DNA from: a virus
Lineage: Duplodnaviria > Caudoviricetes
IMG/VR virus record: IMGVR_UViG_3300037249_000287
Coordinates: 21,025 to 85,024 of that record
Length of the DNA: 64,000 nucleotides
Reading direction: 5' to 3' (one strand)
A model generated the notes under the pieces. That model was not told the DNA's origin. It saw only the letters and a program-made list of their open reading frames with translations, and did no database searches. Position numbers and translations under genes: made by a program. This document shows, piece after piece, positions 1 to 64,000 of this stretch (within the stretch, counting starts at the first letter, position 1; every line of letters starts with the position of its first letter).

Positions 1-1085
1 TCCCAATACTTGAAAACAAGGTTGTCAAACCCCGTTGTAGCCATATCCATCGTCATTCTACGCTTTAATAATTGGCTTTCTGTTGGGACTTGTGACGGTC
101 TAAACATACGTTCAACATCTGTTGTGGTAATTTCAACGTTCAGCAAATCATCCGTATTACTCTGTTCATCCGTAATCGAATAGTTCCAGTTGTTTGCGTA
201 TGATGATGCTGCCGTTGCAGAGTTTGCAGTCATACCACGATAAGATTTGTTCTTTGCAAGCATCTTCTTGTTGTCGCGTATGTCGAATGTGAAGAACACC
301 ATAGAAAGAATGAAATCCCCGTATGTCATATCTGGGTCTTGCTCCATGCGCATATCTATAAGGTCTTTGCATTTCTCATAGACTTCACGCTTGGTACGTC
401 CCCAATACATCTTGTCCATATCACCTTCGTGCATATAGAAGAACATAACGACTCCATCCATAGATGCGTCCACCGTCCCGTCGTCATTTATCCAACCGCC
501 GCCGTGTTCGCCTTTTCCACAAATCTTACGTAGCGGGCACTCGCGCTCTGGGTTCTGTGCAAGGAATATCTGAGCCTTGCCAGCGGAATCAGAACGTAGA
601 CGTGGCATAAACGTGGTTATGGTTCGCCAAGCAAACTTATTTGCTTCGTCAAATATAAGCTTCTTTGCCTGCAAGCCTTTTGCAATCTTGTCAAGGACTA
701 TCGGGTTTTCGTTATCAAGCTGCTGGAACTTTAATTCACTACCGTTGTATAGCTTCATGCCCATATCCTCCTGTTTGCGTATAATCTCGCCTATCGGGTC
801 GTGCGGCTGGCGTTTGACAGAACGGTCAACCAACGGGTACATAGACTTTACTGTATCACTAACCTTTCCAGCACCCCAGAAATCAGACACGTTACGCATA
901 AAGCACACAATCTTTGCATTGTCGTTCATGGCAAGATATTCAATAGGAGCATAGTATAGGGCATACGTCTTGCCGCTACCAGTCGGGCCAGCAAGAACAA
1001 CAAAATCCGCATTGGAACGAATGGCATATTTCTGATTGCCATCTTCCAATGGAGATAATACTATGTCATTGCGTTTTCTTGCCAT
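1..1085 (-). CDS. terL: Terminase large subunit, N-terminal ATPase part (gene runs off the window start)
   Basis: Missing from the ORF track because it is truncated. Manual translation from ATG 1085: MARKRNDIVLSPLEDGNQKYAIRSNADFVVLAGPTGSGKTYALYY (Walker A) ... KKLIFDEANKF (Walker B) ... IFLAQNP (coupling motif). Frame is open to position 1. Confidence 0.85.
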   Translation of the reverse strand, partial: MARKRNDIVLSPLEDGNQKYAIRSNADFVVLAGPTGSGKTYALYYAPIEYLAMNDNAKIVCFMRNVSDFWGAGKVSDTVKSMYPLVDRSVKRQPHDPIGEIIRKQEDMGMKLYNGSELKFQQLDNENPIVLDKIAKGLQAKKLIFDEANKFAWRTITTFMPRLRSDSAGKAQIFLAQNPERECPLRKICGKGEHGGGWINDDGTVDASMDGVVMFFYMHEGDMDKMYWGRTKREVYEKCKDLIDMRMEQDPDMTYGDFILSMVFFTFDIRDNKKMLAKNKSYRGMTANSATAASSYANNWNYSITDEQSNTDDLLNVEITTTDVERMFRPSQVPTESQLLKRRMTMDMATTGFDNLVFKYW

Positions 1086-1114
1086 GATGTAATGTTTAAA
1101 AAGATTTCTTGTTG

Positions 1115-1122
1115 CAAATATA
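1115..1122 (-). promoter_or_regulatory. Bacteroidetes -7 promoter element (TATATTTG) for terL
   Basis: Matches TAnnTTTG followed by CAAC, about 30 nt upstream of the terL ATG. Confidence 0.7.
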
Positions 1123-1231
1123 CACATCGTTTCGATGTGTTTTAATAAACCACAAAAGAATGTTTGTTGTTTTTTATATCTTGTAAGCGAAAAGTATGCT
1201 ATAATAATTTCCAACAACTTTACCTCGTTGT

Positions 1232-1239
1232 TATTTTTG
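1232..1239 (+). promoter_or_regulatory. Bacteroidetes -7 promoter element (TATTTTTG) for the head-tail operon
   Basis: TAnnTTTG-CAC, about 45 nt upstream of the scaffold gene; divergent from the terL promoter. Confidence 0.65.
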
Positions 1240-1284
1240 CACAAACAATTTATGTTTTTAATGTTAAAATAGGAGAAAACTATC

Positions 1285-1920
1285 ATGACCAAAGAAGAAG
1301 TTTTGCAGAAAGCAAACGAGTATTGTACGGAGAAAGCGTACACAAACGAAACTCTAACTGACGATTTTAAAGACAAGTTCGCGGATTTCTTTTCCAAGAA
1401 ATATCCAGAAACTGATGCTGATGATGAAACAATGTTTGCTGATTTGAAGTTCAATCTTGACACAGCATTTAGTGCAACATCTAAAGGCGTAACCGCAAAG
1501 CAGAAAGCGTTTGAGGAAAAAGAGAACGAATTTAAGCGTCAGATTGACGAGTTAAACAAAAAGCTGGAAAAAAAACCAAAAGTCGAAAAACAAGTCGAGA
1601 TTCCTAAAGAATTACAAGACAAGCTTGACGAATTGGAAAAGTTCAAGGATGCACAACGCAAACAAGAAAAGTACAAAGCGGTTTTGGCTCTGGCAAAAAA
1701 AGGCATTCGGGAAGACTTGCATAAGTCGTTTGAAAACTACGCAACGGATTTTGCAGTCAGCCTGGATGAAACGGACGAGGAACAGGCAAAGAAATTGACT
1801 ACGCGCTTCCAAGACATTTTTAAGGATTCGATTGGCGACATCAAGCCTCTCGCGCCTAAACAGACACAGAAACAGGAGCAAGAGTTCATAGAGTCCATTA
1901 AAAAAGTAAAAGTATGTTGA
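1285..1920 (+). CDS. Capsid scaffolding protein
   Basis: 211 aa, acidic/Lys-rich coiled coil, first gene of the head operon; AGGAG upstream. Confidence 0.7.
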   Translation: MTKEEVLQKANEYCTEKAYTNETLTDDFKDKFADFFSKKYPETDADDETMFADLKFNLDTAFSATSKGVTAKQKAFEEKENEFKRQIDELNKKLEKKPKVEKQVEIPKELQDKLDELEKFKDAQRKQEKYKAVLALAKKGIREDLHKSFENYATDFAVSLDETDEEQAKKLTTRFQDIFKDSIGDIKPLAPKQTQKQEQEFIESIKKVKVC

Positions 1921-1947
1921 ACTTTTAATAATTAAGAATTAAAGATT

Positions 1948-2625
1948 ATGGTAACGAATTTAGCTTATTTCTACGAAACGTCGCAAAAGACACGCGGCGG
2001 CAAGTGGGTTTGGGTTAAGGATTCTAACGGCGAACAGCGTGGAAACGTGTTGCTTGGCGGCACTATCCTTAATCCAAAGAAGGGCTTCGACCATCTTTAT
2101 GCAGCACAACTGGTACAGTACACACCAGCGCAAGGTTGTCTTATCTTCCGCTCTTTTGGTGTAAAGACCGCTACTTCTGCTGCAACAGACACCACCATAT
2201 ATATCAATGGTGATGGTTATGGTGATGCTCCCGAAGTTGGAATGCTGATTATGAAAGCCCCTTCTGCTGCTACTGGCACAGGACAGTCAGCGGTTGTGAC
2301 AAACGTGGTTTATGACGAGACTAACGAGCAGTTTGCTGTCACGCTAAGTGTTGCACTCGGTTCGCTTTCGGCTGGAGACATCCTTGTCGAAGCTGTTGGT
2401 GACGAGGCAAGCGCAAGTGCTACCGTTCTTGTTCCAAAGCCCAACACGTTCATTGAGGCTGACCGCGACCTGATGCCCACCGAAGGCTTTGGTATTACTG
2501 GTCAAGCTAACTACTCTATCAGCACTGTCTACAACAAGCAGGCTTGGATTGCCCGCATGCAGCCGCTGCCCGCTTATGTGCTTGCTAACAACCGCTCGCT
2601 GATTGACGGAATTTTCTGGATTTAA
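1948..2625 (+). CDS. Head decoration / minor capsid protein
   Basis: 225 aa, Ala/Thr/Gly-rich and beta-rich, between scaffold and capsid genes (positional call). Confidence 0.55.
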   Translation: MVTNLAYFYETSQKTRGGKWVWVKDSNGEQRGNVLLGGTILNPKKGFDHLYAAQLVQYTPAQGCLIFRSFGVKTATSAATDTTIYINGDGYGDAPEVGMLIMKAPSAATGTGQSAVVTNVVYDETNEQFAVTLSVALGSLSAGDILVEAVGDEASASATVLVPKPNTFIEADRDLMPTEGFGITGQANYSISTVYNKQAWIARMQPLPAYVLANNRSLIDGIFWI

Positions 2626-2643
2626 AGAAAGGAGGATTAGATT

Positions 2644-3921
2644 ATGGCAAACGCATTAAAATGGCAATGGTCTCCTGATGAGGCTATCGAAAAACTGTAT
2701 AAGCACGGTCTGCTCGACGGAACCAATCAGGGTTTCTTGCAGACGCTTATCGACAACACTATTGAGATTGACGAGAATGCTTTCTTCTGGCAAGAGCATT
2801 TCCGCGTAGAGGGTAATGAATATCAAATTGACATCGCTGATTTGAAAAAGAACCCTGCTTGGACTGTTCGCCAGAAGATTAACCGCACCGTTCCTATGGC
2901 TGATGCAATGGCTCCGCTGTCTGAGACCATGCAGCTCGATGCTGAAGGATTCACCGAGAAGACTGGCTCTATCTACCAGTATGGTAAGGGACTGTTTGAG
3001 ACATCAATGTCAAAGTTGGAGTTGCAGGCACGTCTTCGTGAACTTGGCTCAGACCAGTCTTTGGTAGAGGGTTATGTGCGTGGTGTTGCAGACTTGGTTA
3101 AGACGCACAACCTGCGTGTTTCCAACATGGCTGCTATGACACTTTCTCGTGGTGGTGAGTATGGTAACATGATTGCTCTGCCCAAGGTTGGTGGCGGCAC
3201 TGGCACTACACAGGGCTTTAGCGGTGTTCAGGTATATCAGTCGCCCTACATTCCTGCCGCAAACTACAAGCACGCTATCACCAAGGTTTGGTCTGCTGCC
3301 GACGCAGACATCCCCGAACAGATGCGTCAGATTGAGTTTGACTTCAAGGAAGCAAACAACATTCCTGAAAACACACCGTTCGAGTGGGATATTCCTTGGG
3401 ACACCGTTGTAAACATTCTGTTGAAGAATGCTGCCTTCATTAAGGAGGTGAACCGTTATATTGCACTGTATGCTCCAGACAAGGTAATCATCGTCAACAG
3501 TGGCTCTTCTACGACCACCGTAGACACCATCACCTACGAGCAGTTGGTTGCATATAGCCGTTCAGCTATCTCTAAGATTTCGCCTATCCGTATTGTGCGT
3601 GAGCAGCAGACGGTTCAAGGTATCACCACCTACCACACCGTGAAGGGTTGGAATCCTAACGTAGTTGTGTTGCGTCCTCTTGGCTATGCTGGTGTACTTG
3701 TGCATGCACAGGTTGCCGACGTTGAGCTGATGCGTAGTGGCGAGGTGAACAAGAACATTGAGTTCTCGCTGGCAAAGGTACAGGGCTTCCTTAACGTCAT
3801 CAACAAGACCGTTCCCAATGGTATGCTCAAGGCTTACCACACGGACGTTATCGGACGTTACGCCACTGTGCTTGACGAGTCTCAGTATCACGTAATAGTT
3901 GACATTACAAGAACAACGTAG
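2644..3921 (+). CDS. Major capsid protein
   Basis: 425 aa; size, position, biased codon use and AGGAGG upstream. Confidence 0.75.
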   Translation: MANALKWQWSPDEAIEKLYKHGLLDGTNQGFLQTLIDNTIEIDENAFFWQEHFRVEGNEYQIDIADLKKNPAWTVRQKINRTVPMADAMAPLSETMQLDAEGFTEKTGSIYQYGKGLFETSMSKLELQARLRELGSDQSLVEGYVRGVADLVKTHNLRVSNMAAMTLSRGGEYGNMIALPKVGGGTGTTQGFSGVQVYQSPYIPAANYKHAITKVWSAADADIPEQMRQIEFDFKEANNIPENTPFEWDIPWDTVVNILLKNAAFIKEVNRYIALYAPDKVIIVNSGSSTTTVDTITYEQLVAYSRSAISKISPIRIVREQQTVQGITTYHTVKGWNPNVVVLRPLGYAGVLVHAQVADVELMRSGEVNKNIEFSLAKVQGFLNVINKTVPNGMLKAYHTDVIGRYATVLDESQYHVIVDITRTT

Positions 3922-3966
3922 TATAGTTTTTTTCATAGTTATTAGTTTTGTTTAGTTAGTGAAGCA

Positions 3967-4350
3967 ATGACGGTATTAGAATGGCTTAAAGCATCCACGA
4001 CATACACTCGTTTTGACGAGCAGAATTTTGTCAAGATAGCATTAGAAAGGGGTGTTGACCCAGAGGATGATGCCTATGGCGAGAATGTGACGAAACGTGA
4101 CAGGGAACTGATGACGGCAGACATCATATTTGCAGCCGTGCTTTTAAGTCCGTCTAATACCTCGTCATTGCAACAGTCGCACAATGGCTATCAAAAAACC
4201 ATTGGCTCTGAACAGGACTTTTACCAAGATGAGAAAATCAAGTATGCAATACGTATGTACAAACTATACGATGACGATAAGGCTGAGATATTAGAAGGCA
4301 TACAGAAGAAGATTAGGTTCATACCGATTGAAGACGTTGACAGGCTATGA
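3967..4350 (+). CDS. Head-tail connector/adaptor protein
   Basis: 127 aa helical protein directly after the capsid gene (synteny). Confidence 0.55.
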   Translation: MTVLEWLKASTTYTRFDEQNFVKIALERGVDPEDDAYGENVTKRDRELMTADIIFAAVLLSPSNTSSLQQSHNGYQKTIGSEQDFYQDEKIKYAIRMYKLYDDDKAEILEGIQKKIRFIPIEDVDRL

Positions 4351-4685
4351 CAAGGGACGAGATTCTTGAATACCCATACCAAGGCACTATAACCCGCTTG
4401 ATTGAGGGGCACGGTGATGAGGATGATAGGGAAATACTTCTCTACGAGGGTGTGATGGATGAACACATGGTTACGGATGACGAGGGGCGTGTTCTCCAGA
4501 CATCATCTTATATCATTTCAATACCGCTTACACAAAATGGCGATGGTAGTTATATTATCCCAAGGAGCGGAGATGAAATATCCCTTGTAAGATACGGCGA
4601 GCCATTAAGGTTTGTTGTTGAAAATGCAGAGCCTTCGCAGATTGGTGGTGTTAGTATCTATGTGACACGCAAGAGTTGGGATTAG
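4347..4685 (+). CDS. Head closure protein
   Basis: 112 aa beta-rich; ATGA overlap with the previous gene; synteny. Confidence 0.5.
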   Translation: MTRDEILEYPYQGTITRLIEGHGDEDDREILLYEGVMDEHMVTDDEGRVLQTSSYIISIPLTQNGDGSYIIPRSGDEISLVRYGEPLRFVVENAEPSQIGGVSIYVTRKSWD

Positions 4686-4688
4686 TAT

Positions 4689-5336
4689 ATGAAGGAGTCT
4701 AAGGTTATATTCGACACAAAGAAGCTTGCAGCAGAGATGATGAAGAATCTTTCTGCCGAGCAGACCAACAGGCTTATTGAGTATGCTAAAAAAGAAATTG
4801 TAAAGCTTGGTGAAATGATGGAAAAAGGCGGCAAGGATAGGACTGGGCATCTTCTTAATTCTCTTTGTTGGGGTGTGACCTACAATGGAGATTTGAAAGA
4901 TAGCGGGTTCTACCGCCAAGCCACACTTCACACTTATACCAACAGATATGGACAAGAACGAGGAAAAGGTATTCACGGAGGCACAAACTCTTATTTGCAT
5001 GAATATTTCATCAATGACAGAGAACTTGTGATAGGTAGAAGACTTGCAGAAGAGTACATTAACAATGTCAAAGGTAAATCTGGCAAATGGACAGTATTTT
5101 TTGCAGTTCTTGCACCATATTGGGGATATTGGGAAAGCGGCTTTACACACGTATCTACCGGTAAGCGTATGCAGTTTCAAGTAATGACACATATTTATGA
5201 CGATGTTCGTATAGAGTTAAAGCCAGCAAAGACGCACCTCACAGTGTATGTGCCAAAATACATATACAAGAGCCAGAAATGGAAGAAGAAGCTTAAAAAC
5301 CGTGTTGGCGTTGTAAAGATTGGTAAAGAAAGGTAA
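4689..5336 (+). CDS. Neck/tail completion protein (HK97 gp10-like)
   Basis: 215 aa; DRTGHLLNS and PYWGYWESG motifs; basic C-terminus; synteny. Confidence 0.5.
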   Translation: MKESKVIFDTKKLAAEMMKNLSAEQTNRLIEYAKKEIVKLGEMMEKGGKDRTGHLLNSLCWGVTYNGDLKDSGFYRQATLHTYTNRYGQERGKGIHGGTNSYLHEYFINDRELVIGRRLAEEYINNVKGKSGKWTVFFAVLAPYWGYWESGFTHVSTGKRMQFQVMTHIYDDVRIELKPAKTHLTVYVPKYIYKSQKWKKKLKNRVGVVKIGKER

Positions 5337-5342
5337 TGGATT

Positions 5343-5783
5343 ATGTTCAGCGAATCGAGAATAGCGATATACGAGTTCTTAAAGCCGATGTTTGAGGGTG
5401 TTACTCCAAACGTCTATTCAATGCGTGTGCCAACTGAAAACACGGAAGATGACACCAAGAATGGTTTCATTGTCATTCAAGTTGGCGGCATAAACGACGA
5501 GTCGGAGTTTGGTCTTGATACATTTGGTTGGGTTCGCTGCTATGTTACCGCTTATGTTCCTCAGAAGAAGCGTGGACGCTTGGATGCCGAAAGGTATGCG
5601 GAGTTTGAAGACGGCATAAATGCCGTTATAAGAACTCTCGTACAGAATCCTCAAAACGACAGCCCGTATTTCGTTCAAGAAGACGGAATCTTATCTATGG
5701 ATGACGACGAAGATACGAATAAGGGCAATCAGTACAATGTCTTTGTAAAGTCTTTCGTTGTTGTAGCAAACAATCAAGAGTAA
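5343..5783 (+). CDS. Tail terminator protein
   Basis: 146 aa acidic, directly before the major tail gene. Confidence 0.5.
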   Translation: MFSESRIAIYEFLKPMFEGVTPNVYSMRVPTENTEDDTKNGFIVIQVGGINDESEFGLDTFGWVRCYVTAYVPQKKRGRLDAERYAEFEDGINAVIRTLVQNPQNDSPYFVQEDGILSMDDDEDTNKGNQYNVFVKSFVVVANNQE

Positions 5784-5828
5784 CAAATTTAAAAGTATAA
5801 ACAACTAATTTAAGAAAGGGTAAAAATT

Positions 5829-6341
5829 ATGTCAAAGAAAACAACTTTGAAGCCGATTGGTCTGAAATACGGCAATGTTGGTGGTGAGGCAACCACTCAA
5901 CTTATGGGTGTTCTTCGTGGTCTTACAATCGCACAGGACGAGCCTGAATCAACCGAGATTGAGGCCGAGTTCTATGACGCTCCGTTCGACATCTTCTATC
6001 AGGGTAATCCTGTTACGATGACGTTTGAGCTTGCCAACTACGGCCTTGATGAACTTCAGCCCTTGTTCGGCGGTTCTCATACGGCTGGAACTACTACGGC
6101 AGAAGAGGTTTACGAAGGTGCGCCGAGTGCTTACACTTCTGAGCATTCTTGGGAGCTTTCTTTCGGTCGTGGCTTTGGTAAGCTGTACATCTACAAAGGT
6201 CTTACCGTTGGCACTTTGAAGAAGGATGCAGACGGTGCTTTGAACTACAGCGTAACCATCACCGCACTTGTGTACACTGACACTACCGTTACTCCTAACG
6301 TAGACCACATGTACAAGATTATTGGCGACAAGACAGCCTAA
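5829..6341 (+). CDS. Major tail (tube) protein
   Basis: 170 aa beta-rich, Thr/Gly-rich, followed by a terminator and the tail chaperone. Confidence 0.7.
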   Translation: MSKKTTLKPIGLKYGNVGGEATTQLMGVLRGLTIAQDEPESTEIEAEFYDAPFDIFYQGNPVTMTFELANYGLDELQPLFGGSHTAGTTTAEEVYEGAPSAYTSEHSWELSFGRGFGKLYIYKGLTVGTLKKDADGALNYSVTITALVYTDTTVTPNVDHMYKIIGDKTA

Positions 6342-6370
6342 AAAACAAATTCTTTTGTTTTCGTGAACGT

Positions 6371-6414
6371 GGGGGAGCGTTTATAGGGGTGTCCCCTGTG
6401 ACGCTTCCCTTTTT
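6371..6414 (+). terminator. Intrinsic terminator after the major tail gene
   Basis: GGGGGAGCGT...AGGGG-TGT-CCCCT...ACGCTTCCCT stem followed by a T run. Confidence 0.65.
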
Positions 6415-6423
6415 AGTTTCACG

Positions 6424-7068
6424 ATGACAAAAACAAAAACGTTCACGAATATGGCAAGAAAAAAGAAAGAAGAAGATGTAAAGGTTGAAAATGGAATGCC
6501 TGACTTTTCCATAGAAATAAAGCGCGACATTGTAGACATCATCAATGATAGTCCATCATTGGTTTTGTTGGGCGAAAAGGAATATGTAGTTAAGAATATG
6601 CGCTACTATTCCTTGTATCGCATTTGTAGGCTTGTTATGGATATGCGCAAGGCAGATGAAACGTTAGATACCGACCAAAAGATTATAACTGCCTTGTGTA
6701 CCGATTTGGATGCGATGTGTGAAATAATGGCAATCGTGTTGTGTAATCACAGGTTTACGCCAGATGACATACATTCTTACGAGGATGTAGATGACGTGAT
6801 GTCGCGCAACGACAAGATGGTTGCTATGATGAAAGCCAAGGTGATGAATAGCACATTTGACACAAACCAGTGGGCAGCGATTGTTCTTGGTGCGATAAAG
6901 TCAATTGATTTGAGTGGTTTTTTTTTACTCAAAAAGTCGGTGAGTACGCTTACGGATTCACTTCTGATGCGGAAGAAGAAATCGGAGGAGACAGCATCAC
7001 TGTTTATGGAAGCACTATCATTGCAGACGCAAGCGACTTCCTCAGAGCTTTCACCCAATACCGATTAG
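6424..7068 (+). CDS. Tail assembly chaperone (gpG-like, 0-frame product)
   Basis: Between major tail and tape measure genes; contains a T9 slippery run at 6918-6926. Confidence 0.75.
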   Translation: MTKTKTFTNMARKKKEEDVKVENGMPDFSIEIKRDIVDIINDSPSLVLLGEKEYVVKNMRYYSLYRICRLVMDMRKADETLDTDQKIITALCTDLDAMCEIMAIVLCNHRFTPDDIHSYEDVDDVMSRNDKMVAMMKAKVMNSTFDTNQWAAIVLGAIKSIDLSGFFLLKKSVSTLTDSLLMRKKKSEETASLFMEALSLQTQATSSELSPNTD

Positions 7069-7316
7069 ACGATTACCTATATAAGTTAAGCATAGCGCAG
7101 ATTCAGTTTATGGCGGTTGACAACACGCACACTAAATACCTTAAAGGTACGGACAAAAAGGCTTGGAACGGGTATAAGGAGGCATACGAGGCCAACAAGC
7201 AACTTGAAACGTTCATGGGTGGTCTTGGAGTTCCTAAAAACCTAAAGGCTGGCGAGGAAATCGAAATTCCAGTCAACAAGGGCAAGAAGAAAAAAAAAGA
7301 AAGAATAACAATTTAA
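6918..7316 (+). CDS. -1 frameshift extension of the tail chaperone (gpGT-like)
   Basis: The -1 frame is open from just after TGA 6906-6908 to TAA 7314-7316 (FFTQKVGEYAYGFTSDAEEEIGGDSITVYGSTIIADASDFLRAFTQYRLDDYLYKLSIAQIQFMAVDN...). It includes track ORF 7110..7316. Heptamer T-TTT-TTT is in the correct phase. Confidence 0.8.
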   Translation, partial: FFFTQKVGEYAYGFTSDAEEEIGGDSITVYGSTIIADASDFLRAFTQYRLDDYLYKLSIAQIQFMAVDNTHTKYLKGTDKKAWNGYKEAYEANKQLETFMGGLGVPKNLKAGEEIEIPVNKGKKKKKERITI

Positions 7317-7328
7317 ACTCTATAACGT

Positions 7329-10300
7329 ATGGCAGATACATCAGCAACAATCATCGCTGCGTCGCTTAACAGTGACGACCTTGAAAAGTCGATTAACAAA
7401 CTTGTTGAAACCGTTGCAACGAAAACAAAAGCAATGGCAGACAACTTTACGTCGGAGGTCAAGCGTATGGAGCAAGCCGTCAAAAACCTTGGCAACATTA
7501 AGATTGATTCTGGTGGAACAGCAGATGGCGGTTCTGCAAAACGTGCGGCTGGCTTTGAAAAACTCCAAAAGTCCGTTAATGACGCAAGCGCATCATTACA
7601 GAAGCACCAAAACGAACTTGTAACGCTAAAAAATGTGCTTGGCTCTGCACAAGAACAAGAAAATTCTTTTTTACAGGCAAAGCAAAACGCGGCAAACACT
7701 ATTTCCAAGGAGAATGAGTTGTTGCAACGTCAAGAGCAAGAGTTGGCTAACTTGAAGAGCCAACAGTCGTCTTTTGTTGGTACAAATCAACAAACTACTG
7801 CATCAATAGACAAGCAAAGAGAGTCTGTCGCAAACTTAAAAAACGAAGTTAAGTATTGGCAATCTGTCGTGTCTCAAATGCAGAGTGGTGACAAAAAACT
7901 TAGGTTTAACTCACTTTGGCTTGGCGATACAACATCAAAGCAGGGGCATGACATATTGGATGTTGCTAACAAGCTGTATTCCATTATGCAAAAACTTGGA
8001 ATGGAGACAGAAAAAGGTTCTGCATCAACTTCGCAGGCAGTTAGGGCAGCAGAAGAACTTGCTAAATACTACAAGATTAGTAGAGAAGAGGCAGAAAAAC
8101 TAATCCTTTCGGTACAAGAATCACCATTGGCTCGCGGGAAATACACCACACACTACGACACACGCTTTGGTCTTGATAATCTCACAATGCAACAAAAGAC
8201 TATTGATGATTTTGCATTGAGAAAAGAATTGGCACAAGGCAAACTAACATTTGAAACAGACAATCTTACTCTTGCTAACAAGCGTCTTGAAGAATCTGAA
8301 AAGGCTGTTGCTTCCGCATCATCACAAAGGTCTCAACTCGATTCTCAAATAGCCGCAAAAGAAAAAGAGATTGCAGAGACCAAGGTGCGCATTACTGCTG
8401 CAACAAAAGAACAGTCCGATGCTGAAAAGAACGCAAGCCAAGCGTCACAAGTAAGAGCGAATGTTGAATCAAAGATTGTTGCACAAGAAAAAATCATTTC
8501 TGACACAAGACAACAACTTACATCAGCAACAAAGGCTTTGGCAGATGCTGAAAAACAAACGGCTGATGGTGGTAGTTCAAGACGCACATCAAAGCAGAAA
8601 GAGGAAGAAATGCAGGCTAAAGCAACAACGCAGGCTTATAAAGAACAAAAGACTGTTGTTGGCGAATTAGCAATGTCCTTTGACAACCTTAATACGGCTA
8701 TAACAAAATCAAATAGTAAACTTGCAGCCAAGTTTGACGTTACAGAACAGCAAAAGGTTCAACAACTTGAAGCACAAAGAACTGCAATCGAAGACAAAAT
8801 TGTTGCACGCCAAATAGAAATAGACGAATCGTATCGTTCGCAACTTGCAACGCTTTCAAAAACGAGAAGCGAACTTGAATCAAAGGCAAATCTCACTTCA
8901 AAAGAACAAGCAGATTTAAAGCACGTTGCAACCGAATGGGAAAGAATCAATAAGATTGTTCACGACATAAGCAACAGGCCAATTGTTGCGACAGATGACA
9001 CAACTGGCAATCTTGGTCGATTACAACAGCAATTAATTGAGACAAACAAGCAACTTGACGAGTCGAGAAAGCGCATTCAAGAAATGAACTTTGAAAGAGC
9101 AAAGATGTATGATGGCTCGCTTTCGGGTTTGGTTCAGAATGCGCAAGCAACAATGAAGTACCAAAACGACACTTTGAAAAAGTCGTTTGAAGATTTGTTG
9201 AAAAAGCCAACGCACGATGTTGATGAAATGCGTGCAAAGATGGAACGCCTACAAACTTTCCTTAACAACATCAAGCCGTTAAATATTTTCTCTCCCGAAC
9301 TTATTGCAAATGGTGAACGCGCAATAAATAAGTTAAAGAATGAGATACAAAAGTTTAACGACAAACCGACAAAGCAAGCATTTGCAGATGCATTAAAATT
9401 GCCTGACAGAACACAGAGTGAAATTATTACAAAGATAAATAGAATACGCGATGCTATAAAAGGTGTTGAGGGTACTAAGATTGTAAGCGAAACCGAAATT
9501 GCAAGGGCAAAAAGCCTTATTGACAGTTTGCGCGATAAGTGGGATAAACTATATAACGCACCAAAGGATAGAAAGTTGCGTATAGAATTTGCTGATGCTC
9601 TGAAAATGCCTACAAACAACATCGACGAAATTGCAGCAAAGTTGATGCGCTTACAGTGGATTCTACAAGAAATGCGTGGTATGCAAATACTTTCGCCAGA
9701 TAAGATTGCAACAGGAAACCAGCAGATAAGTGTTCTTTTGTCGAAACTTGAGGCAGAAATGAGTCTACGACAACAAATAAATGCTGTCGAGCAGGCTGAT
9801 ATGCAAAACACGCAAAAAAGGATTGAACTTGAAGCGAAATATGGCGAGGAAGTTGCAAGGGCTGCTAAAATTGCAAACGATTGGCTGCAAAAGAATAAAG
9901 AAGCCACAATACTAAACAAGGAAGGAACATTTGTTATCCGTGACCCAAAAGAAGGTCAAATAGTCGGCCAGAGCATAGAGGCACAATTACTTGCTTACAA
10001 AGCTATTAATGGCGAGTTAAATCTTGAACTTGAGGTGCAAAAAGCAATCGCGAACACTGTTAATTCTATTGCACAGGCCGAACAAAGAAGACAGATACAA
10101 GCACAAGCACAACCAGCTGCAAACAAGTCGTTTGCGGATTATGAAGATTTGCGTACTGCTATTGCTGCTGTTTTACGTATTCGCGAGAACGAAGTCTCTT
10201 TGGCTAATTCTGAAGACGCATCATACAGGGCATTATCGCTAACGTTGAAGCAATTAAAACAAGCCTACGAAAGTCTTGGTGCAAGCCAGAGAAAGAGTGA

Positions 10301-13300
10301 AAACGCGGATGTTTTAATTGCAAGCATTCACGAAACGCAACGCGCTATGCAAGAGATTCAAAAGCAAATGTCGCGTCCAGTAAACCTCGCAAACGCATTG
10401 GCTTTGCCTGAAAAAACAATCGACGACATTTCTTACAAGGTGCAAATGCTTAGAGCGTATGCACAAGGCATTAATATTGAAACAAACGCTGGAAATGAAG
10501 AGTTGCGTCGTGTAATGTCTACTATTGAAAATCTAAATGACGGACTAAAAAACGCTCAAAAGACAACAAAGCAGATTACAATAGAGTCAAATGGTATTAA
10601 GTTTGACAATATTGCAAAAATGCCAGCGGATGGGCTAAAACAGGTTGGTGAAAAAATTAAAGAGGTTAAGCAATACATTAACGAACTTAAAAACCAACCA
10701 ATTGTTGATGAAAAGAACCTTAAACGTACGGAGGCTTTGTATGATAGGCTTATTAAGCAGTCTCAAAAACTCAACGACACGAAAGGTACTCATTCAAACG
10801 TCAACGACGCGCTGAATGTTCGTGTAAAAACGCTTGATGAGATTACAAAGAAAATGCAACGACTGCAAGCCATTCGCCAGAACCTTGACATAAACAAACA
10901 AAAGGCAGATATAGACAGAATTAATGCGGCTTTAGGTGAACTAAAAAAACAACAAGACGAAGTTTTGCAACGCAATGCAAATATGATTAAGAGTAACAAT
11001 ACTCTTGGCCGTTCTTGGAACTATATGAAAAATCGTCTTGCATTCTATTTTACAGTTGGTGCAAGTACGCAGTTCATCAAGAATCTTATTGAAGTCCGTT
11101 CGCAATATGAGATGAACGAAAAAGCGCTTGGCATTTTGCTTGACAGCGCATCGCGTGGCACTCGTATTTTTAATGAGTTATCACAGATGTCGTTGGTTTC
11201 TCCGTATACGCTTATTGAACTTTCAAGTGCTGCAAAACAGTTGACTGCTTATGATATTGCCGCAAAGGACGTTGTTGACACGACAAGGCGTTTGGCTGAC
11301 ATGGCAAGTGCGGTTGGTGTTCCTGTAGAACGTTTGACTTATGCACTTGGTCAGATTAAGGCATACGGTTATCTAAACTCACGCGATGCACGTATGTTTG
11401 CCAATGCTGGTATTCCGCTTGTTAAGCAACTTGCAGACTATTATTCGGAACTGGAAGGAAAGATGGTTAGCACCGCCGATGTATATGACCGAATGAAAAA
11501 GAAGGCCATCGACTACAACGATGTTATGAAAGTTGTAACAAAGATGACAGACGAAGGAGGAAAATTCTTTGATTTCCAAGCAAAGATGGCTGATACACTC
11601 AAGGTTCGTCTTGCAAACCTTACGTTGGCGTGGAACAACATGCTTAACGAATTAGGAAAAAGCAACCAAGGAACTCTTACAACTGGAATAAAATCGCTGA
11701 CTGTTATATTTAGACATTGGCGCGAAATATACAGGATTTTATCAACACTGATTGTTGCATTGGGTGCTTATAAGGTTGCGACAATGCTTGCTGGAATGAC
11801 AACAAAATCATCTATTGGTAGTAGTGCTGTTGCGTCTTGGCTCAGTCTTGCAAAAGGTGTAAAAAGCGCAAAGGACGCAGTTGCTTTGTTTAGTCTTACA
11901 GTAAAATCAATTCCTTTTACAGGATGGGTTACGATGATTGCCACTCTTGCGTCATATTTCTATCTGTTCAACAATTCAACGGACGGTTTAAAACAGAAAC
12001 TTGAAGACATCGCAACAGCATTTGATGGTGTAAGAAAAGAAATCACCGACCTTTATGCGGATGCCTTGAAATCCGACAGCATTGGCTCGCAATTAACAAA
12101 GTTGCGTGACATGCTTGAACTTGCACAAACGGAATTAGGTGTAACTATTCCTATTAAACTTGAGGAGGTGAACGAAGGTAATGTCAAACAAAAACTTAAA
12201 GAGGTTAAAGATATAATAGACAATTATCTTAATTTCTCGCAAGAATTTTCCGAAGCGGCGGCTGGAACAAAATTCAACGAGTTAATGAATGAGTTTGGCG
12301 CAAACGCAAGGTCTACATACACTGGCATATCGGAGTCGATAAACACTGTGGTTGTCGCTCTTCAAGACCTTGTTGATAAAGGTAATGCAAGCAAGCGGGA
12401 CATCGAAATACTTAACGAACTAACTTCTGGTCAAAAAGAAGATGAATCTCGCATAGAATACTTACAGCGTCTTGTACGTCTTTACGAAGAACTTGGGTTA
12501 GTTGGTAAAAAAGTTACAACACCATCGCTTTCGTTCTTTAGTTCTTCCACAGACAACATGAACGAACTCACAGAGAAACAAAGTGAACAACTTGACAGAC
12601 TTGGCATAAAAAACAAGCAGGTCTTTGAAAATATGCTCAAGGATGTTCAAGGCTACTACAGTTCGTCATCAATTGCACAATATCAATTTGAACAACAGGT
12701 AGAGCGTGTTGCAAAAAGAATTGACATAAACAATATACCAGTAGAGCAGCGAACATTGAAACTTAGTGCTGCCATAAACGAAGAAGCGTCGTTAAACAAT
12801 TGGAATCAATTTGAAAAAGAATTTGCAAGACAAGTTGCTAACGAAAAGTTTGGTACTACGATTGAGATTTCCGACGAATCAAAGGGTGTTGCAGAACAAG
12901 ACCTAAAGGATTGGCAAAAAAAGCAACAGGAATGGGCTGCAAAAAATGGCATAACGATACCAATCAATTTTCAAACAAACGACACAGAAATTTCTTACGC
13001 TAAACGTATGCTTCAAGCGGCAAAAGACGCTAAAGAAGAGGTTGAGGTACAGCAAAGGAAACTTGCCGTTGGCACTGGTTCTCAAGATGCTGTAGATGCT
13101 GCAAAAAAGGCTTACGAAAACGCAAGGATTCTTGCTAAAAACGCAGGTGCAGACCTTGAACAACTTGATAAAAAAGCGAATGCAGCAGCAAGGAAAGCGG
13201 CAAAAGCAGCAGAAACAGAACTTTCTAAGGCATTAAAAGACGAACTTTCAACCATCGAAAAAGTTCGTTCTATCTACAAAGAACTTACAAAAGAAGGTGC

Positions 13301-16010
13301 TTCTCATGCTGATGCAATAAAATCAGCAACTGAGGGATGGGAAGAAACAGTCAATGCCATCAACAAGGTTTTGAATAAAAATGGATTAAAAGGCTTAAAC
13401 CTGAGTGATTTTGTTGGTGTTGAAAATCCAAGAGAAATATTAAACGCATTACAATCGCAGCTTGACGAAATGGTTAAGCGTGGCGCTAAACCAGCAGAAA
13501 TAAAAGTTCTTCAAGAAAAGATTAAAACAATAAAAGTTGATGCTGAAAAGTACGACCTCACCAAGATTACCAAGGGTTTAAACAATGAACTTGACCGTCT
13601 AAAAGACGAGTATGAGTTGGCTGTTTCGTTGGATGCCGACCCAGAGTTGGGTAATATGTTTGCCGACTGGATGGGTATTGATGTAAACGATTTGCCAAGA
13701 ACCGCAAGCGAGTATGCAGAGCGTGCATCAAAGATACTAAATAGTGAGCTTAAAAACTTAGGGGCAAAGACAGAACTTCCAAGCGTGCTCAATATTACGG
13801 ATGACGATATGCGTGCGTTTGAAGAAAACAAAGTCTTTACGGACAAACAGCTTGAACTTGTCAAAAAGGCAGTTGAAGCCGCAAGAGGTTTTCAGAGAAA
13901 AGAAACGGAGGAAAGAATCAAGGATTGGGACAAGTTGCTTGAAAAGTATGCTGAATACGAAACAAAGGTCAATAAGATTCAAAATGATGCCGTTAAGGAG
14001 CGTGTAACGTTTGCGCAACAGTTTGGAAATGATGAAGAAAAGAGTTTAGCGCTTAACCTGCAAACTCAGATTCTTGCTGCTACAGACCCACAAGAGAAGC
14101 AAAAGTTAATCCAACAATTGCAAGAACTTGTAAAGAGCATTGCGGGTGATGATAAAGCAAAGTTGAATATTGTCGCATCAATCAACACTGGTGAGGCAAG
14201 AAATCTGGCAAAGAATGATTTTGAAAACTTCCAGAAATCACCCGAATGGATTACCGCCACTGGTGAACTTTCTGGTATGACCAACAAAGCTATCAATGGA
14301 TTGATTGCGAGTTTGGAAAAGTACAAGAAATCGGCAAAGAATCTTGACCCAAAGCAGATTAAGAACATAAACAATGCGCTAAAGAACCTATACAAGGAGC
14401 AACGCAAGAACAATCCTTTCGGTGCTATTGCCAATATGCTCGACAAAGCAAAGGAGCGCATGGATGATGTTTTGCCAGAAATGGTGTCTATAGTATCAAA
14501 GATAGATGCAATTGTAAGCAAAATCAACACTGGTGAAGCTACCGAAGAGCAAATTAAAGAACTTGAAGAATTAAAAGAACGTTTAGTGCAACTCTCCAAG
14601 GTTGGAGAAGTTTCAGCATCTGAATGGGTTGATTCTATAATGTCCGTTTACGGTGCTATCAAAGGTGCAATTAGTCTTTTCGATGACTTGGCGAAAGCCA
14701 TTGGTGGAAGCAACGCATCTGATATAGACAAGCTGTTTAGTGTTCTTGATAAAGCAGGTCAAGGCGCACAGGTTGGTGCTGCTTTTGGAGGTTATGGCGC
14801 GGCAATAGGTGCTGTTGTTGGCGCAGCTACTGGTTTCATTGAAACGTTTGCAGAGGAATTTAGCGGGAACAAGTCGATAACTGAAAAAATTGAACGCTCA
14901 ACACGCGAAGTTAAGAATCTTGAACTTGCTTATATAGATTTACAACAAGCAGTTGATAGGGCTTATGGGACTGCTGTTATTGGCGCAAGACATGCAACTT
15001 TAGCAAATAAAGAATTACAGCTTGCGGAGTTGCAGCGTCAGATACAGCTTGAAAAGACGCGAAAATCAAAGTATCGTGATAATGAAAAGATTCTTGAATT
15101 AGAAAAACAATACAAGGAATTGTTCTATGAAATACAAAACGGCTACAGGGAACTTGTTGATGACCTTATGGGTACTGATGTTGCCAGTTTCGCCGAAAAC
15201 CTTGTATCTTCAATGATTGATGCTTTCAAGCAAGGTGAGGACTATATGCAGGTGTTCAGCGACAAGTTTGACGAAATGATTGACAATATGATTATGAAGT
15301 CGATTGTCAGCCGTGTTGTTTCTCAATATCTTGACCAAATATGGGATAGTATAGACCAAAGGATTAATGAACGTTCCAAAAAAGAAAGTGAAGAATACGC
15401 AAAGGCGCAAGAAATATCGCGTGAAGTTGAGCAAAAATCAGACGAGCAGATAAGGCAAACCATAGCACTTTTGAATGGAGATGGTGGCGCGTTAATCGGA
15501 TATTACAAGAATCCTATATCACAAGAAATGATTGATGAATACAGGAGGTCGGCGATAGAAGAAGAAAAGGCTGCAAAAGCACGCCTTGACGCAGCTTCCG
15601 CATTTACTGGCTCTGACGTTGACTACATTATGGGTAGAATAACAGAGGTTATGCCAGAGTTAGGCCAAAAGTTGAAAGATATTCTTGGTGAATATTACAA
15701 ATTTGGCGAAAGTTCGGAAACACAGTTGTCTGCGCTGCAACAGGGATTACAGGGCGTGAGCGAGGAAACGGCTGGGGCTGTCGAAGCTTATCTCAACGGT
15801 ATGTCGCAGCAGGCTTATCTTAGAAACGATTTGCTTACTCAAATTCGAGACACGATAATGTCATTCGATATGGATGTTCAACTTGGCGTATTCTCGCAAA
15901 TGTTGTTGCAATTACAAAATAACTACATCGTTATGCAATCAATGCAATCAATGATGGAGAATTGGACTGTTCCAAGTGGAAATGGTATTCGCGTAGAATT
16001 ATTATCTTAA
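7329..16010 (+). CDS. Tail tape measure protein (2893 aa)
   Basis: Long coiled coil; tape-measure domain around 11090-11700 (SPYTLIELSSAAKQL...LTYALGQIKAYGYLNSRDARMFANAGIPL); hydrophobic segments; position after the chaperone. Confidence 0.92.
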   Translation: MADTSATIIAASLNSDDLEKSINKLVETVATKTKAMADNFTSEVKRMEQAVKNLGNIKIDSGGTADGGSAKRAAGFEKLQKSVNDASASLQKHQNELVTLKNVLGSAQEQENSFLQAKQNAANTISKENELLQRQEQELANLKSQQSSFVGTNQQTTASIDKQRESVANLKNEVKYWQSVVSQMQSGDKKLRFNSLWLGDTTSKQGHDILDVANKLYSIMQKLGMETEKGSASTSQAVRAAEELAKYYKISREEAEKLILSVQESPLARGKYTTHYDTRFGLDNLTMQQKTIDDFALRKELAQGKLTFETDNLTLANKRLEESEKAVASASSQRSQLDSQIAAKEKEIAETKVRITAATKEQSDAEKNASQASQVRANVESKIVAQEKIISDTRQQLTSATKALADAEKQTADGGSSRRTSKQKEEEMQAKATTQAYKEQKTVVGELAMSFDNLNTAITKSNSKLAAKFDVTEQQKVQQLEAQRTAIEDKIVARQIEIDESYRSQLATLSKTRSELESKANLTSKEQADLKHVATEWERINKIVHDISNRPIVATDDTTGNLGRLQQQLIETNKQLDESRKRIQEMNFERAKMYDGSLSGLVQNAQATMKYQNDTLKKSFEDLLKKPTHDVDEMRAKMERLQTFLNNIKPLNIFSPELIANGERAINKLKNEIQKFNDKPTKQAFADALKLPDRTQSEIITKINRIRDAIKGVEGTKIVSETEIARAKSLIDSLRDKWDKLYNAPKDRKLRIEFADALKMPTNNIDEIAAKLMRLQWILQEMRGMQILSPDKIATGNQQISVLLSKLEAEMSLRQQINAVEQADMQNTQKRIELEAKYGEEVARAAKIANDWLQKNKEATILNKEGTFVIRDPKEGQIVGQSIEAQLLAYKAINGELNLELEVQKAIANTVNSIAQAEQRRQIQAQAQPAANKSFADYEDLRTAIAAVLRIRENEVSLANSEDASYRALSLTLKQLKQAYESLGASQRKSENADVLIASIHETQRAMQEIQKQMSRPVNLANALALPEKTIDDISYKVQMLRAYAQGINIETNAGNEELRRVMSTIENLNDGLKNAQKTTKQITIESNGIKFDNIAKMPADGLKQVGEKIKEVKQYINELKNQPIVDEKNLKRTEALYDRLIKQSQKLNDTKGTHSNVNDALNVRVKTLDEITKKMQRLQAIRQNLDINKQKADIDRINAALGELKKQQDEVLQRNANMIKSNNTLGRSWNYMKNRLAFYFTVGASTQFIKNLIEVRSQYEMNEKALGILLDSASRGTRIFNELSQMSLVSPYTLIELSSAAKQLTAYDIAAKDVVDTTRRLADMASAVGVPVERLTYALGQIKAYGYLNSRDARMFANAGIPLVKQLADYYSELEGKMVSTADVYDRMKKKAIDYNDVMKVVTKMTDEGGKFFDFQAKMADTLKVRLANLTLAWNNMLNELGKSNQGTLTTGIKSLTVIFRHWREIYRILSTLIVALGAYKVATMLAGMTTKSSIGSSAVASWLSLAKGVKSAKDAVALFSLTVKSIPFTGWVTMIATLASYFYLFNNSTDGLKQKLEDIATAFDGVRKEITDLYADALKSDSIGSQLTKLRDMLELAQTELGVTIPIKLEEVNEGNVKQKLKEVKDIIDNYLNFSQEFSEAAAGTKFNELMNEFGANARSTYTGISESINTVVVALQDLVDKGNASKRDIEILNELTSGQKEDESRIEYLQRLVRLYEELGLVGKKVTTPSLSFFSSSTDNMNELTEKQSEQLDRLGIKNKQVFENMLKDVQGYYSSSSIAQYQFEQQVERVAKRIDINNIPVEQRTLKLSAAINEEASLNNWNQFEKEFARQVANEKFGTTIEISDESKGVAEQDLKDWQKKQQEWAAKNGITIPINFQTNDTEISYAKRMLQAAKDAKEEVEVQQRKLAVGTGSQDAVDAAKKAYENARILAKNAGADLEQLDKKANAAARKAAKAAETELSKALKDELSTIEKVRSIYKELTKEGASHADAIKSATEGWEETVNAINKVLNKNGLKGLNLSDFVGVENPREILNALQSQLDEMVKRGAKPAEIKVLQEKIKTIKVDAEKYDLTKITKGLNNELDRLKDEYELAVSLDADPELGNMFADWMGIDVNDLPRTASEYAERASKILNSELKNLGAKTELPSVLNITDDDMRAFEENKVFTDKQLELVKKAVEAARGFQRKETEERIKDWDKLLEKYAEYETKVNKIQNDAVKERVTFAQQFGNDEEKSLALNLQTQILAATDPQEKQKLIQQLQELVKSIAGDDKAKLNIVASINTGEARNLAKNDFENFQKSPEWITATGELSGMTNKAINGLIASLEKYKKSAKNLDPKQIKNINNALKNLYKEQRKNNPFGAIANMLDKAKERMDDVLPEMVSIVSKIDAIVSKINTGEATEEQIKELEELKERLVQLSKVGEVSASEWVDSIMSVYGAIKGAISLFDDLAKAIGGSNASDIDKLFSVLDKAGQGAQVGAAFGGYGAAIGAVVGAATGFIETFAEEFSGNKSITEKIERSTREVKNLELAYIDLQQAVDRAYGTAVIGARHATLANKELQLAELQRQIQLEKTRKSKYRDNEKILELEKQYKELFYEIQNGYRELVDDLMGTDVASFAENLVSSMIDAFKQGEDYMQVFSDKFDEMIDNMIMKSIVSRVVSQYLDQIWDSIDQRINERSKKESEEYAKAQEISREVEQKSDEQIRQTIALLNGDGGALIGYYKNPISQEMIDEYRRSAIEEEKAAKARLDAASAFTGSDVDYIMGRITEVMPELGQKLKDILGEYYKFGESSETQLSALQQGLQGVSEETAGAVEAYLNGMSQQAYLRNDLLTQIRDTIMSFDMDVQLGVFSQMLLQLQNNYIVMQSMQSMMENWTVPSGNGIRVELLS

Positions 16011-16060
16011 ATAACTTAAAAGGATTTGGATATGTTTAGGATATTGTGTATCTTTGCATT

Positions 16061-16133
16061 GTGGATAGGGTGGTTTGGCCACCATCCGATAAAGGGCAAG
16101 TCTGTCGCCCTTTCCACAATTTCAATGACAGAC
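16061..16133 (+). ncRNA. Candidate structured leader, class A (three-way junction plus pseudoknot), copy 1
   Basis: Starts 5 nt after promoter TATCTTTG (16049-16056). P1 GTGGA/TCCAC, P2 GGTGG/CCACC, P3 AGGGC/GCCCT; loop GTCTGTC pairs with GACAGAC 16127-16133. Covaries with the copy at 60655. Confidence 0.65.
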
Positions 16134-16154
16134 ATTATTAAAAGAACAGGCAAT

Positions 16155-16982
16155 ATGACAAAGATGAAACCTTTAGCACAAGTGCTAAAAGAATTTAGAG
16201 ACGTTCATGGTGATAGGTATATCTACACGAACGTCAATGACACAAATTACAGTGGAGGAAAAAGTGTTATTCCTGTTATTTGTAGCAAGCATGGCTTATT
16301 TCCGATACGTGTTGAAAATCATTTACACGGGCAAGGATGCCCTGAATGTGCTAAGATAAAACGCAGAATAAGCAACACTGGCAATGCGCGCAAAAGAACC
16401 AAACTTGTGTACGGTGTTGGCGTAAACGATTATAAAGGAAACACAAAATACAACCATGTACATATACCATCTTATCACACATGGGGGCAAATGCTAAAAA
16501 GGTGTTATTCAAAAGAATTTTTAGATAAACAACCAACTTATCGTGGATGTTTTGTTTGCGAGGAATGGTGGTCGTTCTCAAACTTTAAGAAGTGGTTTGA
16601 CGAGAACTATATCGAAGGGTACAGTTTGGATAAGGATATTTTATTTAAGGGGAATAAAATTTATTCTCCAGAAACTTGCTGTTTCGTACCTAACGAGATA
16701 AACGTTCTATTGTGTAAGAGTGATGCAAAAAGAGGGAAAATGCCAATTGGTGTGTACGAAAGAAAACTTGTAAATGGTAGCAGTTATATGGCATATCTTA
16801 ACAAGAATGGATGTCGTATAAATCTTGGTACATTTTACTCAGTAGAAGAGGCTTTCAAAGTCTACAAGCAAGCAAAGGAAGCCCACATTAAGGATATGGC
16901 AACCCAATACTACAAAGACGGCAAAATCACAAAGAAAGTGTATGATGCCTTAATGAAGTACGAGGTTGAAATTACAGACTAA
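16155..16982 (+). CDS. Free-standing HNH-like endonuclease with N-terminal Zn-finger and C-terminal AP2-like DNA-binding domain
   Basis: CSKHG...GCPEC; LDKDILFKGNKIYSPETCCFVP; INLGTFYSVEEAF. Start moved to ATG 16155 because the track's 43-aa extension overlaps the promoter and leader. Paralog at 60748. Confidence 0.7.
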   Translation: MTKMKPLAQVLKEFRDVHGDRYIYTNVNDTNYSGGKSVIPVICSKHGLFPIRVENHLHGQGCPECAKIKRRISNTGNARKRTKLVYGVGVNDYKGNTKYNHVHIPSYHTWGQMLKRCYSKEFLDKQPTYRGCFVCEEWWSFSNFKKWFDENYIEGYSLDKDILFKGNKIYSPETCCFVPNEINVLLCKSDAKRGKMPIGVYERKLVNGSSYMAYLNKNGCRINLGTFYSVEEAFKVYKQAKEAHIKDMATQYYKDGKITKKVYDALMKYEVEITD

Positions 16983-17009
16983 TTATTTGGAAGTAAGAAA
17001 AATAATAAC

Positions 17010-17017
17010 TATCTTTG
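17010..17017 (+). promoter_or_regulatory. -7 promoter (TATCTTTG); predicted +1 falls on or next to the ATG of the following gene
   Basis: TATCTTTG-CAAC-ATG. Confidence 0.6.
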
Positions 17018-17021
17018 CAAC

Positions 17022-17621
17022 ATGGATAGACAGATGTTAGAATTTCAGCGCAATGCTCTGTTGGGAAAAATCTCAGCAGAGCCATTGTGCGCACAATACA
17101 AGGCTGCTTGGCGTTCGTGTGGTGATGACAAGGATATGCTTGTTGGTCTTGCAATGCAACAGCAAAGCATACCTTATTTCAGCTATGCTTGTTATGAGCA
17201 TCTTGGCCTTACTAAAGATTATATAAAAAAGAATTTTGGCGATTATATCAACGGAAATAAAACCCTTTGTGATGTAGATGGTGTTAAGGGTTACACATAT
17301 CAGCTATACGTTGATTTTAGCGACGATTTTAAGGCAGTAGCAGACGTTACGAGCTTTATGTGGTGTGATAACCCGACAGTTGAGATTGAAGCCTGCAAAT
17401 GTCCTGTATTTTACGTTTCAAACAATAGTGACGTGCATTTCGTGCTTGATGGTTACAATTCGATAAGGATATACTTGTTTGACGAAAGTAATGTTTTTAT
17501 AGATGATTCTGATGATACGTGCGACATTATAGTTTACAAATACGGCAATAAGGCTAAAGTTGAGATTGGCAAGTACTGCCTTGGTAAAGTTAAGATATTC
17601 AATAAAGCGTTAAGGTTATGA
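17022..17621 (+). CDS. Tail-module protein of unknown function
   Basis: 199 aa with a beta-repeat-like C-terminal half; between tape measure and Dit-like genes. Confidence 0.5.
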   Translation: MDRQMLEFQRNALLGKISAEPLCAQYKAAWRSCGDDKDMLVGLAMQQQSIPYFSYACYEHLGLTKDYIKKNFGDYINGNKTLCDVDGVKGYTYQLYVDFSDDFKAVADVTSFMWCDNPTVEIEACKCPVFYVSNNSDVHFVLDGYNSIRIYLFDESNVFIDDSDDTCDIIVYKYGNKAKVEIGKYCLGKVKIFNKALRL

Positions 17622-18100
17622 ACAATTCAGCAAACAAATATTTCATAAGAAACACTGATGGAGGTGCGTTTCAGGATATAACAACACTTTTTGACGGTGT
17701 CGCTATATTAAAGGTTGACGGTATGCTTGCAAAAGGCAAACCAGTTAATATATACACCGCTCAGTGGATAGATTCACAAGAAGAGGATTTTCTTATAACT
17801 GCTACAGATGAACATGAAAACCCTATTGTGATACGTGAAAATGTCGATATAGAAATAACGTTTATCATTCGGCAAAAGTATGCAAGTGCAACTATAAACG
17901 TTCTGTCCGTTCATGATAGCTTTATAAACTACATGACGGGAAGTGATGTTTGGATAAAATCATCTTATGTCGGAAACAAATATGTGCATTGTGTGTGTTT
18001 GTCTGAATACAGCCCAACCACTGTATCTTTGCAGCGTGGCGACAATTCATACATTATGGGTACGATAAAGCTTCACACGCTTGACACACAACATGTATAG
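17618..18100 (+). CDS. Distal tail (Dit)-like protein
   Basis: 160 aa beta-rich, last gene of the tail operon; size and position. Confidence 0.45.
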   Translation: MNNSANKYFIRNTDGGAFQDITTLFDGVAILKVDGMLAKGKPVNIYTAQWIDSQEEDFLITATDEHENPIVIRENVDIEITFIIRQKYASATINVLSVHDSFINYMTGSDVWIKSSYVGNKYVHCVCLSEYSPTTVSLQRGDNSYIMGTIKLHTLDTQHV

Positions 18101-18138
18101 GAAATTAACTGGACTCATCTTTTTTCATACTGATAAAA

Positions 18139-18173
18139 AAAGCCACAGAATCCGTGACGGACTAAGTGGCTTT
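18139..18173. terminator. Bidirectional terminator between converging operons
   Basis: AAAGCCAC...GTGGCTTT stem, with an A run upstream and a T run downstream, at the strand switch. Confidence 0.65.
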
Positions 18174-18197
18174 ATAATGAATAAAGAAAAGCGATAG

Positions 18198-18575
18198 TTA
18201 AAAGAAATATTTCCACCAAGGTTTGCTTCTTTCGCATTCAAGGGCAAGTTGGATATTTTCTTTTTCAGTCTGTAGTCCCGCAATGGTATCGTTAAGATTT
18301 ACTATTTTCTGGCTCAGTTCCCTAACTTGTGACTGCAAGCCAGAAATTGTTTTGTTCTTTTCGTCAATTTCTGCGAGTGCCTTTTCGTACAAAGAATCTC
18401 CTTCAAGGTTTAGCTGTTTGAGATGTTCGATACGTTCATTCAATTGTTTGTTGCGCCCTTTTAGCCCAGATGATACTTTTTTGTAATGTTCAAGGTCGGC
18501 GCACAATGCGGAGTTATCCGCATCCATTAATGCGATACGTTGTTCCAAATCTTTGATTTTTTCCTCTTGTGTCAT
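18198..18575 (-). CDS. Coiled-coil hypothetical protein
   Basis: 125 aa heptad pattern ending KPWWKYFF. Confidence 0.6.
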   Translation of the reverse strand: MTQEEKIKDLEQRIALMDADNSALCADLEHYKKVSSGLKGRNKQLNERIEHLKQLNLEGDSLYEKALAEIDEKNKTISGLQSQVRELSQKIVNLNDTIAGLQTEKENIQLALECERSKPWWKYFF

Positions 18576-18625
18576 AATTACATGTAATTTTAAAAGTTAG
18601 ACATATTATTTGTTGTAACGTTACA

Positions 18626-19027
18626 TTAAAAGTCTGGTTGGTTGTACGCCTCTAAGTCTGGATGCTCGTCTGTGCTACCCATCGACTCTTTTATCATCTT
18701 TTGTTCTTGCTTGACGTTGTATCTTGGGTATGAAAACATGTTACATGTCTGTCCTATTACCGAATAGCCCTCTATTATTTGGCCATGTTCTATCACATAG
18801 GGAACTATGTCGCCTTTTACTTCAACAAGCATTCCTTTGCCAAAGTGTGTTGTGAGGTATTTGATAAAATACCCCTTGAATATCACTTTCCAAGAATGGT
18901 ACTTGTCTTCGACAATAGTTCCATCCGATTTCTTATATCCTTTTTTGTATTCAGACAAAAACAATATGCAAGAATCTGGTAGTACTTTTATTGCGTCAAC
19001 AAAACCTATTACACTAAATGCGGCCAT
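18626..19027 (-). CDS. SSB-like OB-fold protein
   Basis: EYKKGYKKSDGTIVEDKYHSWKVIF...GKGMLVEVKGDI; acidic tail ending PDF. Confidence 0.6.
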   Translation of the reverse strand: MAAFSVIGFVDAIKVLPDSCILFLSEYKKGYKKSDGTIVEDKYHSWKVIFKGYFIKYLTTHFGKGMLVEVKGDIVPYVIEHGQIIEGYSVIGQTCNMFSYPRYNVKQEQKMIKESMGSTDEHPDLEAYNQPDF

Positions 19028-19032
19028 AATGT

Positions 19033-19233
19033 TTATAGTTTTTGTTCGTAATACCCACATGCGTTGTCGTGGGCTTTAATTGTTTTATATCCGCTTTTAC
19101 TTCTTGCGGATGGCTGTTTGATGCAATACACTTGACGTGAAGTTGAATTTTTGTTAGGAAATTCACTTCGGTGATACACACAATGTAAGCAAAACTTGTT
19201 TGGCGTTATTTTTTTTATTAGCACTTCTTCCAT
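19033..19233 (-). CDS. Small Cys-rich hypothetical protein
   Basis: CLHC...YC...AC pattern, 66 aa. Confidence 0.45.
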   Translation of the reverse strand: MEEVLIKKITPNKFCLHCVYHRSEFPNKNSTSRQVYCIKQPSARSKSGYKTIKAHDNACGYYEQKL

Positions 19234-19337
19234 GTTTGCAGGTTTTCATTTAAGGCACTTTTTGGCCGTTTTAAGCGCATTTCTATGCAATGGCGGTATA
19301 GTTAGCCACTGATGCAAAAGAATGTGCTTGTAGGGCT

Positions 19338-19640
19338 TTATTTTTGTTTATCCAATTCCATAATAGTCAAAACGCAGTAGTTGGCGATGTCCATAATGTT
19401 GTCCCGTAGGCTTTCGTCCTTGATGATGTTCATTTCTCTACCTTTAACCATATTCTTCACACGCTTTAGCTTGTCGTTGATGCGTGCAACTGCTGGTATG
19501 TAGCCAAACTCTTGAATTGTTTCGCTGAAACTATTGCCATAGTCGGCATTTTTTTTCTTGTACGTATCAAACATTTCGGAAAGGATTTTTCCAAACCTAC
19601 TATTATCTGACTCCATGTTTTCTTCGTATTCTAATGTCAT
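19338..19640 (-). CDS. DUF1599-like (nucleotide-modification-associated) protein
   Basis: KKNADYGNSF...RINDKLKR...ESLRDNIMDIANY. Confidence 0.7.
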   Translation of the reverse strand: MTLEYEENMESDNSRFGKILSEMFDTYKKKNADYGNSFSETIQEFGYIPAVARINDKLKRVKNMVKGREMNIIKDESLRDNIMDIANYCVLTIMELDKQK

Positions 19641-20059
19641 TTTTCTTTTTCGTTTTCGTATTGAAACAGTAATCCGACTATCGCACGGCACAGGTCATAT
19701 TGCGACTTGCCTTTTGGTAATTTATCCCAATTATGGGAAAGCCAGTCAGCAAGTTTATCCATGCCACCAAGTTTAGATAATGGCATTTCTTGAATATCAC
19801 TTGCTTTAAGGCACATAAAACAGTCATAGAGATATTTACCAGTTGAATAGGACTTGCCATACATGTGTTTTGTAACAACCCACACGCCTTCCTCCAAACC
19901 TTTGTCGGAACGCATAGACTGTGGCTCATAGATAATCTTCTTACCTCTTTGAACCTTTTTGTAAAGCACGTTGTCAAATGGCGGTTCAGGCTCTTGATAA
20001 GCCTGATACCTGCCATTCGGAAGCTTGACGTATAGTTTCTGTTTTTCCATACACCACAA
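19637..20059 (-). CDS. Hypothetical protein
   Basis: Operon-packed ORF, 140 aa. Confidence 0.55.
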   Translation of the reverse strand: MWCMEKQKLYVKLPNGRYQAYQEPEPPFDNVLYKKVQRGKKIIYEPQSMRSDKGLEEGVWVVTKHMYGKSYSTGKYLYDCFMCLKASDIQEMPLSKLGGMDKLADWLSHNWDKLPKGKSQYDLCRAIVGLLFQYENEKEK

Positions 20060-20548
20060 TTAGTTTACTTTAATCTTACGACCGCCCTTCATTTTTCTTT
20101 CGCCTACAGTAGCTTTCTTTGGATTGGGAATGCCATGTTCCTTTCGATATTTGATTGCATCTTGTTCATTACAAACCCTAATAAGTTCGCAATCACCGCA
20201 GCCTTCTTCATCTTTGTTATCAAGTAATCTTGCTTTTTCAGCGACACCTTTGAGCATTTCTGTGGCAAGTTTCAACCCAGCGATAGAACCTGATGTCTGT
20301 ACAAGTTTCAGTGCTTCAAGAATAATGTGTGCAACTCTATCAATACCTTCATCGCCCTTTCCTGTTAATGACATTGTAAGAATAGCGGCAATAGTACAGA
20401 TAATGTCATTGTTTTCCTTTTCAGCGGTTAGTACCGTCAATTCGTCATTTTTGTCGTTTCCATAGATTGCAAACAAAGTTTCACCATTGCTAATTTTCTG
20501 TGCAATCTTTTCAAGTTCGACTGCTACATTAAAGTCTTTTGTTTTCAT
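20060..20548 (-). CDS. Hypothetical protein
   Basis: 162 aa downstream of the promoter at 20584-20591. Confidence 0.6.
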   Translation of the reverse strand: MKTKDFNVAVELEKIAQKISNGETLFAIYGNDKNDELTVLTAEKENNDIICTIAAILTMSLTGKGDEGIDRVAHIILEALKLVQTSGSIAGLKLATEMLKGVAEKARLLDNKDEEGCGDCELIRVCNEQDAIKYRKEHGIPNPKKATVGERKMKGGRKIKVN

Positions 20549-20583
20549 AATGCTAATAATTAATTAATAAATGAATTGTGTTG

Positions 20584-20591
20584 CAAAATTA
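20584..20591 (-). promoter_or_regulatory. -7 promoter (TAATTTTG)
   Basis: TAnnTTTG-CAAC upstream of 20548. Confidence 0.6.
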
Positions 20592-20619
20592 TATTTTTTC
20601 TTTAAGTATTCCAAATAAA

Positions 20620-21291
20620 TTAAGATTTATTACCATAAAGTTCATTAAGTGCATCCGATATACTCTCACCGTTAGCTTCTTTCATGCGCTTGTATTCTTC
20701 AAACGTGATGGTGTTCTTTTTGCTTTCCTCGATAAGCTTGTCATTGCGCATGCGTTCAATGTCGGCATAGTAGTGTTCGCGTTCGACCAAGAACTTGTTC
20801 AAAGCCTCGGTTACAACAAGTGCATAAGAGTCGCCTCCATAAAACCTTCCATATCTACCACCTTCAAAGCGTGTAATAAACAGCAAAAACTCGACCACCT
20901 TTAACGTCTTGTAGTTCGCATAGATGCTACATGCAAGGTTGTAGACCTGTTCTTTCGAGAACCTATCATTCGTAACGCCAAGAAAAATGAACATGCCCTG
21001 TAGGATGTTGTACAGCCAATTTGCAGAAGAACCTTTGCCGTATGTGATGTCTATGCGTACAAACGTAGGACTGTCTCGTCTAAAGCACGCCATCGCATCT
21101 TGTACGAATGCGTTCTTGTTAGCATAAGAGAATTTGTTACTAAGCTGTGTAAAGCTACCATACCTCGTCGTTATCTCCGTCACGAACGTCGGCTTGTTGT
21201 TGGTTGCCAATGCGGTCTGTGAGCTGCTGACTGAATGCGTTTGCTTCTGCAACAGTTCGCCTAATCTTGTCGGTGATTGTTTCTCTTCCAT
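20620..21291 (-). CDS. Replication-module protein (DUF6633-like)
   Basis: Follows the initiator gene; YKTLKVVEFLLFITRFEGGRYGRFYG motif. Confidence 0.55.
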   Translation of the reverse strand: MEEKQSPTRLGELLQKQTHSVSSSQTALATNNKPTFVTEITTRYGSFTQLSNKFSYANKNAFVQDAMACFRRDSPTFVRIDITYGKGSSANWLYNILQGMFIFLGVTNDRFSKEQVYNLACSIYANYKTLKVVEFLLFITRFEGGRYGRFYGGDSYALVVTEALNKFLVEREHYYADIERMRNDKLIEESKKNTITFEEYKRMKEANGESISDALNELYGNKS

Positions 21292-21898
21292 AATTCACGT
21301 TATTGTTGTTGTTCTTTCTATTCTTAGCCCATGTGGTGCAAGCCATCTTCCAGTTCTTCATCGGATTCTTTCCGACTTTCCATCCGTTACTTTCGTAGAA
21401 AGCATAGAAAGCCTCCGCGTCAAACGTGTAGCCTTTTTCAAGAATGTGCGCTTGAATCTCTTGTATTGTTGGCTTTACAAATCTTTTTTCTTTTTTAGAA
21501 GATATGATAGTATCTTCTTTTTCTTTTATTATTTCAGTCTTTATTTCTTTTATGTCTTTATTTATTTGTGGTTGATTATTACCGTGTCGGAAATTTTCCG
21601 TGTCGGAAATTTTAGTGGCTTTAATAGTGTATTTAACAGCACCAAAAGTTCCATTTTTGTTACTTTGAGAACCTTTAACCACCCATCCGCTTGCCACCAA
21701 TTCGTTTATGTACTTACGCAATGTGTCTACACTATATCCAATTTCTCGTGCCATTGGTTCAAGATAAAAATTCCAATCATCTGGCTTGCATACCATAAAC
21801 ACATAGACAAACCTTGCTCTATCAGATAGAGTTTTGTCAAAAATCAAATCACGAGGAACAATTTGATAATTATTTAATTCATTGTGTATGTTTGCCAT
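21155..21898 (-). CDS. Replication initiator / replisome organiser (N-terminal HTH, C-terminal DnaD-like domain)
   Basis: IVPRDLIFDKTLSDRARFVY...DTLRKYINELVASGWV; FVKPTIQEI...AEAFYAFYESNGWKVGKNPMKNWK. Overlaps the next gene by 137 nt. Confidence 0.75.
   Translation of the reverse strand: MANIHNELNNYQIVPRDLIFDKTLSDRARFVYVFMVCKPDDWNFYLEPMAREIGYSVDTLRKYINELVASGWVVKGSQSNKNGTFGAVKYTIKATKISDTENFRHGNNQPQINKDIKEIKTEIIKEKEDTIISSKKEKRFVKPTIQEIQAHILEKGYTFDAEAFYAFYESNGWKVGKNPMKNWKMACTTWAKNRKNNNNNVNYGRETITDKIRRTVAEANAFSQQLTDRIGNQQQADVRDGDNDEVW
21582..21613. repeat. Tandem 16-bp direct repeat inside the initiator gene (candidate origin iterons)
   Basis: CCGTGTCGGAAATTTT twice, next to an AT-rich/pyrimidine-rich tract at about 21480-21570. 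Confidence 0.6.
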
Positions 21899-21900
21899 AA

Positions 21901-22341
21901 CTATTTATTGTTTATAAATTCAAAAATACCATTCAATGTAGAAATTTTATCTTTTTCTGCAACATAGATTTCACCGCAAAAAACATAATATTCTTTAACA
22001 TTATTCATTATCCAACGCTTTATTATATCTTTTCTAACCCTCAAACCGTTATGCGTAAGTATTTGTTTTAATCGCATAGAACTACACGCATTTGGCAACT
22101 GTTTATTGTAAAGGGGTTGGTATTTGGCTATATATTTCATTTCCATTTCATCCAATTTTTCAGACTTACACTTTATTGTTCTTATAGTGTCAAAGTCCTT
22201 GTCAGAAGGATGGCATAAAATTCTTTTCAAGCCATATTCTGTTTGACCCACATAAACAACTTTTTCGTTTTTCAATAAGAAATAAATACAAGGGAAATAC
22301 ACATCTTGTAATTTGTACTCATAATCAAATTTTTCTTCCAT
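21901..22341 (-). CDS. GIY-YIG family endonuclease-like protein
   Basis: PCIYFL...VVYVGQT...KRILCH...EMKYIAKYQPLYN. Start moved to ATG 22341 because the upstream part is the leader RNA. Confidence 0.7.
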   Translation of the reverse strand: MEEKFDYEYKLQDVYFPCIYFLLKNEKVVYVGQTEYGLKRILCHPSDKDFDTIRTIKCKSEKLDEMEMKYIAKYQPLYNKQLPNACSSMRLKQILTHNGLRVRKDIIKRWIMNNVKEYYVFCGEIYVAEKDKISTLNGIFEFINNK

Positions 22342-22485
22342 ATATGACCGCTTTAAAAGCCTAATGAGCGATTTACTCGTTGCGGTCATTCAACTTTCAA
22401 TCGCCCATCTTGGCAAAAATTGTTATAACATTATCTTTTATCCTTTGCGTCTTAAATGACCGTCAACGCATCGAATGGATTTTCT
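22342..22485 (-). ncRNA. Kissing-loop leader (class B) of the GIY-YIG gene
   Basis: Promoter TATCTTTG 22490-22497. 5' hairpin TGCGT/ACGCA with loop CGGTCATT; 3' hairpin GTTG-AATGACCG-CAAC inside GGGCGATT/AATCGCTC with a GAAA/GAGTA internal loop. Confidence 0.7.
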
Positions 22486-22539
22486 TTTGCAAAGATACTA
22501 CTTATATACCGTAGTTCCAAATATTTTAGTGTTATTTAA

Positions 22540-23310
22540 TTAAAACAATGTTAATTGCCGTTTTTCTCTTGCTATTCTATCGCAAGCAACCTTATGGTAA
22601 TCTTCATTGAGTTCTATTCCGATAAAATCCCGCTTTTCGCGTATGGCCGCAACACAGGTACTGCCAGAGCCGCACGTATTATCAAGCACCAAATCGCCTT
22701 TGTTTGTATATGTACGTATAAGGTATCTAAGCAAATCGACGGGCTTTTGTGTGACATGATACTTGTCTTTGTCGCGCTTAAAATAAAGCAGATTTGTCGG
22801 GTATCGTGTGCCGTCGTTGTTTGTTGTGCATCGTTTAACAGTAGAGCGCAAAACAGACGTTGGCGTTCTTTCTCCTCTGTCTCTTATGTATGGCTCAAAT
22901 CCTTCTCGCATCTGTGGATTGTATGTCATGTGACAATCTTTTGTTGTCGGCGACGTAGAACCGAATCCAAAGACGCAAACATCTTCTGTTGTCTTTATCG
23001 GCTGATAATGCGAGTTCAGAAAGTTAGTACCGTTTTCCTTTACCCATACCCAGTTGTATTTATACATTTCAAGATTGCTTGAAATAAGCTTTGTGGTGAA
23101 CGGCTGTTGTGCAAACAGTACAATTGCACCATCTGGCTTTATTATGCGCTTGTAGGCGTTCCAAAGCGGCTCAAACGGAATCATGCAGTCCCATTTACAG
23201 GGTGTTGTGTTGTACGGCAAGTCGCAAAGTATCAAATCAACGCTTTTGTCGTCTATACCCTGCATTACGTCAAGACAGTCACCATTGTAGATTTTGTTAA
23301 GTTCTAACAT
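22540..23310 (-). CDS. DNA methyltransferase, N6-A/N4-C beta class (orphan)
   Basis: IYNGDCL...ILCDLPY (motif IV) precedes HVTQKP and VLDNTCGSGST (motif I). Confidence 0.9.
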   Translation of the reverse strand: MLELNKIYNGDCLDVMQGIDDKSVDLILCDLPYNTTPCKWDCMIPFEPLWNAYKRIIKPDGAIVLFAQQPFTTKLISSNLEMYKYNWVWVKENGTNFLNSHYQPIKTTEDVCVFGFGSTSPTTKDCHMTYNPQMREGFEPYIRDRGERTPTSVLRSTVKRCTTNNDGTRYPTNLLYFKRDKDKYHVTQKPVDLLRYLIRTYTNKGDLVLDNTCGSGSTCVAAIREKRDFIGIELNEDYHKVACDRIAREKRQLTLF

Positions 23311-23323
23311 AATTAAAATAAAG

Positions 23324-23851
23324 TTAGTTGTTGTTATTGCTGACAAAGATAAAGTTATATCCATGAATAGATTTTCGCTCTCCTCTTGCAACCCTCGCCA
23401 CCGTATTATGTGTTATGCCAAGAACTTCTTCTGCTTCACGGCAAGATTTATACACAATACCATTCTGTAAACATAAGACTCTTTTGTATTTGTATTCTTT
23501 GTTTTCCCTATTATAATATTGGGTATTTCTATCTGCCCAACGTAGATTGTCAATGCTATTATTAGTGCGATTATTTCTGTCTATATGGTCTGGTGAATAG
23601 CCATCCAAATCTCCTTCTGGCATAAATGTTTGCAAAACAATTTCGTGCAGTTTAAAGCGATGGCATTTAAGTGAAAGCGTTATCGTTCCTACGGAATCTG
23701 GTTTGTATTTCGCTATTACGCCTTTTCTTTTGAAACGGCCAAGGTTTGAGACTTGATACAACCCTTTTGGGAATACATACTCTTTTACTTTTTCCCATCT
23801 ACTGTTTCGAGAATGTAATTTTAAAACATCTTTCCAAATTTCCTGTTCCAT
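23324..23851 (-). CDS. NUMOD4-HNH-NUMOD1 homing endonuclease
   Basis: EIWKDV...LYQVSNLGR; DHIDRNNRTNNSIDNLRW; C-terminal YKSCREA...VARG...GYNF. Confidence 0.85.
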   Translation of the reverse strand: MEQEIWKDVLKLHSRNSRWEKVKEYVFPKGLYQVSNLGRFKRKGVIAKYKPDSVGTITLSLKCHRFKLHEIVLQTFMPEGDLDGYSPDHIDRNNRTNNSIDNLRWADRNTQYYNRENKEYKYKRVLCLQNGIVYKSCREAEEVLGITHNTVARVARGERKSIHGYNFIFVSNNNN

Positions 23852-23970
23852 GTGTTAATAAAAACATTGCAATCGCAACTACTAAGGTGCTCTACTACCT
23901 GTTCGTTGCGACTGCAAGTATATTGTTGTTCGTATTTGCGGCTAATGTAGAGCGCACCGCATTGAACTAT
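23852..23970 (-). ncRNA. Kissing-loop leader (class B) of the HNH gene at 23851
   Basis: Promoter TACCTTTG 23975-23982. TGCGG/CCGCA loop GCTCTAC kisses AGGT-AGTAGAGC-ACCT; GAAC/TAGTA internal loop; 12-bp outer stem. Confidence 0.7.
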
Positions 23971-24021
23971 AATGCAAAGGTACGAAAAATTACCGAATCA
24001 GCAAAATGTTTTAATTGTTTT

Positions 24022-24666
24022 TTAGAAAAGATTTAATTGCTTTACAATTTCTCCATTACTCATTTGCGTCTCTCCAAAGCATTCTGCCGCAAAACGTTTT
24101 TCTTGTGCGTCAAAATAATCTTTGTCAATCTCACAGCCGTAGAAATCAAAGCCTAGTTTGTAAGCTGCTATGCGGCTACTTCCAGAACCTATCATCGGGT
24201 CAAATATCATCTCTCCTTCTTTGACGTAGTTTTTGAATATCCAAGCGTATAACGCTACACTTTTTTGTGTCGGATGAATCTTCTTTTCTCCGTTAGAAGA
24301 AACGTGCTGCCTAAACATCTTTGCTGGACTATCGAAACTCGACCACGCATATTCGCACATGGCAAGCGAGAAATCAAACGGCTGCATTTTGTCCCATATA
24401 AGGAAATGTTTGTTTGGTGGTAGTCCGAAATAGTTACCGCCCCATATAATCTGATTCTTAGACACACGAAATAATTCGTCAAAGAACTCTTTGTTTGGAA
24501 CTTGACAATCCCAACTTTTTCTTTCGTGTGCCTGTCTGACTGGATTGCTTGATATACTTATTCCATAAGGAGGGTCGGCGCAAGCCAAATCGAAATATTT
24601 ATCTGGCAATGTACGCATGTATTCCACGCAATCGCAGTTATAAACATCACTTCTTGTTTCTTTCAT
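24022..24666 (-). CDS. Second DNA methyltransferase, N6-A/N4-C beta class (orphan)
   Basis: VYNCDC...LACADPPY...IHPTQK...IFDPMIGSGSS. Confidence 0.9.
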   Translation of the reverse strand: MKETRSDVYNCDCVEYMRTLPDKYFDLACADPPYGISISSNPVRQAHERKSWDCQVPNKEFFDELFRVSKNQIIWGGNYFGLPPNKHFLIWDKMQPFDFSLAMCEYAWSSFDSPAKMFRQHVSSNGEKKIHPTQKSVALYAWIFKNYVKEGEMIFDPMIGSGSSRIAAYKLGFDFYGCEIDKDYFDAQEKRFAAECFGETQMSNGEIVKQLNLF

Positions 24667-24994
24667 TTTCGTTCTTTTTGTTTTTGTAAATCAACGCACT
24701 AACCTTGGAATAGATGCCGACGTGACGCAGTTTCTTTATCTTGTCAAACACACCAGCGCTTTCCGTCTTGCGGTAACTTTCGCCAAGCAATTTGGGAATG
24801 TCGTTCCTTGCAATGCGTTCATCATCGACACACCTTGAAAGCATTTCAACCTCCTTTTGTGTCGCCTCGCATTCATTTCTCTTATTGGCACGAATAATGG
24901 AATCCACGTCAATGCCGTGCTTCTTAGCCATGTACCGCAACCGCGATAGATAGTCGCGGCACAAGGCTTGAAGAGTTTCGTTTCGCTTGGTCAT
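24647..24994 (-). CDS. Hypothetical protein
   Basis: 115 aa, operon-packed. Confidence 0.55.
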   Translation of the reverse strand: MTKRNETLQALCRDYLSRLRYMAKKHGIDVDSIIRANKRNECEATQKEVEMLSRCVDDERIARNDIPKLLGESYRKTESAGVFDKIKKLRHVGIYSKVSALIYKNKKNENERNKK

Positions 24995-25167
24995 TACTCA
25001 GGCTTAACGAACTGTGCGCATGCCTCAATGACGGCAGTGCCAATAACGACAATTGCACCATTGATGGCGGTTGCGTACTCTGGCGACGTGTATGTCACCA
25101 CGGCTACTGCGATGGCCTGTACACCACCGACGATTGCACTCACTAACTGAAAAGTCTTTTTGCTCAT
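24994..25167 (-). CDS. Small two-TM membrane protein (57 aa, below the track cutoff)
   Basis: MSKKTFQLVSAIVGGVQAIAVAVVTYTSPEYATAINGAIVVIGTAVIEACAQFVKPE; TAATG stop/start overlap with the next gene. Confidence 0.65.
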   Translation of the reverse strand: MSKKTFQLVSAIVGGVQAIAVAVVTYTSPEYATAINGAIVVIGTAVIEACAQFVKPE

Positions 25168-25206
25168 AATCTAAAATTTTAAGTTGTTAATAAAACGTGA
25201 GTTGTC

Positions 25207-25821
25207 TCACTTTTGTATTTTATCTAAATATTTCCAAACAAAACCACCAGAATGTTTCATTTCCCCAGAGCAACATCTTCTAATACTTCTTGGATATACA
25301 CCTGTTGCTTTTCCTGCCGCAACGGAATGTTCGTAAATACCAAGCAAATTGCCATTGTCGTCTAAGCACATCACGTTTTTAATATATCCTTTGCTAATTT
25401 TCTTTATCAAACCTTTCCTATATGAATTGTTTTTTGCAACAGTGGCTTTGGTTCGCTCTTTTATAGTTCCGTAATTATGATTGTAAAAGCCGTCACACCA
25501 TTCAAGATTGTCAACACGGTTGTTTGACGGATTTTCATCTTTGTGATTTATTTGTGGCAAATTATTCGGATTAGGAATGAAAGCTATTGCTACAAGTCTA
25601 TGGACGCTTTTTACAAAAGTTTTTCCGTTTTTCCTTAGTGTAACATGCTTTTCACCTCTACCAGTCATTGATGGCTGTGGTTTTAAAATTCTTTCTTTTA
25701 GAACATGTGTGTAACCACCCCTTCCCTTACGGATTTTTGGTAGACTTTTTATTCTTCCAAAACTACTTGCTTCATACAAACCTTCAAAACCTACTACTGG
25801 TTTCCAAATTTCTTGTTCCAT
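25207..25821 (-). CDS. NUMOD4-HNH-NUMOD1 homing endonuclease
   Basis: MEQEIWKPVVGFEGLYEASSFGRIKS; VHRLVAIAFIPNPNNLPQINHKDENPSNNRVDNLEWC. Confidence 0.9.
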   Translation of the reverse strand: MEQEIWKPVVGFEGLYEASSFGRIKSLPKIRKGRGGYTHVLKERILKPQPSMTGRGEKHVTLRKNGKTFVKSVHRLVAIAFIPNPNNLPQINHKDENPSNNRVDNLEWCDGFYNHNYGTIKERTKATVAKNNSYRKGLIKKISKGYIKNVMCLDDNGNLLGIYEHSVAAGKATGVYPRSIRRCCSGEMKHSGGFVWKYLDKIQK

Positions 25822-25924
25822 AAAATCAAAACTCCCAAGTGTTCGGTGTATGGGTCGAGCATACACCTACTTACAAGGGAATTAAGTGTTTCGCGTTAGG
25901 ATTCTCGACCAATCCTTTATTTAC
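25822..25924 (-). ncRNA. Kissing-loop leader (class B) of the HNH gene at 25821
   Basis: Promoter TATCTTTG 25929-25936. AGGATT-GGTCGAG-AATCCT and GGTGTATG-CTCGACC-CATACACC have perfectly complementary 7-nt loops; AAGTA/GAAC internal loop. Confidence 0.75.
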
Positions 25925-25973
25925 GATGCAAAGATACAAAAACTTTTTGTAATATCCAAATTTTTAACTTACT

Positions 25974-26327
25974 TTAAAAAGGTAAGTTTGAATCGTCTGT
26001 ACCTTGCGCACTTTCTTGGTTTTGAAGTGGCTGTTGCTGCTTGTTGTTTTGCTGTTGACCACCAATAGCGGTCACTTTCCAAGCCTGCAAATTGACAAAA
26101 TATTTACCTTGCCATTCAGCACCTTTGATGTCAAATTGAACCGACACATCTTGCCCAACAACAACACCCATAGCTTTCCACTTATCCTCACCAAAGACCT
26201 CAAATTTGATTTTCTGAGGGTATTGCTCTTTTGTCTCTAAGATGAAGAAATTCTTCACCACCTCACCATTCTTGCCATTGAAACGCTGCTCTGGCAGAAT
26301 CTGAATAACTGTACCATTTAAATCCAT
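25974..26327 (-). CDS. DUF3127 family OB-fold (SSB-like) protein
   Basis: MDLNGTVIQILPEQ...EQYPQKIKFEVFG...FDIKGAEWQGKYFVNLQAWKV; tail ending DDSNLPF. Confidence 0.8.
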   Translation of the reverse strand: MDLNGTVIQILPEQRFNGKNGEVVKNFFILETKEQYPQKIKFEVFGEDKWKAMGVVVGQDVSVQFDIKGAEWQGKYFVNLQAWKVTAIGGQQQNNKQQQPLQNQESAQGTDDSNLPF

Positions 26328-26386
26328 GACTATATAATTAAATTTTTAAAACGGAATCCACTTAAAACTCACAAAAGGCCACTTTC

Positions 26387-26701
26387 CTAATCACTGCTGT
26401 CTACACTGTAGGACATACCTAACTCGGTGCATATACTATGGTGGTCTGTACGACGATAGCCACTACTATAGCCCTTGTCAAAACGAAAGCCCTGCTCATG
26501 GAAAGCTTTCAAAATCGCACTCTCCATCTCGCCGTACATCCAACCATGACCATCATCATGGAATATCGGCGTCCAGCCATTAGCATAACCCAAATCACCA
26601 ATAGGCGCAATCTTACGCAAATCACTAAGACCAAACAAACCAATCTTCCTGACTAACTCCTTCTTCCATTCTGGAACTTGTGAATAATTTCTGTACTTCA
26701 T
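26387..26701 (-). CDS. Hypothetical protein
   Basis: 104 aa ORF with phage-like codon use. Confidence 0.55.
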   Translation of the reverse strand: MKYRNYSQVPEWKKELVRKIGLFGLSDLRKIAPIGDLGYANGWTPIFHDDGHGWMYGEMESAILKAFHEQGFRFDKGYSSGYRRTDHHSICTELGMSYSVDSSD

Positions 26702-26819
26702 AATCCTTATTGTTTATCGTTAAACGTTGTTTTTGCCACTTTTTAAGCCCGTAGAGCGCGTCTTACCACCAAGGCGGTATAAGTTACCACAAAGAACTTT
26801 TAACGCGCTTAGAACGGCT

Positions 26820-27404
26820 TTATTTCTTTTCATTGAACTTCTCCATATTCTTACCCCAATTAGGGTCACTTTTCATCTTGCGCATGATAGAACCAGCCTT
26901 CGACAACATCATCTCATACATATTGTCACACTTCTCACCCCACACAAGGTCTTTCATGTAACCACCGTGCTGCTGCATGTAGCGCAACTTCTCCTTCGCC
27001 ATCGACATCACCTGACGTATATCATTGAACATCTCCATATACGTGTTCTTGTCATAACGATGCAAAATGTCATCCATGTCAATGACAGAAGACTCAATGA
27101 TGTCAGCACACATGAAACATACAAGTAAATGACGCATCAAATTTTCTTTGTCCGACAAAGATATATTCATCGTTGCTATCTCGACTTTTTCCACTTCATT
27201 ACGCGCATTTTCCAAATACTCATACACAACACGGTTGAACAATACATCAATCTGCTGCGCCAAAGCTAAAGCTACATCGTATTTGCCAGTACGCATCATC
27301 ATCTGCTGCTGAACACGCAACTCACGAATACGAGGCTCAACCTCAAAAGACTGGCGTATCTTTGACATCAGCTCCTGCGGAATATCACTAACTTTGTTCA
27401 TCAT
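26820..27404 (-). CDS. Hypothetical protein (Met-rich, helical)
   Basis: 194 aa downstream of the promoter at 27446-27453. Confidence 0.6.
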   Translation of the reverse strand: MMNKVSDIPQELMSKIRQSFEVEPRIRELRVQQQMMMRTGKYDVALALAQQIDVLFNRVVYEYLENARNEVEKVEIATMNISLSDKENLMRHLLVCFMCADIIESSVIDMDDILHRYDKNTYMEMFNDIRQVMSMAKEKLRYMQQHGGYMKDLVWGEKCDNMYEMMLSKAGSIMRKMKSDPNWGKNMEKFNEKK

Positions 27405-27445
27405 AATAACTTAATAAATTCTTTTGTTTTACGTTAAACTTAGTG

Positions 27446-27453
27446 CAAAGATA
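27446..27453 (-). promoter_or_regulatory. -7 promoter (TATCTTTG)
   Basis: TAnnTTTG-CAC. Confidence 0.6.
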
Positions 27454-27669
27454 TATATATTTAAAGCATAAACAATAAAACATTAACATAACATAAGATT
27501 TTTAACTTTTAATAAGTAAACTATTTTATATATGGTAACTTATTAAATAAGTATATTTATTATACACACACGCGCACGCACGCGAGATTCGGCAAATATT
27601 AAGCAAATCCTTTGCCCGATTTCCGCTTAATATACACAAAAACGGCAAAATAAAACGGTTTAATCATGC

Positions 27670-28035
27670 TTATATTCTTATCTTTCCAAACTTAACGTAT
27701 TGCCCGTAGTAAGCATCGAAACTGTTGCCTTTAACCCACGCAAGTTTCTTGCAGAACTGCATCACCTCATTATGTGGAGTGTCGCGAAAGTCGTAAACTA
27801 CTCCGTCCGAATCGGCAGACACACAACACGTAGTCGGAATCTCAACCTCCTCATTCTCCTTGCGCAGATAGTCAACTATCTTTGCCATTGTGTCAAACGA
27901 AATGTCAACATCAAAACAACTGTCAACACGATAATTGACAGAATCATCATAAATGGTAACATCACCATCGCAACTTTCTTTTTCTACGAGCGACTTGACG
28001 TAGGCTTCCTGCTCTTTTGTCTTTACCTGTAACAT
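27670..28035 (-). CDS. Hypothetical protein (first gene of the leftward arm)
   Basis: Start moved to ATG 28035 because promoter TATCTTTG (28064-28071) lies inside the track's extension. Confidence 0.55.
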   Translation of the reverse strand: MLQVKTKEQEAYVKSLVEKESCDGDVTIYDDSVNYRVDSCFDVDISFDTMAKIVDYLRKENEEVEIPTTCCVSADSDGVVYDFRDTPHNEVMQFCKKLAWVKGNSFDAYYGQYVKFGKIRI

Positions 28036-28074
28036 AATCCTTTTGTTTAAGTGAAACTTTCCGCAAAGATACAC

Positions 28075-29220
28075 ATTTAAGCACCTAACTAAGCATTTTC
28101 TTGGGAATTTTTAACTTAAAAAAGAAAAAAACGCATTTTAAGCCGTTCTAAGCCGTTTTCTTTTGCCCTGCGGTAACTTATAAGGGAAACACCATAAAAA
28201 GCGTTCTACAGGGCTGAAAATGCCCTTAAAACGAATCCTATAACATCATACACTACCACACAAAACACAAAAACACCGATTTCTGGCAAATCTACACAAT
28301 ATTACACACAGCACAATGACAACATTTACAGCTGACGCATTTCACCTCTACAATCCCTTCGCGATTTTCTTCCTTGACGCAAATTTTATTTTTTTTCGTT
28401 TTTAATTTTCTTCTTTAAAAATTTTTTTTCTTTTCGATTTTTTGATTTTTAAAAACAACATTGTTTTGACCATATAGATTTTGCTGGTTCTAACCCCTCC
28501 CACCCCTATATCGTTTTTGTGTCTCCGCCAGTTACTTTGCACCCCTTTTTATTTCCTACCTTTGCATGCTGAAAAATAGAATTAGAAAACGTTCATTTAC
28601 TAAAAATAGCTATATTTGGGCAGTTATTTTCAGATGCTGAAAAACAGAAATAAGATAATATATTAATACGTAAACTAATTTAAATAAGTATATTTTTCTT
28701 TTGCCAAATATTAATTATAACTATCTTTGCAGTATATTATCATATTATCATATTAAAACAATAAACTAAACTAAACTAACAAATAACAATACAATAATAT
28801 TAAAATAACAATACTAAACTTATAACTTATAACTTAAAATAAACTTATAATAATAATTTTCTTATATAATATGTATATAATATATATATTGTAAATAATT
28901 AGTCAATTTAGAAAATATATACTTAATGATATAGTAAAAAATAATTATATAAAATAAGATATTTTGTGGAATATGTTTTCTTATTTATTTACACTAAATT
29001 AATATAACTTATTTATTTTCAGTAATTTATATATTTGTCGGTTGTAAATAATAAATTACAATATTTTCGTATTATTTTTATCAAAAAGTATTTTATTATT
29101 ACATTTCTTTATTGTCTTAACATATTTTTAATACGATTTTAACACTAAAAATACTGATTTTCAGATAGTTACGTATTAATTGTTAAAAACATATTATTTC
29201 TTGCAAATATCAAAATATCG
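28075..29220. other. ORF-free, strand-skewed and extremely AT-rich control region between the divergent arms
   Basis: No ORF of 60 aa or more; C/A-rich tract 28240-28350; T-rich tract 28380-28450; ACCCCTCCCACCCCT near 28492; near-pure A/T at about 28660-29160. Confidence 0.7.
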
Positions 29221-29223
29221 TCG

Positions 29224-29231
29224 TACCTTTG
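29224..29231 (+). promoter_or_regulatory. -7 promoter (TACCTTTG) starting the rightward arm
   Basis: TAnnTTTG-CAAC at the end of the AT-rich block. Confidence 0.65.
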
Positions 29232-29235
29232 CAAC

Positions 29236-30240
29236 ATCAAAACGGAGGACAGCCGTTTAAAAAATGTTCAACGAGGACGAGGGAAAATCAAGGTATTCAT
29301 TTACTGCGAATAATCACCTTCCGACTACATTATAGCAATCATTATAGCTATTTTGTTGTATGTTCTTTAAAACACTGATAACAAGCTATTTTGCCCAAGG
29401 GTGAAAAGGTAGTGAGGAGACCGTATTTTAGAAATGATATGTATATCAAAAGTTATTAACGGAAAATCTATTTTTTAGGGAGTATAAACGAAATAACCTG
29501 CGGCCACAAAATAGGACTGTTATCAATTTACCATACAGGAGAAAAGGTGCAGCAGTTAGTACTATTCGAAGTGTACCGAAAAGACTGTTAACTGAATAAT
29601 GCTAAAAGATATATGTGTAACAAATCTTTGCAACCGAAAACGGATAAAAGAGGGAAAAATAGAAATATCAACTTTAAACTTTTCCGCTAATTCGGCAGGA
29701 GCGCAGACCAAGGGAGAAAGATAGTAACTACATTTGCAAGTGACTGAAAAGGTAGCCTCGAGCAGGTTACATATTATAGAATAATAGTATATGATACTTT
29801 TTAGGTAGCGAGGACACGGACAAGGTATAATGATATATTACCTAAACATGTAGACGGGAGGCCGAAGACTTCCTGCATGTAATAATCTAATTTTAGATTA
29901 TTTGGTGATAAAAATTTAAATAAGGAATAAAGCAGTACTTTATTTTCGTTTATTCAATACCTTTTGCACTTGGTTGCAAAGATAGGTATTTTATTGAAAA
30001 TGTTTTAGCCGAGGTGCAGGAAGGCTGAAACATAATAAAAAGGTAGGACTTGGCGCTGACAACAATAAAAACGAAATATAGATTTTTGATATTACGACAC
30101 TTATTTTTGTGTTAACAGATACTGAAAAGGTGCAGAAAAGTACACTAATTATTTAGCGTGCAGCCTTGGTGATTTTCGCGACTTTTGCCCAAGGTACAAT
30201 TTATTTATAATTCATTTTAGTATTAATTAAAAAACAAAAA
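29236..30240 (+). ncRNA. Candidate ~1-kb non-coding RNA or very long leader
   Basis: Promoter, then 1 kb with no sizeable ORF, many hairpins and repeated GAAAAGGT motifs. Confidence 0.4.
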
Positions 30241-30256
30241 TTAGGAGGTCACAATT

Positions 30257-30823
30257 ATGACAAAGAAAAATTCTAACATCAGTAAAATTAACGCTCTTCG
30301 CAGCAAGTGTCAGCCCGTACATGCCGCAGCAGGTACATTTAATCAGGCAATAAAGTCCCTGCAGGGTCTTGAGTCGAAGCATGCCGAGGTCTTGGAGGCA
30401 CTTGGTATCGAGTCCTTCGGTTTTAAAAACGTTTGCGCAGGCTGGGCAGACGCTCTCCGTATCAATGTTGACGGCAAGGACGTCATGGGTCTCTATATGT
30501 CCGAGACTGCAAAGGTTATTGTTTACGAAGGCGAAGAGCCCAAGGAGGTAAACATGTACGAGAAGGTCGAGACAAAGAAGGGCGTGAAGTACGTCTCCGT
30601 CAAGGTACGCACTCTCACGACTCCGAAGTTGTGGGATGATGGCATTATTCTGGAAGGTCTCTGTCAGTCGGCCGAGCTTGCCGAGGCGCAGAAGGAGGCC
30701 GCAGACGCTGAGGCACACAAGGCCGACCTGCTCGCCAAGGGTGAGGTGTATATTAAGAAGACCGCCAAGGGCACAGACGGCAGCATTACGACAACTTTCG
30801 AGCAGGTAGAGGTCGAGGCATAA
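30257..30823 (+). CDS. Early hypothetical protein, probably highly expressed
   Basis: 188 aa; AGGAGG 8 nt upstream; G/C-ending codon bias. Confidence 0.7.
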   Translation: MTKKNSNISKINALRSKCQPVHAAAGTFNQAIKSLQGLESKHAEVLEALGIESFGFKNVCAGWADALRINVDGKDVMGLYMSETAKVIVYEGEEPKEVNMYEKVETKKGVKYVSVKVRTLTTPKLWDDGIILEGLCQSAELAEAQKEAADAEAHKADLLAKGEVYIKKTAKGTDGSITTTFEQVEVEA

Positions 30824-30950
30824 TTATAACCATGTGACAAAACTGCACAGTCGTATGTTGGTAGGTACATTATTGTGCGGGGCAGCGTTATGCTGCCTCG
30901 CTTGTATAAACAAGTTGGAAAATAGTATTAATCAATAAACAGTCAAGAAA

Positions 30951-31163
30951 ATGAAAACGAGATTTACAGTCAAGGCCGTAAAGTGTGCAAGCGCAAACGG
31001 TCGCAGTTATGTACGTTTTTGCAAGCCGCAGGCTGCAAAGTTATGGTGTGTGTTCATGGGGTCGGTCTGCCTTGCCTACGGGTTGTCGCAGGGTTTAGCG
31101 CAGGAGTGTGTCAACGAATTAAGTCAGCATGGGCAGCATGTTGAGATGCGTGAGATGAAGTAA
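30951..31163 (+). CDS. Hypothetical protein
   Basis: 70 aa. Confidence 0.45.
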   Translation: MKTRFTVKAVKCASANGRSYVRFCKPQAAKLWCVFMGSVCLAYGLSQGLAQECVNELSQHGQHVEMREMK

Positions 31164-31264
31164 TTAAGCGGGGCGAGGTGGGCGTGTTCACTATCTGCAC
31201 GCCCGCCAGCCGCAAACATACGCAAACATTAGTATTAATTTAAAAAACATTAGGAGGCTTTATT

Positions 31265-32878
31265 ATGATTAAAGTACAAAATTTAAGCACGGGTGAGGTA
31301 ATTAACGTTTTGAACGTTGTAGTCGAGAACAATCAGATTATCAGCGAGGCACGCCGTCCGCACAAGGGCTTGCGCTTCTACAATTCATATCCAATGATGC
31401 TGCCAGCAGGTGAGTCCGAGGATGGTCGTGACCTGCATACGCTGGCCGAGGGCTGGGTCTTGGCATCAAAGGGTGCAAAGGGTGCGGGCGAGAAGAAGGA
31501 GCGCAAGCCCCGTCAACCCAAGCAGGAGGCACAGGAACAGCCCAAGAACAAGACCAATTTGGAGAAGTTTGCAGAGCTTAAAGTCAAGTACCCTGATACT
31601 ATTCTGCTGTTCCGTCGCGGTGACTTCTATGAGGCATACGGTGACGATGCCGTGACCGTTTCTGAGGTGTGCGGTATCACGCTGACAATACCCAACGACA
31701 ACGGCAATGGGCTGGCGGGATTCCCGTATCATGCACTCGACACCTATTTGCCAAAGCTGATACGTGCGGGGCATCGTGTGGCTATCTGTGACGGCAATGG
31801 CGAGCCGCAGGTACGTGAGGAGGAAGCTGTCAAGACCAACGATGAGCAGGAGGTCAAGGATGATGTCAAGCAGGAGGAGTCTGTACCTATGCAGGAGGAG
31901 CAGCCGCAGGATGTCAACGATGATGATGTCAACGCGATTGCAGCCATGTTGCTGAAGTTGAAGAAGGGCAGCGCACCTGTCAACAAGGACATGGTTGTTA
32001 AGATTGTTAAGGACATACTTGCAGAAGAGTTGCCAAAGGTGCAGCCGCAGGATGTGCAGCACACAATCAAGGTGGCCGACCTGCCCGCATACAAGTGCCC
32101 GAAGGGTACTAATCCGAAGTTGCTTGAGTTGCTGTTGACAATGGTTGTCAACGACCGCGTTATAGGTCGCTTCCCTTGGTTGTTTGGCCCCGCAGGTTCT
32201 GGTAAGTCAACGCTTGCAAGCAAGGTAGCCGAAGCACTGAATATTCCGTTCTATTCAGTGTCAAGTTTGCAGCAGAAATACGAGCTCGAAGGCTATACGG
32301 ATGCTGTTGGCGAGTTTGTGCAGACCGCATTCTACAAGGCTATGGCCGAGGGCGGTGTATTCTGTTTCGATGAAATCAGCACCACATCGGGCGAGGTGCA
32401 GGTTGCTTTCAATACGGCGGCTGCGCAGCTGGTGTATAACTTCCCGAAGATGGGCATGGTCAAGGCACATGAGAACTTCCATATAATTGCCTGTGACAAT
32501 TCAACGGGTCGTGGCGGTGACAAGCGTTATATCAGCCGTTTTCAATTAGACGCTTCAACGCTTGACAGATATAACTTTGTAGAGGTCGACTATTCTGATG
32601 AGCACGACCTGAATATGGCCGCAGGTGACAAGGATTTGGTACGCTTTATGAAGGATATGCGCAAGGTGCTTGATGCAAGTAACACCACATATCTTGCTAC
32701 ACCTCGTGCAAGTAAGGCTATCAAGGCTTTGCAGGCTACTGGCATGAGCGACAAGGATGCTCTGTGGTACGGTCTTTGCAGCGGTTGGAACAAGCAGGAC
32801 ATCCGCACATTTGCAAGCAAGTTGAGTGGGTCTACAAATTGGCACAAGGCATTTGACGAGATTGTGTGCGGTCTTTAA
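31265..32878 (+). CDS. Fusion of a MutS domain I (mismatch-recognition) module and a MoxR-like AAA+ ATPase
   Basis: 31559-31794: [22 protein letters not shown]...[27 protein letters not shown]. ATPase motifs [14 protein letters not shown] and [12 protein letters not shown]. Confidence 0.85.
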
Positions 32879-32916
32879 TTGAATTACAAACTTCTTAAAT
32901 CATAGGAGATTCGGAT

Positions 32917-33720
32917 ATGAAGAATTTCATGAGGTACGAAAGCGTTGCGGAGTTGTCTAATGCACTCCGCAATGCAGAGCCGTTAAAGGTGTGGAAAGAT
33001 TCTTGGGAGCGTGCTCGCAAGGATATGTCAGATAAAGAATGCAAGGATTTTGCGGGTTGTACGTTTAATGAGGCTTTTGAGTTGCTTGATAAGGGTGACG
33101 CTGAACGTGCTGCAATGATTAAGGCAGAAGGCGAAATCTTGAACGAATCACAGGGCGGCACGATGCCAAAGATAGAGGTTGGTGTATATGGTTGCATTCC
33201 ATCAGTACCTAATTATCTGCGTGGCGTACCTACAAACATGATGCGTGTTATTCGTGAGCCAAGGCGCAATCCTATCATTGACGTGTACGTTGATACTGGC
33301 ATTTCTGCTTTCACCAAGTTAAAGGATGCTGCTATTGCTACGGCAAAGATAGCAAACGTTATCACGGCGGTTGAAATGAGTGGCGTGCGTGTTAATCTGT
33401 ATGCTGTATATGGAACGAAAGAAGGAAGTGATGCTGCTGGTTTTGCAGTAAAGATTAAGGAGGCTAATTCACCACTGAACCTGCTTAACATAGCATTCCC
33501 AATGACAAACAGTGCATTCTGTAGGGTTGTGTCACTCCATTGGCAGGAGTGCAACTCTGATAAGGTATGGGGTGGTCATGGTAGCCTGATGTCAGTAAAG
33601 AAGATTGCAGACGCTTTCGATTTGGAAGGGCTGACATTATCCGTACAGGACACGATTGATAGTCGTGCAAGCATTGAGAGTATTGTGAAGAAGTTCAATG
33701 AATATTTAAAGAACAAGTAA
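32917..33720 (+). CDS. VWA-like partner of the MoxR ATPase
   Basis: GCIPSVPNYLRGVPTNMM then IDVYVDTGIS (degenerate MIDAS); directly downstream of the AAA gene. Confidence 0.65.
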   Translation: MKNFMRYESVAELSNALRNAEPLKVWKDSWERARKDMSDKECKDFAGCTFNEAFELLDKGDAERAAMIKAEGEILNESQGGTMPKIEVGVYGCIPSVPNYLRGVPTNMMRVIREPRRNPIIDVYVDTGISAFTKLKDAAIATAKIANVITAVEMSGVRVNLYAVYGTKEGSDAAGFAVKIKEANSPLNLLNIAFPMTNSAFCRVVSLHWQECNSDKVWGGHGSLMSVKKIADAFDLEGLTLSVQDTIDSRASIESIVKKFNEYLKNK

Positions 33721-33721
33721 T

Positions 33722-34045
33722 ATGGAGATACAGGATTATGTAGGAAAGTTTGCAAAGGTTGCAGGACACTACGGGATGATTGACAATGTGTATGGTAGCC
33801 GTTTGGGATTTATCTGGTCGGATAAAGATAGCTGGACTGGCGAGTTGGTTGACGTTACAAACGTTGAGGTTTTAACCAAGCAGGATGATGTTGCAAAAGC
33901 GTGGCTGAGTTCAAAAAACTATCTACTGCGTGAGCGTGCAGCATTAAAGGCACGTATTGCACGCAAGTTGGCGATAGACAACCAACAGATGTTAGGTGAA
34001 TTGCTCGACTTTGTTGTTAGTTGGATTAACCGCTTGGGTGAATAG
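33722..34045 (+). CDS. Hypothetical protein
   Basis: 107 aa, operon-packed. Confidence 0.55.
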   Translation: MEIQDYVGKFAKVAGHYGMIDNVYGSRLGFIWSDKDSWTGELVDVTNVEVLTKQDDVAKAWLSSKNYLLRERAALKARIARKLAIDNQQMLGELLDFVVSWINRLGE

Positions 34046-34262
34046 GGCGTGCGTTCACTATCAGCGCGCCGATTGGGTGTTGACGCATATCACAACAAAC
34101 GTTGTGTCGACTGCGGCATGTGTGGAGCGAGACCACCGCACCCGCAAAGATTTTGTGTTTTTTGATTAATACTTGTGTCCGTTGGTGGTTGTGACAACTA
34201 CCGACGGACGTTTTTCAAAAGACACGAACAAACCGAATTTAGTAATTAAAAAATAAATTGAT

Positions 34263-37200
34263 ATGAAAGATAAATACGATTTCAATTTCTACTTTGAAAC
34301 AAAAGTAAAAACAACAAATGACATAAACGAGGCTTTAAAAATATTCCGTTGTGGCGGTTTTTATAAGGCTATATGTTATTTTCCACACCAGTCTTTTGGT
34401 TGTTTTCGTGTGTTAGAAAAAGAAAGCGACTTTGAGTTTTAGTATTAATTAAAAACATAGGAGATTAAATTATGAACAAGAGAATTGTAAATTGTAGGTT
34501 TGTTTGCTGTGGTCTTCATTTTGATGCAGCAATTGATTGCGACTGGGAAATGCACTACTATGACCAAACGGAAGAAGAGAAGCGCGACACAACTCCGATA
34601 GAGTTGTATTGCTTTGATAGACCCGATTGGGATATTCGTATGATGTTTCACAAAGAGAGAAATGACCAGCAGTCCGCAAATTACGGGCTGACGTATTGCT
34701 CTTGCGTGGATATTGACGCTATCAAAAAAGAAGCCCGTAAATGGGTGCGTGAAATGCAAAGATAAAAAAGATATGAAGTACAGAGTATTGAGAATGTTGG
34801 CGGCTTTCAGAAAGTACGCCAACACTGAACATGGCGAGAGAGTAATTGTTAGAACACTGACAGCAATGTCTGTTGTTTTGTTGGTTGACGTTTTTCTTAT
34901 TATTGTAGGGTAATATGAAAAAGACATTTAAACAGTGTGCCGACCAGTTGGAGCGTATCTATCGACTTTATCTGCATGGCTTCGGTACAAAGAATCTGCT
35001 TGCAAAGGCAGAACGCTTCATGTGTGAAACAACAAACGTTGGGCTGTGCTTTTAGTCCGACCAGTATTAATCTATAAAACAAAACAACTATGGCAAAGTT
35101 TAATTTTTCAATTACGGCACATGTCGGTAACGATATGATGCTTGTTTATTCACGCGACTTCTTTGTCAACATGACAGATTTCGCTGGCGGTAGTCCAGTG
35201 TTCGGTATGTGTATGGGAACAATGCCTTACAGAGATTGGGTTATTGATGATGGAGATGACGCAAAAGGCACTACTTATTGTCAGTATGTGTCTTACGATG
35301 GCGACAATCACGACAACTATCTGTTGGCTGTGTGGTGTGAGGTTGATGAAAACGGATGTATGAAACTTTAAAACATTACAACTATGACAAAGAAAGAATT
35401 TAATGCGAGAGTACAAGAAATGTGTGAGTTTGTAAAGGCGCACAAGTATGATGCTATTGGTGGCGAGTTAATTCAGCGCAATATCAGAGACCCATTCACA
35501 TACGGGGCATGGTGTGAGCGTAATTTCGAAATGAATTTGCGTGAGGACTATGAGCGCAAGACTACATACACCAGCGATTTCTCAATTGCCGAGTGGTGTG
35601 TACCTGTTGAGGGTATGTCTGCGATTGCCAGCACACTGCGCAATGCTTTGACGAATTGGCGCGATAACGTTGAATGGTTTGCCGAGATTCTTCTCGTTAT
35701 TAACCTCAAGTCTTGGGAGCATGCTGCTCGCGGCAACAACGAGTACGGCAAGATGTACAGCGAACTCTTCTATATGGTGCAGGCTTTGTACTTTGACTGG
35801 TTTGACGAAAGCAATAAGAAACATGGCGAGGCAATGGAGTACTATTATCAATACGTTGACTGATTATGGAAGATAAAAAACTTACTGCGGGCGAGATTCG
35901 GGTAATTCTTAACCGCTTATTCTGTGTTATGATGTGCGAAAGTCAGATGGTTGCAGGGTTGAATGATGCAAAACTTATGACATTCTCTGATTTGGCTGGT
36001 GATGGTGCAAAACTTGAAAAGAGTTACAAGAGGTGTGTAGATAACTTTGGTAATCTTAGAGGCTGGCATATCAAACATGACAAAGACAGCATTCGGCTTA
36101 GGAGTGAATTTATTAACAGACTTGCAAAACTTGTGTAATATGAAAGCAGAGGTTGGTATGAAGTTCTTTGACGCTTATAGCGGTGTGCATGAGGTCATAA
36201 GAATAGACGGTAAGCATTATGGTTTCTTTCACGTTTACAATGACGGTGAGAAACAAGTTGAGGGTTTTATGTTGGATTGCGCTTTCGAGCGTCTGACAAA
36301 AATTGGTGCTATATGGGTTCTGCAATAATTAACTATCTGGTTTGTACGGTGGCTCTGTTTGTAGCCATCGTACTTACTTGCAGCGGCGGTTGGTTGTCGC
36401 TTGTTGGTTTGTGTTATGACTGCTTACTTTTTGTAAGCGGTGAGTTATTCCCAAACGTATGGAAGTCTTTTTGGATTTCAAACATCAGAATACTTTCGTA
36501 CTTTGGAAGCCTTTAATGTGCGCACGCACGATATAAATAATTAATAATATATAATTAAATAAAATACTACGATTATGAAAAAGGAAATTGAAATTAAGGT
36601 AAGGAACGAATCACCGAGTTATTCGTCAGAAACTGTCGTTCTTGTCGGCGGTGAGAAATATAAGATTGTTGCAGAGAACGGCAACGCTTATTCCCGCTTG
36701 AACATATACAGATACACATGTAATGGTGACTTAGGTCAGATTGCTTGTTGTTATGACATCCCTAAATACAATCCCGTCAGTTATGTGTGGAGTGACGCTT
36801 CGAGATTTGCTGGCAACCGAAAGAACATGGAGGCGGCAGAAGAATATATCAAGAAAGTGTTTTGATTATGCCAAAGTTTGTGTATGTATTAGAACGGCAG
36901 AAGTTTGTTTGGGATGACGTCAAGAAAGACTTTATTGCCAACCAAACAACATCGGCTTGGGATGTGGCGGTGTTTGAAGACTACACTACCGCACGTTCCA
37001 ACTGTCGACAGGATTTTGAGTACATGTTTAACAATGAGCCTGAATGTATAAAGTTTGAAAAAGTCAGAAAGGTTGAAGAACTGAAACAAGAGGCGGTTGT
37101 TGGGCGTATTACTTATACGTACAAATGTTGTGGTGAGATTTACAAAGTTATATATAGAATAACTAAAAAGATTTTGTTATGAAATTTGATTATATAGCGT

Positions 37201-37622
37201 TCGATAAATGGGAGAATGAAAATCACATCCCCGAACAAGTGAAACGCATTGTTAATGCCGTTCTTAAATCAGAAGGTTATGAAGAGCCGTTTGGTGAGAT
37301 TAATACAGATTGTGGAGACACTACAAATGAAGAAACAATATCTATTTACAATCGTGGTGGTCATGTTGTAGGTTACGGCAAAGGTTTCAGTATGTCGTAT
37401 TGCACGTCATCTTTGGAATGCGGTTCTGATGTTGATTGTAAGTATCTCATTAACTTCATCAAAGGTCTTGGCTTTGTTATTGAAAACAGTCATGGCGACA
37501 ACGGCATGGACAGTTCTACTAACTGGCACGACACTTTCTGGTCTTATGACTTTATGTATAAACCATCGGAGGTGTACGAGGAAGAGTTTATTATTTGGGA
37601 AGACAAAGATTATAACGATTGA
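34263..37622 (+). other. Cluster of small early hypothetical genes (34263-34442, 34472-34765, 35090-35371, 35384-35863, 35866-36138, 36140-36328, 36575-36865, 36862-37182, 37179-37622)
   Basis: Tightly packed plus-strand ORFs with A-rich 5' regions and ATTATG-type starts; no recognisable catalytic motifs. Confidence 0.6.
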
Positions 37623-37624
37623 TT

Positions 37625-38431
37625 ATGAAACAGTATGCAACATACCTTCGTGTTTCAACGAAGAAACAGGGACGCAGCGGTTTAGGTTTGGACGCACAGC
37701 GTAAGATGTGTGCGGACTTCATTACTGCCAATAGTGGCGAAAGCGTGTGTGAGTTTGTTGACGTTGAAAGCGGTACGCATCGTGAAAGAAAAGGTTTGCT
37801 TGATGCTATCGCATATTGCAAGCGTAACAATTGTGCGCTTGTTATTGCGAAACTTGACAGGCTTGCGCGTGACGTGGAGTTCTGTTTTAAAGTTGTCAAC
37901 ACTGGCATCGAGATTCATTTCACGGATATGTTACAGATGAACACGCTGCTGCTTGGTGTGTTTGCTGCCGTTGCACAATATGAAAGGGAACTTACGAGTG
38001 ACAGAACAAAGAAAGCACTTGCCGTAAAGAAGAAGCAAGGTTGTTTGCTTGGCGGTGCTAATCCTATCTACAAACAGAACAGAGAAAAGAAAAGTAAGGA
38101 ACAATTAAAAGAGGAACACATGAGAAAAGGAGAAACAAAAAGGAGTCGTTATCACGATTCAATTGACACAAAGACATTCTTGCGTGTCTTGAAGATGGTT
38201 CAGCCAGAGCATTGTGTTGGTGACAATCCGAAAGACTGGGAATGGCTTGGTATTGACACAAAGTGTGGGCGCAGGGAACAGATGCTTACTCTTATGAAGA
38301 ACTTTCAGGAGAACGATGAGGAGGGTCGTATCTTTAGAAAGTGGGATTTTTCTGACACAGAAAGCAAGAAAACAAAAGACAGGCTTTGCGCTTACATACA
38401 ACGTATTCGTATTTCGTTCACGACAGTATAA
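37625..38431 (+). CDS. Serine recombinase (resolvase/invertase-type catalytic domain)
   Basis: YATYLRVSTKKQ (catalytic Ser); ESGTHRER; LVIAKLDRLAR; AVAQYERELTSDRTK. Confidence 0.9.
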   Translation: MKQYATYLRVSTKKQGRSGLGLDAQRKMCADFITANSGESVCEFVDVESGTHRERKGLLDAIAYCKRNNCALVIAKLDRLARDVEFCFKVVNTGIEIHFTDMLQMNTLLLGVFAAVAQYERELTSDRTKKALAVKKKQGCLLGGANPIYKQNREKKSKEQLKEEHMRKGETKRSRYHDSIDTKTFLRVLKMVQPEHCVGDNPKDWEWLGIDTKCGRREQMLTLMKNFQENDEEGRIFRKWDFSDTESKKTKDRLCAYIQRIRISFTTV

Positions 38432-38455
38432 TTTAAATTATAGGAGACAAAGAAA

Positions 38456-38539
38456 ATGATTGCATTGCTTATTATTTTAACGTGTATCATTAGACCTGAC
38501 ATACTGATAAACATGGGTGGCAGGTCGTTTAAAAAGTAA
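38456..38539 (+). CDS. 27-aa hydrophobic peptide
   Basis: MIALLIILTCIIRPDILINMGGRSFKK with AGGAG 9 nt upstream. Confidence 0.4.
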   Translation: MIALLIILTCIIRPDILINMGGRSFKK

Positions 38540-38583
38540 CCAAAAAATTTGGTTTTTACAAAAAGTTTTTGTATCTTTGCATC

Positions 38584-38694
38584 GTAAATATGACGCTTAA
38601 CTCCTACTAAGCATCAACAAACTTAACAATGGTAACGAGTAAATCTGCGGAGGTAGGAGACCGCATTTTGAAAGTTACCTTTTGTTTTATACTT
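38584..38694 (+). ncRNA. Kissing-loop leader (class B) of the HNH gene at 38695
   Basis: Promoter TATCTTTG 38572-38579. GCTTA/TAAGC loop CTCCTAC (38601-07) kisses GTAGGAG (38653-59) in TGCGG/CCGCA; GAGTA/GAAA internal loop; GGTAAC/GTTACC outer stem. Confidence 0.75.
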
Positions 38695-39513
38695 ATGGAA
38701 GAGATATGGAAAGATGTAGTTGGTTACGAAGGTTTGTATCAAGTAAGCAACTTCGGAAATGTGAAAAGCGTAAAAAGGGTTATTAAGAGAGCCAAAAATA
38801 CACATTTAAGTGTAAAAGAACGATTATTGAAAATACATCAAAACCACAAGGGGTACAAAATGGTTTGTTTGTCAAAGCAAGGCAAACAAAAATTTTGCAC
38901 TATCCATCGCCTTGTTGCAAAAGCGTTTATTCCAAACCCTCAAAATTTACCTCAAGTTAATCACAAAGACGAAGATAAGATGAATAATCATGTAGACAAC
39001 TTGGAGTGGTGTACAAATAAATATAATATAAACTACAATAATGGTGCTGCATTTAAAAGAGGTGTTAAAACAAAAAAGGAAAGATATAACTGGAAGGATG
39101 TTTGCGAAAGAATGATTGAGACTAAAACAAAAAACAATGTTTACACAAAACCAATTCCAGTTAATCAATTTACATGGGATGGTGTCTTTATAAAAAGATT
39201 CCGTTCTTCAGAACAAGTAAGTCGGGAGCTTGGAATAAATGGCACACACAGAGTAGCACAAGGCTTAAATAGGCACGCTGGTGGATATATCTGGTTGTTT
39301 GACGAAGATATTGACAAAATAAAAGACAGAGTGCTGAATAAAAAACCCGAAAAAAGAATAGTTCAATATGACAATAATGGTAATTTTATAAAAACGTGGG
39401 AAAATCAAAAAGAAGCGTCCAAATATTTAGGATTAACTACTTCGTCATTATGTGCTTGCTTGCGTGGGCGCACAAAAACATGCGGTGGTTATATTTGGAA
39501 GTATTATGAATAA
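38695..39513 (+). CDS. NUMOD4-HNH endonuclease with two NUMOD1-like C-terminal repeats
   Basis: MEEIWKDVVGYEGLYQVSNFGNVKS; IHRLVAKAFIPNPQNLPQVNHKDEDKMNNHVDNLEWC. Confidence 0.9.
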   Translation: MEEIWKDVVGYEGLYQVSNFGNVKSVKRVIKRAKNTHLSVKERLLKIHQNHKGYKMVCLSKQGKQKFCTIHRLVAKAFIPNPQNLPQVNHKDEDKMNNHVDNLEWCTNKYNINYNNGAAFKRGVKTKKERYNWKDVCERMIETKTKNNVYTKPIPVNQFTWDGVFIKRFRSSEQVSRELGINGTHRVAQGLNRHAGGYIWLFDEDIDKIKDRVLNKKPEKRIVQYDNNGNFIKTWENQKEASKYLGLTTSSLCACLRGRTKTCGGYIWKYYE

Positions 39514-39587
39514 AAAGTAGCCAGATAATGTTCACTGTCAACACGGGCGATTGGCGAACAAAGAGTTAAACAACAAAACAAAAAATT

Positions 39588-39740
39588 ATGGAAGAGAAAA
39601 AAGTGTGCTGCATCTGTGGCAAAGAGTTTACAGAATGGCCGAACAATCCTTGGCCTATCAAACAATCGGGTGAGTGTTGTGACGAGTGCAATGCCAACAA
39701 GGTTGTGCCTGCACGTATCTTATTATCATTAAAAAAGTAA
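39588..39740 (+). CDS. Small Zn-finger protein (50 aa)
   Basis: CCICGKEF...NNPWP...CCDECNANKVVPAR. Confidence 0.6.
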   Translation: MEEKKVCCICGKEFTEWPNNPWPIKQSGECCDECNANKVVPARILLSLKK

Positions 39741-41640
39741 TTGGTTATGGTCTATTGGAGCGCAAGTGAGGCTGAACGGATGCCCGTAGTTATGGATGCC
39801 GTTCTTCAAAAGTATTTCCCCGAAAAGACTTGGGGTGCAATACCTTTGATTAATACTAATGGCGATGTTGAACTTGTCACGATTGACAGGGTTGAATATA
39901 CTGGTGGTGGCAAACATCATGACGAAAGCGAATGGACGCACTATGCCAACATTCAGTTGTACGATGGTGATGTGTGGGAACTCAACGAACAGTTCAAAGG
40001 TAAGAACGAAGACGAGATGTGGATTTATGGCTACTACAAGTCTTTTGGTTCTGCCGTAAGGAATCTTGCAAAGAAAGGAACGAAAGACAGGAAACCGATT
40101 AAAATTTGGATGTGATATGACAAGAGTATTATTATTTGACGCAAACAAAATTGAGCGTCAGGAGTTAGAAGACAAAACAAGCAATGAGCGTTATCAGTTT
40201 GCAATCAATGAATTGAAGACTGGAATCTGTGTGAGTATTATGACGTTGAAAGCCTTTCAGACGCTTTTCAACGAAGGTGTTATTAGTAGCGATTATCTGG
40301 TTTATTTTTATGAGTTATGAAAAATGAAATGAAGTATTTTGTAATTGAAGAAGACGCTGGGTTGTATAACATATTCAGTGTTGACGACTTTGATGATGAT
40401 GGTTACCTTTCTGGCTACAATGGTCAAGACGGCTATCATCGTTCAGATTTTGACATTGTTGCGTGGTTTGAAACGTTTTGTGATGCTGTCAATTGGGAAG
40501 AAGAACATAGTAAGTATTAACAATTAAAATTTTAGGATTATGAAAGATTACGAATGGAACGAAGAATTTCCAACCCAGAAGTCAATTGTCCGTCAGCACT
40601 TGTTAGACGGAAATTCTATCACACAACTTGAGGCTTTGAACCTCTGTGGCAGTTTACGTCTTAGCGCAATCATCTTCAAGTTACGTGAAGAGGGTATGCC
40701 GATTGAGATGGAGCGGTTGCAGGTGTCACATCGCAAACGTGTGGCCAACTATTATCTGCCTAAAGAATACATAGAATCGCTTTCTAAGTGATTTTAAAGC
40801 TTTCTAAGCGCATTTCGTGTGGTTTGCTTGATAGTTACAAGCCGCCACAATTTTAACGGCTTAAAACGAAAAGAAATATGTTAAGAAAGAAAGTTTATAA
40901 GATAAGTAAGGAACGCGCAATAGAACTTGCGATGAATCATAATTGTGTTTCGCGTGAGATTGCAGAAAATTATACAGATAGCGAACTAAGGGAAGTTGTG
41001 TTGCATATAAGTGGTGGCGCAATGTCATTTAAGTTAATTGCAGACTTTTAAAACAAAAAGAAATATGGAAAAAGAATGTTGGTTGTTTACGTTATGGACA
41101 CCGATTGCAGGATATATCAACTGCTGGTATGAATGGTTTCCGTCAAAACAGGAGTTAATTAATGTTTGTCGTAAATTTGGTGACAAAGAAGGATTGTATG
41201 CTATTATCAATGTAACCAAGTTAACAGAAGAACAGTATAACAAACTAACAAAAGACAGTAATGAAAAATAATGAGGTAACTAATTTTATGCTCTACGTCT
41301 ACAACAAGTGGGGCATCAACGAGGCGCATCTATTGTTTGGTAAGAATCTTGGCGACCATATATTTGGCAAGTGGATTGAAAATCGTGGAGACCAGTTGTA
41401 TTGGTATGCGGAACTTGACGAGAGTTGTCGCCAGAAGATAGTTGACAGGGCAAACGAGTTGTATAACAAATAAACAGAAACGATTATGGCATACGTATTA
41501 ACAGACGAACAACTTGACAGAATATGTGAGCGTTCAGCAGGATTATGTGGTAACAACTGCATGAAATGTGAAGCGTTCGCAGCCAACTGGCGGTACAACA
41601 ACGGCTACGATGATGATGATGATAACGAAGAAGAATGGTA
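39741..41640 (+). other. Cluster of small hypothetical genes (39741-40115, 40317-40520, 40540-40791 HTH-like, 41038-41271, 41261-41473, 41487-41640)
   Basis: Packed ORFs. 40540-40791 has SITQLEALNLCGSLRLSAIIFKLR (winged-HTH-like). Confidence 0.55.
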
Positions 41641-41756
41641 ACGTTCACTCTCAACACCGCCCGCCGCTGGCTTGCATTTTGGTAAATAAAAGTTAAATAT
41701 CTTAATTTATGTTTCCAAAACTTGCAATATTAAAACATACTTTGTATCTTTGCACC

Positions 41757-41919
41757 AAGTAATCGAGGTGGCTCTCGGATTATAGAGTGTTCTTAGCGCA
41801 TTTTGAGAAAAATGATATATCCTATTTGTTAGGAAGAATTAGACCCTGTAACCCCGAGCCACAGTCCTTGCTAAAAAGGACAGGTTACGGGGTTAATTCT
41901 TTTATAGCAGATAGGATTT
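41757..41919 (+). ncRNA. Kissing-loop/pseudoknot leader (class B variant)
   Basis: Promoter TATCTTTG 41745-41752. TAATCGAG/CTCGGATTA loop GTGGCTC pairs with GAGCCAC (41856-62) bulged from an 11-bp stem; further stems AAGAATTA/TAATTCTT and GTCCTT/AAGGAC. Confidence 0.65.
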
Positions 41920-42765
41920 GTGACAAAGACGATTAACATACCAATCAGCCTCATCAGGGGTTACAAGAGAGACAAAAACTCCCTTGAAATGCTGGCGTGT
42001 GCAATTATCATCAAAAGTCATTATCAAAATTCGTGCCTCTACGACCTTAAAATCACATCGGTAATGGAATTGTTCGGTGTGTCATATAAAAAGGCTCACA
42101 AGGTCTTGGAATCGCTTAGAACGCATGAATTATTCATCTATAACCCAAAGAAAGATTGTATCTTTGCAAAGTCTTTCAAATCTACGGAAACGAAATACTA
42201 CGGAAAGAGACAAAGATATGCTGCCAAGGCTGACTATTGCAGGAAACTGCAAGTTACCGATGGCATGACATTACGCGAGTTGGTTCGTGAATTACGAAAC
42301 ACCTTACTTTTATGCGCTATCAACGCAAGCGAACAGGACGGCTTTATAGTTAGTGTAAACAAATCTATTCCAGCCACGAAACCGAACGTACAACGTGCGA
42401 TACCACAACGCAAATTGGCAATGTCTTTTGGAATGAGCAAATCATCCGCAAGTAGGTATATCAATAAGATGGTTGATGACAAGAAAGTAAGCAAGACACA
42501 GATTGTAGCCGAATGTGTTATCACTGACCTTAATGAAAATACCGAAAGCGATTACCGTAAGATACAAACGAAGATACCACACTACAAGGTTTGGCACAAC
42601 GTCAAGTCTGGTGGTTGGTCTGCGTGGATTGTTTATGGTCGCGTTTACTCTATTATGGATAGGACAATAAGCGAAAGTTTTATGAATGTTATCTTCAACT
42701 ATCGCTATCCAAATGTTTTCGAGGCACAAACAAGTAGTGAACTTGATGGCAAATGGAAATATTGA
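41920..42765 (+). CDS. Basic putative DNA-binding protein
   Basis: 281 aa, Lys-rich, HTH-like segments (QRKLAMSFGMSKSSASRYINKM); GTG start. Confidence 0.55.
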   Translation: MTKTINIPISLIRGYKRDKNSLEMLACAIIIKSHYQNSCLYDLKITSVMELFGVSYKKAHKVLESLRTHELFIYNPKKDCIFAKSFKSTETKYYGKRQRYAAKADYCRKLQVTDGMTLRELVRELRNTLLLCAINASEQDGFIVSVNKSIPATKPNVQRAIPQRKLAMSFGMSKSSASRYINKMVDDKKVSKTQIVAECVITDLNENTESDYRKIQTKIPHYKVWHNVKSGGWSAWIVYGRVYSIMDRTISESFMNVIFNYRYPNVFEAQTSSELDGKWKY

Positions 42766-42804
42766 CTTTTTGCAACGTACTATATAGTTAGTTAGTGTAA
42801 GAAT

Positions 42805-43329
42805 ATGAAGTACATAATTTATACGGATGGTGCTTATTCGCAGATGAATGATGAAGGTGCTTATGCTTTTGTTATTTTGACCGAATTAAACAATGAAGTT
42901 AAGAGGTTTGCGAAGAAGATTACCCATGAAACAAACAACCGTGCCGAATTAAAAGCAATTATCAATGCTATTCTACAATTACCACAAGACTCAACTGATG
43001 TTGTTGTTAATTCTGACTCGCAATATGCACTCAACACATTGTCTGGCAAGTGGAAACACAAGTTGAACAAAGACTTGTTTGACATTTGGGATGACGTAAC
43101 AAAAGAACGTGGTCTTACGATTGAATACAACTGGGTTAGAAGTCACAACGGGAATGAATATAATGAACTTTGCGACAAGTTGTGTAATGAGGCTATCGGC
43201 TATGATGCCAACGCTGAAACAGATGTGTTCAGAAAAGATAAACCATCAGAAGAAATGGTGTCTATTTCAAGGCAAAGGTACGAGTTTCTTTTGAGGTGCG
43301 AAGAACTTATTAAAGATAACATTAAATAA
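42805..43329 (+). CDS. rnhA: Ribonuclease HI
   Basis: IYTDGA, TNNRAELKA, NSDSQYA, WVRSHNGNEYNELCDKL: the D/E/D/H/D catalytic residues are present. Confidence 0.92.
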   Translation: MKYIIYTDGAYSQMNDEGAYAFVILTELNNEVKRFAKKITHETNNRAELKAIINAILQLPQDSTDVVVNSDSQYALNTLSGKWKHKLNKDLFDIWDDVTKERGLTIEYNWVRSHNGNEYNELCDKLCNEAIGYDANAETDVFRKDKPSEEMVSISRQRYEFLLRCEELIKDNIK

Positions 43330-43973
43330 TACACAATAGTTAATTAAACAAACAACAAAGTTATGGAGACAATATTTGGAACTATTAACGGCATTGAACG
43401 CAACGAATGTAAACCAACAGAATTTTATTACAGGGCGTGTGACATTGACGCATTCAAAGACAATTGTATCAATTGTGATAAATCACATACAAGAAAAATT
43501 TACGAACTTGAACGTGCAATTAAATCTCTTAAAAACTACAGGTGTGCATTTTATGTAATGTTTGCAGCTTGGGTTATTTTACTTATTGCTTATGTCTTAA
43601 AATAACAAGACTATGGTTTACAGAGCGAAAATTACAAAGATTCAGGCGTGGGTAGAAAGCAACTACAACATAAACGCCTACACGATGGTACGCGACGCAA
43701 AAGATGTGTACATCGAAGTGAAAGACGAGGACGAGGCGGAACTGCTGGAGTCCATCAATAGGAAACAAGAAGAACTACTGTTGCTGAAAGTAGAGTGGTA
43801 TAAGAAGTACAGTAACTAACGATTATGAAAAAAGACCATGACTACAGCGTATTCCTTGCAATTATAGCAATATGGATGATGGTTAGTGCTCTTGCGCAAT
43901 GCGAAAGCGCAAGTCATCTTGAGGGTATCGAGCATGAGTTGATTATGTTAAAGTATAAATAAAAAATAAGATT

Positions 43974-44390
43974 ATGACAAACAGTGAAATTAAATTTGAG
44001 TTGGCAAAGGTTGCATTAACAAAGTGTAACTTTACGACAAGCGAAACGTTAACAGACAGTTTAAGAAACTTGTACGAATGGATTGTTGAAGAGCCAGAGG
44101 TTGATGTTGAGCAAGCAGAAATAGATGATAAGAATCCAAGCACCGAATACGACAAAAAACCAATAGGCGAGGTTATATCATGTATTAGTAAGTCGGGACA
44201 AATGGGTATCACCTATGCAACCAAGCTTGCTGATATATTCCATAACAACGAGATTAATACGGTAGGCGATTTGCTACGTATCGGCGGTCGTTATTTCTCT
44301 AAATATAGAAATGTTGGAAAGGGTAGTATATCACGTATCGACGATGCTCTTGCGCAACTTTACGGAATTGATGACTGGTATAAATCTTAA
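43974..44390 (+). CDS. Protein with a C-terminal RNA polymerase alpha-CTD-like (HhH) domain
   Basis: FHNNEINTVGDLLRIGGRYFSKYRNVGKGSISRIDDAL. Confidence 0.7.
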   Translation: MTNSEIKFELAKVALTKCNFTTSETLTDSLRNLYEWIVEEPEVDVEQAEIDDKNPSTEYDKKPIGEVISCISKSGQMGITYATKLADIFHNNEINTVGDLLRIGGRYFSKYRNVGKGSISRIDDALAQLYGIDDWYKS

Positions 44391-45379
44391 TTGGTTATGG
44401 AGACTTGGAAAGCAACAATAAAAGAAAAGGGTAACGAGCATTTGCTGACGCCCGAATATTGTTTCAGCAATCAGTTTGACCACATCAAAGATGAGCGTCA
44501 GCGAGAGTATGAAATACGAAAGTTTCTTGTGGATTTCTGGGGACTTGATAATGAGGATGTGGATTGGTATCGGCTTGAAAAGATTATTTAACTTAAACTA
44601 TCTAAACGAACTTGAAATATACCAAATTAAAATCGTAAATTTGCAACATGATATAAATAAGCCCGTGAGGGTGTCATCTGAAAAATTAAACATTATAGTA
44701 ATCTCAGCCCTCAGCGGAGGGCATTTGGGGTACTTGGAGGAATGTGTGCCAAGCATGGAAACATTTGCGCAGTCCGATTCTGCCTGCCCCACTAATAGTA
44801 TTAACAATTAAAAGCAAAGCGTATGAAGAGTATAAAAGAAAAGTCAGAAGAACATGCTCCATGCACAAGAGAAGATTCTTGGAATAAAGCGCAAAAATGT
44901 ATTATTGCTCAAACATCATTTGAAGCAGGTGCAAACTATGTGCTTGAACAGATAGAGCAGTTGATTTACGAAAAGCACATTGAAGGTAATCTTCCGCTAT
45001 TTGACCTGACATATCTTATTGATAAATTAAAGGAGAAATGACTATGGCAACAATTAAAGAAGATTACTGTTCAAAGGAGATATATAGGCTTCTTATAGAG
45101 AAAGGGTTTGATGGAGAAATCCATACCAGCTTTGATGAAGAAGGTTGTACACAAGCATCTATTACGCTCCAGATGGCTATGAAGTGGTTGAGAGAAGTGC
45201 ATAATATACATATTGACATAGACCCAGAGTGGACATCTAAAGGTGGATTTTCCGTTATCGGATATTGTTTTAATATACATTCTATAGCAAATCCTTGGTA
45301 TGAGGATTTTGTTGTTTATCCAACTTATGAACAAGCAGTAGAAGCTGCTAATAAGTATTGTCTTGAAAATTTGATTTAA
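44391..45379 (+). other. Small hypothetical genes (44391-44591, 44823-45041, 45038-45379)
   Basis: Packed ORFs. Confidence 0.5.
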
Positions 45380-45390
45380 ATGGTAGGATT

Positions 45391-46572
45391 ATGGGCTACG
45401 AAAAGAAATACAAAGAGGCTTTAGAAAAGGCACGTCAACTATGTGCCTATCCCACAACTAAGCCGTTTATAAGCGACTTACAAGACCTCTTCCCCGAACT
45501 CAAAGAGAGCGAGGATGAGATGATAAGGAAAGCTCTAATATACCATTATCAAGGTGACGGTTGTTTATGTACCAATGAGTATAGAATAGATTATAAAGAA
45601 ATCCGTGCTTGGCTTGAAAAGCAAGGTGCTTATAGCCAAAGAGAAGAATGCTTAGATTGCCAGTTTAACTATGCTAGTGAGTGCAAAGGTTCTTGTGCTA
45701 TGAAAAGAGGTGAACAGAAGCCTGTTGTAATCATTTCAAAATTTAGAATAGGTGACGAAATAAAGACTTCCAATGAAGAATCACTGACTATTACAAAGAT
45801 TGACGAAAAAGGTTATTGGTCAGAGGATTTATTTATCTGTAGCTTTGATGAGGAATGTATATGGGATTTGGTTAAGCAAAAACCTATAGATAAAGCAGAA
45901 CCGAAGTTCCACAAAGGTGAATGGATAATACACCAAGGAACTGAAAATATCTATCAAGTAGTTGCTCTTATAGATAATCATTATCAGCTTAAATATGGCG
46001 ATAACTATGCGGTTCAAAAATGCACTGATGTTGACAGATATGCAAGATTGTGGGACATCAAAGATGCAAAGTGTGGTGATGTCCTTAGTGATGGAACTAC
46101 TATTTTTATATTCAAAGACTTACTATCAGATGGTTCAGTGATGTCATATTGTGACTATGATACAGATAGTGGTGAGAGCGATGCTTTCTGTCCTTTATCA
46201 ATGAATTTGATGTGCTCAAAAATTACTCCTGCTACCAAAGAACAGCGCGATATTCTAATGAAGGCAATTGCTGATGCTGGATACACCTTTGACTTTAAGA
46301 AGAAAGAATTAAAGAGGATTGAGCAGAAGCCTGCTTGGAGTGAAGAGGATAATTCTAATCTACAATGTTGCATTACTAAAGTGCAGCATGATATGAACAA
46401 TGGATGGATAGGAAGAAATGAAGAACTGTTGAGTTGGCTTGAATCTCTCAAAGACAGATACACTTGGAAGCCGAGTGATGAGCAGATGATTACTTTGCGT
46501 CAAGTTATAAGTGGTTGCTCTTATGATATTGAACCGTTAGTTGAACTTGAAACAAAATTAAAAGAATTGTAA
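45391..46572 (+). CDS. Mosaic Bacteroidales-phage hypothetical protein (393 aa)
   Basis: YEKKYKEALEKAR start; KF(R/H)xG(D/E)xI SH3-like repeats; WSEED and WKPSDEQM modules. Confidence 0.6.
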   Translation: MGYEKKYKEALEKARQLCAYPTTKPFISDLQDLFPELKESEDEMIRKALIYHYQGDGCLCTNEYRIDYKEIRAWLEKQGAYSQREECLDCQFNYASECKGSCAMKRGEQKPVVIISKFRIGDEIKTSNEESLTITKIDEKGYWSEDLFICSFDEECIWDLVKQKPIDKAEPKFHKGEWIIHQGTENIYQVVALIDNHYQLKYGDNYAVQKCTDVDRYARLWDIKDAKCGDVLSDGTTIFIFKDLLSDGSVMSYCDYDTDSGESDAFCPLSMNLMCSKITPATKEQRDILMKAIADAGYTFDFKKKELKRIEQKPAWSEEDNSNLQCCITKVQHDMNNGWIGRNEELLSWLESLKDRYTWKPSDEQMITLRQVISGCSYDIEPLVELETKLKEL

Positions 46573-46575
46573 CAC

Positions 46576-46929
46576 ATGTACGGATATTATTATAAAGCAG
46601 GTAAGTCATGGGAGGACGTTAAGCTCTGGGAAGCAACTAAAGACAATCCGCAAGAAGATGTAAACGTAGAGTCGTTCTTAAAACAAGACAATTATTGGAA
46701 TATTGGAAGTTTCATGGAACTTGCAAAGGAAATGCAGTTAGTCCTTAAAGCAGACTATTCTTTTCCAATAATTCTTGATGAGGAATGCAAGTTAGTTGAT
46801 GGAGCACATAGATTGGTTCATGCTTATATTGATGGTAAGACACATATCAAAGGTGTCATTATAAAGGATGACCAATGGCCAGAGCCTGACTATGACGAAT
46901 TGAAGGAAATAAAAAAGAAAGAAGTATGA
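46576..46929 (+). CDS. ParB/Srx-like N-terminal domain protein
   Basis: FPIILDEECKLVDGAHRLVHAY. Confidence 0.65.
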   Translation: MYGYYYKAGKSWEDVKLWEATKDNPQEDVNVESFLKQDNYWNIGSFMELAKEMQLVLKADYSFPIILDEECKLVDGAHRLVHAYIDGKTHIKGVIIKDDQWPEPDYDELKEIKKKEV

Positions 46930-48410
46930 TTTATTTGGATATAGACATAAGACCGTTTCCCTATACAAGGAAAGATAAAGGTTACTACATCTTTGTTGAT
47001 AGAATGAAGGAAGGTTCTGCTAATACAATCGAACGTAATGTGTTAGAGTGCAGGTCAAAAAACGATATTGATGCCAGAGTAAAAAGATTTATCAGCACCT
47101 ACACAAAAGAGTATCATTATATAAAATTATGGAGCAATTAAAGAAACTAAAAGAATAAAGTTATGAAAGCAGATGAAATAATAACAAGAATACGTCAAGC
47201 ATGTGATGCTATCTACGAGAAATACGAAGGCAATCCTCTGATTGAAAAGGATGACATTCTTGAACCATTTGAAGATATTATCAATGACTATTATGAAGAT
47301 TTAAGTCCAATGTAATTATGAAAGCAAACGAAGCACCAGAGAAAATTTATCTTAATCAAGATGACGGTTTAATCTGGCATTGTAGGAGCTATAAAGATGA
47401 CATTGAGTACACCCGTACTGATGCCTTTATTGAGAAGGCTTGGGATTGGATTGAAGATAATGTGTTATCTTCAAACCAGCAAGATAAGTCACGTTTGTAT
47501 TGTGAACAGTTTAAAAACTATATGAAAGGAAAGTAAGGTATGGAGATAAAGAAAGGTAAAATGGTAGAATGTTTTGCAGTAACACCTAACATCAATATAA
47601 GTTGGATAAAGTTTACTGGTACAAACATATATTATATTCAATTTGCATGGCTATTTTGGTATATTACATTCACAACTAAAAAAGTAAGGCTATGACACAC
47701 TTAATAGACAAAGACGCTTTAGTAGCGGAGTTTAACAGACTTATTACTGAACTTGTAGAAGAAGGTGAAAATACAATGTTTGAGCAAGGAAGAATATCTG
47801 CATTTGAAGATGCTAAGTTATTTCTCGACACCCTTGAAGTAAAAGAACAACTAACTTGGCAGGACGTGCGGCTAATATCAGAGATTGGTGAGGATTTTAT
47901 GAACTCAGAGGAAAGTGATAGTCTTAACGAAGAAGAATATTATACAGAAATACTACGAAGATTTAAAGCACAGAAAGGAGAAGAAGTATGACAGACAAAG
48001 TACAAAAAATTAAGGAATGGATTAGCAAAGAGCAAAATGGTCTTATGGATGCCCAAGGCAACTTTGAATATCCAGAACATGAAGGAGCATATCACATACT
48101 ATGCAACTTAGATGCTTACATTGACTCCTTGCAAGAAGAGCCAATAGAATATAATCCGTTTGACGATTTTAGACACACAGATTCAGAAGAGCCTATAAGC
48201 GAGCCACAAGTTAAAGAATCTGCAAAAGTTCAACACAAAGCTGAAACGTGTAAAGAAAGTGGCAATTCTTTAACACAAGAGTCTGTAAGCGAGGATTTAA
48301 GAGATGCTGCGAGAAAATATTTCAAATCGCTTAAAGATTATTGTTTTATTAGTAGTGATATAATGCTTGCTTTCAAAGCTGGTGCTAAGTGGCAGAAAAA
48401 ACACGGTTAG
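46926..48410 (+). other. Small hypothetical genes (46926-47141, 47318-47536, 47692-47991, 47988-48410)
   Basis: Packed ORFs. Confidence 0.5.
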
Positions 48411-48484
48411 TTTGCCAGCTAAAGCGTTATGGTTTATTAACTTAAACTTTGTTACACACATTTGGAATATAAAAAGTTTATTAG

Positions 48485-48492
48485 TAACTTTG
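48485..48492 (+). promoter_or_regulatory. -7 promoter (TAACTTTG) of the recombination module
   Basis: TAnnTTTG-CAC. Confidence 0.65.
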
Positions 48493-48516
48493 CACAAGTA
48501 AAACAAAAGAATAAAA

Positions 48517-48861
48517 ATGGCTGATAGAAACGATTGCAGATTCGTCGGCAGAATAGGCGAAAGAATGAAAAAAGGCAAGACGATAAACGGAGAGCCTTAT
48601 ATGTACTTTGATATGAATATCACGTCAAAGTATAATGCTAACAGCACGGAGAACAACTACGAGCAGAATATACCTATCATGGTGTTTAAGCCAGCAGTGA
48701 TTAAGTATCTTGAAAAGCTAAAAGTGCATGTTGGAACACCAATAATTGCATTTGGGTTTGTGTCAACCTATACCGACGAGGTTAAGGGTATAACGCTAAA
48801 GTCAAACGGCATCAATGCCAATGAGGTGTACGTGATTCAAGTACGACCGTATAACGATTAA
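48517..48861 (+). CDS. SSB-like OB-fold protein
   Basis: NDCRFVGRIG...IPIMVFK...VGTPIIAFGFV; directly upstream of exonuclease and RecT. Confidence 0.6.
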   Translation: MADRNDCRFVGRIGERMKKGKTINGEPYMYFDMNITSKYNANSTENNYEQNIPIMVFKPAVIKYLEKLKVHVGTPIIAFGFVSTYTDEVKGITLKSNGINANEVYVIQVRPYND

Positions 48862-48876
48862 ATAAAACAAATAATT

Positions 48877-49860
48877 ATGGAGAACTACAAAGAAGACGTT
48901 ATCGCAACCAGAACAGGCAACGTAGGGTCAAGCGACTCCAAGATGTTGCAGCAAATTGCGGAACTTGGTCAAGTACCAACATCTGCAAAGAAACGACTTG
49001 CAATAGTCAAGGGATTTTGTGAGAACCCAAACATTACAACACCAGCAATGCGACTTGGTGACTACGTAGAACAAATGACGTTTGAAAGCCTACATAGCCA
49101 AGATGCACGATGGGAAAGCAACAAGTTCTTAAAGAGCGAAAAGTATTCACGAAAGAATTGTGGGTGCATCACACATATTGACTATTGGCTGCAAGATGAT
49201 GACAAGAAAGTTATCACCATTGGAGAACAAAAAGCAACGGTACGTAACTACCAGCAAGCTTACGATGAATATAAATTCCAAATCTATCATCATTATCTTT
49301 TGACAAAAGAATACGCCGACAAGATTGGTTATAAGGTAAACGTACTGTTCTGTGTGTATGACACAAACAGTATTGAGGACGGGCACGAATACGACCCATC
49401 ACGGCTTACGGTTAAGCAGTTAAGAATGCTTGAAAGGTTTTCTAAATACTACCATCTTTCGGATGCAATGGATATTGTAGACACGTTCCTTGAAAACTTC
49501 ACAGAGTTTTATGAAGACGAGGTAGATGGAAATCTGTTGCCTGAAAAAGTTAAAACTGAGTTTGACCAAGTAACCACATTCCTTGCAGAAATCAAGGAAA
49601 GAGAAAAGAAAGTCGAGGACTTTAAAAAGAAACTTACCGAATTTATGGTTTCTAAGGGCATCAAGGGCATAAAAACCGATGCGTGGGCAATTACACTGGT
49701 TAATGAATCCGAAAGCGTTAGCGTGGATTATAAGGCTATTTTCGCAAACGAAATAGAGGCTAAGAAACCACGTATCGCCAACAAGCTAAAAAAACAATAT
49801 AAGAAAGTTACCAAGAAGAAAGCTTACGTGATGATTAAAACAAAAGATAATAACGATTAA
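48877..49860 (+). CDS. Lambda-exonuclease/YqaJ-like exonuclease
   Basis: RTGNVGSSD...AMRLGDYVE...THIDY...GEQKA...QIYHH; partner of RecT. Confidence 0.7.
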   Translation: MENYKEDVIATRTGNVGSSDSKMLQQIAELGQVPTSAKKRLAIVKGFCENPNITTPAMRLGDYVEQMTFESLHSQDARWESNKFLKSEKYSRKNCGCITHIDYWLQDDDKKVITIGEQKATVRNYQQAYDEYKFQIYHHYLLTKEYADKIGYKVNVLFCVYDTNSIEDGHEYDPSRLTVKQLRMLERFSKYYHLSDAMDIVDTFLENFTEFYEDEVDGNLLPEKVKTEFDQVTTFLAEIKEREKKVEDFKKKLTEFMVSKGIKGIKTDAWAITLVNESESVSVDYKAIFANEIEAKKPRIANKLKKQYKKVTKKKAYVMIKTKDNND

Positions 49861-49871
49861 ACTTAAAGATT

Positions 49872-50672
49872 ATGGCAAACAACAATGTAGTAGCCCTTCG
49901 CGGGTATTTTAACAACGACACTTGCATGACCAATCTTCGTGCAATGTTAGGGCAAAAAGCACAGGGTTTTGTAACAAGCGTCCTGTCTGTAGTGAACAAT
50001 AACAAACTGCTGCAAAATGCAGAGCCAGCAACAGTGTATTCAAGCGCAATGGTGGCAGCATCTTTGGATTTGCCAATTCAGCCCAACCTTGGATTTGCTG
50101 CAATCGTTCCTTATGGTCGTCAGGCACAGTTCCAGATTATGACAAAAGGTCTGTTGCAACTCGCAATTCGTAGCGGCCAGTACGAGCGTGTTACCAACGC
50201 TGTTGTTCACAAAGGCGAATTGGTTAAATACGACCCTTTCAAAGACGAGTACGAGTTTGACGCATCCAAGCGCGAAAGTGACGAGGTTATTGGTTTCATG
50301 GCATACTTCCGTACCGTTGGCGGTTATGAAAAGTATTTCTACATGACAAAAGAAGAAGCACTTGCACACGGAAAGAAATACAGTAAGTCGTTTAACAACG
50401 GAGTATGGACTTCTGACCCAGACGCAATGTGCCTCAAGACTGTTTTAAAACTTTTGCTTTCAAAGTATGGAATCCTCTCTGTGGAGATGCAGCGTGCTAT
50501 CAAGTTCGACCAAGGTGTTGTTAAAGGCGACTTTTCTCAAATGGAAAGCGTTGAAGATATTGATGCAGTAGAAGTTGACTATGTTGACAATCCACAAAAT
50601 AGTGTTGATGAAAAGAAGGCCGCTAAAACAGCTGCGAAATTTGCTGATTTTGACAACACAGATAAAAAGTAA
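49872..50672 (+). CDS. recT: RecT-family single-strand annealing recombinase
   Basis: AASLDLPIQPNLGFAAIVPYG...QFQIMTKGLLQLAIRSGQY...DAMCLKTVLK. Confidence 0.9.
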   Translation: MANNNVVALRGYFNNDTCMTNLRAMLGQKAQGFVTSVLSVVNNNKLLQNAEPATVYSSAMVAASLDLPIQPNLGFAAIVPYGRQAQFQIMTKGLLQLAIRSGQYERVTNAVVHKGELVKYDPFKDEYEFDASKRESDEVIGFMAYFRTVGGYEKYFYMTKEEALAHGKKYSKSFNNGVWTSDPDAMCLKTVLKLLLSKYGILSVEMQRAIKFDQGVVKGDFSQMESVEDIDAVEVDYVDNPQNSVDEKKAAKTAAKFADFDNTDKK

Positions 50673-50678
50673 AGAACA

Positions 50679-51551
50679 ATGTCAAACATAGATATATTAC
50701 ATTCACACAGTGGTCTTGAACGAATACTGAACATTCCGAAGCATATAGTTCTTGTAGATGAAGAGTTTCGCGACAGATTCAACCATGATACGATTGAGGC
50801 TTTTAAATATAACGGCGTGGCTTATTATAAAGTCCCGACAATATCTTTTGTTAACAATGGTGGCATATTTAAAAACTTTGAAAGATGAGTGCATTTATTG
50901 ATAGTATAAAAAGTAAAAGAATAAAGATACACAATGATGAAGTTCGCAAACAAGCAAACAACTTGTTCCAAATAACTGAAAACAACGGTCGGTTATGGAT
51001 TACGTTTGATAACATACCATGCTTTCCGTGCGAGATGCTAAAGAAAGAACCCCTTGAAGCACTTGCTGAAATAAGGGAGTTATACGTTAAAAGAATGTCT
51101 TAACGCAAACTATAAGGGTGTGGCATCACACCATGCCCTTATCATATTTTAAAGTTATGAATAAAATTGAAACGTATTGCGAAGGTGTAGAATGTAGCAT
51201 CAGAAACCAGTGCCTACGATATACACATAGAATGCTTTTTAAAGACAAAGCCCACTTTAGGAAATGCAGGAATCAAAGAGCATATATGCAAGACGAAAAT
51301 AATGTTATTAAAAAATAGACGAAATGGCGGGGAATACAAATTGGGTGTTTAATCGAAGAATCGTAACCGACAGAGACAGCGATGCTCTTGAAGCAGCGAA
51401 ACGAATCGAACAAGAAAAAATTACAAACGGTTACAGATGGATAAAAATAAATGAAAAAAACAAGATACTTGTTCCTTGCAACGAGGATGGCAGTCCAACA
51501 AAAGAAGGCTTGAAAATAATGTCTTGTTTTAAAAAACACGTTGAAGCATAA
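50679..51551 (+). other. Small hypothetical genes (50679-50888, 50885-51103, about 51157-51318, 51324-51551)
   Basis: Packed ORFs. Confidence 0.5.
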
Positions 51552-51597
51552 TAAATAAAATATTGTTAATTATTTGGAATATTACAAATATTATTTA

Positions 51598-51605
51598 TAT
51601 CTTTG
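51598..51605 (+). promoter_or_regulatory. -7 promoter (TATCTTTG)
   Basis: TAnnTTTG-CAA upstream of 51630. Confidence 0.6.
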
Positions 51606-51629
51606 CAAAAAAAATAAAAAGAAACAAAT

Positions 51630-52166
51630 ATGATAGAGTTTGAAAAAGAAGTAATCGCGTACTTGAATCTTCCGTCAATGCCCAAGAAAGAATGGAATCA
51701 AACAGACTCCTTTCGATGTGGTGTTGCAGTTATAAACCTTTCACTTGGCCGACAGGCTTATGCCGTGTGTTCTTTCGACAAGGAAACAGACAAAGAACCA
51801 AGAATTACCAAGGTATTCGGCGTTGAGCCTTTTGGAAGTATAGACAAAGTGTTTGTCGTTCCAGCGTACATGGACAACGACACAACAGACGTAGACCTTG
51901 ACGGCGAGTCGAAAAAGCGTGCAGAGCAGCTTGCAGAAGAGGCAAAGGAACTTGAAAATCAAGGGACAGTAGATGAAGCAATCGAAGATGCTAACAAACT
52001 ACCAGAATGGATTTTTCCCGAAATCAACAACATCGAAGAGGCGCAGGCATACCTGCGTGAATACAATCGTATCAACCGAATCAAGAAAGGCAAGATTCCA
52101 ACAAACGAAGAGACAATTAAAATGCGCTTGTACAACATCTATATGAGCAACAAGAATCGCAAATAA
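51630..52166 (+). CDS. Hypothetical protein
   Basis: 178 aa. Confidence 0.65.
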   Translation: MIEFEKEVIAYLNLPSMPKKEWNQTDSFRCGVAVINLSLGRQAYAVCSFDKETDKEPRITKVFGVEPFGSIDKVFVVPAYMDNDTTDVDLDGESKKRAEQLAEEAKELENQGTVDEAIEDANKLPEWIFPEINNIEEAQAYLREYNRINRIKKGKIPTNEETIKMRLYNIYMSNKNRK

Positions 52167-52318
52167 AGTATGGACTGGGAACTTCACAAACTAAGGGCAT
52201 GGGCTGCTGTATTAAATGACGTTCTAAAAGAATATCCAACAGCAACAATATCATGCGCGGTCAAACAAATAGAATCACGAATAAATCACATCGAATCAAC
52301 AAACAACGAATAAAGTTT

Positions 52319-52987
52319 ATGGAACAAAAGAAAAAACTCACAAACGCACAATTACAAAAGCGTATTGAAAATGCCATTGTGTTTGTGCCAAAGACAAAAG
52401 ACACAATCAGTATCTTTTTCAGCGACAAGGGTGTCAGGCTTGTTGCTGATAGTGATGGGTGTGTTATTGAAACGAACTATCACCGCCACGTCTTTTCAAA
52501 CATAACCTCATCTGGAGTGTCAAGACCCTATCTTTACACAAAACGCATTATCGAAATTGCAAACGATAATCTTGAGGCAATCAAGACGGAAAGCGGGTAT
52601 TCTTACCAGCGTTTGATTGATGTTCTGAAAGAAAAGGAAGATAAGTCGGAATACAACATCGTTGTGTACTACGAATGGTGGCTGATGGTAATCTTTGATG
52701 GTCTTTACAGTATATCCGAGGACGAAGTTAGTTCTTGGCTTGTGTACTTCAAGTACATAAACATTCTTGCCACAAACAGCATCATACTTGAAGAGCACAA
52801 GGAAGATGTTACTAACAAACAATTTGTAGAACAGTTCATTTCTCGCATCAAGGAATTTACAGACAATTTGGAAGAGCGCGTACTGTTCCACAAAAAGACA
52901 GATGAACAGGTTATACAGGAAGAGATTGCCGCTATTCAAGAACAGGAACAGAATGATGCGATGGAGGCGCAAACGGATGCAAATTAA
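52319..52987 (+). CDS. Hypothetical protein
   Basis: Acidic C-terminus; start moved to ATG 52319. Confidence 0.6.
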   Translation: MEQKKKLTNAQLQKRIENAIVFVPKTKDTISIFFSDKGVRLVADSDGCVIETNYHRHVFSNITSSGVSRPYLYTKRIIEIANDNLEAIKTESGYSYQRLIDVLKEKEDKSEYNIVVYYEWWLMVIFDGLYSISEDEVSSWLVYFKYINILATNSIILEEHKEDVTNKQFVEQFISRIKEFTDNLEERVLFHKKTDEQVIQEEIAAIQEQEQNDAMEAQTDAN

Positions 52988-53471
52988 GATTAAACTAAAT
53001 GGTGGCATTATGCCGACCAAAGGTTCTGAGTTTGCTGCCGCATACGACTTATACACACCAGATGACATCGAACTAAAATACGGGAGGCAGGTTATAGACC
53101 TGAAGTTCTCTATCGAACTACCTCACGGTTGTGCAGCAATTATTCAACCAAGAAGCGGCTTTACATGCAAAGGTATGCCAGTTCATTCAATGATTCGCCA
53201 TTGGTGGTTTATGCTATTTGGTGTTTTCAGCAAGGGAAGACGTGTTAATGCGGATGTTGTCGTTGGGTTGGTTGACGAAGATTATAGAGATAATGTAGGG
53301 GCTTTGGTTAAGTCCAATCATCTTCCTATATTCAGAAAAGCAATTATTACAAAAGGTACTCGCATTGCACAAATGAGAATTGTACAAGTTCCAGACACAG
53401 AAATAATGGAAGTTGAAGAACTTGATATGACCAAAAATCGTGGAGGTGGATATGGCTCAAGTGGGAAGTAA
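52977..53471 (+). CDS. dut: Trimeric dUTPase with an insertion
   Basis: AAAYDL, IQPRSG, GLVDEDYR, RIAQM and RGGGYGSSG motifs. Confidence 0.9.
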   Translation: MQIKIKLNGGIMPTKGSEFAAAYDLYTPDDIELKYGRQVIDLKFSIELPHGCAAIIQPRSGFTCKGMPVHSMIRHWWFMLFGVFSKGRRVNADVVVGLVDEDYRDNVGALVKSNHLPIFRKAIITKGTRIAQMRIVQVPDTEIMEVEELDMTKNRGGGYGSSGK

Positions 53472-53637
53472 TATAAATAAAAGCAATTACGACTGGGTTA
53501 GCGTCAGCGAGTATGCAAAAATGCTTGGAAAGTCAAAGCAGACCGTCTATAACATGGTCAAGGCAAACAAACTTGAATCCAAGCAATTTAAGCGCGGCTC
53601 AATGATTGGATTGCTTATTAAATGCGAAAGGATATGA
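53440..53637 (+). CDS. Small MerR/excisionase-type HTH protein
   Basis: WVSVSEYAKMLGKSKQTVYNMVKANKL. Confidence 0.65.
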   Translation: MEVDMAQVGSNINKSNYDWVSVSEYAKMLGKSKQTVYNMVKANKLESKQFKRGSMIGLLIKCERI

Positions 53638-54035
53638 ACAAGGCACATAAAGAACTCTTGAAAAAGAACTACGAGAATGCTTGCAACTCGTACCTAAAGG
53701 CACTTACAGATGCTTGGGAATGGGATGTTGACTCATACGGATTCTGGATTGCTGATTGCGTTGGCGAAACATTCTCCTATGGCGACAATATGTTTATTGA
53801 TATGCAGGACATAATTTTTTGCGTTGAAAATGATGTCAAAGAAGATGAATACGAGGAATGGCAAGAATACTGTCTGTTTGCCCACGAATACAACCAGAAT
53901 ATACCGAATTTCAAAGCTTGGCATAAAGGTTGTCCAAGACTGTCGAAAGAAGAACAGAAACATCTTGTAAGTTTGAAAGAAACGTTCGACAAAGCTATTA
54001 AGGATTACATTGACAATACAACTATAAATTATTAA
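53622..54035 (+). CDS. Hypothetical protein
   Basis: 137 aa, acidic/aromatic. Confidence 0.6.
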   Translation: MRKDMNKAHKELLKKNYENACNSYLKALTDAWEWDVDSYGFWIADCVGETFSYGDNMFIDMQDIIFCVENDVKEDEYEEWQEYCLFAHEYNQNIPNFKAWHKGCPRLSKEEQKHLVSLKETFDKAIKDYIDNTTINY

Positions 54036-54040
54036 TTGCT

Positions 54041-54328
54041 ATGGTATCAAGAACTGCAAAATATTATCATACGCATCCAGCCGCACGAAAGAAGAAGGCT
54101 GAGTATGACAAGAAATTTAACGAGAAAAAAGAACAGCGCGAAAAGCGCGTTGAGTTAGTTCAGCATAACCGCGAGCACGACAAGAAATACGGCAAGGCAT
54201 CACGCGCAGGCAAGGATGCAAGCCACACGAAGAACGGAATAGTCTACAAGAAGTCTTCAGTAAACCGTGGCTCAAAGTCTGATACCGCAGGTGACCGCAG
54301 AGCACGCGGAAGTAAAAAGAAGAAATAA
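54041..54328 (+). CDS. Very basic small protein, possibly a degenerate His-Me finger
   Basis: GKDASHTKNG...SSVNRG; Lys/Arg-rich. Confidence 0.5.
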   Translation: MVSRTAKYYHTHPAARKKKAEYDKKFNEKKEQREKRVELVQHNREHDKKYGKASRAGKDASHTKNGIVYKKSSVNRGSKSDTAGDRRARGSKKKK

Positions 54329-54487
54329 TAATCTTACTTAGGTTTCATTATTCAATAATGTTTTTGATTAATACTTTGCTAACTGAAAACTTGTGAAAGG
54401 TAGTAGGTTTCATTTTTCCTTGTTAGTAATTAAATTTTTATGACTAACTTTTAGCCAAGGCGTTGTGAAATGTAGTAGGCTATTTTA

Positions 54488-54598
54488 GGAGGGTTGGCTG
54501 AGTGGTCGAAAGCAAACGGTGGATTATTATGCGTCTCAAATTTTTTCAATAATTCATCGTGGTGCACAACATCGTAGGTTCGAATCCTACACCCTCCG
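54488..54598 (+). tRNA. tRNA-Ser-like RNA with the anticodon arm replaced by a 13-bp hairpin and 19-nt loop
   Basis: Acceptor GGAGGGT/ACCCTCC plus G73; D-arm GCT-GAGTGGTCGAA-AGC; variable arm GGTG/CATC; T-arm GTAGG-TTCGAAT-CCTAC; no canonical anticodon loop; 3' end CAA. Confidence 0.75.
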
Positions 54599-54722
54599 CA
54601 ACACGGCGGTAGACGTACCGCAAGTCACTTGCAAGGCTTTGTCATTTGCATACTGGCGACAAGCCCACGAGTATCTACACGGACTGCGTGGGCACTTTAA
54701 AAAGATTAAAAGTATTAAGCGT

Positions 54723-54893
54723 ATGAGAACATTTATCATTGCAGTTTTACCAGTGCTTGCCTTGTTGGTTGGAGTGCTCTGGTTGGTATATGGCAGTTTT
54801 TTGATTGGATTGTTGTGCGTATTTGCGGCTTCTTTTATTGCTACTCTCATATTTCTGTGGGTAACTTTTGTTGTAAACCATTTTAATAATTGA
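54723..54893 (+). CDS. Small two-TM membrane protein
   Basis: 56 aa hydrophobic; the track ORF's N-terminal extension runs through the tRNA and is spurious. Confidence 0.55.
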   Translation: MRTFIIAVLPVLALLVGVLWLVYGSFLIGLLCVFAASFIATLIFLWVTFVVNHFNN

Positions 54894-55084
54894 TGATTTA
54901 TGGCACAACAAACAAAGAAAAGAAAGCGAAAGGTTAGGCGCAAAGTGCGGATTACACAGAAAGCCCGCATACAGAAAAAGGATAGCGTACAGAACGATAC
55001 CCTTAGACGTGATACGTTGCCAAGAATGAAAGCGCAAATGCCACGTTCTAATGGAATAGTATTCAAAGTAAAGGTTAAACGCAA

Positions 55085-55489
55085 GTGATAACAACTTTTC
55101 GAAGGTTACTTATACAACTTGGCAAGACATTGCCATTCGTATTGTGTGTAGCAATCTTGGTTTTGTACATTGAAACAGTGTTTAATTTGGCTACAAGCCA
55201 CTTTCTATACCTCGATGGTGTAGTTATACCCAACACACCCATTTCGTTTGTTGTGGGGCAAATTTTTGAATACGATTTATTAGTGTGTTGTATAATGCTT
55301 ACAATGAGTATTGCAATAGAGGCTTGCAAGTGGAATCTATGGACTACGTTTTACGTCTTTGCGCATATTGCCGAAAAATACTACTTTGACTTTGAACTTG
55401 AACCGACAACAATATATATCATCTGCATTGCTAACATTATCATTGCAGGGTATCTAACGTACAAAGGAATTAGAATATTATTAAAATGA
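55085..55489 (+). CDS. Multi-pass membrane protein
   Basis: 134 aa with about 4 hydrophobic segments. Confidence 0.6.
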   Translation: MITTFRRLLIQLGKTLPFVLCVAILVLYIETVFNLATSHFLYLDGVVIPNTPISFVVGQIFEYDLLVCCIMLTMSIAIEACKWNLWTTFYVFAHIAEKYYFDFELEPTTIYIICIANIIIAGYLTYKGIRILLK

Positions 55490-55905
55490 AAGTAGAAATA
55501 AAAAGCGGTTTTACACTGTGGATTTCATTCATAGACGTAAAACGTAAAGAACAAATTGCATTAGCAATATACAACAAAGAAAAACAGTGCTATGTAGGGC
55601 GCGTAAAAAAGCAAGTACAAGACTTGTTTGAAAACCAAGTTGACGAGTTTACTTACAAAAAAGACGCAAAAGAATGGGATATTGCCAGAGACTTAAAACA
55701 AAGAATTGAAAAACTATACGGCAAGGTTACATATATAGACAACACCTTTCGATGGCCGATGTCTAAAAACAAAATTGATGAATGGGAATTGCAATACCAA
55801 AGAAGCGTACAAAGCAACAAGAAACATTGGGAAGAAGAACGCGCAAAATTGGAATTTGCAAGAAAATTCATAAACCCTATAACTGGAAAACAACCAAAAA
55901 AGTAA
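55486..55905 (+). CDS. Hypothetical protein
   Basis: 139 aa. Confidence 0.55.
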   Translation: MKVEIKSGFTLWISFIDVKRKEQIALAIYNKEKQCYVGRVKKQVQDLFENQVDEFTYKKDAKEWDIARDLKQRIEKLYGKVTYIDNTFRWPMSKNKIDEWELQYQRSVQSNKKHWEEERAKLEFARKFINPITGKQPKK

Positions 55906-55967
55906 CTATTTTCTTAAAAAGTGCAAAATAATTTGGAATATATAAAAAGTATATGTACCTTTGCAAC

Positions 55968-56087
55968 GTAATCATTAGGGAAGAAGTGATTGCAGACATA
56001 TTGAAACAAAGGTACAAGTTCATATAAACGACACCAAAGTCCCTGCATACCCGCTCTTCCCTTTAAGGTTGCAGGGATTCGTCGTTT
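55968..56087 (+). ncRNA. Kissing-loop RNA (class B variant) with no gene directly downstream
   Basis: Promoter TACCTTTG 55956-55963. GTAATCATT-AGGGAAGA-AGTGATTGC kisses TCTTCCCT (56055-62) in the TCCCTGCA/TGCAGGGA stem; outer stem AAACGAC/GTCGTTT. Confidence 0.65.
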
Positions 56088-56468
56088 TTTACGACTTTTG
56101 CGAATAGTTCCATCCGTTGCCACTAAAGAGCAAGTAAAATCCAAAAGACAAAAAGCACCGTAAAACAAAGTCATTGCAGATGCGTCATCTACATGGTCAG
56201 GTTCAAAAGTCCCGCTCTGTGCGCAATCCTCACAACGGGCGACTTACAAATAAAATCCACCGAACAGTATTTGACGTAAACGAAAAAGAAGACCAAATTG
56301 GGTGTGTAAGGGACGGAAGTGCTGCATTGGCTTGGGCTAAATTTAGGTCAAACAACCTAATTCTTAGTCAATCCCTTAAAAACCATACCGCCGCTAATAA
56401 GTGTGGTTGGGTGTGTAAGGGAATAAAGGATTTAGTGTCTGTATATTAAATTTGATAAAAATACGATT

Positions 56469-56939
56469 ATGAATGACATCGTTATCAACAACAGCAAAGT
56501 CTGGATTACACGTCAAAAGACGGTCAAAAACAGACTAAGAAAACAAAAAGAAATCGTTGACAGACCAACGTGGTATAAGATGATTAAATTTGGAGGTTGG
56601 CGGTTCTATATCACAAAGAACATACGATTAAAGCGTAGGAACAGGCGTGATGATTTAGACAGCATATTTAATCGTAGAGACTTTCGCAAGCATTGTTATG
56701 AACGTAGCGGACATAAATGTGAGATATGCGGCAAGGAAATTGCTTGGGAACAAAACGAGTTGCACCACATCTTACCTTTGCACAGATTCCCTCAGTTTGC
56801 TATGGACGAACGCAACATGCAATGTCTTTGCCATTCATGCCACAAGGGTATTCACTGCGACCCATACAAAACAATAAAGCAAATGGAACAAAAAGCAAAA
56901 GAACTTAATATAAACCTTAAAGATTATTTTGAAGTATGA
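56469..56939 (+). CDS. Zn-finger HNH endonuclease
   Basis: CEICG...ELHHILP...NMQCLCHSCHKGIH; Arg-rich N-terminal region. Confidence 0.85.
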   Translation: MNDIVINNSKVWITRQKTVKNRLRKQKEIVDRPTWYKMIKFGGWRFYITKNIRLKRRNRRDDLDSIFNRRDFRKHCYERSGHKCEICGKEIAWEQNELHHILPLHRFPQFAMDERNMQCLCHSCHKGIHCDPYKTIKQMEQKAKELNINLKDYFEV

Positions 56940-57370
56940 CTGCAATTCAAATTAGTAACAATGTAACAAGCATTATGGAACTACCTTGCGTCTTTAGTTG
57001 TCACAAAATGGCAAACGATGAACTTGAATATCTCTTGTATGATTGGGATGATAAAGGGCAATATGTCAGAGCACACAAAGGCGACTGGATAGTAGAAGAA
57101 AACGGAAAATATTGTGTACTAACAGACAAAGAATATGGAAAGTTATGAAAAACTAAGAATGACAAGAAAGTTAATGTCACTGCCAGTAAGCGACATCGGG
57201 CACGCCGTTAACGAAATCAACAAACAGCGTTTTGTTGTTTGGTCAATGAAAAATACCGCGAATAAAATTAAAATCCAAAGGATGAAGAAACTTCTGGCTT
57301 AATGAATATTTCTTAACTTAACTTTTTATAAAAAGTAAGCGAAATGTTTGGAGGTATAAATAAAAATAAC

Positions 57371-57378
57371 TAACTTTG
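57371..57378 (+). promoter_or_regulatory. -7 promoter (TAACTTTG) for tRNA-Gln and dnaN
   Basis: TAnnTTTG-CAA. Confidence 0.65.
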
Positions 57379-57475
57379 CAAACGATAGTGTTATATTGTA
57401 ATGAGTTATATCAGAATTTCTGTTTTTTTATGTGTAACCTCCGAAACTTGTGAAAGCAGTAAGAGGTTTTAAAAC

Positions 57476-57548
57476 TGGGGTATAGAATAACTGGTTAGTT
57501 CACGGAACTTTGGATTCCGTAGTGGTGATTCAACTTCACCTGCCCCAA
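57476..57548 (+). tRNA. trnQ: tRNA-Gln(UUG)
   Basis: TGGGGTA/TGCCCCA acceptor (U1-A72); anticodon arm CGGAA-CTTTGGA-TTCCG; T-arm GGTGA-TTCAACT-TCACC (atypical loop); CCA not encoded. Confidence 0.85.
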
Positions 57549-57594
57549 CAAAGGTAAATCAAACTTTTAGTTATTCACGAAAACGTATTTATTT

Positions 57595-58722
57595 ATGAAA
57601 ATTGAATGTAATTCAAAAACATTGGCTGCACGTCTTAAAATGGCAGCGAAAGTAATCAATTCAAAGAATGCACTACCTATTCTCGGCGACTTCTTGGTCG
57701 AAACAAAAGGTGACGTAATTCTTATCACGGCAAGCGACTCAGAACAGTGGCTTTCATTGAAATGCCAGATTATCAGTTGTGATGGCGATGTGCGGTTCTG
57801 TGTGCCGTCTGCCGATTTTCTTAAAGCCACCGACAACCTGAACGATGTGCCAATTACATTAACGCTTGACGAATCAACGCACACAATCACATGCGACTAT
57901 GGCAACGGAAAATTTACAATGCCGTATGAGGATGCCAATGAATACCCGTTGGCAAGCATGGACACAACTGATTCTAAAGACTTTATCATTGACGGAAAGA
58001 AAGTACTGAAAGCTATAGAACTTACAGGGTTTGCTACCGCGAATGATGAACTGCGTCCAGTGATGAATGGCATTCACTTTGATTTCTTTGCGGATGGTAT
58101 GGTGAGTGCAACATCAGACGGACACAAGCTTGCACGTTACAAAGATAAAACAGTCACAAGAGAAGATGACGGAACTGTACCTAACTTTACATTGCCAAAG
58201 AAGCCCGCTAACATCCTTATGACTATTCTAAGCGCAATAGATGGCGACGTGAAGGTTTCTTTCAACGACAAGGCAATATCCGTAAACAATAAGGATTTCA
58301 AATTTTCTGCAAGACTTTTGGACTTCAAGTACCCCAACTACGAAGCCGTCATCCCAAAGAATAGTCCAATTACGATTACAACAGACAGAGGCTCGTTGCT
58401 TAACGCACTAAAACGTGTTCTTCCAATGGCTAACGATTCAAGCTGCCTTGTTGAACTTGACTTCATACAAGGGCAGGTTACAATAAGCGCAAAAGACATT
58501 GATTTTAGTAAGTCTGCAAGCGAAACAGTGACATGCGACTGCGACACTGAATTGAAGATTGGATTCAAAGGCTCAACACTTGCAGAAATTCTGAAAAACA
58601 TTAATGATGACAACATAGTCATTGAACTCTCAGACCCAAGTCGTGCTGGCGTGTTCTATTCAGCATTTGAATTGACGCGAGATGAATACCTTTCGCTATG
58701 TATGCCAATGTTAGTCCAGTAA
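57595..58722 (+). CDS. dnaN: DNA polymerase III beta sliding clamp
   Basis: 375 aa; KNALPILGDFL, ATANDELRPVMNGIHF, ATSDGHKL, YPNYEAVIP, IGFKGSTL and terminal LCMPM. Confidence 0.93.
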   Translation: MKIECNSKTLAARLKMAAKVINSKNALPILGDFLVETKGDVILITASDSEQWLSLKCQIISCDGDVRFCVPSADFLKATDNLNDVPITLTLDESTHTITCDYGNGKFTMPYEDANEYPLASMDTTDSKDFIIDGKKVLKAIELTGFATANDELRPVMNGIHFDFFADGMVSATSDGHKLARYKDKTVTREDDGTVPNFTLPKKPANILMTILSAIDGDVKVSFNDKAISVNNKDFKFSARLLDFKYPNYEAVIPKNSPITITTDRGSLLNALKRVLPMANDSSCLVELDFIQGQVTISAKDIDFSKSASETVTCDCDTELKIGFKGSTLAEILKNINDDNIVIELSDPSRAGVFYSAFELTRDEYLSLCMPMLVQ

Positions 58723-58848
58723 TGCGTATGAATAACTATGATTATCCGATGGGGGCAGACAACCAAGATGCACCTTGGAATCAGCCATTATGCGAACTAT
58801 ACGATTGGGCACATGATGATAACATACAAGACCCATTAGAAAGATACG

Positions 58849-59268
58849 ATGAATGATGACTACATAAATGGGTACGTTGAACGCAAGCAGGGTGGCCGCT
58901 ATGAAGGGAAACTTTCAATAGACGGCATCCTGCTGCCTTCTATTACAGCAACGTATTTCAAAGATGAAGGCGAAAACTATCTTTGGATAAGACGCAAAAA
59001 AGTACTTGAATACGACTTTGAAAGTCAGTCGTATAAAGAACGTGACGCAAAACCTCAGTTTGAGGCTTATTTGAAAAAACAACTTGACGGCAATGCTGTT
59101 GCATACAAAGGTGAGTTCTTTTTTATGCGTTTCAGGTATTCCATAACAGGCGTTTGGGACAAAGTTCTCGGTAACGACAAACAACGACTCAACCTCTTTG
59201 TGGAACGACTTCCATTGGCGGAGCAAACAATCATAAATAGCATTAATGAATCAAAGAAAAAGAAATGA
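58849..59268 (+). CDS. Hypothetical protein
   Basis: 139 aa, aromatic/beta-rich. Confidence 0.6.
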   Translation: MNDDYINGYVERKQGGRYEGKLSIDGILLPSITATYFKDEGENYLWIRRKKVLEYDFESQSYKERDAKPQFEAYLKKQLDGNAVAYKGEFFFMRFRYSITGVWDKVLGNDKQRLNLFVERLPLAEQTIINSINESKKKK

Positions 59269-59732
59269 TAGAGGAAGAAATAAAAAAAGAACTTGAAGAA
59301 AATGAACGCAAAACAATACAATGTATTTGCGACACATTAACAAATTACGAAGGTAGAATAAGATTGTATCTTGCTGATTTCATTGCATCATTATGCGAAG
59401 TTGACAAAGACAAAATGTTTTCAGCGTGTAACGAACTTGATGTTGCTCAGGCAAGGTGGCTATACTGGTACGCATACAGATATATGACTGGAGAAACATA
59501 CGAAAAGATTGGTAAACTGTCTGGATTGTATGGCAAGACGTTTACGAAAGTTGGTGTTGCTGCAAGTGTGAATAAAATGTATACCCTAATTGAACAGCAA
59601 CCTATTTGGCGCAAACGGTGGGTAATAGTAAAGCGCATCATTAAAGTTCAAAATGAAATGCTTGTAGAGCCACCAATACCAGTAACAATAACAATACCCA
59701 AAAATGTAGAACTAACAATTAAAAAAGAATAA
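59265..59732 (+). CDS. Protein with a DnaA domain IV-like HTH
   Basis: VAQARWLYWYAYRYMTGETYEKIG...VAASVNKM resembles the DnaA C-terminal AR..AMYL.R..T..S...IG pattern. Confidence 0.5.
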   Translation: MIEEEIKKELEENERKTIQCICDTLTNYEGRIRLYLADFIASLCEVDKDKMFSACNELDVAQARWLYWYAYRYMTGETYEKIGKLSGLYGKTFTKVGVAASVNKMYTLIEQQPIWRKRWVIVKRIIKVQNEMLVEPPIPVTITIPKNVELTIKKE

Positions 59733-59734
59733 TC

Positions 59735-60157
59735 ATGTACGAAATTGTTCTAAACTATGTGGTCGTAAATCCAAAAAACGGCTCAGATGTAAGCAAAAAA
59801 GAAAACCTTATCCTTGAACATGCCGAGTCGTTTGCCGATGCAGAACAGATTGGCTATGACTATGGTAGCGGACTAACGGCTGTTGATGTCGTAAGCGTTA
59901 AGCGTAGCAAGTTGAAGGAAATTGTCAACGAAAAGCCTTTCAACGATGAAACGTGCAAGATTTACGTTGCACAGATTGTTGACCACTTTGTTGACTTGGA
60001 AACGGAAGAAACAAAAGACATCAAGTATTCCGTTGCCTTGTTTGCCCACGACATGAAAGAGGCACACCAAACAATCGAACAATATATGAAACAGGGGCTT
60101 GAAGACATGGATTTGGTAGGTATTAAGGAAACAAAGTTTTCGGGAGTGTTGAAATGA
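59735..60157 (+). CDS. DUF4494-like protein
   Basis: AESFADAE...VKRSKLKEIV; AHDMKEA...IKETKF duplicated fold. Confidence 0.65.
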   Translation: MYEIVLNYVVVNPKNGSDVSKKENLILEHAESFADAEQIGYDYGSGLTAVDVVSVKRSKLKEIVNEKPFNDETCKIYVAQIVDHFVDLETEETKDIKYSVALFAHDMKEAHQTIEQYMKQGLEDMDLVGIKETKFSGVLK

Positions 60158-60618
60158 AAAGATTTGGTGTAGGACATAGCAACAGTAAGTACGGCTCAAG
60201 TAAGGTTGAGTTCAAAGGCATGGTCTTTGATTCAAAGTACGAGGTACAAAGATACATATACTTACTTGGATTACAGCAACAAGGAAAGATAAGTGGTTTG
60301 CGCAGACAAACGCCTTTCTTGCTTATTCCAAAGGCTACGAAACTTGTGGCGAAACAACTTAAAACAAAAGTAAAGTACGTTGAACGTGTTGTGGAAATGC
60401 AATCACTTTATCACAACGACTTTACTTACATTGAGGATGGTAAATACATCTGCGAAGAGTTTAAGTCTGCCATGACATCAAAACTTGCTGACTATATCCT
60501 GCGCCGCAAACTTATGGTACAGAAGATTTACAAGCATAACCAAAAAGGTCGCTCACAATGGGTGTTTCGCGAGGTTGTGTATTATAATAAAAAGAAAACA
60601 ATAATAACAGATAAATAA
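60154..60618 (+). CDS. DUF1064 family protein (putative PD-(D/E)xK nuclease/resolvase)
   Basis: SKYGSSKVEFKGMVFDSKYE...ISGLRRQTPFLLIP...YHNDFTY...EEFKS. Confidence 0.75.
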   Translation: MKRFGVGHSNSKYGSSKVEFKGMVFDSKYEVQRYIYLLGLQQQGKISGLRRQTPFLLIPKATKLVAKQLKTKVKYVERVVEMQSLYHNDFTYIEDGKYICEEFKSAMTSKLADYILRRKLMVQKIYKHNQKGRSQWVFREVVYYNKKKTIITDK

Positions 60619-60654
60619 TTTGGATAATTCAAAATAATTTCGTAACTTTGCAAC

Positions 60655-60728
60655 GTGGATAGGTGGAGGTAATTGACCACTGACAAGTGTAAGCCGAAAG
60701 CACTTCCACGTTTTTCAATCTTTCGGCT
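60655..60728 (+). ncRNA. Candidate structured leader, class A, copy 2
   Basis: Starts 5 nt after promoter TAACTTTG (60643-60650). GTGGA/TCCAC, GGTGG/CCACT, AGTGT/GCACT; loop AGCCGAAA pairs with TTTCGGCT 60721-28. Confidence 0.65.
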
Positions 60729-60747
60729 AACTTGATTTCGGTAATAT

Positions 60748-61335
60748 ATGGCAAACGTAAAAAAGATTTTATTTGGTATTGGGGTAAATGATTACGAATA
60801 CCCAATACAAAGTAATGGTGTTATGTTGACTTCGTATGCTAAATGGAAGTCTATGCTGCAACGGTGTTACAGTGAGAAATATGTTAATAGACGTAAATGT
60901 TATGTTGGATGTTCTGTGTGCGACGAATGGTTGCGCTTTTCAAACTTCAAAAGGTGGTTTGATAAAAATTATGTAGAAGGATATTATTTAGACAAAGACA
61001 TCTTAGTTAATGGAAATAAGGTGTATAGCCCAGAAACATGCTGCTTTGTTCCACATGAGATAAATGAACTAATAGAAACCCGCAAAAATAAAACAAATAA
61101 GTTTTATCAATGCGTAGAGATTAGCAAAAACGGAAAATTTCGTGCAAGGATAAAAAGATATGGACGTAGGGAATACTTGGGCACTTTCAATACACCCGAA
61201 GAAGCGTTCTATGCCTATAAAGAGGCGAAGGAGGCATACATAAAAGAGGTCGCCACGAAATATTACAACGATGGGAAGATAGCAAGAAACGTCTATGAGG
61301 CGTTGATGAATTATAAAGTGGAAATAACAGATTAA
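60748..61335 (+). CDS. HNH-like endonuclease with an AP2-like domain (paralog of 16155)
   Basis: GIGVNDY...WKSMLQRCY...CDEWLRFSNFKRWFD...LDKDIL...YSPETCCFVP; both paralogs end VEITD. Confidence 0.7.
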   Translation: MANVKKILFGIGVNDYEYPIQSNGVMLTSYAKWKSMLQRCYSEKYVNRRKCYVGCSVCDEWLRFSNFKRWFDKNYVEGYYLDKDILVNGNKVYSPETCCFVPHEINELIETRKNKTNKFYQCVEISKNGKFRARIKRYGRREYLGTFNTPEEAFYAYKEAKEAYIKEVATKYYNDGKIARNVYEALMNYKVEITD

Positions 61336-61345
61336 ATATATAATT

Positions 61346-61966
61346 ATGCTGAATTACAGAGACACGCAAAACGCCTTGCATGTAAGGCTTGTGGATTTTA
61401 CACTACAGGAGTATTTGTTTGTACTCCAAGTAGTTCTTGAAGAGGACATTCGCGTTGCATACGCAAGTGTGTTCGATACGTCTGAATTTAAGAGAAATGT
61501 GCCGTCCGAAGACGAGGAAGAATATTTGGCTCAATTCCAAAAGAAAGCCGAAACTTTGCTTGAAACACAGAATTGTGTTCACCTGAAAGAATACTTAGAG
61601 ACAGAATACCAAAGAGATATTCAAGAGCAAGCAAGTTCTCTTGAAGAGTTTCATTTTACAGGTGCTGACGTGCAGAAGATACTCAATAACTTATTGAGAG
61701 ATAGAACATTAGACCTCTCAGAGAGTTCTGTCAAAGACATCACCAGCATCCTAAAAATGATGTATGAAAATGGGTCTCTTGATTCGGGCGACAGCTTTCA
61801 ACGTCATTGGATAACAATACCTGCCAAGTTTAATATTTTGTGCCCTCAATGTAATCGTGAGGGTTACGCGGTTGAAGGTCTTGACTTCCGTTGCGAGTTC
61901 TGCGGTTGCACTGCAAGATGGGATGAAAGCCAGCATCGCTACTTTCCAAACTTGGGACACCTTTAA
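61346..61966 (+). CDS. Hypothetical protein with a C-terminal zinc ribbon
   Basis: CPQC...CEFC. Confidence 0.6.
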   Translation: MLNYRDTQNALHVRLVDFTLQEYLFVLQVVLEEDIRVAYASVFDTSEFKRNVPSEDEEEYLAQFQKKAETLLETQNCVHLKEYLETEYQRDIQEQASSLEEFHFTGADVQKILNNLLRDRTLDLSESSVKDITSILKMMYENGSLDSGDSFQRHWITIPAKFNILCPQCNREGYAVEGLDFRCEFCGCTARWDESQHRYFPNLGHL

Positions 61967-61978
61967 ACTTTAACGCTT

Positions 61979-62844
61979 ATGATTGATATTACGACAACTT
62001 TTACACCGATTGGGTCTGAGTACCCAAAAGGTTTTTTGGCACAAAAATGGGTTGGAAGTATTGCCATAAAAGGTGGCGAAGATGGAAACATCCTGCATTG
62101 GCATATTGAAAGCGAATCACCCAAGCACATAGTAAAAACCCAAATATGTTTGCTTGAAAGCATGAAAGATGCAATCGAGAAACGTATAAAACTTTTAGAA
62201 AGTAGTTTAAGAGATTAAAGGCAATGGTTATGGAAGAAAATAAAGTGAAAATATTTTGGAAACCCGTTGATGGCGGTGAACTAAAAGAACTTGAATGTGC
62301 TACTAAATCGGATGGCTTTGAGTTTGAACCTCTGGAAGAACCTGTAGATGTCCAATATGACCCAACACCAGTTGCAAAAGAATATTCTTTTTCGTTTGAT
62401 ATGGATATTTCTTCAAAGCAATTTCAAAGTATTCGCAAGTTGTTTAAAAATCGTCTGCCAAGGAAGTTTAAGAAACAATACAAAAACATGGTAGCAAAAA
62501 AGTTTGGTATCAAGCCAAGTAAGTTAAGGTTTAGATATAATGGTGTTTTTACACATGAATAAATTGCGCTTATGGAAACAAAAGAAGATTTAAAAAACAT
62601 GATTCTTGATGCTTGGAAAGATGGATATGTTGTCTTTGCGTCTATCGAAGGTCTGCACAGACAAAAACTTGAAGAGTTCACCAAGCAGCCGTTGGATGGT
62701 ATGTTGTACGACATCAACCGCAATACAGCAACAATCCTAACGTTCATCGAAGACCCTAAATGGGTTAATGATTTTGCCCTTACAAAGTTACTTGAATACT
62801 ACTATAATAAGTGCAAAGAATATGAAAGCATATTAAACAAATAA
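61979..62844 (+). other. Small hypothetical genes (61979-62218, 62224-62562, 62572-62844)
   Basis: Packed ORFs at the end of the rightward arm. Confidence 0.55.
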
Positions 62845-62846
62845 AA

Positions 62847-62892
62847 GAAAGCCGTTTTAGCCACTTTTCGTTGGTTTTAACGGCTTTTCTTG
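62847..62892. terminator. Bidirectional terminator at the arm convergence
   Basis: AGAAAGCCGTT...AACGGCTTTTCT inverted repeat. Confidence 0.55.
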
Positions 62893-62947
62893 TTCTTTCC
62901 TTACAACTATGCCACTTTGATGTTTTAACTGCTTAGAACGGCATTAT

Positions 62948-63340
62948 TCAATAACACGGCTCGGAAACCTTTTCAACCAATTGTTTTGTAAGGAAGCCAG
63001 TAAGGTATGCCGCATCCTCACCGTCCCAGTCAACACCATAGTACCTGATGATGGCATCGGCGGTATGCTTTAGTTCGTGAACAGCGGTTGACCACCACTC
63101 GCTTGGTCTTGTAGCCTTGCTGATGAATATGGCACTCATGCGCAGGTTTTCGTCAGATACCGTCATGCCAGTGTTGTACATGGAAAGAATACGCAAAGCC
63201 TTATTTATGCTTTTGTCGGACATGCCAAGACTTTTGCATATTGCCCATATCTCATCAAAGTCTAACGTGTCATAGTCGTAGCAAACTAAAACTCCCCAGC
63301 GGGAATCAACATCAAGATACGCACTTTCCATAGGCATCAA
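62948..63340 (-). CDS. HExxH zincin-like metalloprotein
   Basis: AVHELKH...GEDAAYLTG. Confidence 0.6.
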   Translation of the reverse strand: MMPMESAYLDVDSRWGVLVCYDYDTLDFDEIWAICKSLGMSDKSINKALRILSMYNTGMTVSDENLRMSAIFISKATRPSEWWSTAVHELKHTADAIIRYYGVDWDGEDAAYLTGFLTKQLVEKVSEPCY

Positions 63341-63745
63341 TCAGAAAAAACGTTCCCAATAGATAGGTACACGCATCACATCCATCTTTGCCTTGAAACA
63401 TGCAAGGACGGCTGTAGGCTCACAATCAGGGTCGCATATCGTTTCCTCGATGTATGCGGCACGGTGCTTGTCATCCTCCAAAGACTTTGTGTAGTCGGCA
63501 TAGCACATGTGCCAGAGGTAATACGCATCATAATAAGACTCGTCGGGAATGTTCAGCTTGTTCGTTTTCAAGAACTCGTCAAATTCCTCGATAGTCTTTT
63601 TCTTGATAGGCTCAAGCTCGCCACTTGTCGGGCTTTCCTTTCGCATACAAGAAATTGCCCATTCAGCAAGTTTCTTGTTCATGTGGCAGTGATATTTACT
63701 ATTGTAAATCTCCTCCTCTTCACTTTTATATACGTAATATTCCAT
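63341..63745 (-). CDS. Conserved Bacteroidales-phage hypothetical protein
   Basis: HMNKKLAEWAISCM...MCYADY...ICDPD. Confidence 0.6.
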   Translation of the reverse strand: MEYYVYKSEEEEIYNSKYHCHMNKKLAEWAISCMRKESPTSGELEPIKKKTIEEFDEFLKTNKLNIPDESYYDAYYLWHMCYADYTKSLEDDKHRAAYIEETICDPDCEPTAVLACFKAKMDVMRVPIYWERFF

Positions 63746-63814
63746 TTTTTTGTTTCCTTTCTCTTTTAATAATGGGGAAAGGATGAAAAACACCCAATCC
63801 CCAAAAGTTAATTA

Positions 63815-64000
63815 CTAAAGATACCTTCCACGGCTGTCGCGCTGACGACGGTAGTGCTCATCTTCTGCGTCTTCCCATCCTGCACGATACCCGTGCTCAT
63901 ACATCTTATCACGCTCTTCTTCGTGGCGCATCATTGGAGAATAGTCACCACCACGCATCATTCTGCGCATATTGTGACGAACGCTTTGCATTTCGTCATC
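63815..64000 (-). CDS. C-terminus of a Met/Arg/Glu-rich protein (5' end lies outside the window)
   Basis: ...MRRMMRGGDYSPMMRHEEERDKMYEHGYRAGWEDAEDEHYRRQRDSRGRYL*. Confidence 0.6.
   Translation of the reverse strand, partial: DDEMQSVRHNMRRMMRGGDYSPMMRHEEERDKMYEHGYRAGWEDAEDEHYRRQRDSRGRYL

Follow-up and report, generated by a model that had tools for sequence, protein, structure and literature searches.

Alternative pairing that frees or hides the start region in front of selfish nuclease genes is a known principle of gene control. The expression platforms of the SAM-II and preQ1-II riboswitches hide the ribosome site in a pseudoknot. Stem-loop I of the ColIb-P9 repZ (IncI-alpha) system forms a pseudoknot beside the rep start and is accompanied by the Inc antisense RNA. 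In the exonuclease-resistant RNAs of flaviviruses (xrRNAs), a three-way junction is closed by pairing of the P3 loop with the strand lying just 3′ of P1. Among phages, structures that sequester the ribosome site control the homing endonucleases I-TevI, I-TevII, I-TevIII, mobE and probably segB (PMC3014915). In these leaders of T-even selfish nucleases (those of Aeh1 mobE and T4 segB included), one leader strand is complementary to the initiation region, and the presumed purpose is to limit or time synthesis of the nuclease (PMC3014915), as it would be at the locus described here. Free-standing homing endonucleases are dangerous passengers, and how they are restrained in phages outside the T4 group is largely unknown.

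The DNA analysed here (the window) is a 64,000-nt stretch of a Caudoviricetes virus record of 85,024 bp, which has direct terminal repeats and is rated 100% complete; its clamp protein matches only distant uncultured gut-phage contigs (identity ≤39%). A covariance-model search of this genome found exactly two copies of a structured leader, copy 1 at window positions 16059–16133 and copy 2 at 60653–60728 (Table 1). An earlier note, made by reading the sequence without database searches, had described both as a pseudoknotted three-way junction in front of paralogous AP2-type endonuclease genes, and every string that it listed stands at its position in both copies. The string GTGGATAGG(N)TGG occurs in the window only at 16061 and 60655 (0.01 expected by chance), and the two copies also share TCCAC-N-TTTCAAT (16113 and 60705). 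One further match to the latter string, at 41375 (−), was set aside as chance: it is embedded in other sequence, without the remainder of the motif. Between the copies, P3 (AGGGC/GCCCT versus AGTGT/GCACT) and the loop–tail pairing (GTCTGTC/GACAGAC versus AGCCGAAA/TTTCGGCT) differ in their letters and keep their pairing, the latter ending 21 nt (ATG 16155) and 19 nt (ATG 60748) upstream of the start codons. We refined the register of P2 in copy 1 to 7 bp (GGGUGGU/ACCAUCC).

Both copies begin 5 nt past a TAnnTTTG box (16049–16056 and 60643–60650). Going by the Bacteroides −33/−7 consensus, we take these boxes to be promoters. TAnnTTTG abuts the model start in 18 of 24 loci that had been chosen without the promoter pattern, and lies a few nucleotides upstream in 3 more. 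The two downstream proteins are indeed paralogous (53% identity, E 5e-72); both match phrog_953 ‘HNH endonuclease’ (E 1e-74 and 1e-76), one of them with a weak AP2 match in addition.

Table 1 Leader and gene features in the window (window coordinates)
Feature	Position	Strand	Evidence or remark
Copy 1 presumed promoter, −33-like TTTG	16025–16028	+	sequence
Copy 1 presumed promoter, −7 box TATCTTTG	16049–16056	+	sequence, Bacteroidota type
Copy 1 three-way junction	16059–16119	+	82–112 bits with models R1–R3; covariation
Copy 1 P1	16059–16065/16113–16119	+	
Copy 1 J1/2 UA	16066–16067	+	
Copy 1 P2	16068–16087	+	loop with UGGCCA at 16076–16081
Copy 1 J2/3 GAUA	16088–16091	+	
Copy 1 P3	16092–16112	+	loop L3 at 16098–16106
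Copy 1 U-rich linker UUUCAAU	16120–16126	+	
Copy 1 site A GACAGAC	16127–16133	+	pairs with L3 GUCUGUC (pseudoknot, ‘decoy’); 8-bp run including one G-U
Copy 1 site B ACAGGC	16146–16151	+	6 bp with L3 including one G-U; ends 3 nt before ATG 16155–16157
Gene behind copy 1	16155–16982	+	275-aa AP2-type ‘HNH endonuclease’ (phrog_953), N-terminal zinc-ribbon-like module
Copy 2 presumed promoter, TTTG	60619–60622	+	sequence
Copy 2 presumed promoter, box TAACTTTG	60643–60650	+	sequence
Copy 2 three-way junction	60653–60711	+	R2 40.3 bits, R3 63.7 bits
Copy 2 P1	60653–60659/60705–60711	+	
Copy 2 J1/2 UA	60660–60661	+	
Copy 2 P2	60662–60681	+	loop AGGUAAUUGA; UAAUUG self-complementary with wobble
Copy 2 J2/3 GACA	60682–60685	+	
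Copy 2 P3	60686–60704	+	L3 at 60691–60699
Copy 2 linker	60712–60719	+	
Copy 2 site A CUUUCGGCU	60720–60728	+	pairs with L3 AGCCGAAAG; 9-bp run, no G-U
Copy 2 site B UUUCGGU	60736–60742	+	7 bp including one G-U; ends 5 nt before ATG 60748–60750
Gene behind copy 2	60748–61335	+	195-aa AP2-type endonuclease paralogue

Protein-guided retrieval yielded 74 loci, and the motif lies upstream of the closest ones; at locus L043 the sequences of P1, P2, P3 and the pseudoknot are all different and the architecture is the same. We built the covariance models R1, R2 and R3, searched whole related contigs as well, and scanned viral, metagenome and prokaryote-genome collections with an unbiased promoter–junction pattern, the matches of which were filtered by the models; an initial, broad DNA pattern had given mostly chance among the matches listed, and a tighter one was adopted. 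Alignment A6, the final one, comprises 76 matches (70 distinct) with scores of 35–90 bits, and none of them is on the reverse strand. The family therefore comprises at least 70 distinct sequences, which come from viral and metagenome contigs; its carriers are uncultured phages of gut and rumen. About one-third of the pattern matches in viral contigs were true motifs, whereas representatives of 185,579 prokaryote species gave 109 pattern matches and 80 scored loci with a single true motif, so that the family is essentially phage-borne. That sole prokaryote match (L562:1–41, −) runs off the end of a contig of 2.2 kb that was binned into a Bacteroidaceae MAG; it hints weakly at the host group. 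Among 50,697 records of cultured phages, blastn with both loci matched only short pieces of nuclease coding sequence.

Variants of the locus with 85–99% identity are present in contigs of four bovine-gut runs from one study (labelled metatranscriptomic, probably DNA). These differ at window positions 16093, 16040 and 16150; the frequent A>G at 16093 changes a P3 pair, for which loci L041 and L077 compensate on the other strand. The summed depth of the bovine-gut contigs peaks over the leader, which is what sharing of the leader among many related phages would produce.

The motif belongs to no catalogued RNA family. Searched with Rfam 15 at the gathering threshold, the whole window gave two tRNAs only. 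One is a normal tRNA (57476–57548); the other match to the tRNA model (54488–54598, 42 bits) has about 42 additional nucleotides where the anticodon arm should be. At E values up to 10, the best match of the two copies was to a plant miRNA model (22 bits against a gathering threshold of 80); we regard the miRNA matches and a weak ‘drum’ match (18 bits against 43) as noise. The same cmscan search of 18 other motif loci gave nothing at the motif, and neither these nor the two window copies matched int-alpA (RF02996) at E values up to 10. Nor did searches of the literature turn up an account of this leader motif.

Comparison across the 70 distinct homologues established the fold. In A6, 89.6% of cells form standard pairs, as against 45–58% when the partners are slid by 1–3 columns; 18 of 20 pairs have changed on both sides (310 cells), and the covariation score was reached by none of 500 shuffles. 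A 50-sequence alignment gave the same result. All three helices covary, and the upstream regions of homologous genes thus do share the pseudoknotted three-way junction that had been proposed from two copies. By contrast, single-sequence minimum-free-energy folding (z −2.1 and −0.6) was uninformative because the pseudoknot competes with the nested helices, which is why comparative analysis was needed. P1 has 5–9 bp and closes with an A-U pair; J1/2 is UA in 71 of 71 sequences; P2 (5–8 bp) opens with a G-Y pair; J2/3 reads GAUA or GACA in 66 of 71. P3, with 4–6 bp, opens with an invariant A-U followed by G-C or G-U and abuts the 3′ strand of P1 with zero nucleotides between them. The loop of P3 (L3) often opens with (U/C)AAG, and a U-rich linker follows P1 on the 3′ side; in 39 of 48 sequences a UUU occurs no more than 6 nt from P1. 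The unpaired bases of the junction are conserved, as the earlier note had said.

A compact, pseudoknotted element beside mobile nuclease genes might be a self-cleaving ribozyme, or a signal at the DNA level such as an endonuclease target or a recombination site. At L087:1450–1500 and L147:1460–1500, a truncated copy of the motif precedes the leaders of replication initiators. It consists of the promoter TTTGCA, the 5′ strand of P1, UAGG, a short loop and the 3′ strand of P1, and points to recombination within leaders or to a tandem duplication there. In leaders of this type the real promoter is about 45 nt farther upstream than usual. The hint at recombination that these copies give would speak for such readings. 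Yet compensatory changes in four pairings favour an RNA over a DNA site for a protein, and genes other than nucleases also have the motif in front of them. As to self-cleavage, the hammerhead, twister, twister-sister, pistol, hatchet and HDV models give no match at E up to 10, and the lengths and order of the junction strands do not fit the hammerhead core: its CUGANGA, GAA and H joints are not found in order, the joints here being UA, GAYA and none. We consider a ribozyme or a DNA signal highly improbable.

The earlier note had further taken the RNA to be specific to one gene family, which is wrong. The 62 distinct downstream proteins include 27–28 NUMOD4/HNH_3 (I-HmuI-like) endonucleases, 17 AP2-type proteins (phrog_953/374), about 14 DnaD-like helicase loaders or replication initiators, one Bro-N/ANT antirepressor and one plain HNH protein. 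Because one conserved junction stands before unrelated proteins, control by each encoded protein is unlikely. Of the three roles suggested for the junction (riboswitch-like pocket, ribozyme or protein-binding site), the conservation that underlay them holds, and binding of the AP2 protein is unlikely given that unrelated genes are served; the sequence cannot separate the three.

The leader–nuclease unit appears to be optional. The relative G053 carries an orthologue of the gene at 61346 (60% identity) with neither leader nor nuclease upstream, an arrangement consistent with an optional leader–nuclease cassette. We did not accept G053 as a clean presence/absence allele: the neighbouring small ORF differs too, and the boundaries of the cassette cannot be fixed. 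Just upstream of the 61346 orthologues, window 60154–60618 and G053 (L368:1079–1483) hold unrelated small ORFs between conserved flanks, which marks the spot, where the copy-2 cassette also sits, as variable. In another relative, G052, the promoter and the 5′ half of the leader are 82% identical and are followed by a different, longer AP2-type gene. At L277:1082–1125, an intact leader precedes a NUMOD4/HNH gene whose start reads ATA where the close relative L292 has ATG; this copy is possibly dead or alternatively started.

Beyond the fold, two features that the earlier note overlooked, a second site complementary to L3 at the start codon and a palindromic P2 loop, point to a translation switch. 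L3 is complementary to two sites downstream of the junction. Potential pairing of at least 6 bp is found with site A in 68 and with site B in 65 of 69 distinct sequences, and with both in 64, where a 6-bp match with G-U allowed arises by chance at a rate of 18–27% per site, which is not negligible. Site A starts 6–9 nt after P1 in most sequences. From the end of site B to the ATG there are 0–5 nt in most sequences; in others the two overlap. The ATG itself lies 33–39 nt 3′ of P1 in most. Bacteroidota are reported to initiate translation largely without Shine-Dalgarno pairing, and site B holds no Shine-Dalgarno-like word. The L3 seeds comprise more than 20 different words, which conservative single-linkage clustering placed in 13 groups. 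When non-cognate loops from other lineages were used, both sites were matched in about 10% of pairs; at the cluster level, both sites are present in 11 of 13 representatives, compared with a mean of 2.0 and a maximum of 6 in 2,000 permutations. L3, site A and site B thus covary three ways. The close relative L077 has a perfect ACAGAC at the position of site B of copy 1.

Copy 1 contains an AUG in its linker and site A (16125–16127) that is in frame with 16155, has no stop in between and would add MTDIIKRTGN. The relatives L077 and L080 keep it. Its equivalent opens a short uORF in L092, L086 and L099, is absent from copy 2 and L093, and is mutated in L433. Being in frame, a uORF, or absent or mutated depending on the lineage, this upstream AUG was rejected as the true start.

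Part of the likeness between A and B has a simpler origin. In L087 and L099 the two sites lie inside a longer direct repeat (18 nt and about 14 nt, respectively), so that some of it reflects recent duplication and not selection for pairing. Such plain duplications would suit a static fold, one that protects the 5′ end of the mRNA or insulates the cassette without any switching and in which B resembles A by descent only. P1 begins within a few nucleotides of the likely transcription start, and the topology is that of a flavivirus exonuclease-resistant RNA, including the pairing of the L3 loop with the 3′ tail. We nevertheless consider a static fold distinctly improbable. Site B is complementary to L3 across many seed words, through G-U changes and shifted registers, none of which descent alone predicts: in L188, A and B pair with shifted parts of L3, and in W1, L163, L146 and W2 the differences between A and B are transitions that keep G-U pairs, which argues that B is not merely a copy of A. 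Nor was the ring of an xrRNA found: within the transcript, nothing upstream of P1 is complementary to GAYA, and the 5′ end was not seen to pair with the junction.

We think it somewhat more probable than not, judging from the sequence comparisons, that the leader is a cis-acting two-state translation switch, ON with the loop on the decoy and OFF with the loop on the start region. The leader would be transcribed from its own host-type TAnnTTTG promoter, and the three-way junction, with its invariant UA and GAYA joints, would hold out L3 as an ‘anti-start-region’ strand. The compact fold would have L3 on site A, the decoy 6–9 nt downstream of P1, as a pseudoknot; the A/U-rich start region would then be single-stranded and the gene translated. 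On loss of this pairing, L3 would pair with site B and cover positions of about −12 to −1 or the AUG, and ribosome loading would be blocked. Site A is the stronger partner of L3 in 35 of 45 sequences (mean −11.4 versus −9.8 kcal/mol for B), and the start region, 76% A+U, is largely unpaired (0.68) once L3:A has formed. Since A is stronger and transcribed first, ON is likely to be the default state. By the same token, with A usually nearer and stronger than B, nothing observed accounts for the formation of L3:B. It also counts against the switch that a pseudoknot beside a start site can activate translation instead, as in ColIb-P9 repZ. In favour of the two-state switch we count a second, unrelated leader in the same genome (window 22320–22520, −), which lies on another endonuclease-type gene and consists of TAGTATCTTTG followed by two hairpins. 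Its second loop, AUGACCGC, is complementary to CGGUCAU in the loop of the first hairpin and also to GCGGUCAU, which ends 2 nt before the ATG; this leader shows the same decoy-or-start logic. The T4-type leaders give a precedent: as in them, a leader strand complementary to the initiation region is present throughout most of the family.

What might flip the switch is suggested by the genes it serves: a conserved junction before unrelated genes argues for a shared trigger and not for feedback by each encoded protein. The trigger might be some factor of phage or host that all these genes have in common, a small ligand or ion, or RNA–RNA association through the palindromic P2 loop. If a small molecule or ion were bound at the junction, by UA/GAYA and the closing pairs, and stabilized or broke L3:A, the leader would be a classical riboswitch. 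The near-invariance of UA and GAUA/GACA, together with the A-U, G-Y and A-U closing pairs, would fit such a pocket, and the alternative pairing of A and B resembles an expression platform. However, only about six unpaired bases are conserved, the client genes share no metabolic theme that would name a ligand, and no Rfam riboswitch resembles the leader; we hold this reading to be decidedly unlikely.

The P2 loop bears on the third candidate. A palindrome of at least 4 nt is present in 25 of 26 distinct P2 loop types (shuffles average 12.4, maximum 20) and one of at least 6 nt in 15 of 26 (average 3.1, maximum 9), whereas none of 33 L3 loops has a 6-nt palindrome. The 6-nt words include UGGCCA, UAGCUA, UAAUUA, UCAUGA and UUGCAA, and seven cores occur (GGCC, AGCU, AAUU, CAUG, UGCA, CGCG and GUAC), so that the word changes while self-complementarity stays. 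The palindrome is out of register with the P2 stem and is therefore not an extension of it, and no second copy lies nearby in cis.

These loops raise the alternative of a self-contained, RNA-only sensor of dosage or timing, in which leaders would join through P2 loops, or a short leader RNA, ended at the U-tract behind P1, would accumulate, and L3 would pair in trans with site B of another molecule, so that translation would cease with rising transcript number. The excess of palindromes over shuffles and their persistence through change with no partner copy in cis would be expected of it; so would the UUU run right behind P1 if short leader transcripts are made, and the fact that copies in one genome usually differ in both seed and palindrome. 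Six-nucleotide palindromic apical loops dimerise HIV-1 and oskar RNA (PMC7357161). The recurrent loop class AMUUAGUACCC, however, which makes up about one-fifth of sequences, has only GUAC, and 4-nt palindromes are common by chance, so that dimerisation through P2 is a hypothesis and not a finding. Some genomes carry two copies with an identical palindrome, and P1 makes a poor intrinsic terminator, with a branched loop of 55 nt to close. On balance we regard a concentration sensor acting in trans as rather unlikely. If it were true, nuclease and replication-initiator genes would be throttled by the dosage of their own transcript, with neither protein nor metabolite involved, and seed and palindrome would serve as an address by which the several cassettes within a phage are kept distinct.

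Read as the two-state switch in cis, the leader would be a compact, portable control module with its own promoter, a scaffold, an anti-start loop and a decoy. To our knowledge, few translational control RNAs are known for Bacteroidota-type hosts. With specificity residing in three short co-varying words, the mechanism is directly testable by compensatory mutations, and the programmable scaffold could be a design template for gene control in gut Bacteroidota. It could, in addition, be one of the rare natural examples of a dimerisation-type loop in an mRNA leader.

The closest comparisons set these properties in context. The T-even leaders are simple hairpins in hosts that use Shine-Dalgarno pairing and are relieved by a late promoter that starts transcription inside the hairpin. 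In the leader described here, the loop is held out by a conserved three-way junction, and the start region, which has no Shine-Dalgarno-like word, has a decoy as its competitor; the cassette's own promoter precedes the entire fold, and the clients include replication genes. SAM-II and preQ1-II likewise free the start region by alternative pairing of one strand and have a conserved junction and pseudoknot core, whereas in the phage leader conservation is confined to the scaffold, the sequestering strand and both of its targets vary freely, and nothing in the gene context points to a ligand. In ColIb-P9 repZ, a hairpin loop also pairs just upstream of an initiator start and loop–loop RNA contacts set the level of the initiator. 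There, however, the pseudoknot turns translation on, and the rival for the loop is an antisense RNA made separately; in the phage leader the rival is the decoy in cis, with no antisense gene in evidence, and nucleases make up most of the clients. The HIV-1 DIS and the oskar 3′ UTR have the same layout as the P2 loop, an apical loop of 8–9 nt with one or two leading bases and a 6-nt self-complementary word (PMC7357161). DIS-like loops of the family include AG-UAGCUA and AG-UAAUUA-A, and an apical-loop word of about 6 nt stays palindromic through change in 15 of the 26 loop types, the dimer itself being putative; these loops lie in the mRNA leader of a bacterial virus and not in a packaged genome or a localised mRNA, and one loop class has only a 4-nt palindrome. 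The xrRNAs share the topology and no sequence likeness; they lie in the 3′ UTR and not in a 5′ leader, and site B has no counterpart there. Against this background, what is new is the scaffold, the cis decoy, the programmable three-word specificity and the DIS-like loop, together with the extension of start-region control to replication genes in hosts with TAnnTTTG-type promoters.

Follow-up and report, generated by a model that had tools for sequence, protein, structure and literature searches.

In the kissing complex of ColE1 RNA I and RNA II, seven-nucleotide hairpin loops pair along their whole length, and the c4 antisense RNA of phages P1 and P7 has the same central-element layout as the CI RNA of phage P4. 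The three sites of the P4 system (seqA, CI and seqC) covary among related phages, and the outcome is either termination or start-site blockage (PMC4825925). In phage T4, expression of the endonuclease gene mobE is limited by an intrinsic terminator, a plain 9-bp hairpin within the coding region of a gene without its own promoter, which is thought to hold nuclease expression low and is kept wherever the nuclease gene occurs (PMC2790892). Other T-even endonuclease genes (I-TevI/II/III and segB) carry local hairpins that sequester the start site (PMC2988022).

Here, we compare with these systems a leader RNA found in six copies in a window of 64,000 nt from the 85-kb genome of a phage judged, with its Bacteroidota-type promoters, to be of Bacteroidota type. 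Its fold consists of a short hairpin on the 5′ side (H1) and a long bipartite one on the 3′ side (H2), joined by ~25–55 nt of A-rich linker, with seven or eight bases of the H1 loop (L1) complementary to the H2 loop (L2). As in ColE1, hairpin loops of ~7 nt pair over their entire length, but the leader pairing is intramolecular, L1 and L2 lying 45–80 nt apart on one strand of one transcript across the A-rich linker, whereas the ColE1 RNAs are an antisense pair from opposite strands. The copies and the genes that they head (their cargo) are as follows; for minus-strand copies, the coordinate quoted is the low plus-strand position.

22342–22497, minus: copy 1 leader, start-site-copy type; −7 box 22490–22497; H1 22447–22469, L1 core 22455–22462; H2 22364–22409, L2 22383–22390; S-turn with GAA side 22395–22398 and AGUA side 22374–22378; repeat of the L1 sequence 22344–22351, directly 5′ of the AUG (22339–22341)
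21901–22341, minus: GIY-YIG-like ORF of 146 aa (weak match), cargo of copy 1, flanked by the copy 1 leader and a replication-organiser-like ORF (21155–21898)
23852–23982, minus: copy 2 leader, putative terminator type, S-turn GAA on the 5′ strand; −7 box 23975–23982; H1 23938–23960, L1 23947–23953; H2 23865–23918, L2 23889–23895; U-run 23860–23864
23324–23851, minus: HNH_3/NUMOD4 endonuclease gene, cargo of copy 2
25822–25936, minus: copy 3 leader, putative terminator type, S-turn AGUA on the 5′ strand; −7 box 25929–25936; H1 25898–25916, L1 25904–25910; H2 25833–25880, L2 25853–25859; U-rich run 25822–25831
25207–25821, minus: NUMOD4-HNH_3 endonuclease gene, cargo of copy 3
38572–38694, plus: copy 4 leader, putative terminator type, AGUA on the 5′ strand; −7 box 38572–38579; H1 38595–38612, L1 38601–38607; H2 38631–38679, L2 38653–38659; U-run 38680–38688
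38695–39513, plus: NUMOD4-HNH_3-NUMOD1 endonuclease gene, cargo of copy 4
41745–41919, plus: copy 5, looser variant; −7 box 41745–41752; H1 41761–41781, L1 41768–41774; terminator-like two-tier hairpin 41834–41899, with the L1 partner (41856–41862) in its 10-nt bulge
41920–42765, plus: ORF downstream of copy 5, weak HTH matches
55956–56090, plus: copy 6, variant; −7 box 55956–55963; H1 55970–55991, L1 55977–55984; hairpin 56027–56084, L2 56055–56062; U-run 56083–56090

All six complementary loop pairs were found exactly where the initial annotation had placed them, each preceded, as it had also reported, by a TAnnTTTG box (that of copy 5 was read directly), and in copies 1–5 the stem does end ~15–25 nt from a start codon. 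RNAfold recovered H1 and the long H2 in 6/6 copies (z-scores −2.1 to −3.6). Loop complementarity by itself is not special, since a loose detector (4-bp stems, 7-nt complement) gave ~100 matches per strand of the genome. With energy thresholds imposed (strict detector: H1 ≤−4 kcal/mol, H2 ≤−15 kcal/mol), the 85-kb genome yielded five matches, compared with a mean of 0.67 in 12 block-wise dinucleotide shuffles, an excess that speaks for the earlier call. These were copies 1–4, all of which lie in sense orientation between a promoter and a start codon, plus a single match within an ORF (58849–59268), besides which copies 1–4 are the sole strong kissing-hairpin candidates in the genome. Copies 5 and 6, which do not pass the strict detector, are looser variants of the leader: in copy 5 the L1 partner lies in a bulge instead of a terminal loop and the call of H1 is ambiguous, while only 3 bp close the loop of copy 6. 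No start codon lies near copy 6, nor is there a convincing ORF for ~370 nt, up to an HNH gene (56469–56939), and the copy looks like a stand-alone small RNA. Copies 1–4 head all four NUMOD4-HNH and GIY-YIG-like genes of the genome, which has three NUMOD4/HNH_3 genes in all and a single weak GIY-YIG match. The leader cassettes are small and exchangeable, and their genes are mostly selfish DNA-cutting enzymes.

The same fold, with different yet matching loops, is present in other uncultured phages. It occurred in 8/105 distinct HNH-upstream regions of other phages, compared with 1/105 coding controls and ~1.2 per shuffle replicate, and 0/120 random hairpin matches had a loop partner. A covariance model started from two foreign seed sequences retrieved copies 3 and 4, and the rebuilt model retrieved unseeded members at E = 1e-8 to 1e-15. 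Among 13 distinct aligned sequences, 93.8% of cells were paired and both sides had changed in 22/29 pairs. The kissing helix, which had been left out of the model, was 100% paired in the 13 sequences, with covariation in 4/7 pairs, and the 7-nt loops of copy 3 and 12 relatives were fully complementary. These data support the proposal that the RNA fold is under selection and that changes in one loop are compensated in the other. The loops are not, as had been thought, unrelated between copies: the main subfamily fixes the first and last two positions (L1, G NNNN AG; L2, CU NNNN C), and covariation is confined to the central four. Divergence with compensatory drift accounts for this diversity of loop codes equally well as the suggested avoidance of cross-talk between copies would.

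S-turn motifs often serve as sites of protein binding or of tertiary contacts. The AGUA/GAA internal loop noted earlier in H2 of copies 1–4 was confirmed, its strand placement in copies 1 and 2 being opposite to that in copies 3 and 4, and the claim of a conserved S-turn-type loop gains from its letters being invariant in 13/13 aligned type-I relatives; they are also kept in most type-II relatives. Two relatives (G001 and G007) have CAAA in place of the GAA side, and the motif is absent from relatives L161, L173, L169 and L037 and from copies 5 and 6. With the sarcin-ricin loop and loop E it has in common an internal loop of AGUA opposite GAA with helices on both sides, but in the leader it occurs in either strand orientation, ~4 or ~8–9 bp from the loop, and is called by sequence only.

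The sequence that follows H2 divides the leaders into two versions. In copies 2, 3, 4 and 6, a run of 4–6 U lies within 0–2 nt of the stem, and a U-run follows H2 within 1–5 nt in 13/13 aligned relatives, which suggests that H2 and the U-run form a candidate intrinsic terminator in most copies; copies 2, 3, 4 and 6 would belong to this version, as probably would copy 5. Occlusion of the start region by the 3′ stem, as the initial annotation had envisaged, does not fit most copies, in which a U-run follows the stem, and masking is possible only in the copy 1 type. A simple terminator scan called no H2, a result that carries no weight because the rules of the scan bar internal loops and loops >8 nt. 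In several relatives, 3–5 nt separate stem and U-run, weakening the case for canonical termination, and a U-rich tract by the AUG could alternatively aid ribosome binding in hosts without Shine-Dalgarno pairing. In copy 6, L169 and L037, the U-run either has no start codon near it or precedes a Shine-Dalgarno box, a placement more in keeping with a terminator than with a landing pad for ribosomes. In the terminator version, H2 would act as an intrinsic terminator 0–15 nt before the AUG, and the gene would be carried on read-through transcripts only. The leader resembles the mobE element in that a free-standing HNH gene has a hairpin with a U-tract at its 5′ end (PMC2790892), but the leader cassette has its own promoter, and its hairpin, which is placed in the leader and not in the coding region, contains an S-turn and pairs through its loop with the loop of an upstream hairpin.

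Copy 1 lacks a U-run, so a single mechanism does not span all copies. It has, instead, the pre-AUG repeat of L1, a feature absent from copies 2–6. In five orthologues of the copy 1 type (aligned with MAFFT), L1–L2 was 100% paired, with covariation in 4/7 pairs, and L2 was 97% paired with the 7 nt that immediately precede the AUG, again with covariation in 4/7 pairs. The copy 1 type has four different codes, the fourth of them seen in L460. The duplexes of L2 with L1 and with the pre-AUG repeat were ≤0.6 kcal/mol apart, and L2 thus has two covarying, isoenergetic partners. As judged from these pairings, the copy 1 type can mask its start site through a loop-to-start-site pseudoknot: the start site would be free when the H2 loop pairs with H1 and masked when it pairs with the start region, and the H1 loop would be a built-in competitor for the H2 loop.

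Masking of the start region by RNA pairing would be shared with the T-even hairpins, although those are local hairpins, whereas the leader would use a loop-to-start-site pseudoknot and an upstream decoy copy (PMC2988022). The host type also differs from that of the T-even endonuclease leaders in having no Shine-Dalgarno pairing, and no second TAnnTTTG box was found within any of the six leaders, so that no embedded late promoter is evident. With P4 seqA, CI and seqC, the copy 1 type shares a central element complementary to upstream and downstream sites of the same transcript (PMC4825925). Compared with both P4 CI and P1/P7 c4, its pairings are far shorter (7–8 nt) and have no Rfam similarity, and it heads cassette genes rather than an immunity region.

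Cassettes and leaders are exchanged as modules. In relative G001 the whole copy 3 cassette (~24995–25970) is missing, and in relative G006 the copy 3 ORF is replaced by another endonuclease while the leader is kept, in line with the portability between cassettes that had been suggested. NUMOD4-HNH proteins, a phrog_2340 endonuclease, GIY-YIG-like proteins and replication-organiser proteins all follow this leader type, even where leaders are near-identical; leader cargo therefore extends beyond nucleases to replication-organiser genes. Unrelated cargo behind a near-identical leader counts against the earlier suggestion of autoregulation by, or partnership with, the cognate nuclease. In related phages, homologous cargo lies behind both output types (G008, copy 1 type; G011, L459 and L462, copy 2 type), from which we infer one shared role, to set or limit downstream expression.

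The leader, whose Bacteroidota-type promoter opens a small phage cassette that is often exchanged, would then act in cis to limit the dose of what lies downstream, by attenuation or by start-site masking, a reading to which we give an even chance; termination, masking and the sign of the kissing effect on expression are those that we infer from sequence. A plain terminator leaves the kissing loops and the S-turn, the most conserved features, unexplained and requires neither, so that a protein or tertiary partner of the leader is likely. In the fuller form of this idea, which we consider unlikely, the leader is a platform, H1 and H2 being joined by the kissing helix into a rod that carries the S-turn at a fixed distance. 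A phage or host protein (e.g., an antiterminator or a binder of S-turns or, like Rop, of kissing complexes) would read this rod and time early-cassette expression, the RNA alone doing little. The S-turn letters are invariant though neighbouring stems covary, and the motif is retained on either strand; a cognate cargo protein is nonetheless an improbable binder, given the unrelated proteins behind near-identical leaders, and some members lack the S-turn. The leader might alternatively serve as a 5′ stabiliser or insulator, shielding the mRNA from 5′-end-dependent decay and the start region from upstream context and so making mobile cassettes context-independent. It always lies at the extreme 5′ end, beside an unstructured U/A-rich start region, and the cassettes carrying it settle in different places, but one hairpin would suffice for this purpose, and with the covarying pre-AUG repeat and the gene-less copy 6 left unexplained we regard this role as quite improbable.

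A terminated or processed leader could also be a coded antisense RNA, whose targets in trans would be other copies or co-infecting phages with the same loop code. The order of upstream copy, central complementary loop and downstream start-site copy in the copy 1 type mirrors seqA, CI and seqC of P4 (PMC4825925), copy 6 has the look of a separate small RNA, and codes that differ among copies of one genome recur in other phages. Yet 7 bp is little for action in trans, Rfam antisense and phage RNA families gave no match to the leader, and neutral compensatory drift would likewise yield diverse codes; we hold this reading very doubtful. Much the same small weight falls to a programmable, address-coded switch, in which the 4-nt code in the H1 loop, the H2 loop and sometimes the start site would set the partners of a leader, and terminated leaders might act in trans on co-infecting phages of the same code; if true, mobile cassettes and replication genes would have in such leaders a miniature system of RNA-based immunity or competition. 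A riboswitch or self-cleaving ribozyme is the reading we find hardest to credit: although a complex tertiary fold does lie in a 5′ leader beside a terminator-like hairpin, it has no multi-helix junction or conserved pocket, the invariant letters being the S-turn and loop ends only, and no Rfam ribozyme or riboswitch model matched even at E ≤5–10.

Against Rfam 15, cmscan of the whole window (gathering scores and E ≤5) and of positions 21800–26200 (E ≤10) gave two tRNA matches and elsewhere only chance-level ones; the leader, whose place in Rfam the initial annotation had left undecided, thus matches no Rfam 15 family. A literature search found no description of it. The leaders are an uncatalogued family of cis-acting 5′-leader RNAs.

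Translation start signals are poorly understood in Bacteroidota-type hosts. The leader is a recurrent, structurally elaborate element of uncultured phages with promoters of this type, and the set offers natural, matched kissing-loop codes around an invariant S-turn, with two interchangeable outputs, a putative terminator and a putative start-site mask with decoy. If the dose-limiting model is true, the module may supply orthogonal RNA parts for Bacteroides engineering. For the phages themselves, the leader ties cassettes of homing endonucleases and replication genes to a common control module.

The initial annotation had placed six complementary loop pairs in the window, at coordinates that proved correct for 6/6, and RNAfold recovered in all six copies the short 5′ hairpin (H1, with loop L1) and the long 3′ hairpin (H2, with loop L2) that it had described. 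Loop complementarity by itself is common (~100 cases per strand with a loose detector); a detector with an energy threshold returned five matches in the genome, against a mean of 0.67 in shuffled genomes. Four of these five strict matches are copies 1–4, each in sense orientation and flanked by promoter and start codon; the fifth (58899–59034) lies inside an ORF and was put down to chance. Each of the genome's NUMOD4/HNH_3 genes, three in all, and its single weak GIY-YIG match stands behind a leader. Copies 5 and 6 are looser variants without the S-turn, the sarcin-ricin-type AGUA/GAA internal loop of H2; the 3′ partner of copy 5 lies in a bulge, and the loop of copy 6 is closed by 3 bp. As a negative control, a degenerate pattern of the copy-1 5′ hairpin found 120 unrelated hairpins, none of which (0/120) had a partner.

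The source record (IMG/VR; 85,024 bp, direct terminal repeats, rated complete), of which the window is the final 64 kb, had no match among deposited phages searched by megablast. Promoters in the window are of Bacteroidota type (−33 TTTG and −7 TAnnTTTG), and those of copies 3 and 4 have an identical stretch of ~33 nt:

25929–25961 (−), promoter stretch of copy 3
38547–38579 (+), promoter stretch of copy 4

The identity takes in the first 10 transcribed bases, the rest of both leaders and the genes having diverged; homogenisation of promoters is one possible cause, a recombination handle common to both copies another.

In other viral contigs, the strict architecture was found upstream of HNH homologues in 8/105 distinct regions, compared with 1/105 in coding controls and ~1.2 per shuffle replicate. 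MAFFT misaligned the hairpins, whether given all six copies or mixed relatives, and was replaced by a covariance model seeded with L048 and L179 only, two contig sequences of identical geometry. This model detected copy 3, and copy 4 weakly; when rebuilt, it found unseeded members in contigs L349, L356, L185 (three more copies) and L186 (E = 1e-8 to 1e-15). Across 13 distinct sequences, 93.8% of cells were paired and 22/29 pairs showed changes on both sides, while the kissing helix between L1 and L2, which is not part of the model, was 100% paired, with 4/7 pairs covarying. The loops had been called unrelated between copies; in these sequences the first and the last two kissing pairs never vary, and only a central 4-nt code differs. 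One 67-kb contig, L185, has four type-I leaders, each with its own central code, standing before HNH genes and before two others that begin with a different N-terminal motif.

An R-AGUA opposite GAA-M internal loop was present in 13/13 relatives. In these, as in copies 3 and 4, AGUA occupies the 5′ strand 8–9 bp below the loop; in copies 1 and 2 and their relatives it occupies the 3′ strand, 3–4 bp below the loop. That the S-turn persists in both orientations amid covarying stems suggests that the motif itself is under selection.

Rfam 15 gave no match, whatever threshold was tried, and in the literature we found nothing relevant on a kissing-loop leader of homing endonucleases and no description of the leader. 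As only two plausible leaders were seen in 79 regions around HNH relatives in bacterial genome assemblies, the family appears to reside mainly on phage contigs. Nor is it universal for HNH genes: others, from related large phages, are often preceded by a leader of another kind or by none. A second kind of promoter-proximal leader, also seen upstream of HNH genes in three contigs (L001, L028 and L079), occurs in the window at:

about 16056–16150 (+)
60650–60740 (+)
17017 (+), possibly

It is a three-way junction opening with a conserved GGATAG-like stretch, one loop of which is complementary (7–9 nt) to sequence just 3′ of the closing stem; loop and partner vary from copy to copy.

H2 is followed directly by 4–6 U in copies 2, 3, 4 and 6, and a U-run follows it in 13/13 relatives. 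Copy 6 is followed by ~370 nt without a start codon. In two contigs with sigma-70-type promoters, L169 and L037, the U-run lies ahead of the start region, and in L169 a Shine-Dalgarno box comes after it. This placement favours a putative terminator over a ribosome landing pad. A simple terminator scan called no H2, its rules barring internal loops and long loops. There is a tested precedent in T4 mobE, a free-standing HNH gene limited by a terminator (PMC2790892). Between copy 6 and the HNH gene at 56469–56939, the ~370 nt at 56100–56468 (+) have no convincing ORF and contain a 14-nt direct repeat at about 56305 and 56420.

In copy 1 the U-run is lacking, and the L1 sequence appears a second time, 2 nt upstream of the AUG. 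At the same locus in related phages and contigs (G001, G006, G007, G008, L458 and L460) the scaffold is kept with four different codes, and upstream loop, H2 loop and pre-AUG repeat co-vary at every code change. In an unfitted MAFFT alignment of this type, L1–L2 was 100% paired and L2 with the pre-AUG repeat 97% paired, each with 4/7 pairs covarying, and the energies of the two duplexes differ by no more than 0.6 kcal/mol. The H2 loop thus has two mutually exclusive partners, and its pairing with the pre-AUG repeat would mask the start site.

Leaders and the genes downstream of them have been exchanged. In G001 no copy-3 cassette (promoter, leader, HNH gene and that gene's terminator) separates the SSB gene from the one after it, and G006 has a different endonuclease behind a near-identical copy-3 leader. 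At the copy-1 and copy-5 sites of G001 the promoter is 94–95% identical and leader and cargo differ, the copy-5 site bearing a canonical kissing leader. Cargo at the copy-1 locus in relatives is a replication-organiser-like protein whose C-terminal domain is 68% identical to the window ORF 21155–21898; in our phage a GIY-YIG-like ORF, whose protein had no relatives in viral contigs, lies between leader and that ORF. Homologous cargo lies behind a copy-1-type leader in G008 and behind copy-2-type leaders with a U-run in G011, L459 and L462, the last two with a compensatory code change relative to copy 2 and G011. The two outputs are thus interchangeable, and the leader is bound neither to nucleases nor to one particular protein. 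The nuclease cassettes alternate with two genes for N6/N4 DNA methylases:

22540–23391 (−), methylase gene
24022–24666 (−), methylase gene

The whole methylase/nuclease block is missing in G006, and G001 has unrelated sequence at that place.

Because cargo is swapped, autoregulation by the cognate nuclease, one role proposed initially, is unlikely. On a second possibility, that the loops are DNA guides, 7-mers are too frequent to inform: that of the copy-3 L1 has 9 occurrences in 85 kb, and the empty copy-3 site of G001 lacks it. A trans-acting, coded antisense role, by analogy with P4 CI RNA, seems improbable. The main rival to a cis-acting leader, and not necessarily exclusive of it, is a protein or tertiary partner, which is likely because a plain terminator leaves the constant kissing helix and the S-turn unexplained.

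Two further non-coding stretches were noted:

54488–54598 (+), Rfam tRNA match (42 bits), not called by ARAGORN
about 28560–29200, extremely A+T-rich, with many repeats and without ORFs, two promoter-like sites upstream

The former has good acceptor, D and T arms, with 42 nt replacing the anticodon arm region plus a long insert, and is possibly a tRNA with an intron or some other peculiarity; the latter is a candidate for an origin or a different non-coding element.

The best-supported reading of these sequences is a cis-acting leader that would dose expression of the gene downstream, by attenuation in most copies and, in the copy-1 type, by masking the start site, with a decoy built into the leader.

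Follow-up and report, generated by a model that had tools for sequence, protein, structure and literature searches.

A phage leader RNA with two mutually exclusive loop pairings at a replication-initiator slot: a candidate gate on translation initiation

The window (the whole stretch of DNA analysed here, 64,000 nucleotides long) runs from base 21025 to base 85024 of a viral record that is 85,024 bp long and has direct terminal repeats. All the genes around the leader described below lie on the minus strand. A 198-nt spacer separates the second of two methyltransferase genes from an ORF of 146 aa, and a replication-initiator-like gene begins 2 nt after the stop codon of this ORF. The genes are the following:

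24666-24022, minus strand: DNA methyltransferase
23851-23324, minus strand: HNH/NUMOD nuclease
23391-22540, minus strand: second methyltransferase
21901-22341, minus strand: GIY-YIG-type nuclease gene (146 aa), using the start codon of the leader
21155-21898, minus strand: replication-initiator-like gene (HTH_36 N-terminal domain and conserved C-terminal domain)

The assignment of the 146-aa ORF to the GIY-YIG proteins relies on several lines of evidence that are weak but consistent. The Pfam match to GIY-YIG (E 0.0074) is below the cut-off and the PDB profile match is to the UvrC N-domain (E 0.019). The AlphaFold model has a pLDDT of 74.8, and the top 9 Foldseek matches are all to the UvrC GIY-YIG domain (probability 1.0, TM 0.55-0.60). 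Furthermore, IYF...VYVG, R40, E67 and N79 are invariant among the homologues of the ORF, and its close protein relatives are 63-68% identical and share the same N-terminus. The product of 21155-21898 matches HTH_36 in Pfam and, in PHROGs, replication initiation protein / DnaD-like helicase loader. Initiator-like proteins from the window and from L062-L068 have a conserved C-terminal half (phrog_15768) and swapped N-terminal domains (HTH_36, DUF6291 or O-like); the homology breaks among their genes fall inside the gene.

The leader that lies between a -7 promoter box and the ATG at 22341 is a predicted folded RNA of ~145 nt, transcribed from the minus strand. It comprises the following parts:

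22490-22497, minus strand: -7 promoter box, Bacteroidota-type, of the form TAnnTTTG (pattern match)
22446-22470, minus strand: hairpin 1, with a stem of 5-6 bp and a loop of 13-15 nt
22455-22462, minus strand: copy 1, CGGTCATT, in the hairpin-1 loop, the 5' 'decoy' partner of loop 2
22421-22430, minus strand: perfect linker palindrome of 10 nt (from the sequence)
22365-22407, or 22359-22414 including its closing helix, minus strand: hairpin 2 (RNAalifold and alignment)
22412-22414 with 22359-22361, minus strand: 3-bp helix closing hairpin 2
22383-22390, minus strand: loop 2, AATGACCG, the terminal loop of hairpin 2
22352-22358, minus strand: U-run then A-run, directly 3' of the closing helix and kept in the alignments
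22344-22351, minus strand: copy 3, GCGGTCAT, the start-proximal partner of loop 2 (inverted repeat, 8/8)

The consensus of the Bacteroidota -7 box has been described (PMC7366714), and such a box is found upstream in every homologous leader; in the window, transcription probably starts at about 22485. Hairpin 2 is made of an outer stem of 9-10 bp, a GAAA / GAGUA internal loop that is sarcin-ricin/loop-E-like by sequence, an inner stem of 4 bp and a loop of 8 nt. The U-run and A-run at 22352-22358 are reminiscent of a terminator tail and, in a pseudoknot, would serve as the linker; hairpin 2 with its U-run was not called by a simple terminator scan. Copy 3 is followed by a 2-nt spacer and then by the ATG (22341-22339, minus strand). 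Loop 2 is complementary, on the minus strand, both to the hairpin-1 loop and to this start-adjacent 8-mer, and the positions and sequences that the initial annotation gave for the loop and its two partners proved to be correct on that strand. Beyond the 7-nt core, copy 3 extends to 8 nt in the window, as the G at its 5' end is matched by the C that closes the inner stem. Between the -7 box / start region (22485-22496) and a U-rich stretch before hairpin 2 (22407-22418), 11/12 positions are complementary; in most leaders, base-pairing of an A-rich 5' end with this stretch could close a junction around hairpin 1. Two homologous leaders have an insert of 60-90 nt that forms a hairpin between the -7 box and hairpin 1 (L015, ~1290-1350; L052, ~4030-4110), the rest of the leader being unchanged despite this insert.

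The ATG at 22341 was retained as the start codon because every protein homologue begins at the same MEEKFDYEY. An N-terminally extended ORF (162 aa) from the in-frame ATG at 22389 was rejected: this codon lies inside loop 2 and is not conserved. Such an upstream ATG exists only where the core happens to contain ATG, and the homologues start at MEEKF.

Fourteen leaders were compared, from 12 IMG/VR phage contigs (including the window) and 2 metagenome contigs: the window, L014, L015, L050, L052, L053, L054, L056, L057, L058, L062, L063, L068 and L080. L014 and L015 were obtained by a metagenome scan and have the same GIY-YIG gene and the same leader; the 11 further leaders came from scans of IMG/VR with DNA patterns and from a scan with the neighbouring initiator protein. 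L051, a duplicate of L052, was left out of the count. A covariance model (R1) built from 10 leaders recovers all 13 that were then in the set, with E from 1e-34 to 1e-8; L080 was added after this recovery test. In the 85-kb genome, model R1 finds only one leader with a copy 3. The 14 leaders belong to a group of uncultured Bacteroidota-type phages. No match to Rfam 15 reached the gathering score in the window, and none was obtained at E up to 10 in 22300-22560. The phage GenBank collection gave no match by blastn. Among representative prokaryote genomes, no protein relative was found and a pattern scan returned only 3 chance matches, so that the host was not identified in this way.

MAFFT alignments of the leaders keep all three elements in register. 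The 7-nt core occurs in seven versions (CGGTCAT, CGGTCAC, CAGTCAC, CTGCTAT, CAGCTAC, CTGCTAC and CAGCGAC), each of which is found in the same form in copies 1 and 3, with its exact complement in loop 2, throughout the 14 leaders. At least 7 single-position changes, transversions included, have thus each been made in three places. For the kissing helix between the two loops, changes on both sides are seen in 4/8 pairs (23 such cells) and no cell is unpaired in the 7 core pairs, whereas 20-49% of cells are paired in controls slid by 1-3 columns. For the helix of loop 2 with copy 3, changes on both sides affect 4/7 core pairs (22 such cells); pairing is seen in 88 of its 91 cells, the others being 1 unpaired cell and 2 gaps, versus 16-54% paired in slid controls. 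Because the 14 leaders fall into few lineages, independent changes amount to about seven positions and not to dozens. The pairing with copy 3 is only 6 bp long in L014, L052 and L058.

The start-proximal copy, whose conservation in homologues the proposed switch depended on, therefore tracks the loop through 7 cores in 14 leaders. It lies 0-6 nt from the ATG in 14/14 leaders, though the downstream genes differ. Nothing is shared between the sequences that flank copy 1 and those that flank copy 3; beyond the core, copy 3 does not copy copy 1 in the window, L015 and L054 and makes extra base pairs with the context of the loop, which fits pairing and not two identical sites for one trans-acting factor. 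Calculated duplex energies range from -10.9 to -14.1 kcal/mol for the kissing helix and from -9.6 to -14.1 kcal/mol for the copy-3 helix, and are nearly equal within each leader. We define here a copy-3 subfamily by a complement of loop 2 of 6-8 nt that is located 0-6 nt 5' of the ATG and tracks the loop. Judged by comparison between sequences, both pairings, hairpin 2 and a module boundary at the ATG are real features of this subfamily.

Short 7-8-mers recur randomly in any genome, and the three copies could thus be a chance repeat in one sequence. CGGTCAT is present 4 times in 64 kb on both strands, about 4.5 copies being expected by chance. However, 3/4 of these copies are inside the 119 nt of the leader, and the chance of a perfect loop complement in the 30 nt before the ATG is ~0.002 for at least 7 nt and ~0.0002 for at least 8 nt. 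With this local arrangement (probability ~0.002) kept with covariation in 14 leaders, the likelihood of a chance repeat is negligible, and in our view the comparison of homologues already refutes this reading. In its nested minimum-free-energy fold, the leader of the window gains no stability over shuffled sequences (z = -0.87). An extended duplex of 13 bp in this nested fold, which joins the copy-1 flank, loop 2 and the inner stem, was also considered and rejected. It holds in the window, L015 and L050 and is absent in L057, L062 and L063; therefore, the conserved core is only 7-8 bp.

The stems of the two hairpins are conserved as well. Hairpin 2 and its closing 3-bp helix were predicted independently by RNAalifold on the MAFFT alignment, with compensatory changes in 10/16 pairs; in its stems, 100% and 97.5% of the alignment cells are paired and 7 pairs have changed on both sides. 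The stem of hairpin 1 is kept in 14/14 leaders, with two changes on both sides, in L063 and L080. The GAAA / (G/A)AGUA columns are kept in 10 close leaders and are degenerate in L062, L063 and L068. The perfect 10-nt palindrome of the linker was seen in the window, L014, L015, L050, L052-L054, L056-L058, L062, L063 and L068, in five versions that do not follow the type of the downstream protein. Since its central four bases are always self-complementary, a simple hairpin is no explanation for it.

A reading at the level of DNA was also weighed, in which the three 7-mers would be iterons or operators for a phage protein, for example the replication initiator, and would change together with its specificity. 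An initiator gene with a variable N-terminal DNA-binding domain does adjoin the leader, and the repeats are both direct and inverted, as iterons can be. This reading is nevertheless very improbable and was rejected, as the cores do not follow protein type: the same core stands before different proteins, and the orthologues L014 and L015 have different cores. Moreover, copies 1 and 2 are placed exactly in hairpin loops, the compensatory changes and G-U pairs of the stems are valid only on the sense strand, and the promoter and the ATG delimit the module.

The genes that follow the leader differ among the 14 contigs:

Window, L014 and L015: GIY-YIG
L052: HNH
L050, L054, L056, L057 and L062: HTH_36 / DnaD-like initiators
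L058, and L068 by N-terminal resemblance only: DUF6291 form
L053: O-like form
L063 and L080: uncharacterised N-terminal form

In L014, L015 and L052, the initiator gene comes immediately after the nuclease gene. L058, L062, L063 and L080 have no GIY-YIG or HNH gene behind the leader. In blastn comparisons between L058 and the window, the promoter and whole leader are 87% identical; this homology is lost after the first four bases of the ORF and is regained within the C-terminal half of the initiator gene. Since the leader directly heads initiator genes in relatives without GIY-YIG and the homology with L058 ends at the ATG, the nuclease gene can be viewed as an insertion behind a resident leader. 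The initial annotation had assigned the leader to the GIY-YIG gene and the promoter to its cassette; this attribution does not hold, as the same promoter and leader are found directly ahead of initiator genes in these relatives. From this comparison of sequences, the leader is a portable module whose end is marked by the ATG of a replication-initiator slot, and the GIY-YIG and HNH genes have been inserted between it and the initiator gene.

Four nuclease genes sit between the start codon of the leader and the initiator gene (window 21901-22341, L014 138-575, L015 1501-1941 and L052 4255-4803), the latter being 0-4 nt away or overlapping. The start codon of the leader looks like a preferred landing place for genes of homing-type nucleases. 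L063 is a close relative of the window phage whose HNH cassette is 89% identical to that of the window; homology between the two is interrupted near the transcription start and is recovered within the initiator gene, and L063 has a diverged leader and no GIY-YIG. The end of its HNH cassette (to 660) overlaps the promoter segment of the leader (632-718), so the second methyltransferase (window 22540-23391) is absent there. This gene is an indel between the two phages.

Sister kissing leaders are present in the same phage (window 23867-23982, 25830-25936 and about 38570-38695) and in other contigs (L065, L066, L067, L016 and an HNH leader at L063:2-127). The present leader has the features of this kissing-loop / loop-E family: a -7 box, an end at the start codon, covarying loops of at least 7 nt and a GAA / AGUA loop. 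Like it, the sisters have a -7 box, hairpin 1, hairpin 2 with a GAA/AGUA internal loop, a U-run and an ATG, together with a 7-bp loop-loop complementarity that is private to each leader. Unlike it, they have a shorter tail, with the U-run directly 3' of hairpin 2. The third copy is absent in the three sisters of the window, in L065-67, in L016 and in L063:2-127, all of which were read. Therefore, the two-partner arrangement is not a mechanism for the whole family, as had been suggested; copy 3 marks a subfamily. In two sister leaders read at the corresponding position (window 23867-23982 and L065), no linker palindrome was found. A motif at window 16049-16133 has a different sequence and fold and is not alignable with the copy-3 leader. 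L016 carries at 419-556 a leader of the sister type, in which the two loops match over 7 bp and both a GAA/AGUA internal loop and a T-run are present. The gene that follows it encodes a distant GIY-YIG relative and has a strong Shine-Dalgarno sequence, so the wider leader family seems to extend to hosts that use Shine-Dalgarno sequences.

The initial annotation had proposed that translation would depend on whether the transcript starts at the promoter of the cassette. This was not borne out. Hairpin 1 is located downstream of the -7 box and is thus carried on own-promoter and read-through transcripts alike, and no further complement of copy 1 lies upstream. An internal promoter between hairpins 1 and 2, which would yield transcripts without the decoy, was tried and rejected since its candidate -7 box is not conserved: an internal TAnnTTTG box occurs in some leaders, but the window and L058 have AATTTTTG in its place and L062, L063 and L068 have none. 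This pattern is only mildly enriched in the window, with 110 matches versus 80.5 expected.

The kissing and start-proximal pairings exclude each other because they use the same seven loop bases. As both are conserved and share these bases, a two-state RNA, as proposed in the initial annotation, is their natural reading; the maintenance of both helices by selection and their nearly equal energies point to two alternative states. In one of them (state K), loop 2 would kiss the identical 7-mer in the hairpin-1 loop, leaving the start region single-stranded and translation possible. In the other (state P), loop 2 would pair with the 7-mer located 0-6 nt 5' of the AUG and form an H-type pseudoknot of ordinary geometry, whose first loop is 1 nt, whose 7 bp stack on the inner stem and whose A-rich linker is ~20 nt long. 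This pseudoknot would pair about -13 to -1 and could block initiation by ribosomes that have no Shine-Dalgarno anchor. Since transcription reaches copy 1 and loop 2 before copy 3, the RNA should enter state K before state P; removal or occupation of hairpin 1 would then release loop 2 onto the start region. The GIY-YIG homing-type nuclease, inserted exactly at the start codon of the leader, would be expressed under its control.

No Shine-Dalgarno sequence was found within 20 nt before any leader ATG. Bacteroidetes mRNAs are without Shine-Dalgarno; secondary structure, together with A at -3, -6 and -11 to -15, modulates their initiation (PMC6847099; PMC7366714). State P is taken as the off state because there is no Shine-Dalgarno pairing, local structure and upstream adenines being what tunes initiation; it is plausible that burying ~-13 to -1 blocks initiation in such a host. 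The regulatory use of the mutual exclusion, the sign of state P and the order of folding are what we infer from this arrangement. We therefore favour, with somewhat better than even confidence, a leader at the replication-initiator slot whose two exclusive pairings would act as a gate on initiation, off in state P, with the nuclease gene inserted behind it.

It is rather unlikely, in our opinion, that the leader has a fixed fold and no regulated switch. The kissing interaction would then be an aid to co-transcriptional folding or termination, copy 3 would replace copy 1 on every transcript that reads through, and the resulting static pseudoknot would provide constant low translation or protection of the mRNA. 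No ligand, protein or second promoter is evident, the U-run comes after hairpin 2 and its closing helix like that of terminator-type sister leaders, and nucleases and initiators are needed only at low dose, all of which would suit a fixed fold. However, the near-equal energies in every leader and the retention of a full decoy of 7-8 bp fit competition better, and the sister leaders dispense with copy 3.

In its logic, the leader comes closest to the repZ genes of IncI1/IncB plasmids. According to the outline given in PMC8053102 (citing Asano and Mizobuchi 1998), a loop of the repZ leader has two alternative partners, an antisense RNA and a start-proximal region, and its pairing with the latter forms a pseudoknot on which translation depends. 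As outlined there, one loop in the leader of an initiator mRNA has two competing partners and the outcome sets initiator translation; a pseudoknot partner by the initiation region and a loop-loop kissing partner are thus common to both systems. In the present leader, the competitor is in cis (hairpin 1) and is not a countertranscript; no TAnnTTTG box for an opposite-strand transcript was found on the plus strand within 22300-22560. Furthermore, the pseudoknot abuts the AUG with no Shine-Dalgarno context and would thus probably repress. No conserved ORF for a leader peptide was seen in the leader sequences, and there is no sequence homology between repZ and this leader.

This best-known analogue counts against the sign that we assign to state P, since its pseudoknot, as described in that source, activates. 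The same pairings might thus work with the opposite sign, the pseudoknot of loop 2 with copy 3 being the activator and hairpin 1 a built-in inhibitor that replaces the plasmid antisense RNA. In favour of this reversal, RepZ translation is described as requiring the pseudoknot while the antisense RNA competes for the loop (PMC8053102), and the genes controlled here are also replication initiators. We nonetheless consider it unlikely: copy 3 is 0-6 nt from the AUG, in a stretch that the 30S subunit must hold single-stranded, there is no Shine-Dalgarno for a pseudoknot to present, and no conserved inhibitory structure that it would open was seen, the downstream coding sequences being different.

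Other known systems resemble the leader in part. The homing-endonuclease genes of T-even phages (I-TevI/II/III, segB and mobE) have local RBS-sequestering hairpins over the Shine-Dalgarno sequence, relieved by a late promoter inside the hairpin (PMC2988022). As in these genes, RNA structure at the initiation region is predicted here to limit translation of a phage nuclease. Unlike them, the leader has a loop-to-tail pseudoknot and a cis decoy instead of a local hairpin over a Shine-Dalgarno sequence and no conserved internal promoter, and it is part of the replication gene rather than of the nuclease gene. In hok mRNA, the opening of the start region depends on three cis elements (tac, ucb and fbi) whose pairings exclude one another. 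The likeness with the present leader lies in the three short cis elements and their exclusive pairings; the trigger of hok is 3' processing together with the antisense Sok RNA, and hok has no kissing hairpin pair.

To our knowledge, very few post-transcriptional control devices are known for Bacteroidota and their phages. The leader would add to these a compact, modular element whose 3' boundary coincides with the start codon. Since two competing pairings are backed by natural compensatory changes, the gate hypothesis is directly testable by triple swaps between natural codes. If the leader gates the replication initiator, it would be a phage counterpart of the antisense/pseudoknot copy control of plasmids, with the competitor in the same RNA. 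The leader also shows where homing-type nuclease genes (GIY-YIG, HNH) settle, namely between a probably regulated leader and an essential gene, where they would borrow its control. Moreover, the leader could serve as a portable, orthogonal expression gate in Bacteroides engineering.

Several leaders in one genome always carry different codes, and the pairing code turns over far faster than the backbone. For instance, L050 (8586-8735) and L056 (5099-5246) are identical at 110/119 columns (92%) outside the code and at 9/21 inside it, 4/7 code positions differing, each in all three elements. For code versus backbone, the Fisher p is 6e-7 on all 21 columns, but only 4 of 7 positions are independent. 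With a slim chance of being right, the 7-nt core may thus be a specificity code under diversifying selection, like the incompatibility loops of plasmids. Leader RNAs, or fragments ended at the U-run, would then act in trans on copy 3 or on hairpin 1 of other leaders, providing copy control or exclusion both in cis and in trans. If so, synthesis of the initiator (and of the nuclease) would be throttled in proportion to the copy number of the phage genome, and co-infecting phages with the same code would interfere in replication control. The fast turnover of the code, the different codes within a genome and the palindrome leave room for such trans contacts and for a copy-control or incompatibility function; the always-palindromic linker could dimerise the RNAs.

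Follow-up and report, generated by a model that had tools for sequence, protein, structure and literature searches.

What could a DNA mismatch-recognition domain be doing in a MoxR-class ATPase of a tailed phage? The 64-kb window, which is the whole stretch of DNA analysed here, contains one 537-residue ORF (31265-32878) that raises this question. The ATPase gene, the partner gene and all of their parts are on the + strand. The encoded protein is composed of four parts: an N-terminal domain, a MutS domain I (MutS-I), an acidic disordered linker and a MoxR-class AAA+ core. It matches phrog_249 (E=1.8e-38), and its AF2 model has a mean pLDDT of 81. The gene for the partner, a 267-residue DUF7192 protein (32917-33720), starts 38 nt 3′ of the ATPase gene. 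By direct reading, the ribosome-binding sites are AGGAGG (31252-31257), 7 nt 5′ of the ATPase ATG, and AGGAG (32904-32908), 8 nt 5′ of the partner ATG. The preliminary description of this DNA had proposed both the AGGAG-type sites and the architecture of the ORF; the architecture is real, as seen from the Pfam MutS_I and AAA_5 matches, the AF2 domains and the intact GDFYE motif. The pair had been placed at the head of the early arm. It does lie near the head of the rightward arm, but not at it; two short ORFs (30257-30823 and 30951-31163) come ahead of the pair. The RecT and the endonucleases mentioned earlier were also found: the window encodes RecT, several HNH endonucleases, a sliding-clamp homologue and methyltransferases. 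The anatomy of the locus and the evolutionary picture given below are well supported, and we hold them with high confidence.

The MutS-I part matches Pfam MutS_I (E=2.3e-24, residues 100-185). The fold itself (residues 98-180; 31556-31804) is predicted with a pLDDT of about 94 and matches MutS in the PDB (E=1e-14); in the VIA structure comparison, it matches MutS-beta with a Z of 13.0 and an rmsd of 2.8 over 94 residues. The domain ends early, after ...VAICD, and covers positions 5-93 of the 113-position Pfam profile. The Phe-x-Glu mismatch-contact motif, GDFYE (residues 119-123, F121 and E123; 31619-31633), aligns with GDFYE of Escherichia coli MutS, of which chain residues 14-102 were aligned. 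The Pfam match and this alignment both identify a domain I with Phe-x-Glu, as in the MutS family. No Pfam match to MutS_II to MutS_V (connector, core/clamp and ABC ATPase) was found in the 537-residue protein. The complete 85,024-bp record contains one MutS_I, no MutS_V and no MutL C-terminal domain, in agreement with the earlier remark that the MutS ATPase/clamp domains and MutL are missing. Judged by its domain content, the protein is therefore not a MutS and has the domain I module only. MutS-I is 60-63% identical to domain I of Bacteroidaceae MutS, and 26 of 26 residues in its C-terminal half are identical to a host MutS. These identities point clearly to derivation from a Bacteroidales host MutS.

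The N-terminal domain (residues 1-66; 31265-31462) is β-rich and predicted with a pLDDT of about 94. A BLAST search with residues 1-95 showed that this region is present in 86 of 120 homologues, and the phage family conserves the domain whether the MutS-I cassette is present or absent. It matched no Pfam or PHROG family and gave no usable ESM Atlas match, which is not evidence of a new fold; the VIA structure list for the whole ATPase model was occupied by matches of the AAA+ domain. Residues 70-94 form a basic linker, which is disordered in the AF2 model and contains the basic motif RKPRQPK (residues 80-86; 31502-31522). P85 of this motif is conserved in at least 90% of the sequences in alignment A1. 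The second linker (residues 186-219; 31820-31921) is acidic, Gln-rich and also disordered, with a pLDDT below 50. Like the preliminary reading of an acidic/Gln linker, the composition shows 16 Asp/Glu and five Gln in residues 183-222.

The AAA+ core (residues 284-537; 32114-32875) matches Pfam AAA_5 (E=4.1e-11, residues 306-419). In alignment A1, Walker A is GPAGSGKS (residues 308-315; 32186-32209) and Walker B is FCFDE (residues 366-370; 32360-32374); N412, R425, R435 and R481 are invariant among 39 sequences. The Walker motifs and the candidate sensor and arginine residues are as in MoxR-class proteins, with sensor 1, the arginine finger and sensor 2 assigned by position. The closest folds in VIA are CbbQ2 (Z 20.1, rmsd 3.2 over 238 residues) and NorQ (Z 19.8), and the next rows are about 15.7, i.e. 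about 4 Z lower; Foldseek also matched NorQ (E=5e-12). The core is thus of the MoxR type, as had been suggested. Weak matches to phrog_168 and phrog_5846 would suggest a clamp loader; this assignment was rejected, since the fold is nearest to MoxR members. PADLOC gave weak generic P-loop matches only for the ATPase (IetA, 3e-5), and none for the partner or for free MutS-I.

The DUF7192 partner (Pfam PF23822, E=2.9e-23; AF2 pLDDT 95) contains a helical N-terminal part, a conserved Pro-rich segment (residues 92-108) and a VWA-like domain (residues ∼115-267; ∼33259-33717). The best Foldseek match is the NorD VWA domain (E=1.5e-5). NorD is also the best VIA match (Z 6.7, rmsd 5.7 over 169 residues), with Z values that are middling; among the top 50 VIA rows, nearly all are VWA/MIDAS-type domains that match residues ∼115-267. 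The best fold matches include the NorD VWA domain in the NorQ-NorD complex and the MIDAS domains of Rea1/MDN1. The MIDAS site (DxSxS ... T ... D) is not conserved: the columns of D126-T-G-I-S130 vary among 142 homologues (alignment A3). The invariant residues among these homologues are G60, G92, M108, E153, K181 and R203. The predicted structure indicates that DUF7192 is a divergent VWA-like protein. The earlier claim that a VWA-like gene directly follows the ATPase, an arrangement found in the MoxR class, therefore holds by fold only.

We also predicted the complex of the ATPase and DUF7192. The median score is 0.56, compared to 0.12 for the best control, and passes the mark, giving weak support to an interaction. 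Of 80 solved complexes, 58 passed the mark, as did two of 110 mismatched pairs; the passes at 0.60 or below comprise only seven of the 80 solved complexes and both of the passing mismatches. Agreement between the runs is at least 0% of contacts, with a partner pLDDT of at least 79. Because solved NorQ-NorD complexes exist, the pass might reflect resemblance of the predicted pair to them.

Every locus of this phage group has DUF7192 directly 3′ of the ATPase, and 44 of 57 IMG/VR loci show the same arrangement; the IMG/VR scan with the single protein gave three loci, and the alignment-based scan gave mostly distant phages. A megablast search with 24 kb against 50,697 phage records found no cultured relative, and the ATPase and partner homologues in these records are distant only. 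Among them, the Herelleviridae (Staphylococcus phage K, ORF14 region; Staphylococcus phage Sb-1, orf029/orf028) and actinophages carry a homologous two-gene module in the same order (PHROG 249 and PHROG 1909), and the Sb-1 pair has its own early-type promoter. Different from the protein studied here, their ATPases, about 370 residues in length, lack both the N-terminal domain and MutS-I. Many phages have the pair without any MutS-I. From these gene neighbourhoods, the ATPase/DUF7192 pair can be recognized as a widespread module of tailed phages.

The AAA+ core is of the same fold subclass as those of the NorQ-NorD, CbbQ-CbbO, CobS-CobT and RavA-ViaA pairs (Z about 20 to CbbQ2/NorQ). As in NorQ-NorD type pairs, the VWA-like partner gene is immediately 3′, and its best match is NorD bound to NorQ. 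However, different from NorQ-NorD and CbbQ-CbbO, the ATPase here is a phage early gene with no metalloenzyme client in its neighbourhood. Compared to NorD or CbbO, DUF7192 is much smaller and lacks the conserved MIDAS motif. The N-terminal domain and the DNA-reader cassette are further additions to the ATPase that set it apart from these MoxR/VWA pairs.

MutS-I behaves as an indel. As indicated by joints and by protein alignment, co-circulating alleles have either the 278-nt cassette (31529-31806; 87 codons, in frame) or 17 nt at this site. The cassette-less joint connects 31528 to 31807 with 17 letters between; it was found in runs X2, X3 and X10, in which cassette-carrying contigs were found as well. 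Both alleles thus co-occur in the independent assemblies of three other bovine-gut studies, so the cassette is not an artefact, and the reading frame is always kept. In the ATPase family, 18 of 123 members carry MutS-I. The closest relatives, with an AAA+ core that is 98% identical, are without it, and in the close relative L004 there is no MutS-I within 10 kb on each side. At least seven gains or losses are required on the ATPase tree. The cassette occupies the same linker position in two different AAA+ subfamilies (P0122/P0193 and the rest), and the N-terminal lengths in a 126-row alignment revealed no other large insert. GDFYE is retained in nine of the 18 ATPase-fused copies. One ATPase clade of eight clusters retains the domain with both Phe and Glu replaced (G-N/S/Y-D/N-Y-V/I-T); the mismatch contact is therefore not needed there. 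In a tree of MutS-I modules and Bacteroidales MutS, the ATPase-fused cassettes form no single supported clade; with 108 columns, this tree is poorly resolved and the captures are not countable. Among the findings that would refute its interpretation, the preliminary description had named one with two halves. The first half, that most homologues lack MutS-I, was observed (105 of 123); the second, a one-off or assembly artefact, was not, given the 18 carriers and the independent assemblies with both alleles. MutS-I should accordingly be viewed as a cassette that the machine may or may not carry rather than as one of its defining components.

Three complete sister genomes have exactly one MutS-I each, fused in one and free-standing in two, where a gene of ∼108 codons lies a few kb 3′ of the pair; in sister phage L001, the free gene is at 10949-11275. 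These fusion and fission events suggest that MutS-I is functionally linked to the pair; since the sister phages encode it as a free-standing 108-residue protein, MutS-I evidently works without the ATPase. Free-standing proteins of ∼100-125 residues form their own family of about 20 near-full-length clusters. MutS-I is also fused to ParB and present in conjugative elements; in one Bacteroidaceae conjugative element it adjoins ArdC-N/MPTase, matching Iyer et al. 2017 (PMC5512222). Apart from the ATPase, MutS-I was seen fused only to proteins that act on DNA or in establishment (ParB, HTH and MPTase). GDFYE is kept in 38 of 38 copies of the 370-411-residue class (ParB-fused with few exceptions, among them the MutS fragment P0126), in 53 of 54 small free-standing copies of mobile elements and in eight of eight others; outside the ATPase family, 99 of 100 copies thus have it. 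The DNA-contact motif is thus probably under selection in mobile MutS-I copies.

The locus is a two-gene early phage module, in which a MoxR-class (CbbQ/NorQ-like) ATPase is followed by the divergent VWA-like DUF7192. The ATPase of one phage lineage (75-88 kb; Bacteroidales, rumen/gut) has a host-derived MutS-I with intact Phe-x-Glu spliced into its long disordered linker as an optional in-frame cassette. We tentatively propose, at somewhat less than an even chance, that the product is a remodelling ring with tethered readers of DNA distortion, which may be directed against mismatch repair. Like its MoxR relatives, the AAA+ protein would form a ring, with the VWA-like partner docked in the manner of NorD on NorQ. 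Since every subunit would bring its own flexibly tethered MutS-I head, the ring would carry several readers of low affinity for DNA that is mismatched, looped or kinked. The remodeller would thereby be enriched at heteroduplexes or otherwise distorted phage DNA, for instance at intermediates of RecT annealing and of homing-endonuclease repair. Most likely, the machine would occupy the mismatches or remove host proteins from them. As a result, host mismatch repair would not abort or nick the recombination and replication intermediates of the phage. The sister phages would supply the free 108-residue reader from the same early arm, and fusion would therefore be one of several ways of delivery. 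Several points count against the proposed mechanism: the cassette is dispensable, with 105 of the 123 homologues lacking it; the clade with replaced Phe and Glu has kept the domain; the free-standing forms indicate a reader that does not depend on the ATPase; and DUF7192 has no conserved MIDAS motif. In addition, domain I of MutS binds DNA jointly with the clamp domains, so that it may bind weakly when isolated. A precedent comes from phage Bas54, which needs a MoxR ATPase to get past a predicted defence system (preprint 10.1101/2025.11.20.689424).

Several other explanations were weighed against the tethered reader. MutS-I alone could be a passive competitor that titrates host MutS or blocks it at mismatches; fusion to the ATPase would then provide early expression and multivalency only, and the AAA+/DUF7192 pair would have an unrelated job, e.g. 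in host takeover, counter-defence or as an assembly chaperone. The free-standing family, the two complete sister phages with free MutS-I, the occurrence of the pair in many phages without MutS-I and the repeated coming and going of the cassette all fit this explanation. However, the same linker position in two AAA+ subfamilies and the DNA-acting or establishment nature of the fusion partners suggest that delivery to a machine matters, and we consider passive competition unlikely, though a serious contender. MutS-I might instead be a non-specific anchor that places the remodeller on phage DNA or the replisome, with mismatch recognition being irrelevant. Backbone contacts only can hardly explain why GDFYE is kept so strictly outside the ATPase family, which makes such an anchor improbable, even though a whole clade retains the domain after loss of Phe and Glu and the neighbouring RKPRQPK motif could also contact DNA.

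The C-terminal half that is identical to host MutS would also be expected if the cassette imitates the domain I surface and thereby binds or poisons a host partner rather than DNA. The conserved motif is, however, the DNA-contacting one, and we know of no partner that docks on MutS domain I; protein mimicry is very improbable. Even less probable is a non-functional passenger or an assembly artefact. The patchy distribution and the degenerate clade are what a passenger would leave, but the same junctions were found in independent assemblies of three other studies, the frame is preserved throughout, the fold prediction is of high confidence and the motif is conserved. CobS is a MoxR-class ATPase with the VWA partner CobT, and the phrog_249 match, which bears the label 'porphyrin biosynthesis', would imply that the two genes are auxiliary metabolic genes for a CobS/CobT cobalt chelatase. 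Neither CobS nor any other chelatase model was matched in the NCBIfam scan, the partner is DUF7192 and not CobT, and the genes are located among early DNA-metabolism genes. In addition, the same pair in Staphylococcus phage and actinophage genomes is annotated only as AAA-ATPase. A chelatase function is hardly credible.

The layout of the tethered reader resembles that of McrB (type IV restriction; CoCoNuTs, PMC11090510), in which an exchangeable nucleic-acid reader at the N-terminus is likewise joined by a linker to an AAA+ ring that works with a partner; the AAA+ core of the phage protein matches McrB with a Z of 13.1, in the same broad clade. The phage protein is not a McrB member: its core is of the Walker-type MoxR kind, its partner contains no recognisable nuclease, and it is encoded by the phage but not by the host. 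Small MutS-related proteins also serve as accessory proteins in diversity-generating retroelements (Wu et al. 2018, PMC5758913), which are phage-associated elements that create mismatched intermediates. A link to them was rejected: this genome contains no reverse transcriptase and hence no such retroelement. Bacteroidetes/Firmicutes mobile elements have likewise taken up MutS-I in polyvalent proteins, which were then the sole site of MutS-I outside MutS (Iyer, Burroughs, Anand, de Souza and Aravind 2017, PMC5512222). Different from those proteins, MutS-I is found here on a MoxR ATPase in the early operon of a lytic-type phage, and only MutS_I and AAA+ were detected in the 537-residue protein, not several conflict-related enzymatic domains. 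The ATPase-fused, free-standing and ParB-fused forms are not described in that study. In line with the preliminary description, which knew the fusion from no characterised system, we found no paper describing such a MutS-I/MoxR fusion.

MoxR/VWA pairs are common in phages, and the grafted client-reader is the first concrete hint that a DUF7192-type machine may act on DNA. Phages and conjugative elements of the Bacteroidales share a host MutS-I with a strictly kept mismatch motif, which occurs among them in at least five formats; this extends the polyvalent proteins as the sole published case. In a broader and rather unlikely version of the proposal, Bacteroidales mobile elements would have made the host mismatch-recognition domain into a portable anti-mismatch-repair module, delivered as a free 108-residue protein, on ParB, in polyvalent proteins or as six copies per MoxR/VWA remodeller, which would occupy mismatches or strip host MutS from recombination and replication intermediates of the phage. 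If true, such a module would answer how mismatch repair is neutralised in lytic growth (PMC3945230). The small MutS-I proteins are easily expressed candidate inhibitors or titrators of mismatch repair. Inhibitors of this kind would be relevant to homeologous recombination and to the mosaicism of phages, and might be used for recombineering in repair-active hosts. The co-circulating alleles with and without the cassette offer a natural comparison pair. Parts of the gene were also observed in two runs labelled metatranscriptomic, which were flagged as probably DNA.

The virus record, which comes from a bovine gut metagenome, is a complete genome of 85,024 bp with direct terminal repeats (CheckV completeness 100%), and the window is its right-hand 64 kb. 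The divergent region between the leftward and rightward arms is very AT-rich, most markedly in a stretch at 28751–29000 (and 28500–29250), with a GC content of 0.12 over 250 nt; this stretch is a candidate origin or promoter cluster. The rightward arm opens with two short ORFs, followed by the 537-aa ATPase ORF (31265–32878, plus strand) and, after a 38-nt gap, by the 267-aa partner ORF (32917–33720, plus strand). AGGAG(G) ribosome-binding sites are located at 31252–31257 and 32904–32908 on the plus strand, 7–8 nt 5′ of the ATGs of the ATPase and the partner, respectively. Both are strong Shine-Dalgarno-type sites, although the phage host is probably a member of the Bacteroidales, which make little use of such sites. 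The GC content is 0.44–0.56 over 30250–34250, covering the first rightward-arm genes and the entire ATPase gene, compared to ∼0.38 in the remaining phage; the rise extends beyond the MutS domain I (MutS-I) cassette. The context of the pair is early and of DNA metabolism, with RecT, a clamp homologue, many HNH endonucleases and methyltransferases. A single ORF of 2,893 aa (7329–16010, plus strand) lies in the structural region.

Pfam identified MutS_I (E=2.3e-24, aa 100–185) and AAA_5 (E=4.1e-11) in the ATPase, and in the alignment its GDFYE (aa 119–123) pairs with the F36-x-E38 mismatch-contact motif (F-x-E) of E. coli MutS. In the AF2 model, which was built from a 126-row alignment and has a mean pLDDT of 81, the protein resembles beads on a string. 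The beta-rich N-terminal domain (aa 1–66, pLDDT ∼94) is connected to MutS-I (aa 98–180, pLDDT ∼94) through a basic, disordered linker in which the motif RKPRQPK (31502–31522, plus strand) is conserved; MutS-I is followed by an acidic, Gln-rich disordered linker (aa 186–219), two helices and the AAA+ core (aa 284–537). RKPRQPK is kept family-wide, with or without the cassette, and P85 is present in at least 90% of the sequences; it could contact DNA or act as a short linear motif. Compared to ∼48,000 PDB representatives, the AAA+ core is nearest to the MoxR ATPases CbbQ2 (Z 20.1) and NorQ (Z 19.8), which rank ∼4 Z units above Mdn1, dynein and sigma-54 activators; Foldseek concurs. The same comparison matched the cassette to MutS-beta (Z 13.0, rmsd 2.8 across 94 aa). 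Walker A, Walker B, N412, R425, R435 and R481 are invariant in the alignment. The membership tests place the ATPase in the MoxR class; it is neither MutS, nor CobS, nor a polyvalent protein. PHROGs assigned it to phrog_249, labelled ‘porphyrin biosynthesis’ (CobS-like), a label that lacks support: no curated CobS or chelatase model matched, and the gene context is DNA metabolism. Like McrB, the ATPase shows a layout of swappable reader, AAA+ ring and partner, but it is no McrB-family member.

The partner belongs to DUF7192 (Pfam, E=2.9e-23) and to phrog_1909, a PHROG of unknown function; its AF2 model has a pLDDT of 95. Structural matches of the C-terminal 150 residues are nearly all VWA/MIDAS domains, led by the NorD VWA of the NorQ-NorD complex (Foldseek E=1.5e-5; Z 6.7 in the VIA structure comparison) and then by the Rea1/MDN1 MIDAS domains. 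Because the Z values against VWA domains are only moderate and the aligned partner homologues show no conserved MIDAS motif, we term the protein VWA-like and not a canonical VWA. Conservation in DUF7192 peaks in a Pro-rich segment (aa 92–108, G..P..P.YL.G.P..M), N-terminal to the VWA-like domain; this segment and the invariant E153, K181 and R203 may engage the ATPase ring. A 1:1 complex prediction for the AAA+ part and the partner argues weakly for their association, with a median score of 0.56 against 0.12 for the best control; 58 of 80 solved complexes passed the benchmark mark, as did 2 of 110 mismatched pairs, but among those passing, only 7 of the solved complexes and both of the mismatches scored 0.60 or less. 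Across the runs, contact agreement was at least 0% and partner pLDDT at least 79. Solved NorQ-NorD complexes exist, and likeness to them may explain the pass.

The preliminary description had reported a 537-aa ORF joining MutS domain I with an intact F-x-E motif, an acidic/Gln linker and a MoxR ATPase, a VWA-like gene at once downstream, AGGAG-type sites on both genes, and no MutS ATPase domain or MutL. Since the ORFs, Pfam, the motif, the ribosome-binding sites and the genome-wide checks agree, it is correct in each checkable detail; the complete genome holds this MutS_I alone and has neither a MutS ATPase domain nor a C-terminal domain of MutL.

The MutS-I-like module is present in 18 and absent from 105 of the query and its 122 homologues, whereas the N-terminal domain, linker and AAA+ core are common to ATPases with and without it. 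The module is missing from the nearest relatives of the query, which match it at 98% identity in the AAA+ core, and the distribution of the module on the AAA+ core tree needs at least seven changes. The query cassette is 96% identical to that of homologue P0004, whose AAA+ core belongs to another subclade, and just 63% identical to that of P0001, whose core lies in the query's own subclade. In P0122 and P0193, the AAA+ core to which the same N-terminal domain and cassette are attached belongs to a clearly different subfamily. The N-terminal lengths revealed no other large insert in the cassette slot.

We compared contigs from four other bovine-gut runs with the ATPase gene. In three runs of three different studies (X2, X3 and X10), contigs span the cassette across its junctions, over 339 nt with four differences in X2 and X3 and over 402 nt in X10. 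Each of these runs also contains a joined form, in which 31529–31806 (278 nt) is replaced by 17 nt; it encodes ...QPKQ-ESVKQ-EEQVRE..., the exact junction of the cassette-less proteins, and the alleles differ by 87 codons, in frame. As both alleles occur in these contigs, the fusion is real and polymorphic. The preliminary description had allowed that most homologues might lack MutS-I, as they do, and that the fusion might be a one-off or an assembly artefact, which the 18 carriers and the contigs of three studies contradict. The cassette is optional and mobile, and the fusion is a lineage-specific accessory. AAGCAGGAGG (K-Q-E coding) occurs in direct copies on either side of the cassette site, at 31520–31529 and 31868–31877, and the 17-nt replacement holds a further copy; these low-complexity repeats may promote in-frame exchange.

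Searched alone, the cassette retrieved Bacteroidaceae/Bacteroidota MutS proteins at 60–63% identity and shares an identical 26-residue stretch with a host MutS; judged by sequence, it is host-derived. Outside the MoxR ATPase, we found the module in five further settings: with ParB_N and HTH_ParB in 394–404-aa proteins of ∼58-kb phages, fused to MPTase-PolyVal, fused to HTH_39, as two tandem copies in a 497-aa protein of a Bacteroidaceae MAG (L011:8001–9494), and free-standing in proteins of ∼100–125 aa. The tandem gene neighbours PcfK, PcfJ, ArdC-N plus MPTase-PolyVal, an NAD-dependent ligase and a giant methylase/helicase protein, surroundings that look like the leading region of a conjugative element. 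One ParB-type gene (L009:8001–9185) lies in a 58.6-kb phage; nearby (10265–14401), an ADP-ribosyl glycohydrolase and a 999-aa protein with an ADP-ribosylating-toxin domain adjoin the portal and terminase genes. GDFYE is kept in 38/38 copies of the 370–411-aa class (nearly all ParB-fused; by Pfam domains and tree, P0126 is a MutS fragment), 8/8 other copies and 53/54 small copies. Within the ATPase family, eight clusters forming one clade have Phe and Glu replaced (e.g. GNDYVTF), and one further protein is truncated. Iyer et al. (2017) gave polyvalent proteins as the sole place of MutS-I outside MutS (PMC5512222), and our literature search retrieved no account of a free-standing MutS-I or of one fused to ParB or to a MoxR ATPase.

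Two complete sister phages (78 and 87.6 kb) with a cassette-less ATPase carry a free 108-aa MutS-I gene a few kb downstream of the pair in the same arm (L001:10949–11275 and L016:11064–11387), with intact GDFYE and a conserved N-terminal extension of its own (∼25 aa). A third sister genome has a fused, degenerate MutS-I, so that each of the three contains exactly one copy; fusion and fission link the ATPase-borne and the free gene of the same operon.

We tentatively propose that the ring bears several MutS-I heads on flexible tethers. By recognising DNA that is mismatched or kinked, the heads would direct the remodeller to heteroduplex intermediates, or simply place a multivalent shield there. 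As its most economical purpose, this arrangement would protect the products of phage recombination and replication from being nicked or aborted by the mismatch repair of the host. Mismatch repair suppresses SSAP-mediated exchange when mismatches are present (PMC2920528); why it has so little effect while lambda grows lytically has been posed as an open question (PMC3945230). Phage Bas54 requires a MoxR ATPase to overcome a predicted defence system (10.1101/2025.11.20.689424), which sets a precedent for a conflict role. Against tethered reading count the dispensability of the cassette, the clade without F-x-E and the free form, which needs no ATPase. The main alternative, that MutS-I acts alone as a passive shield and the fusion is just its vehicle, seems to us rather unlikely, and a generic DNA tether is improbable. 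The portable, motif-intact MutS-I family and the natural plus/minus alleles bring a real open question within reach of direct tests.

The ATPase/DUF7192 pair is a widespread phage module. DUF7192 lies directly 3′ of the ATPase in all loci of this phage group, after the ATPase of a divergent subfamily (L010), and in 44 of the 57 IMG/VR loci that the ATPase alignment retrieved, several of the remaining loci ending at a contig edge. The homologues in Staphylococcus phage Sb-1, orf029 (AAA family ATPase) and orf028, are in the early region with their own sigma-70-type promoter; a PcfJ-domain gene is located upstream of this pair (L007:72–2120).
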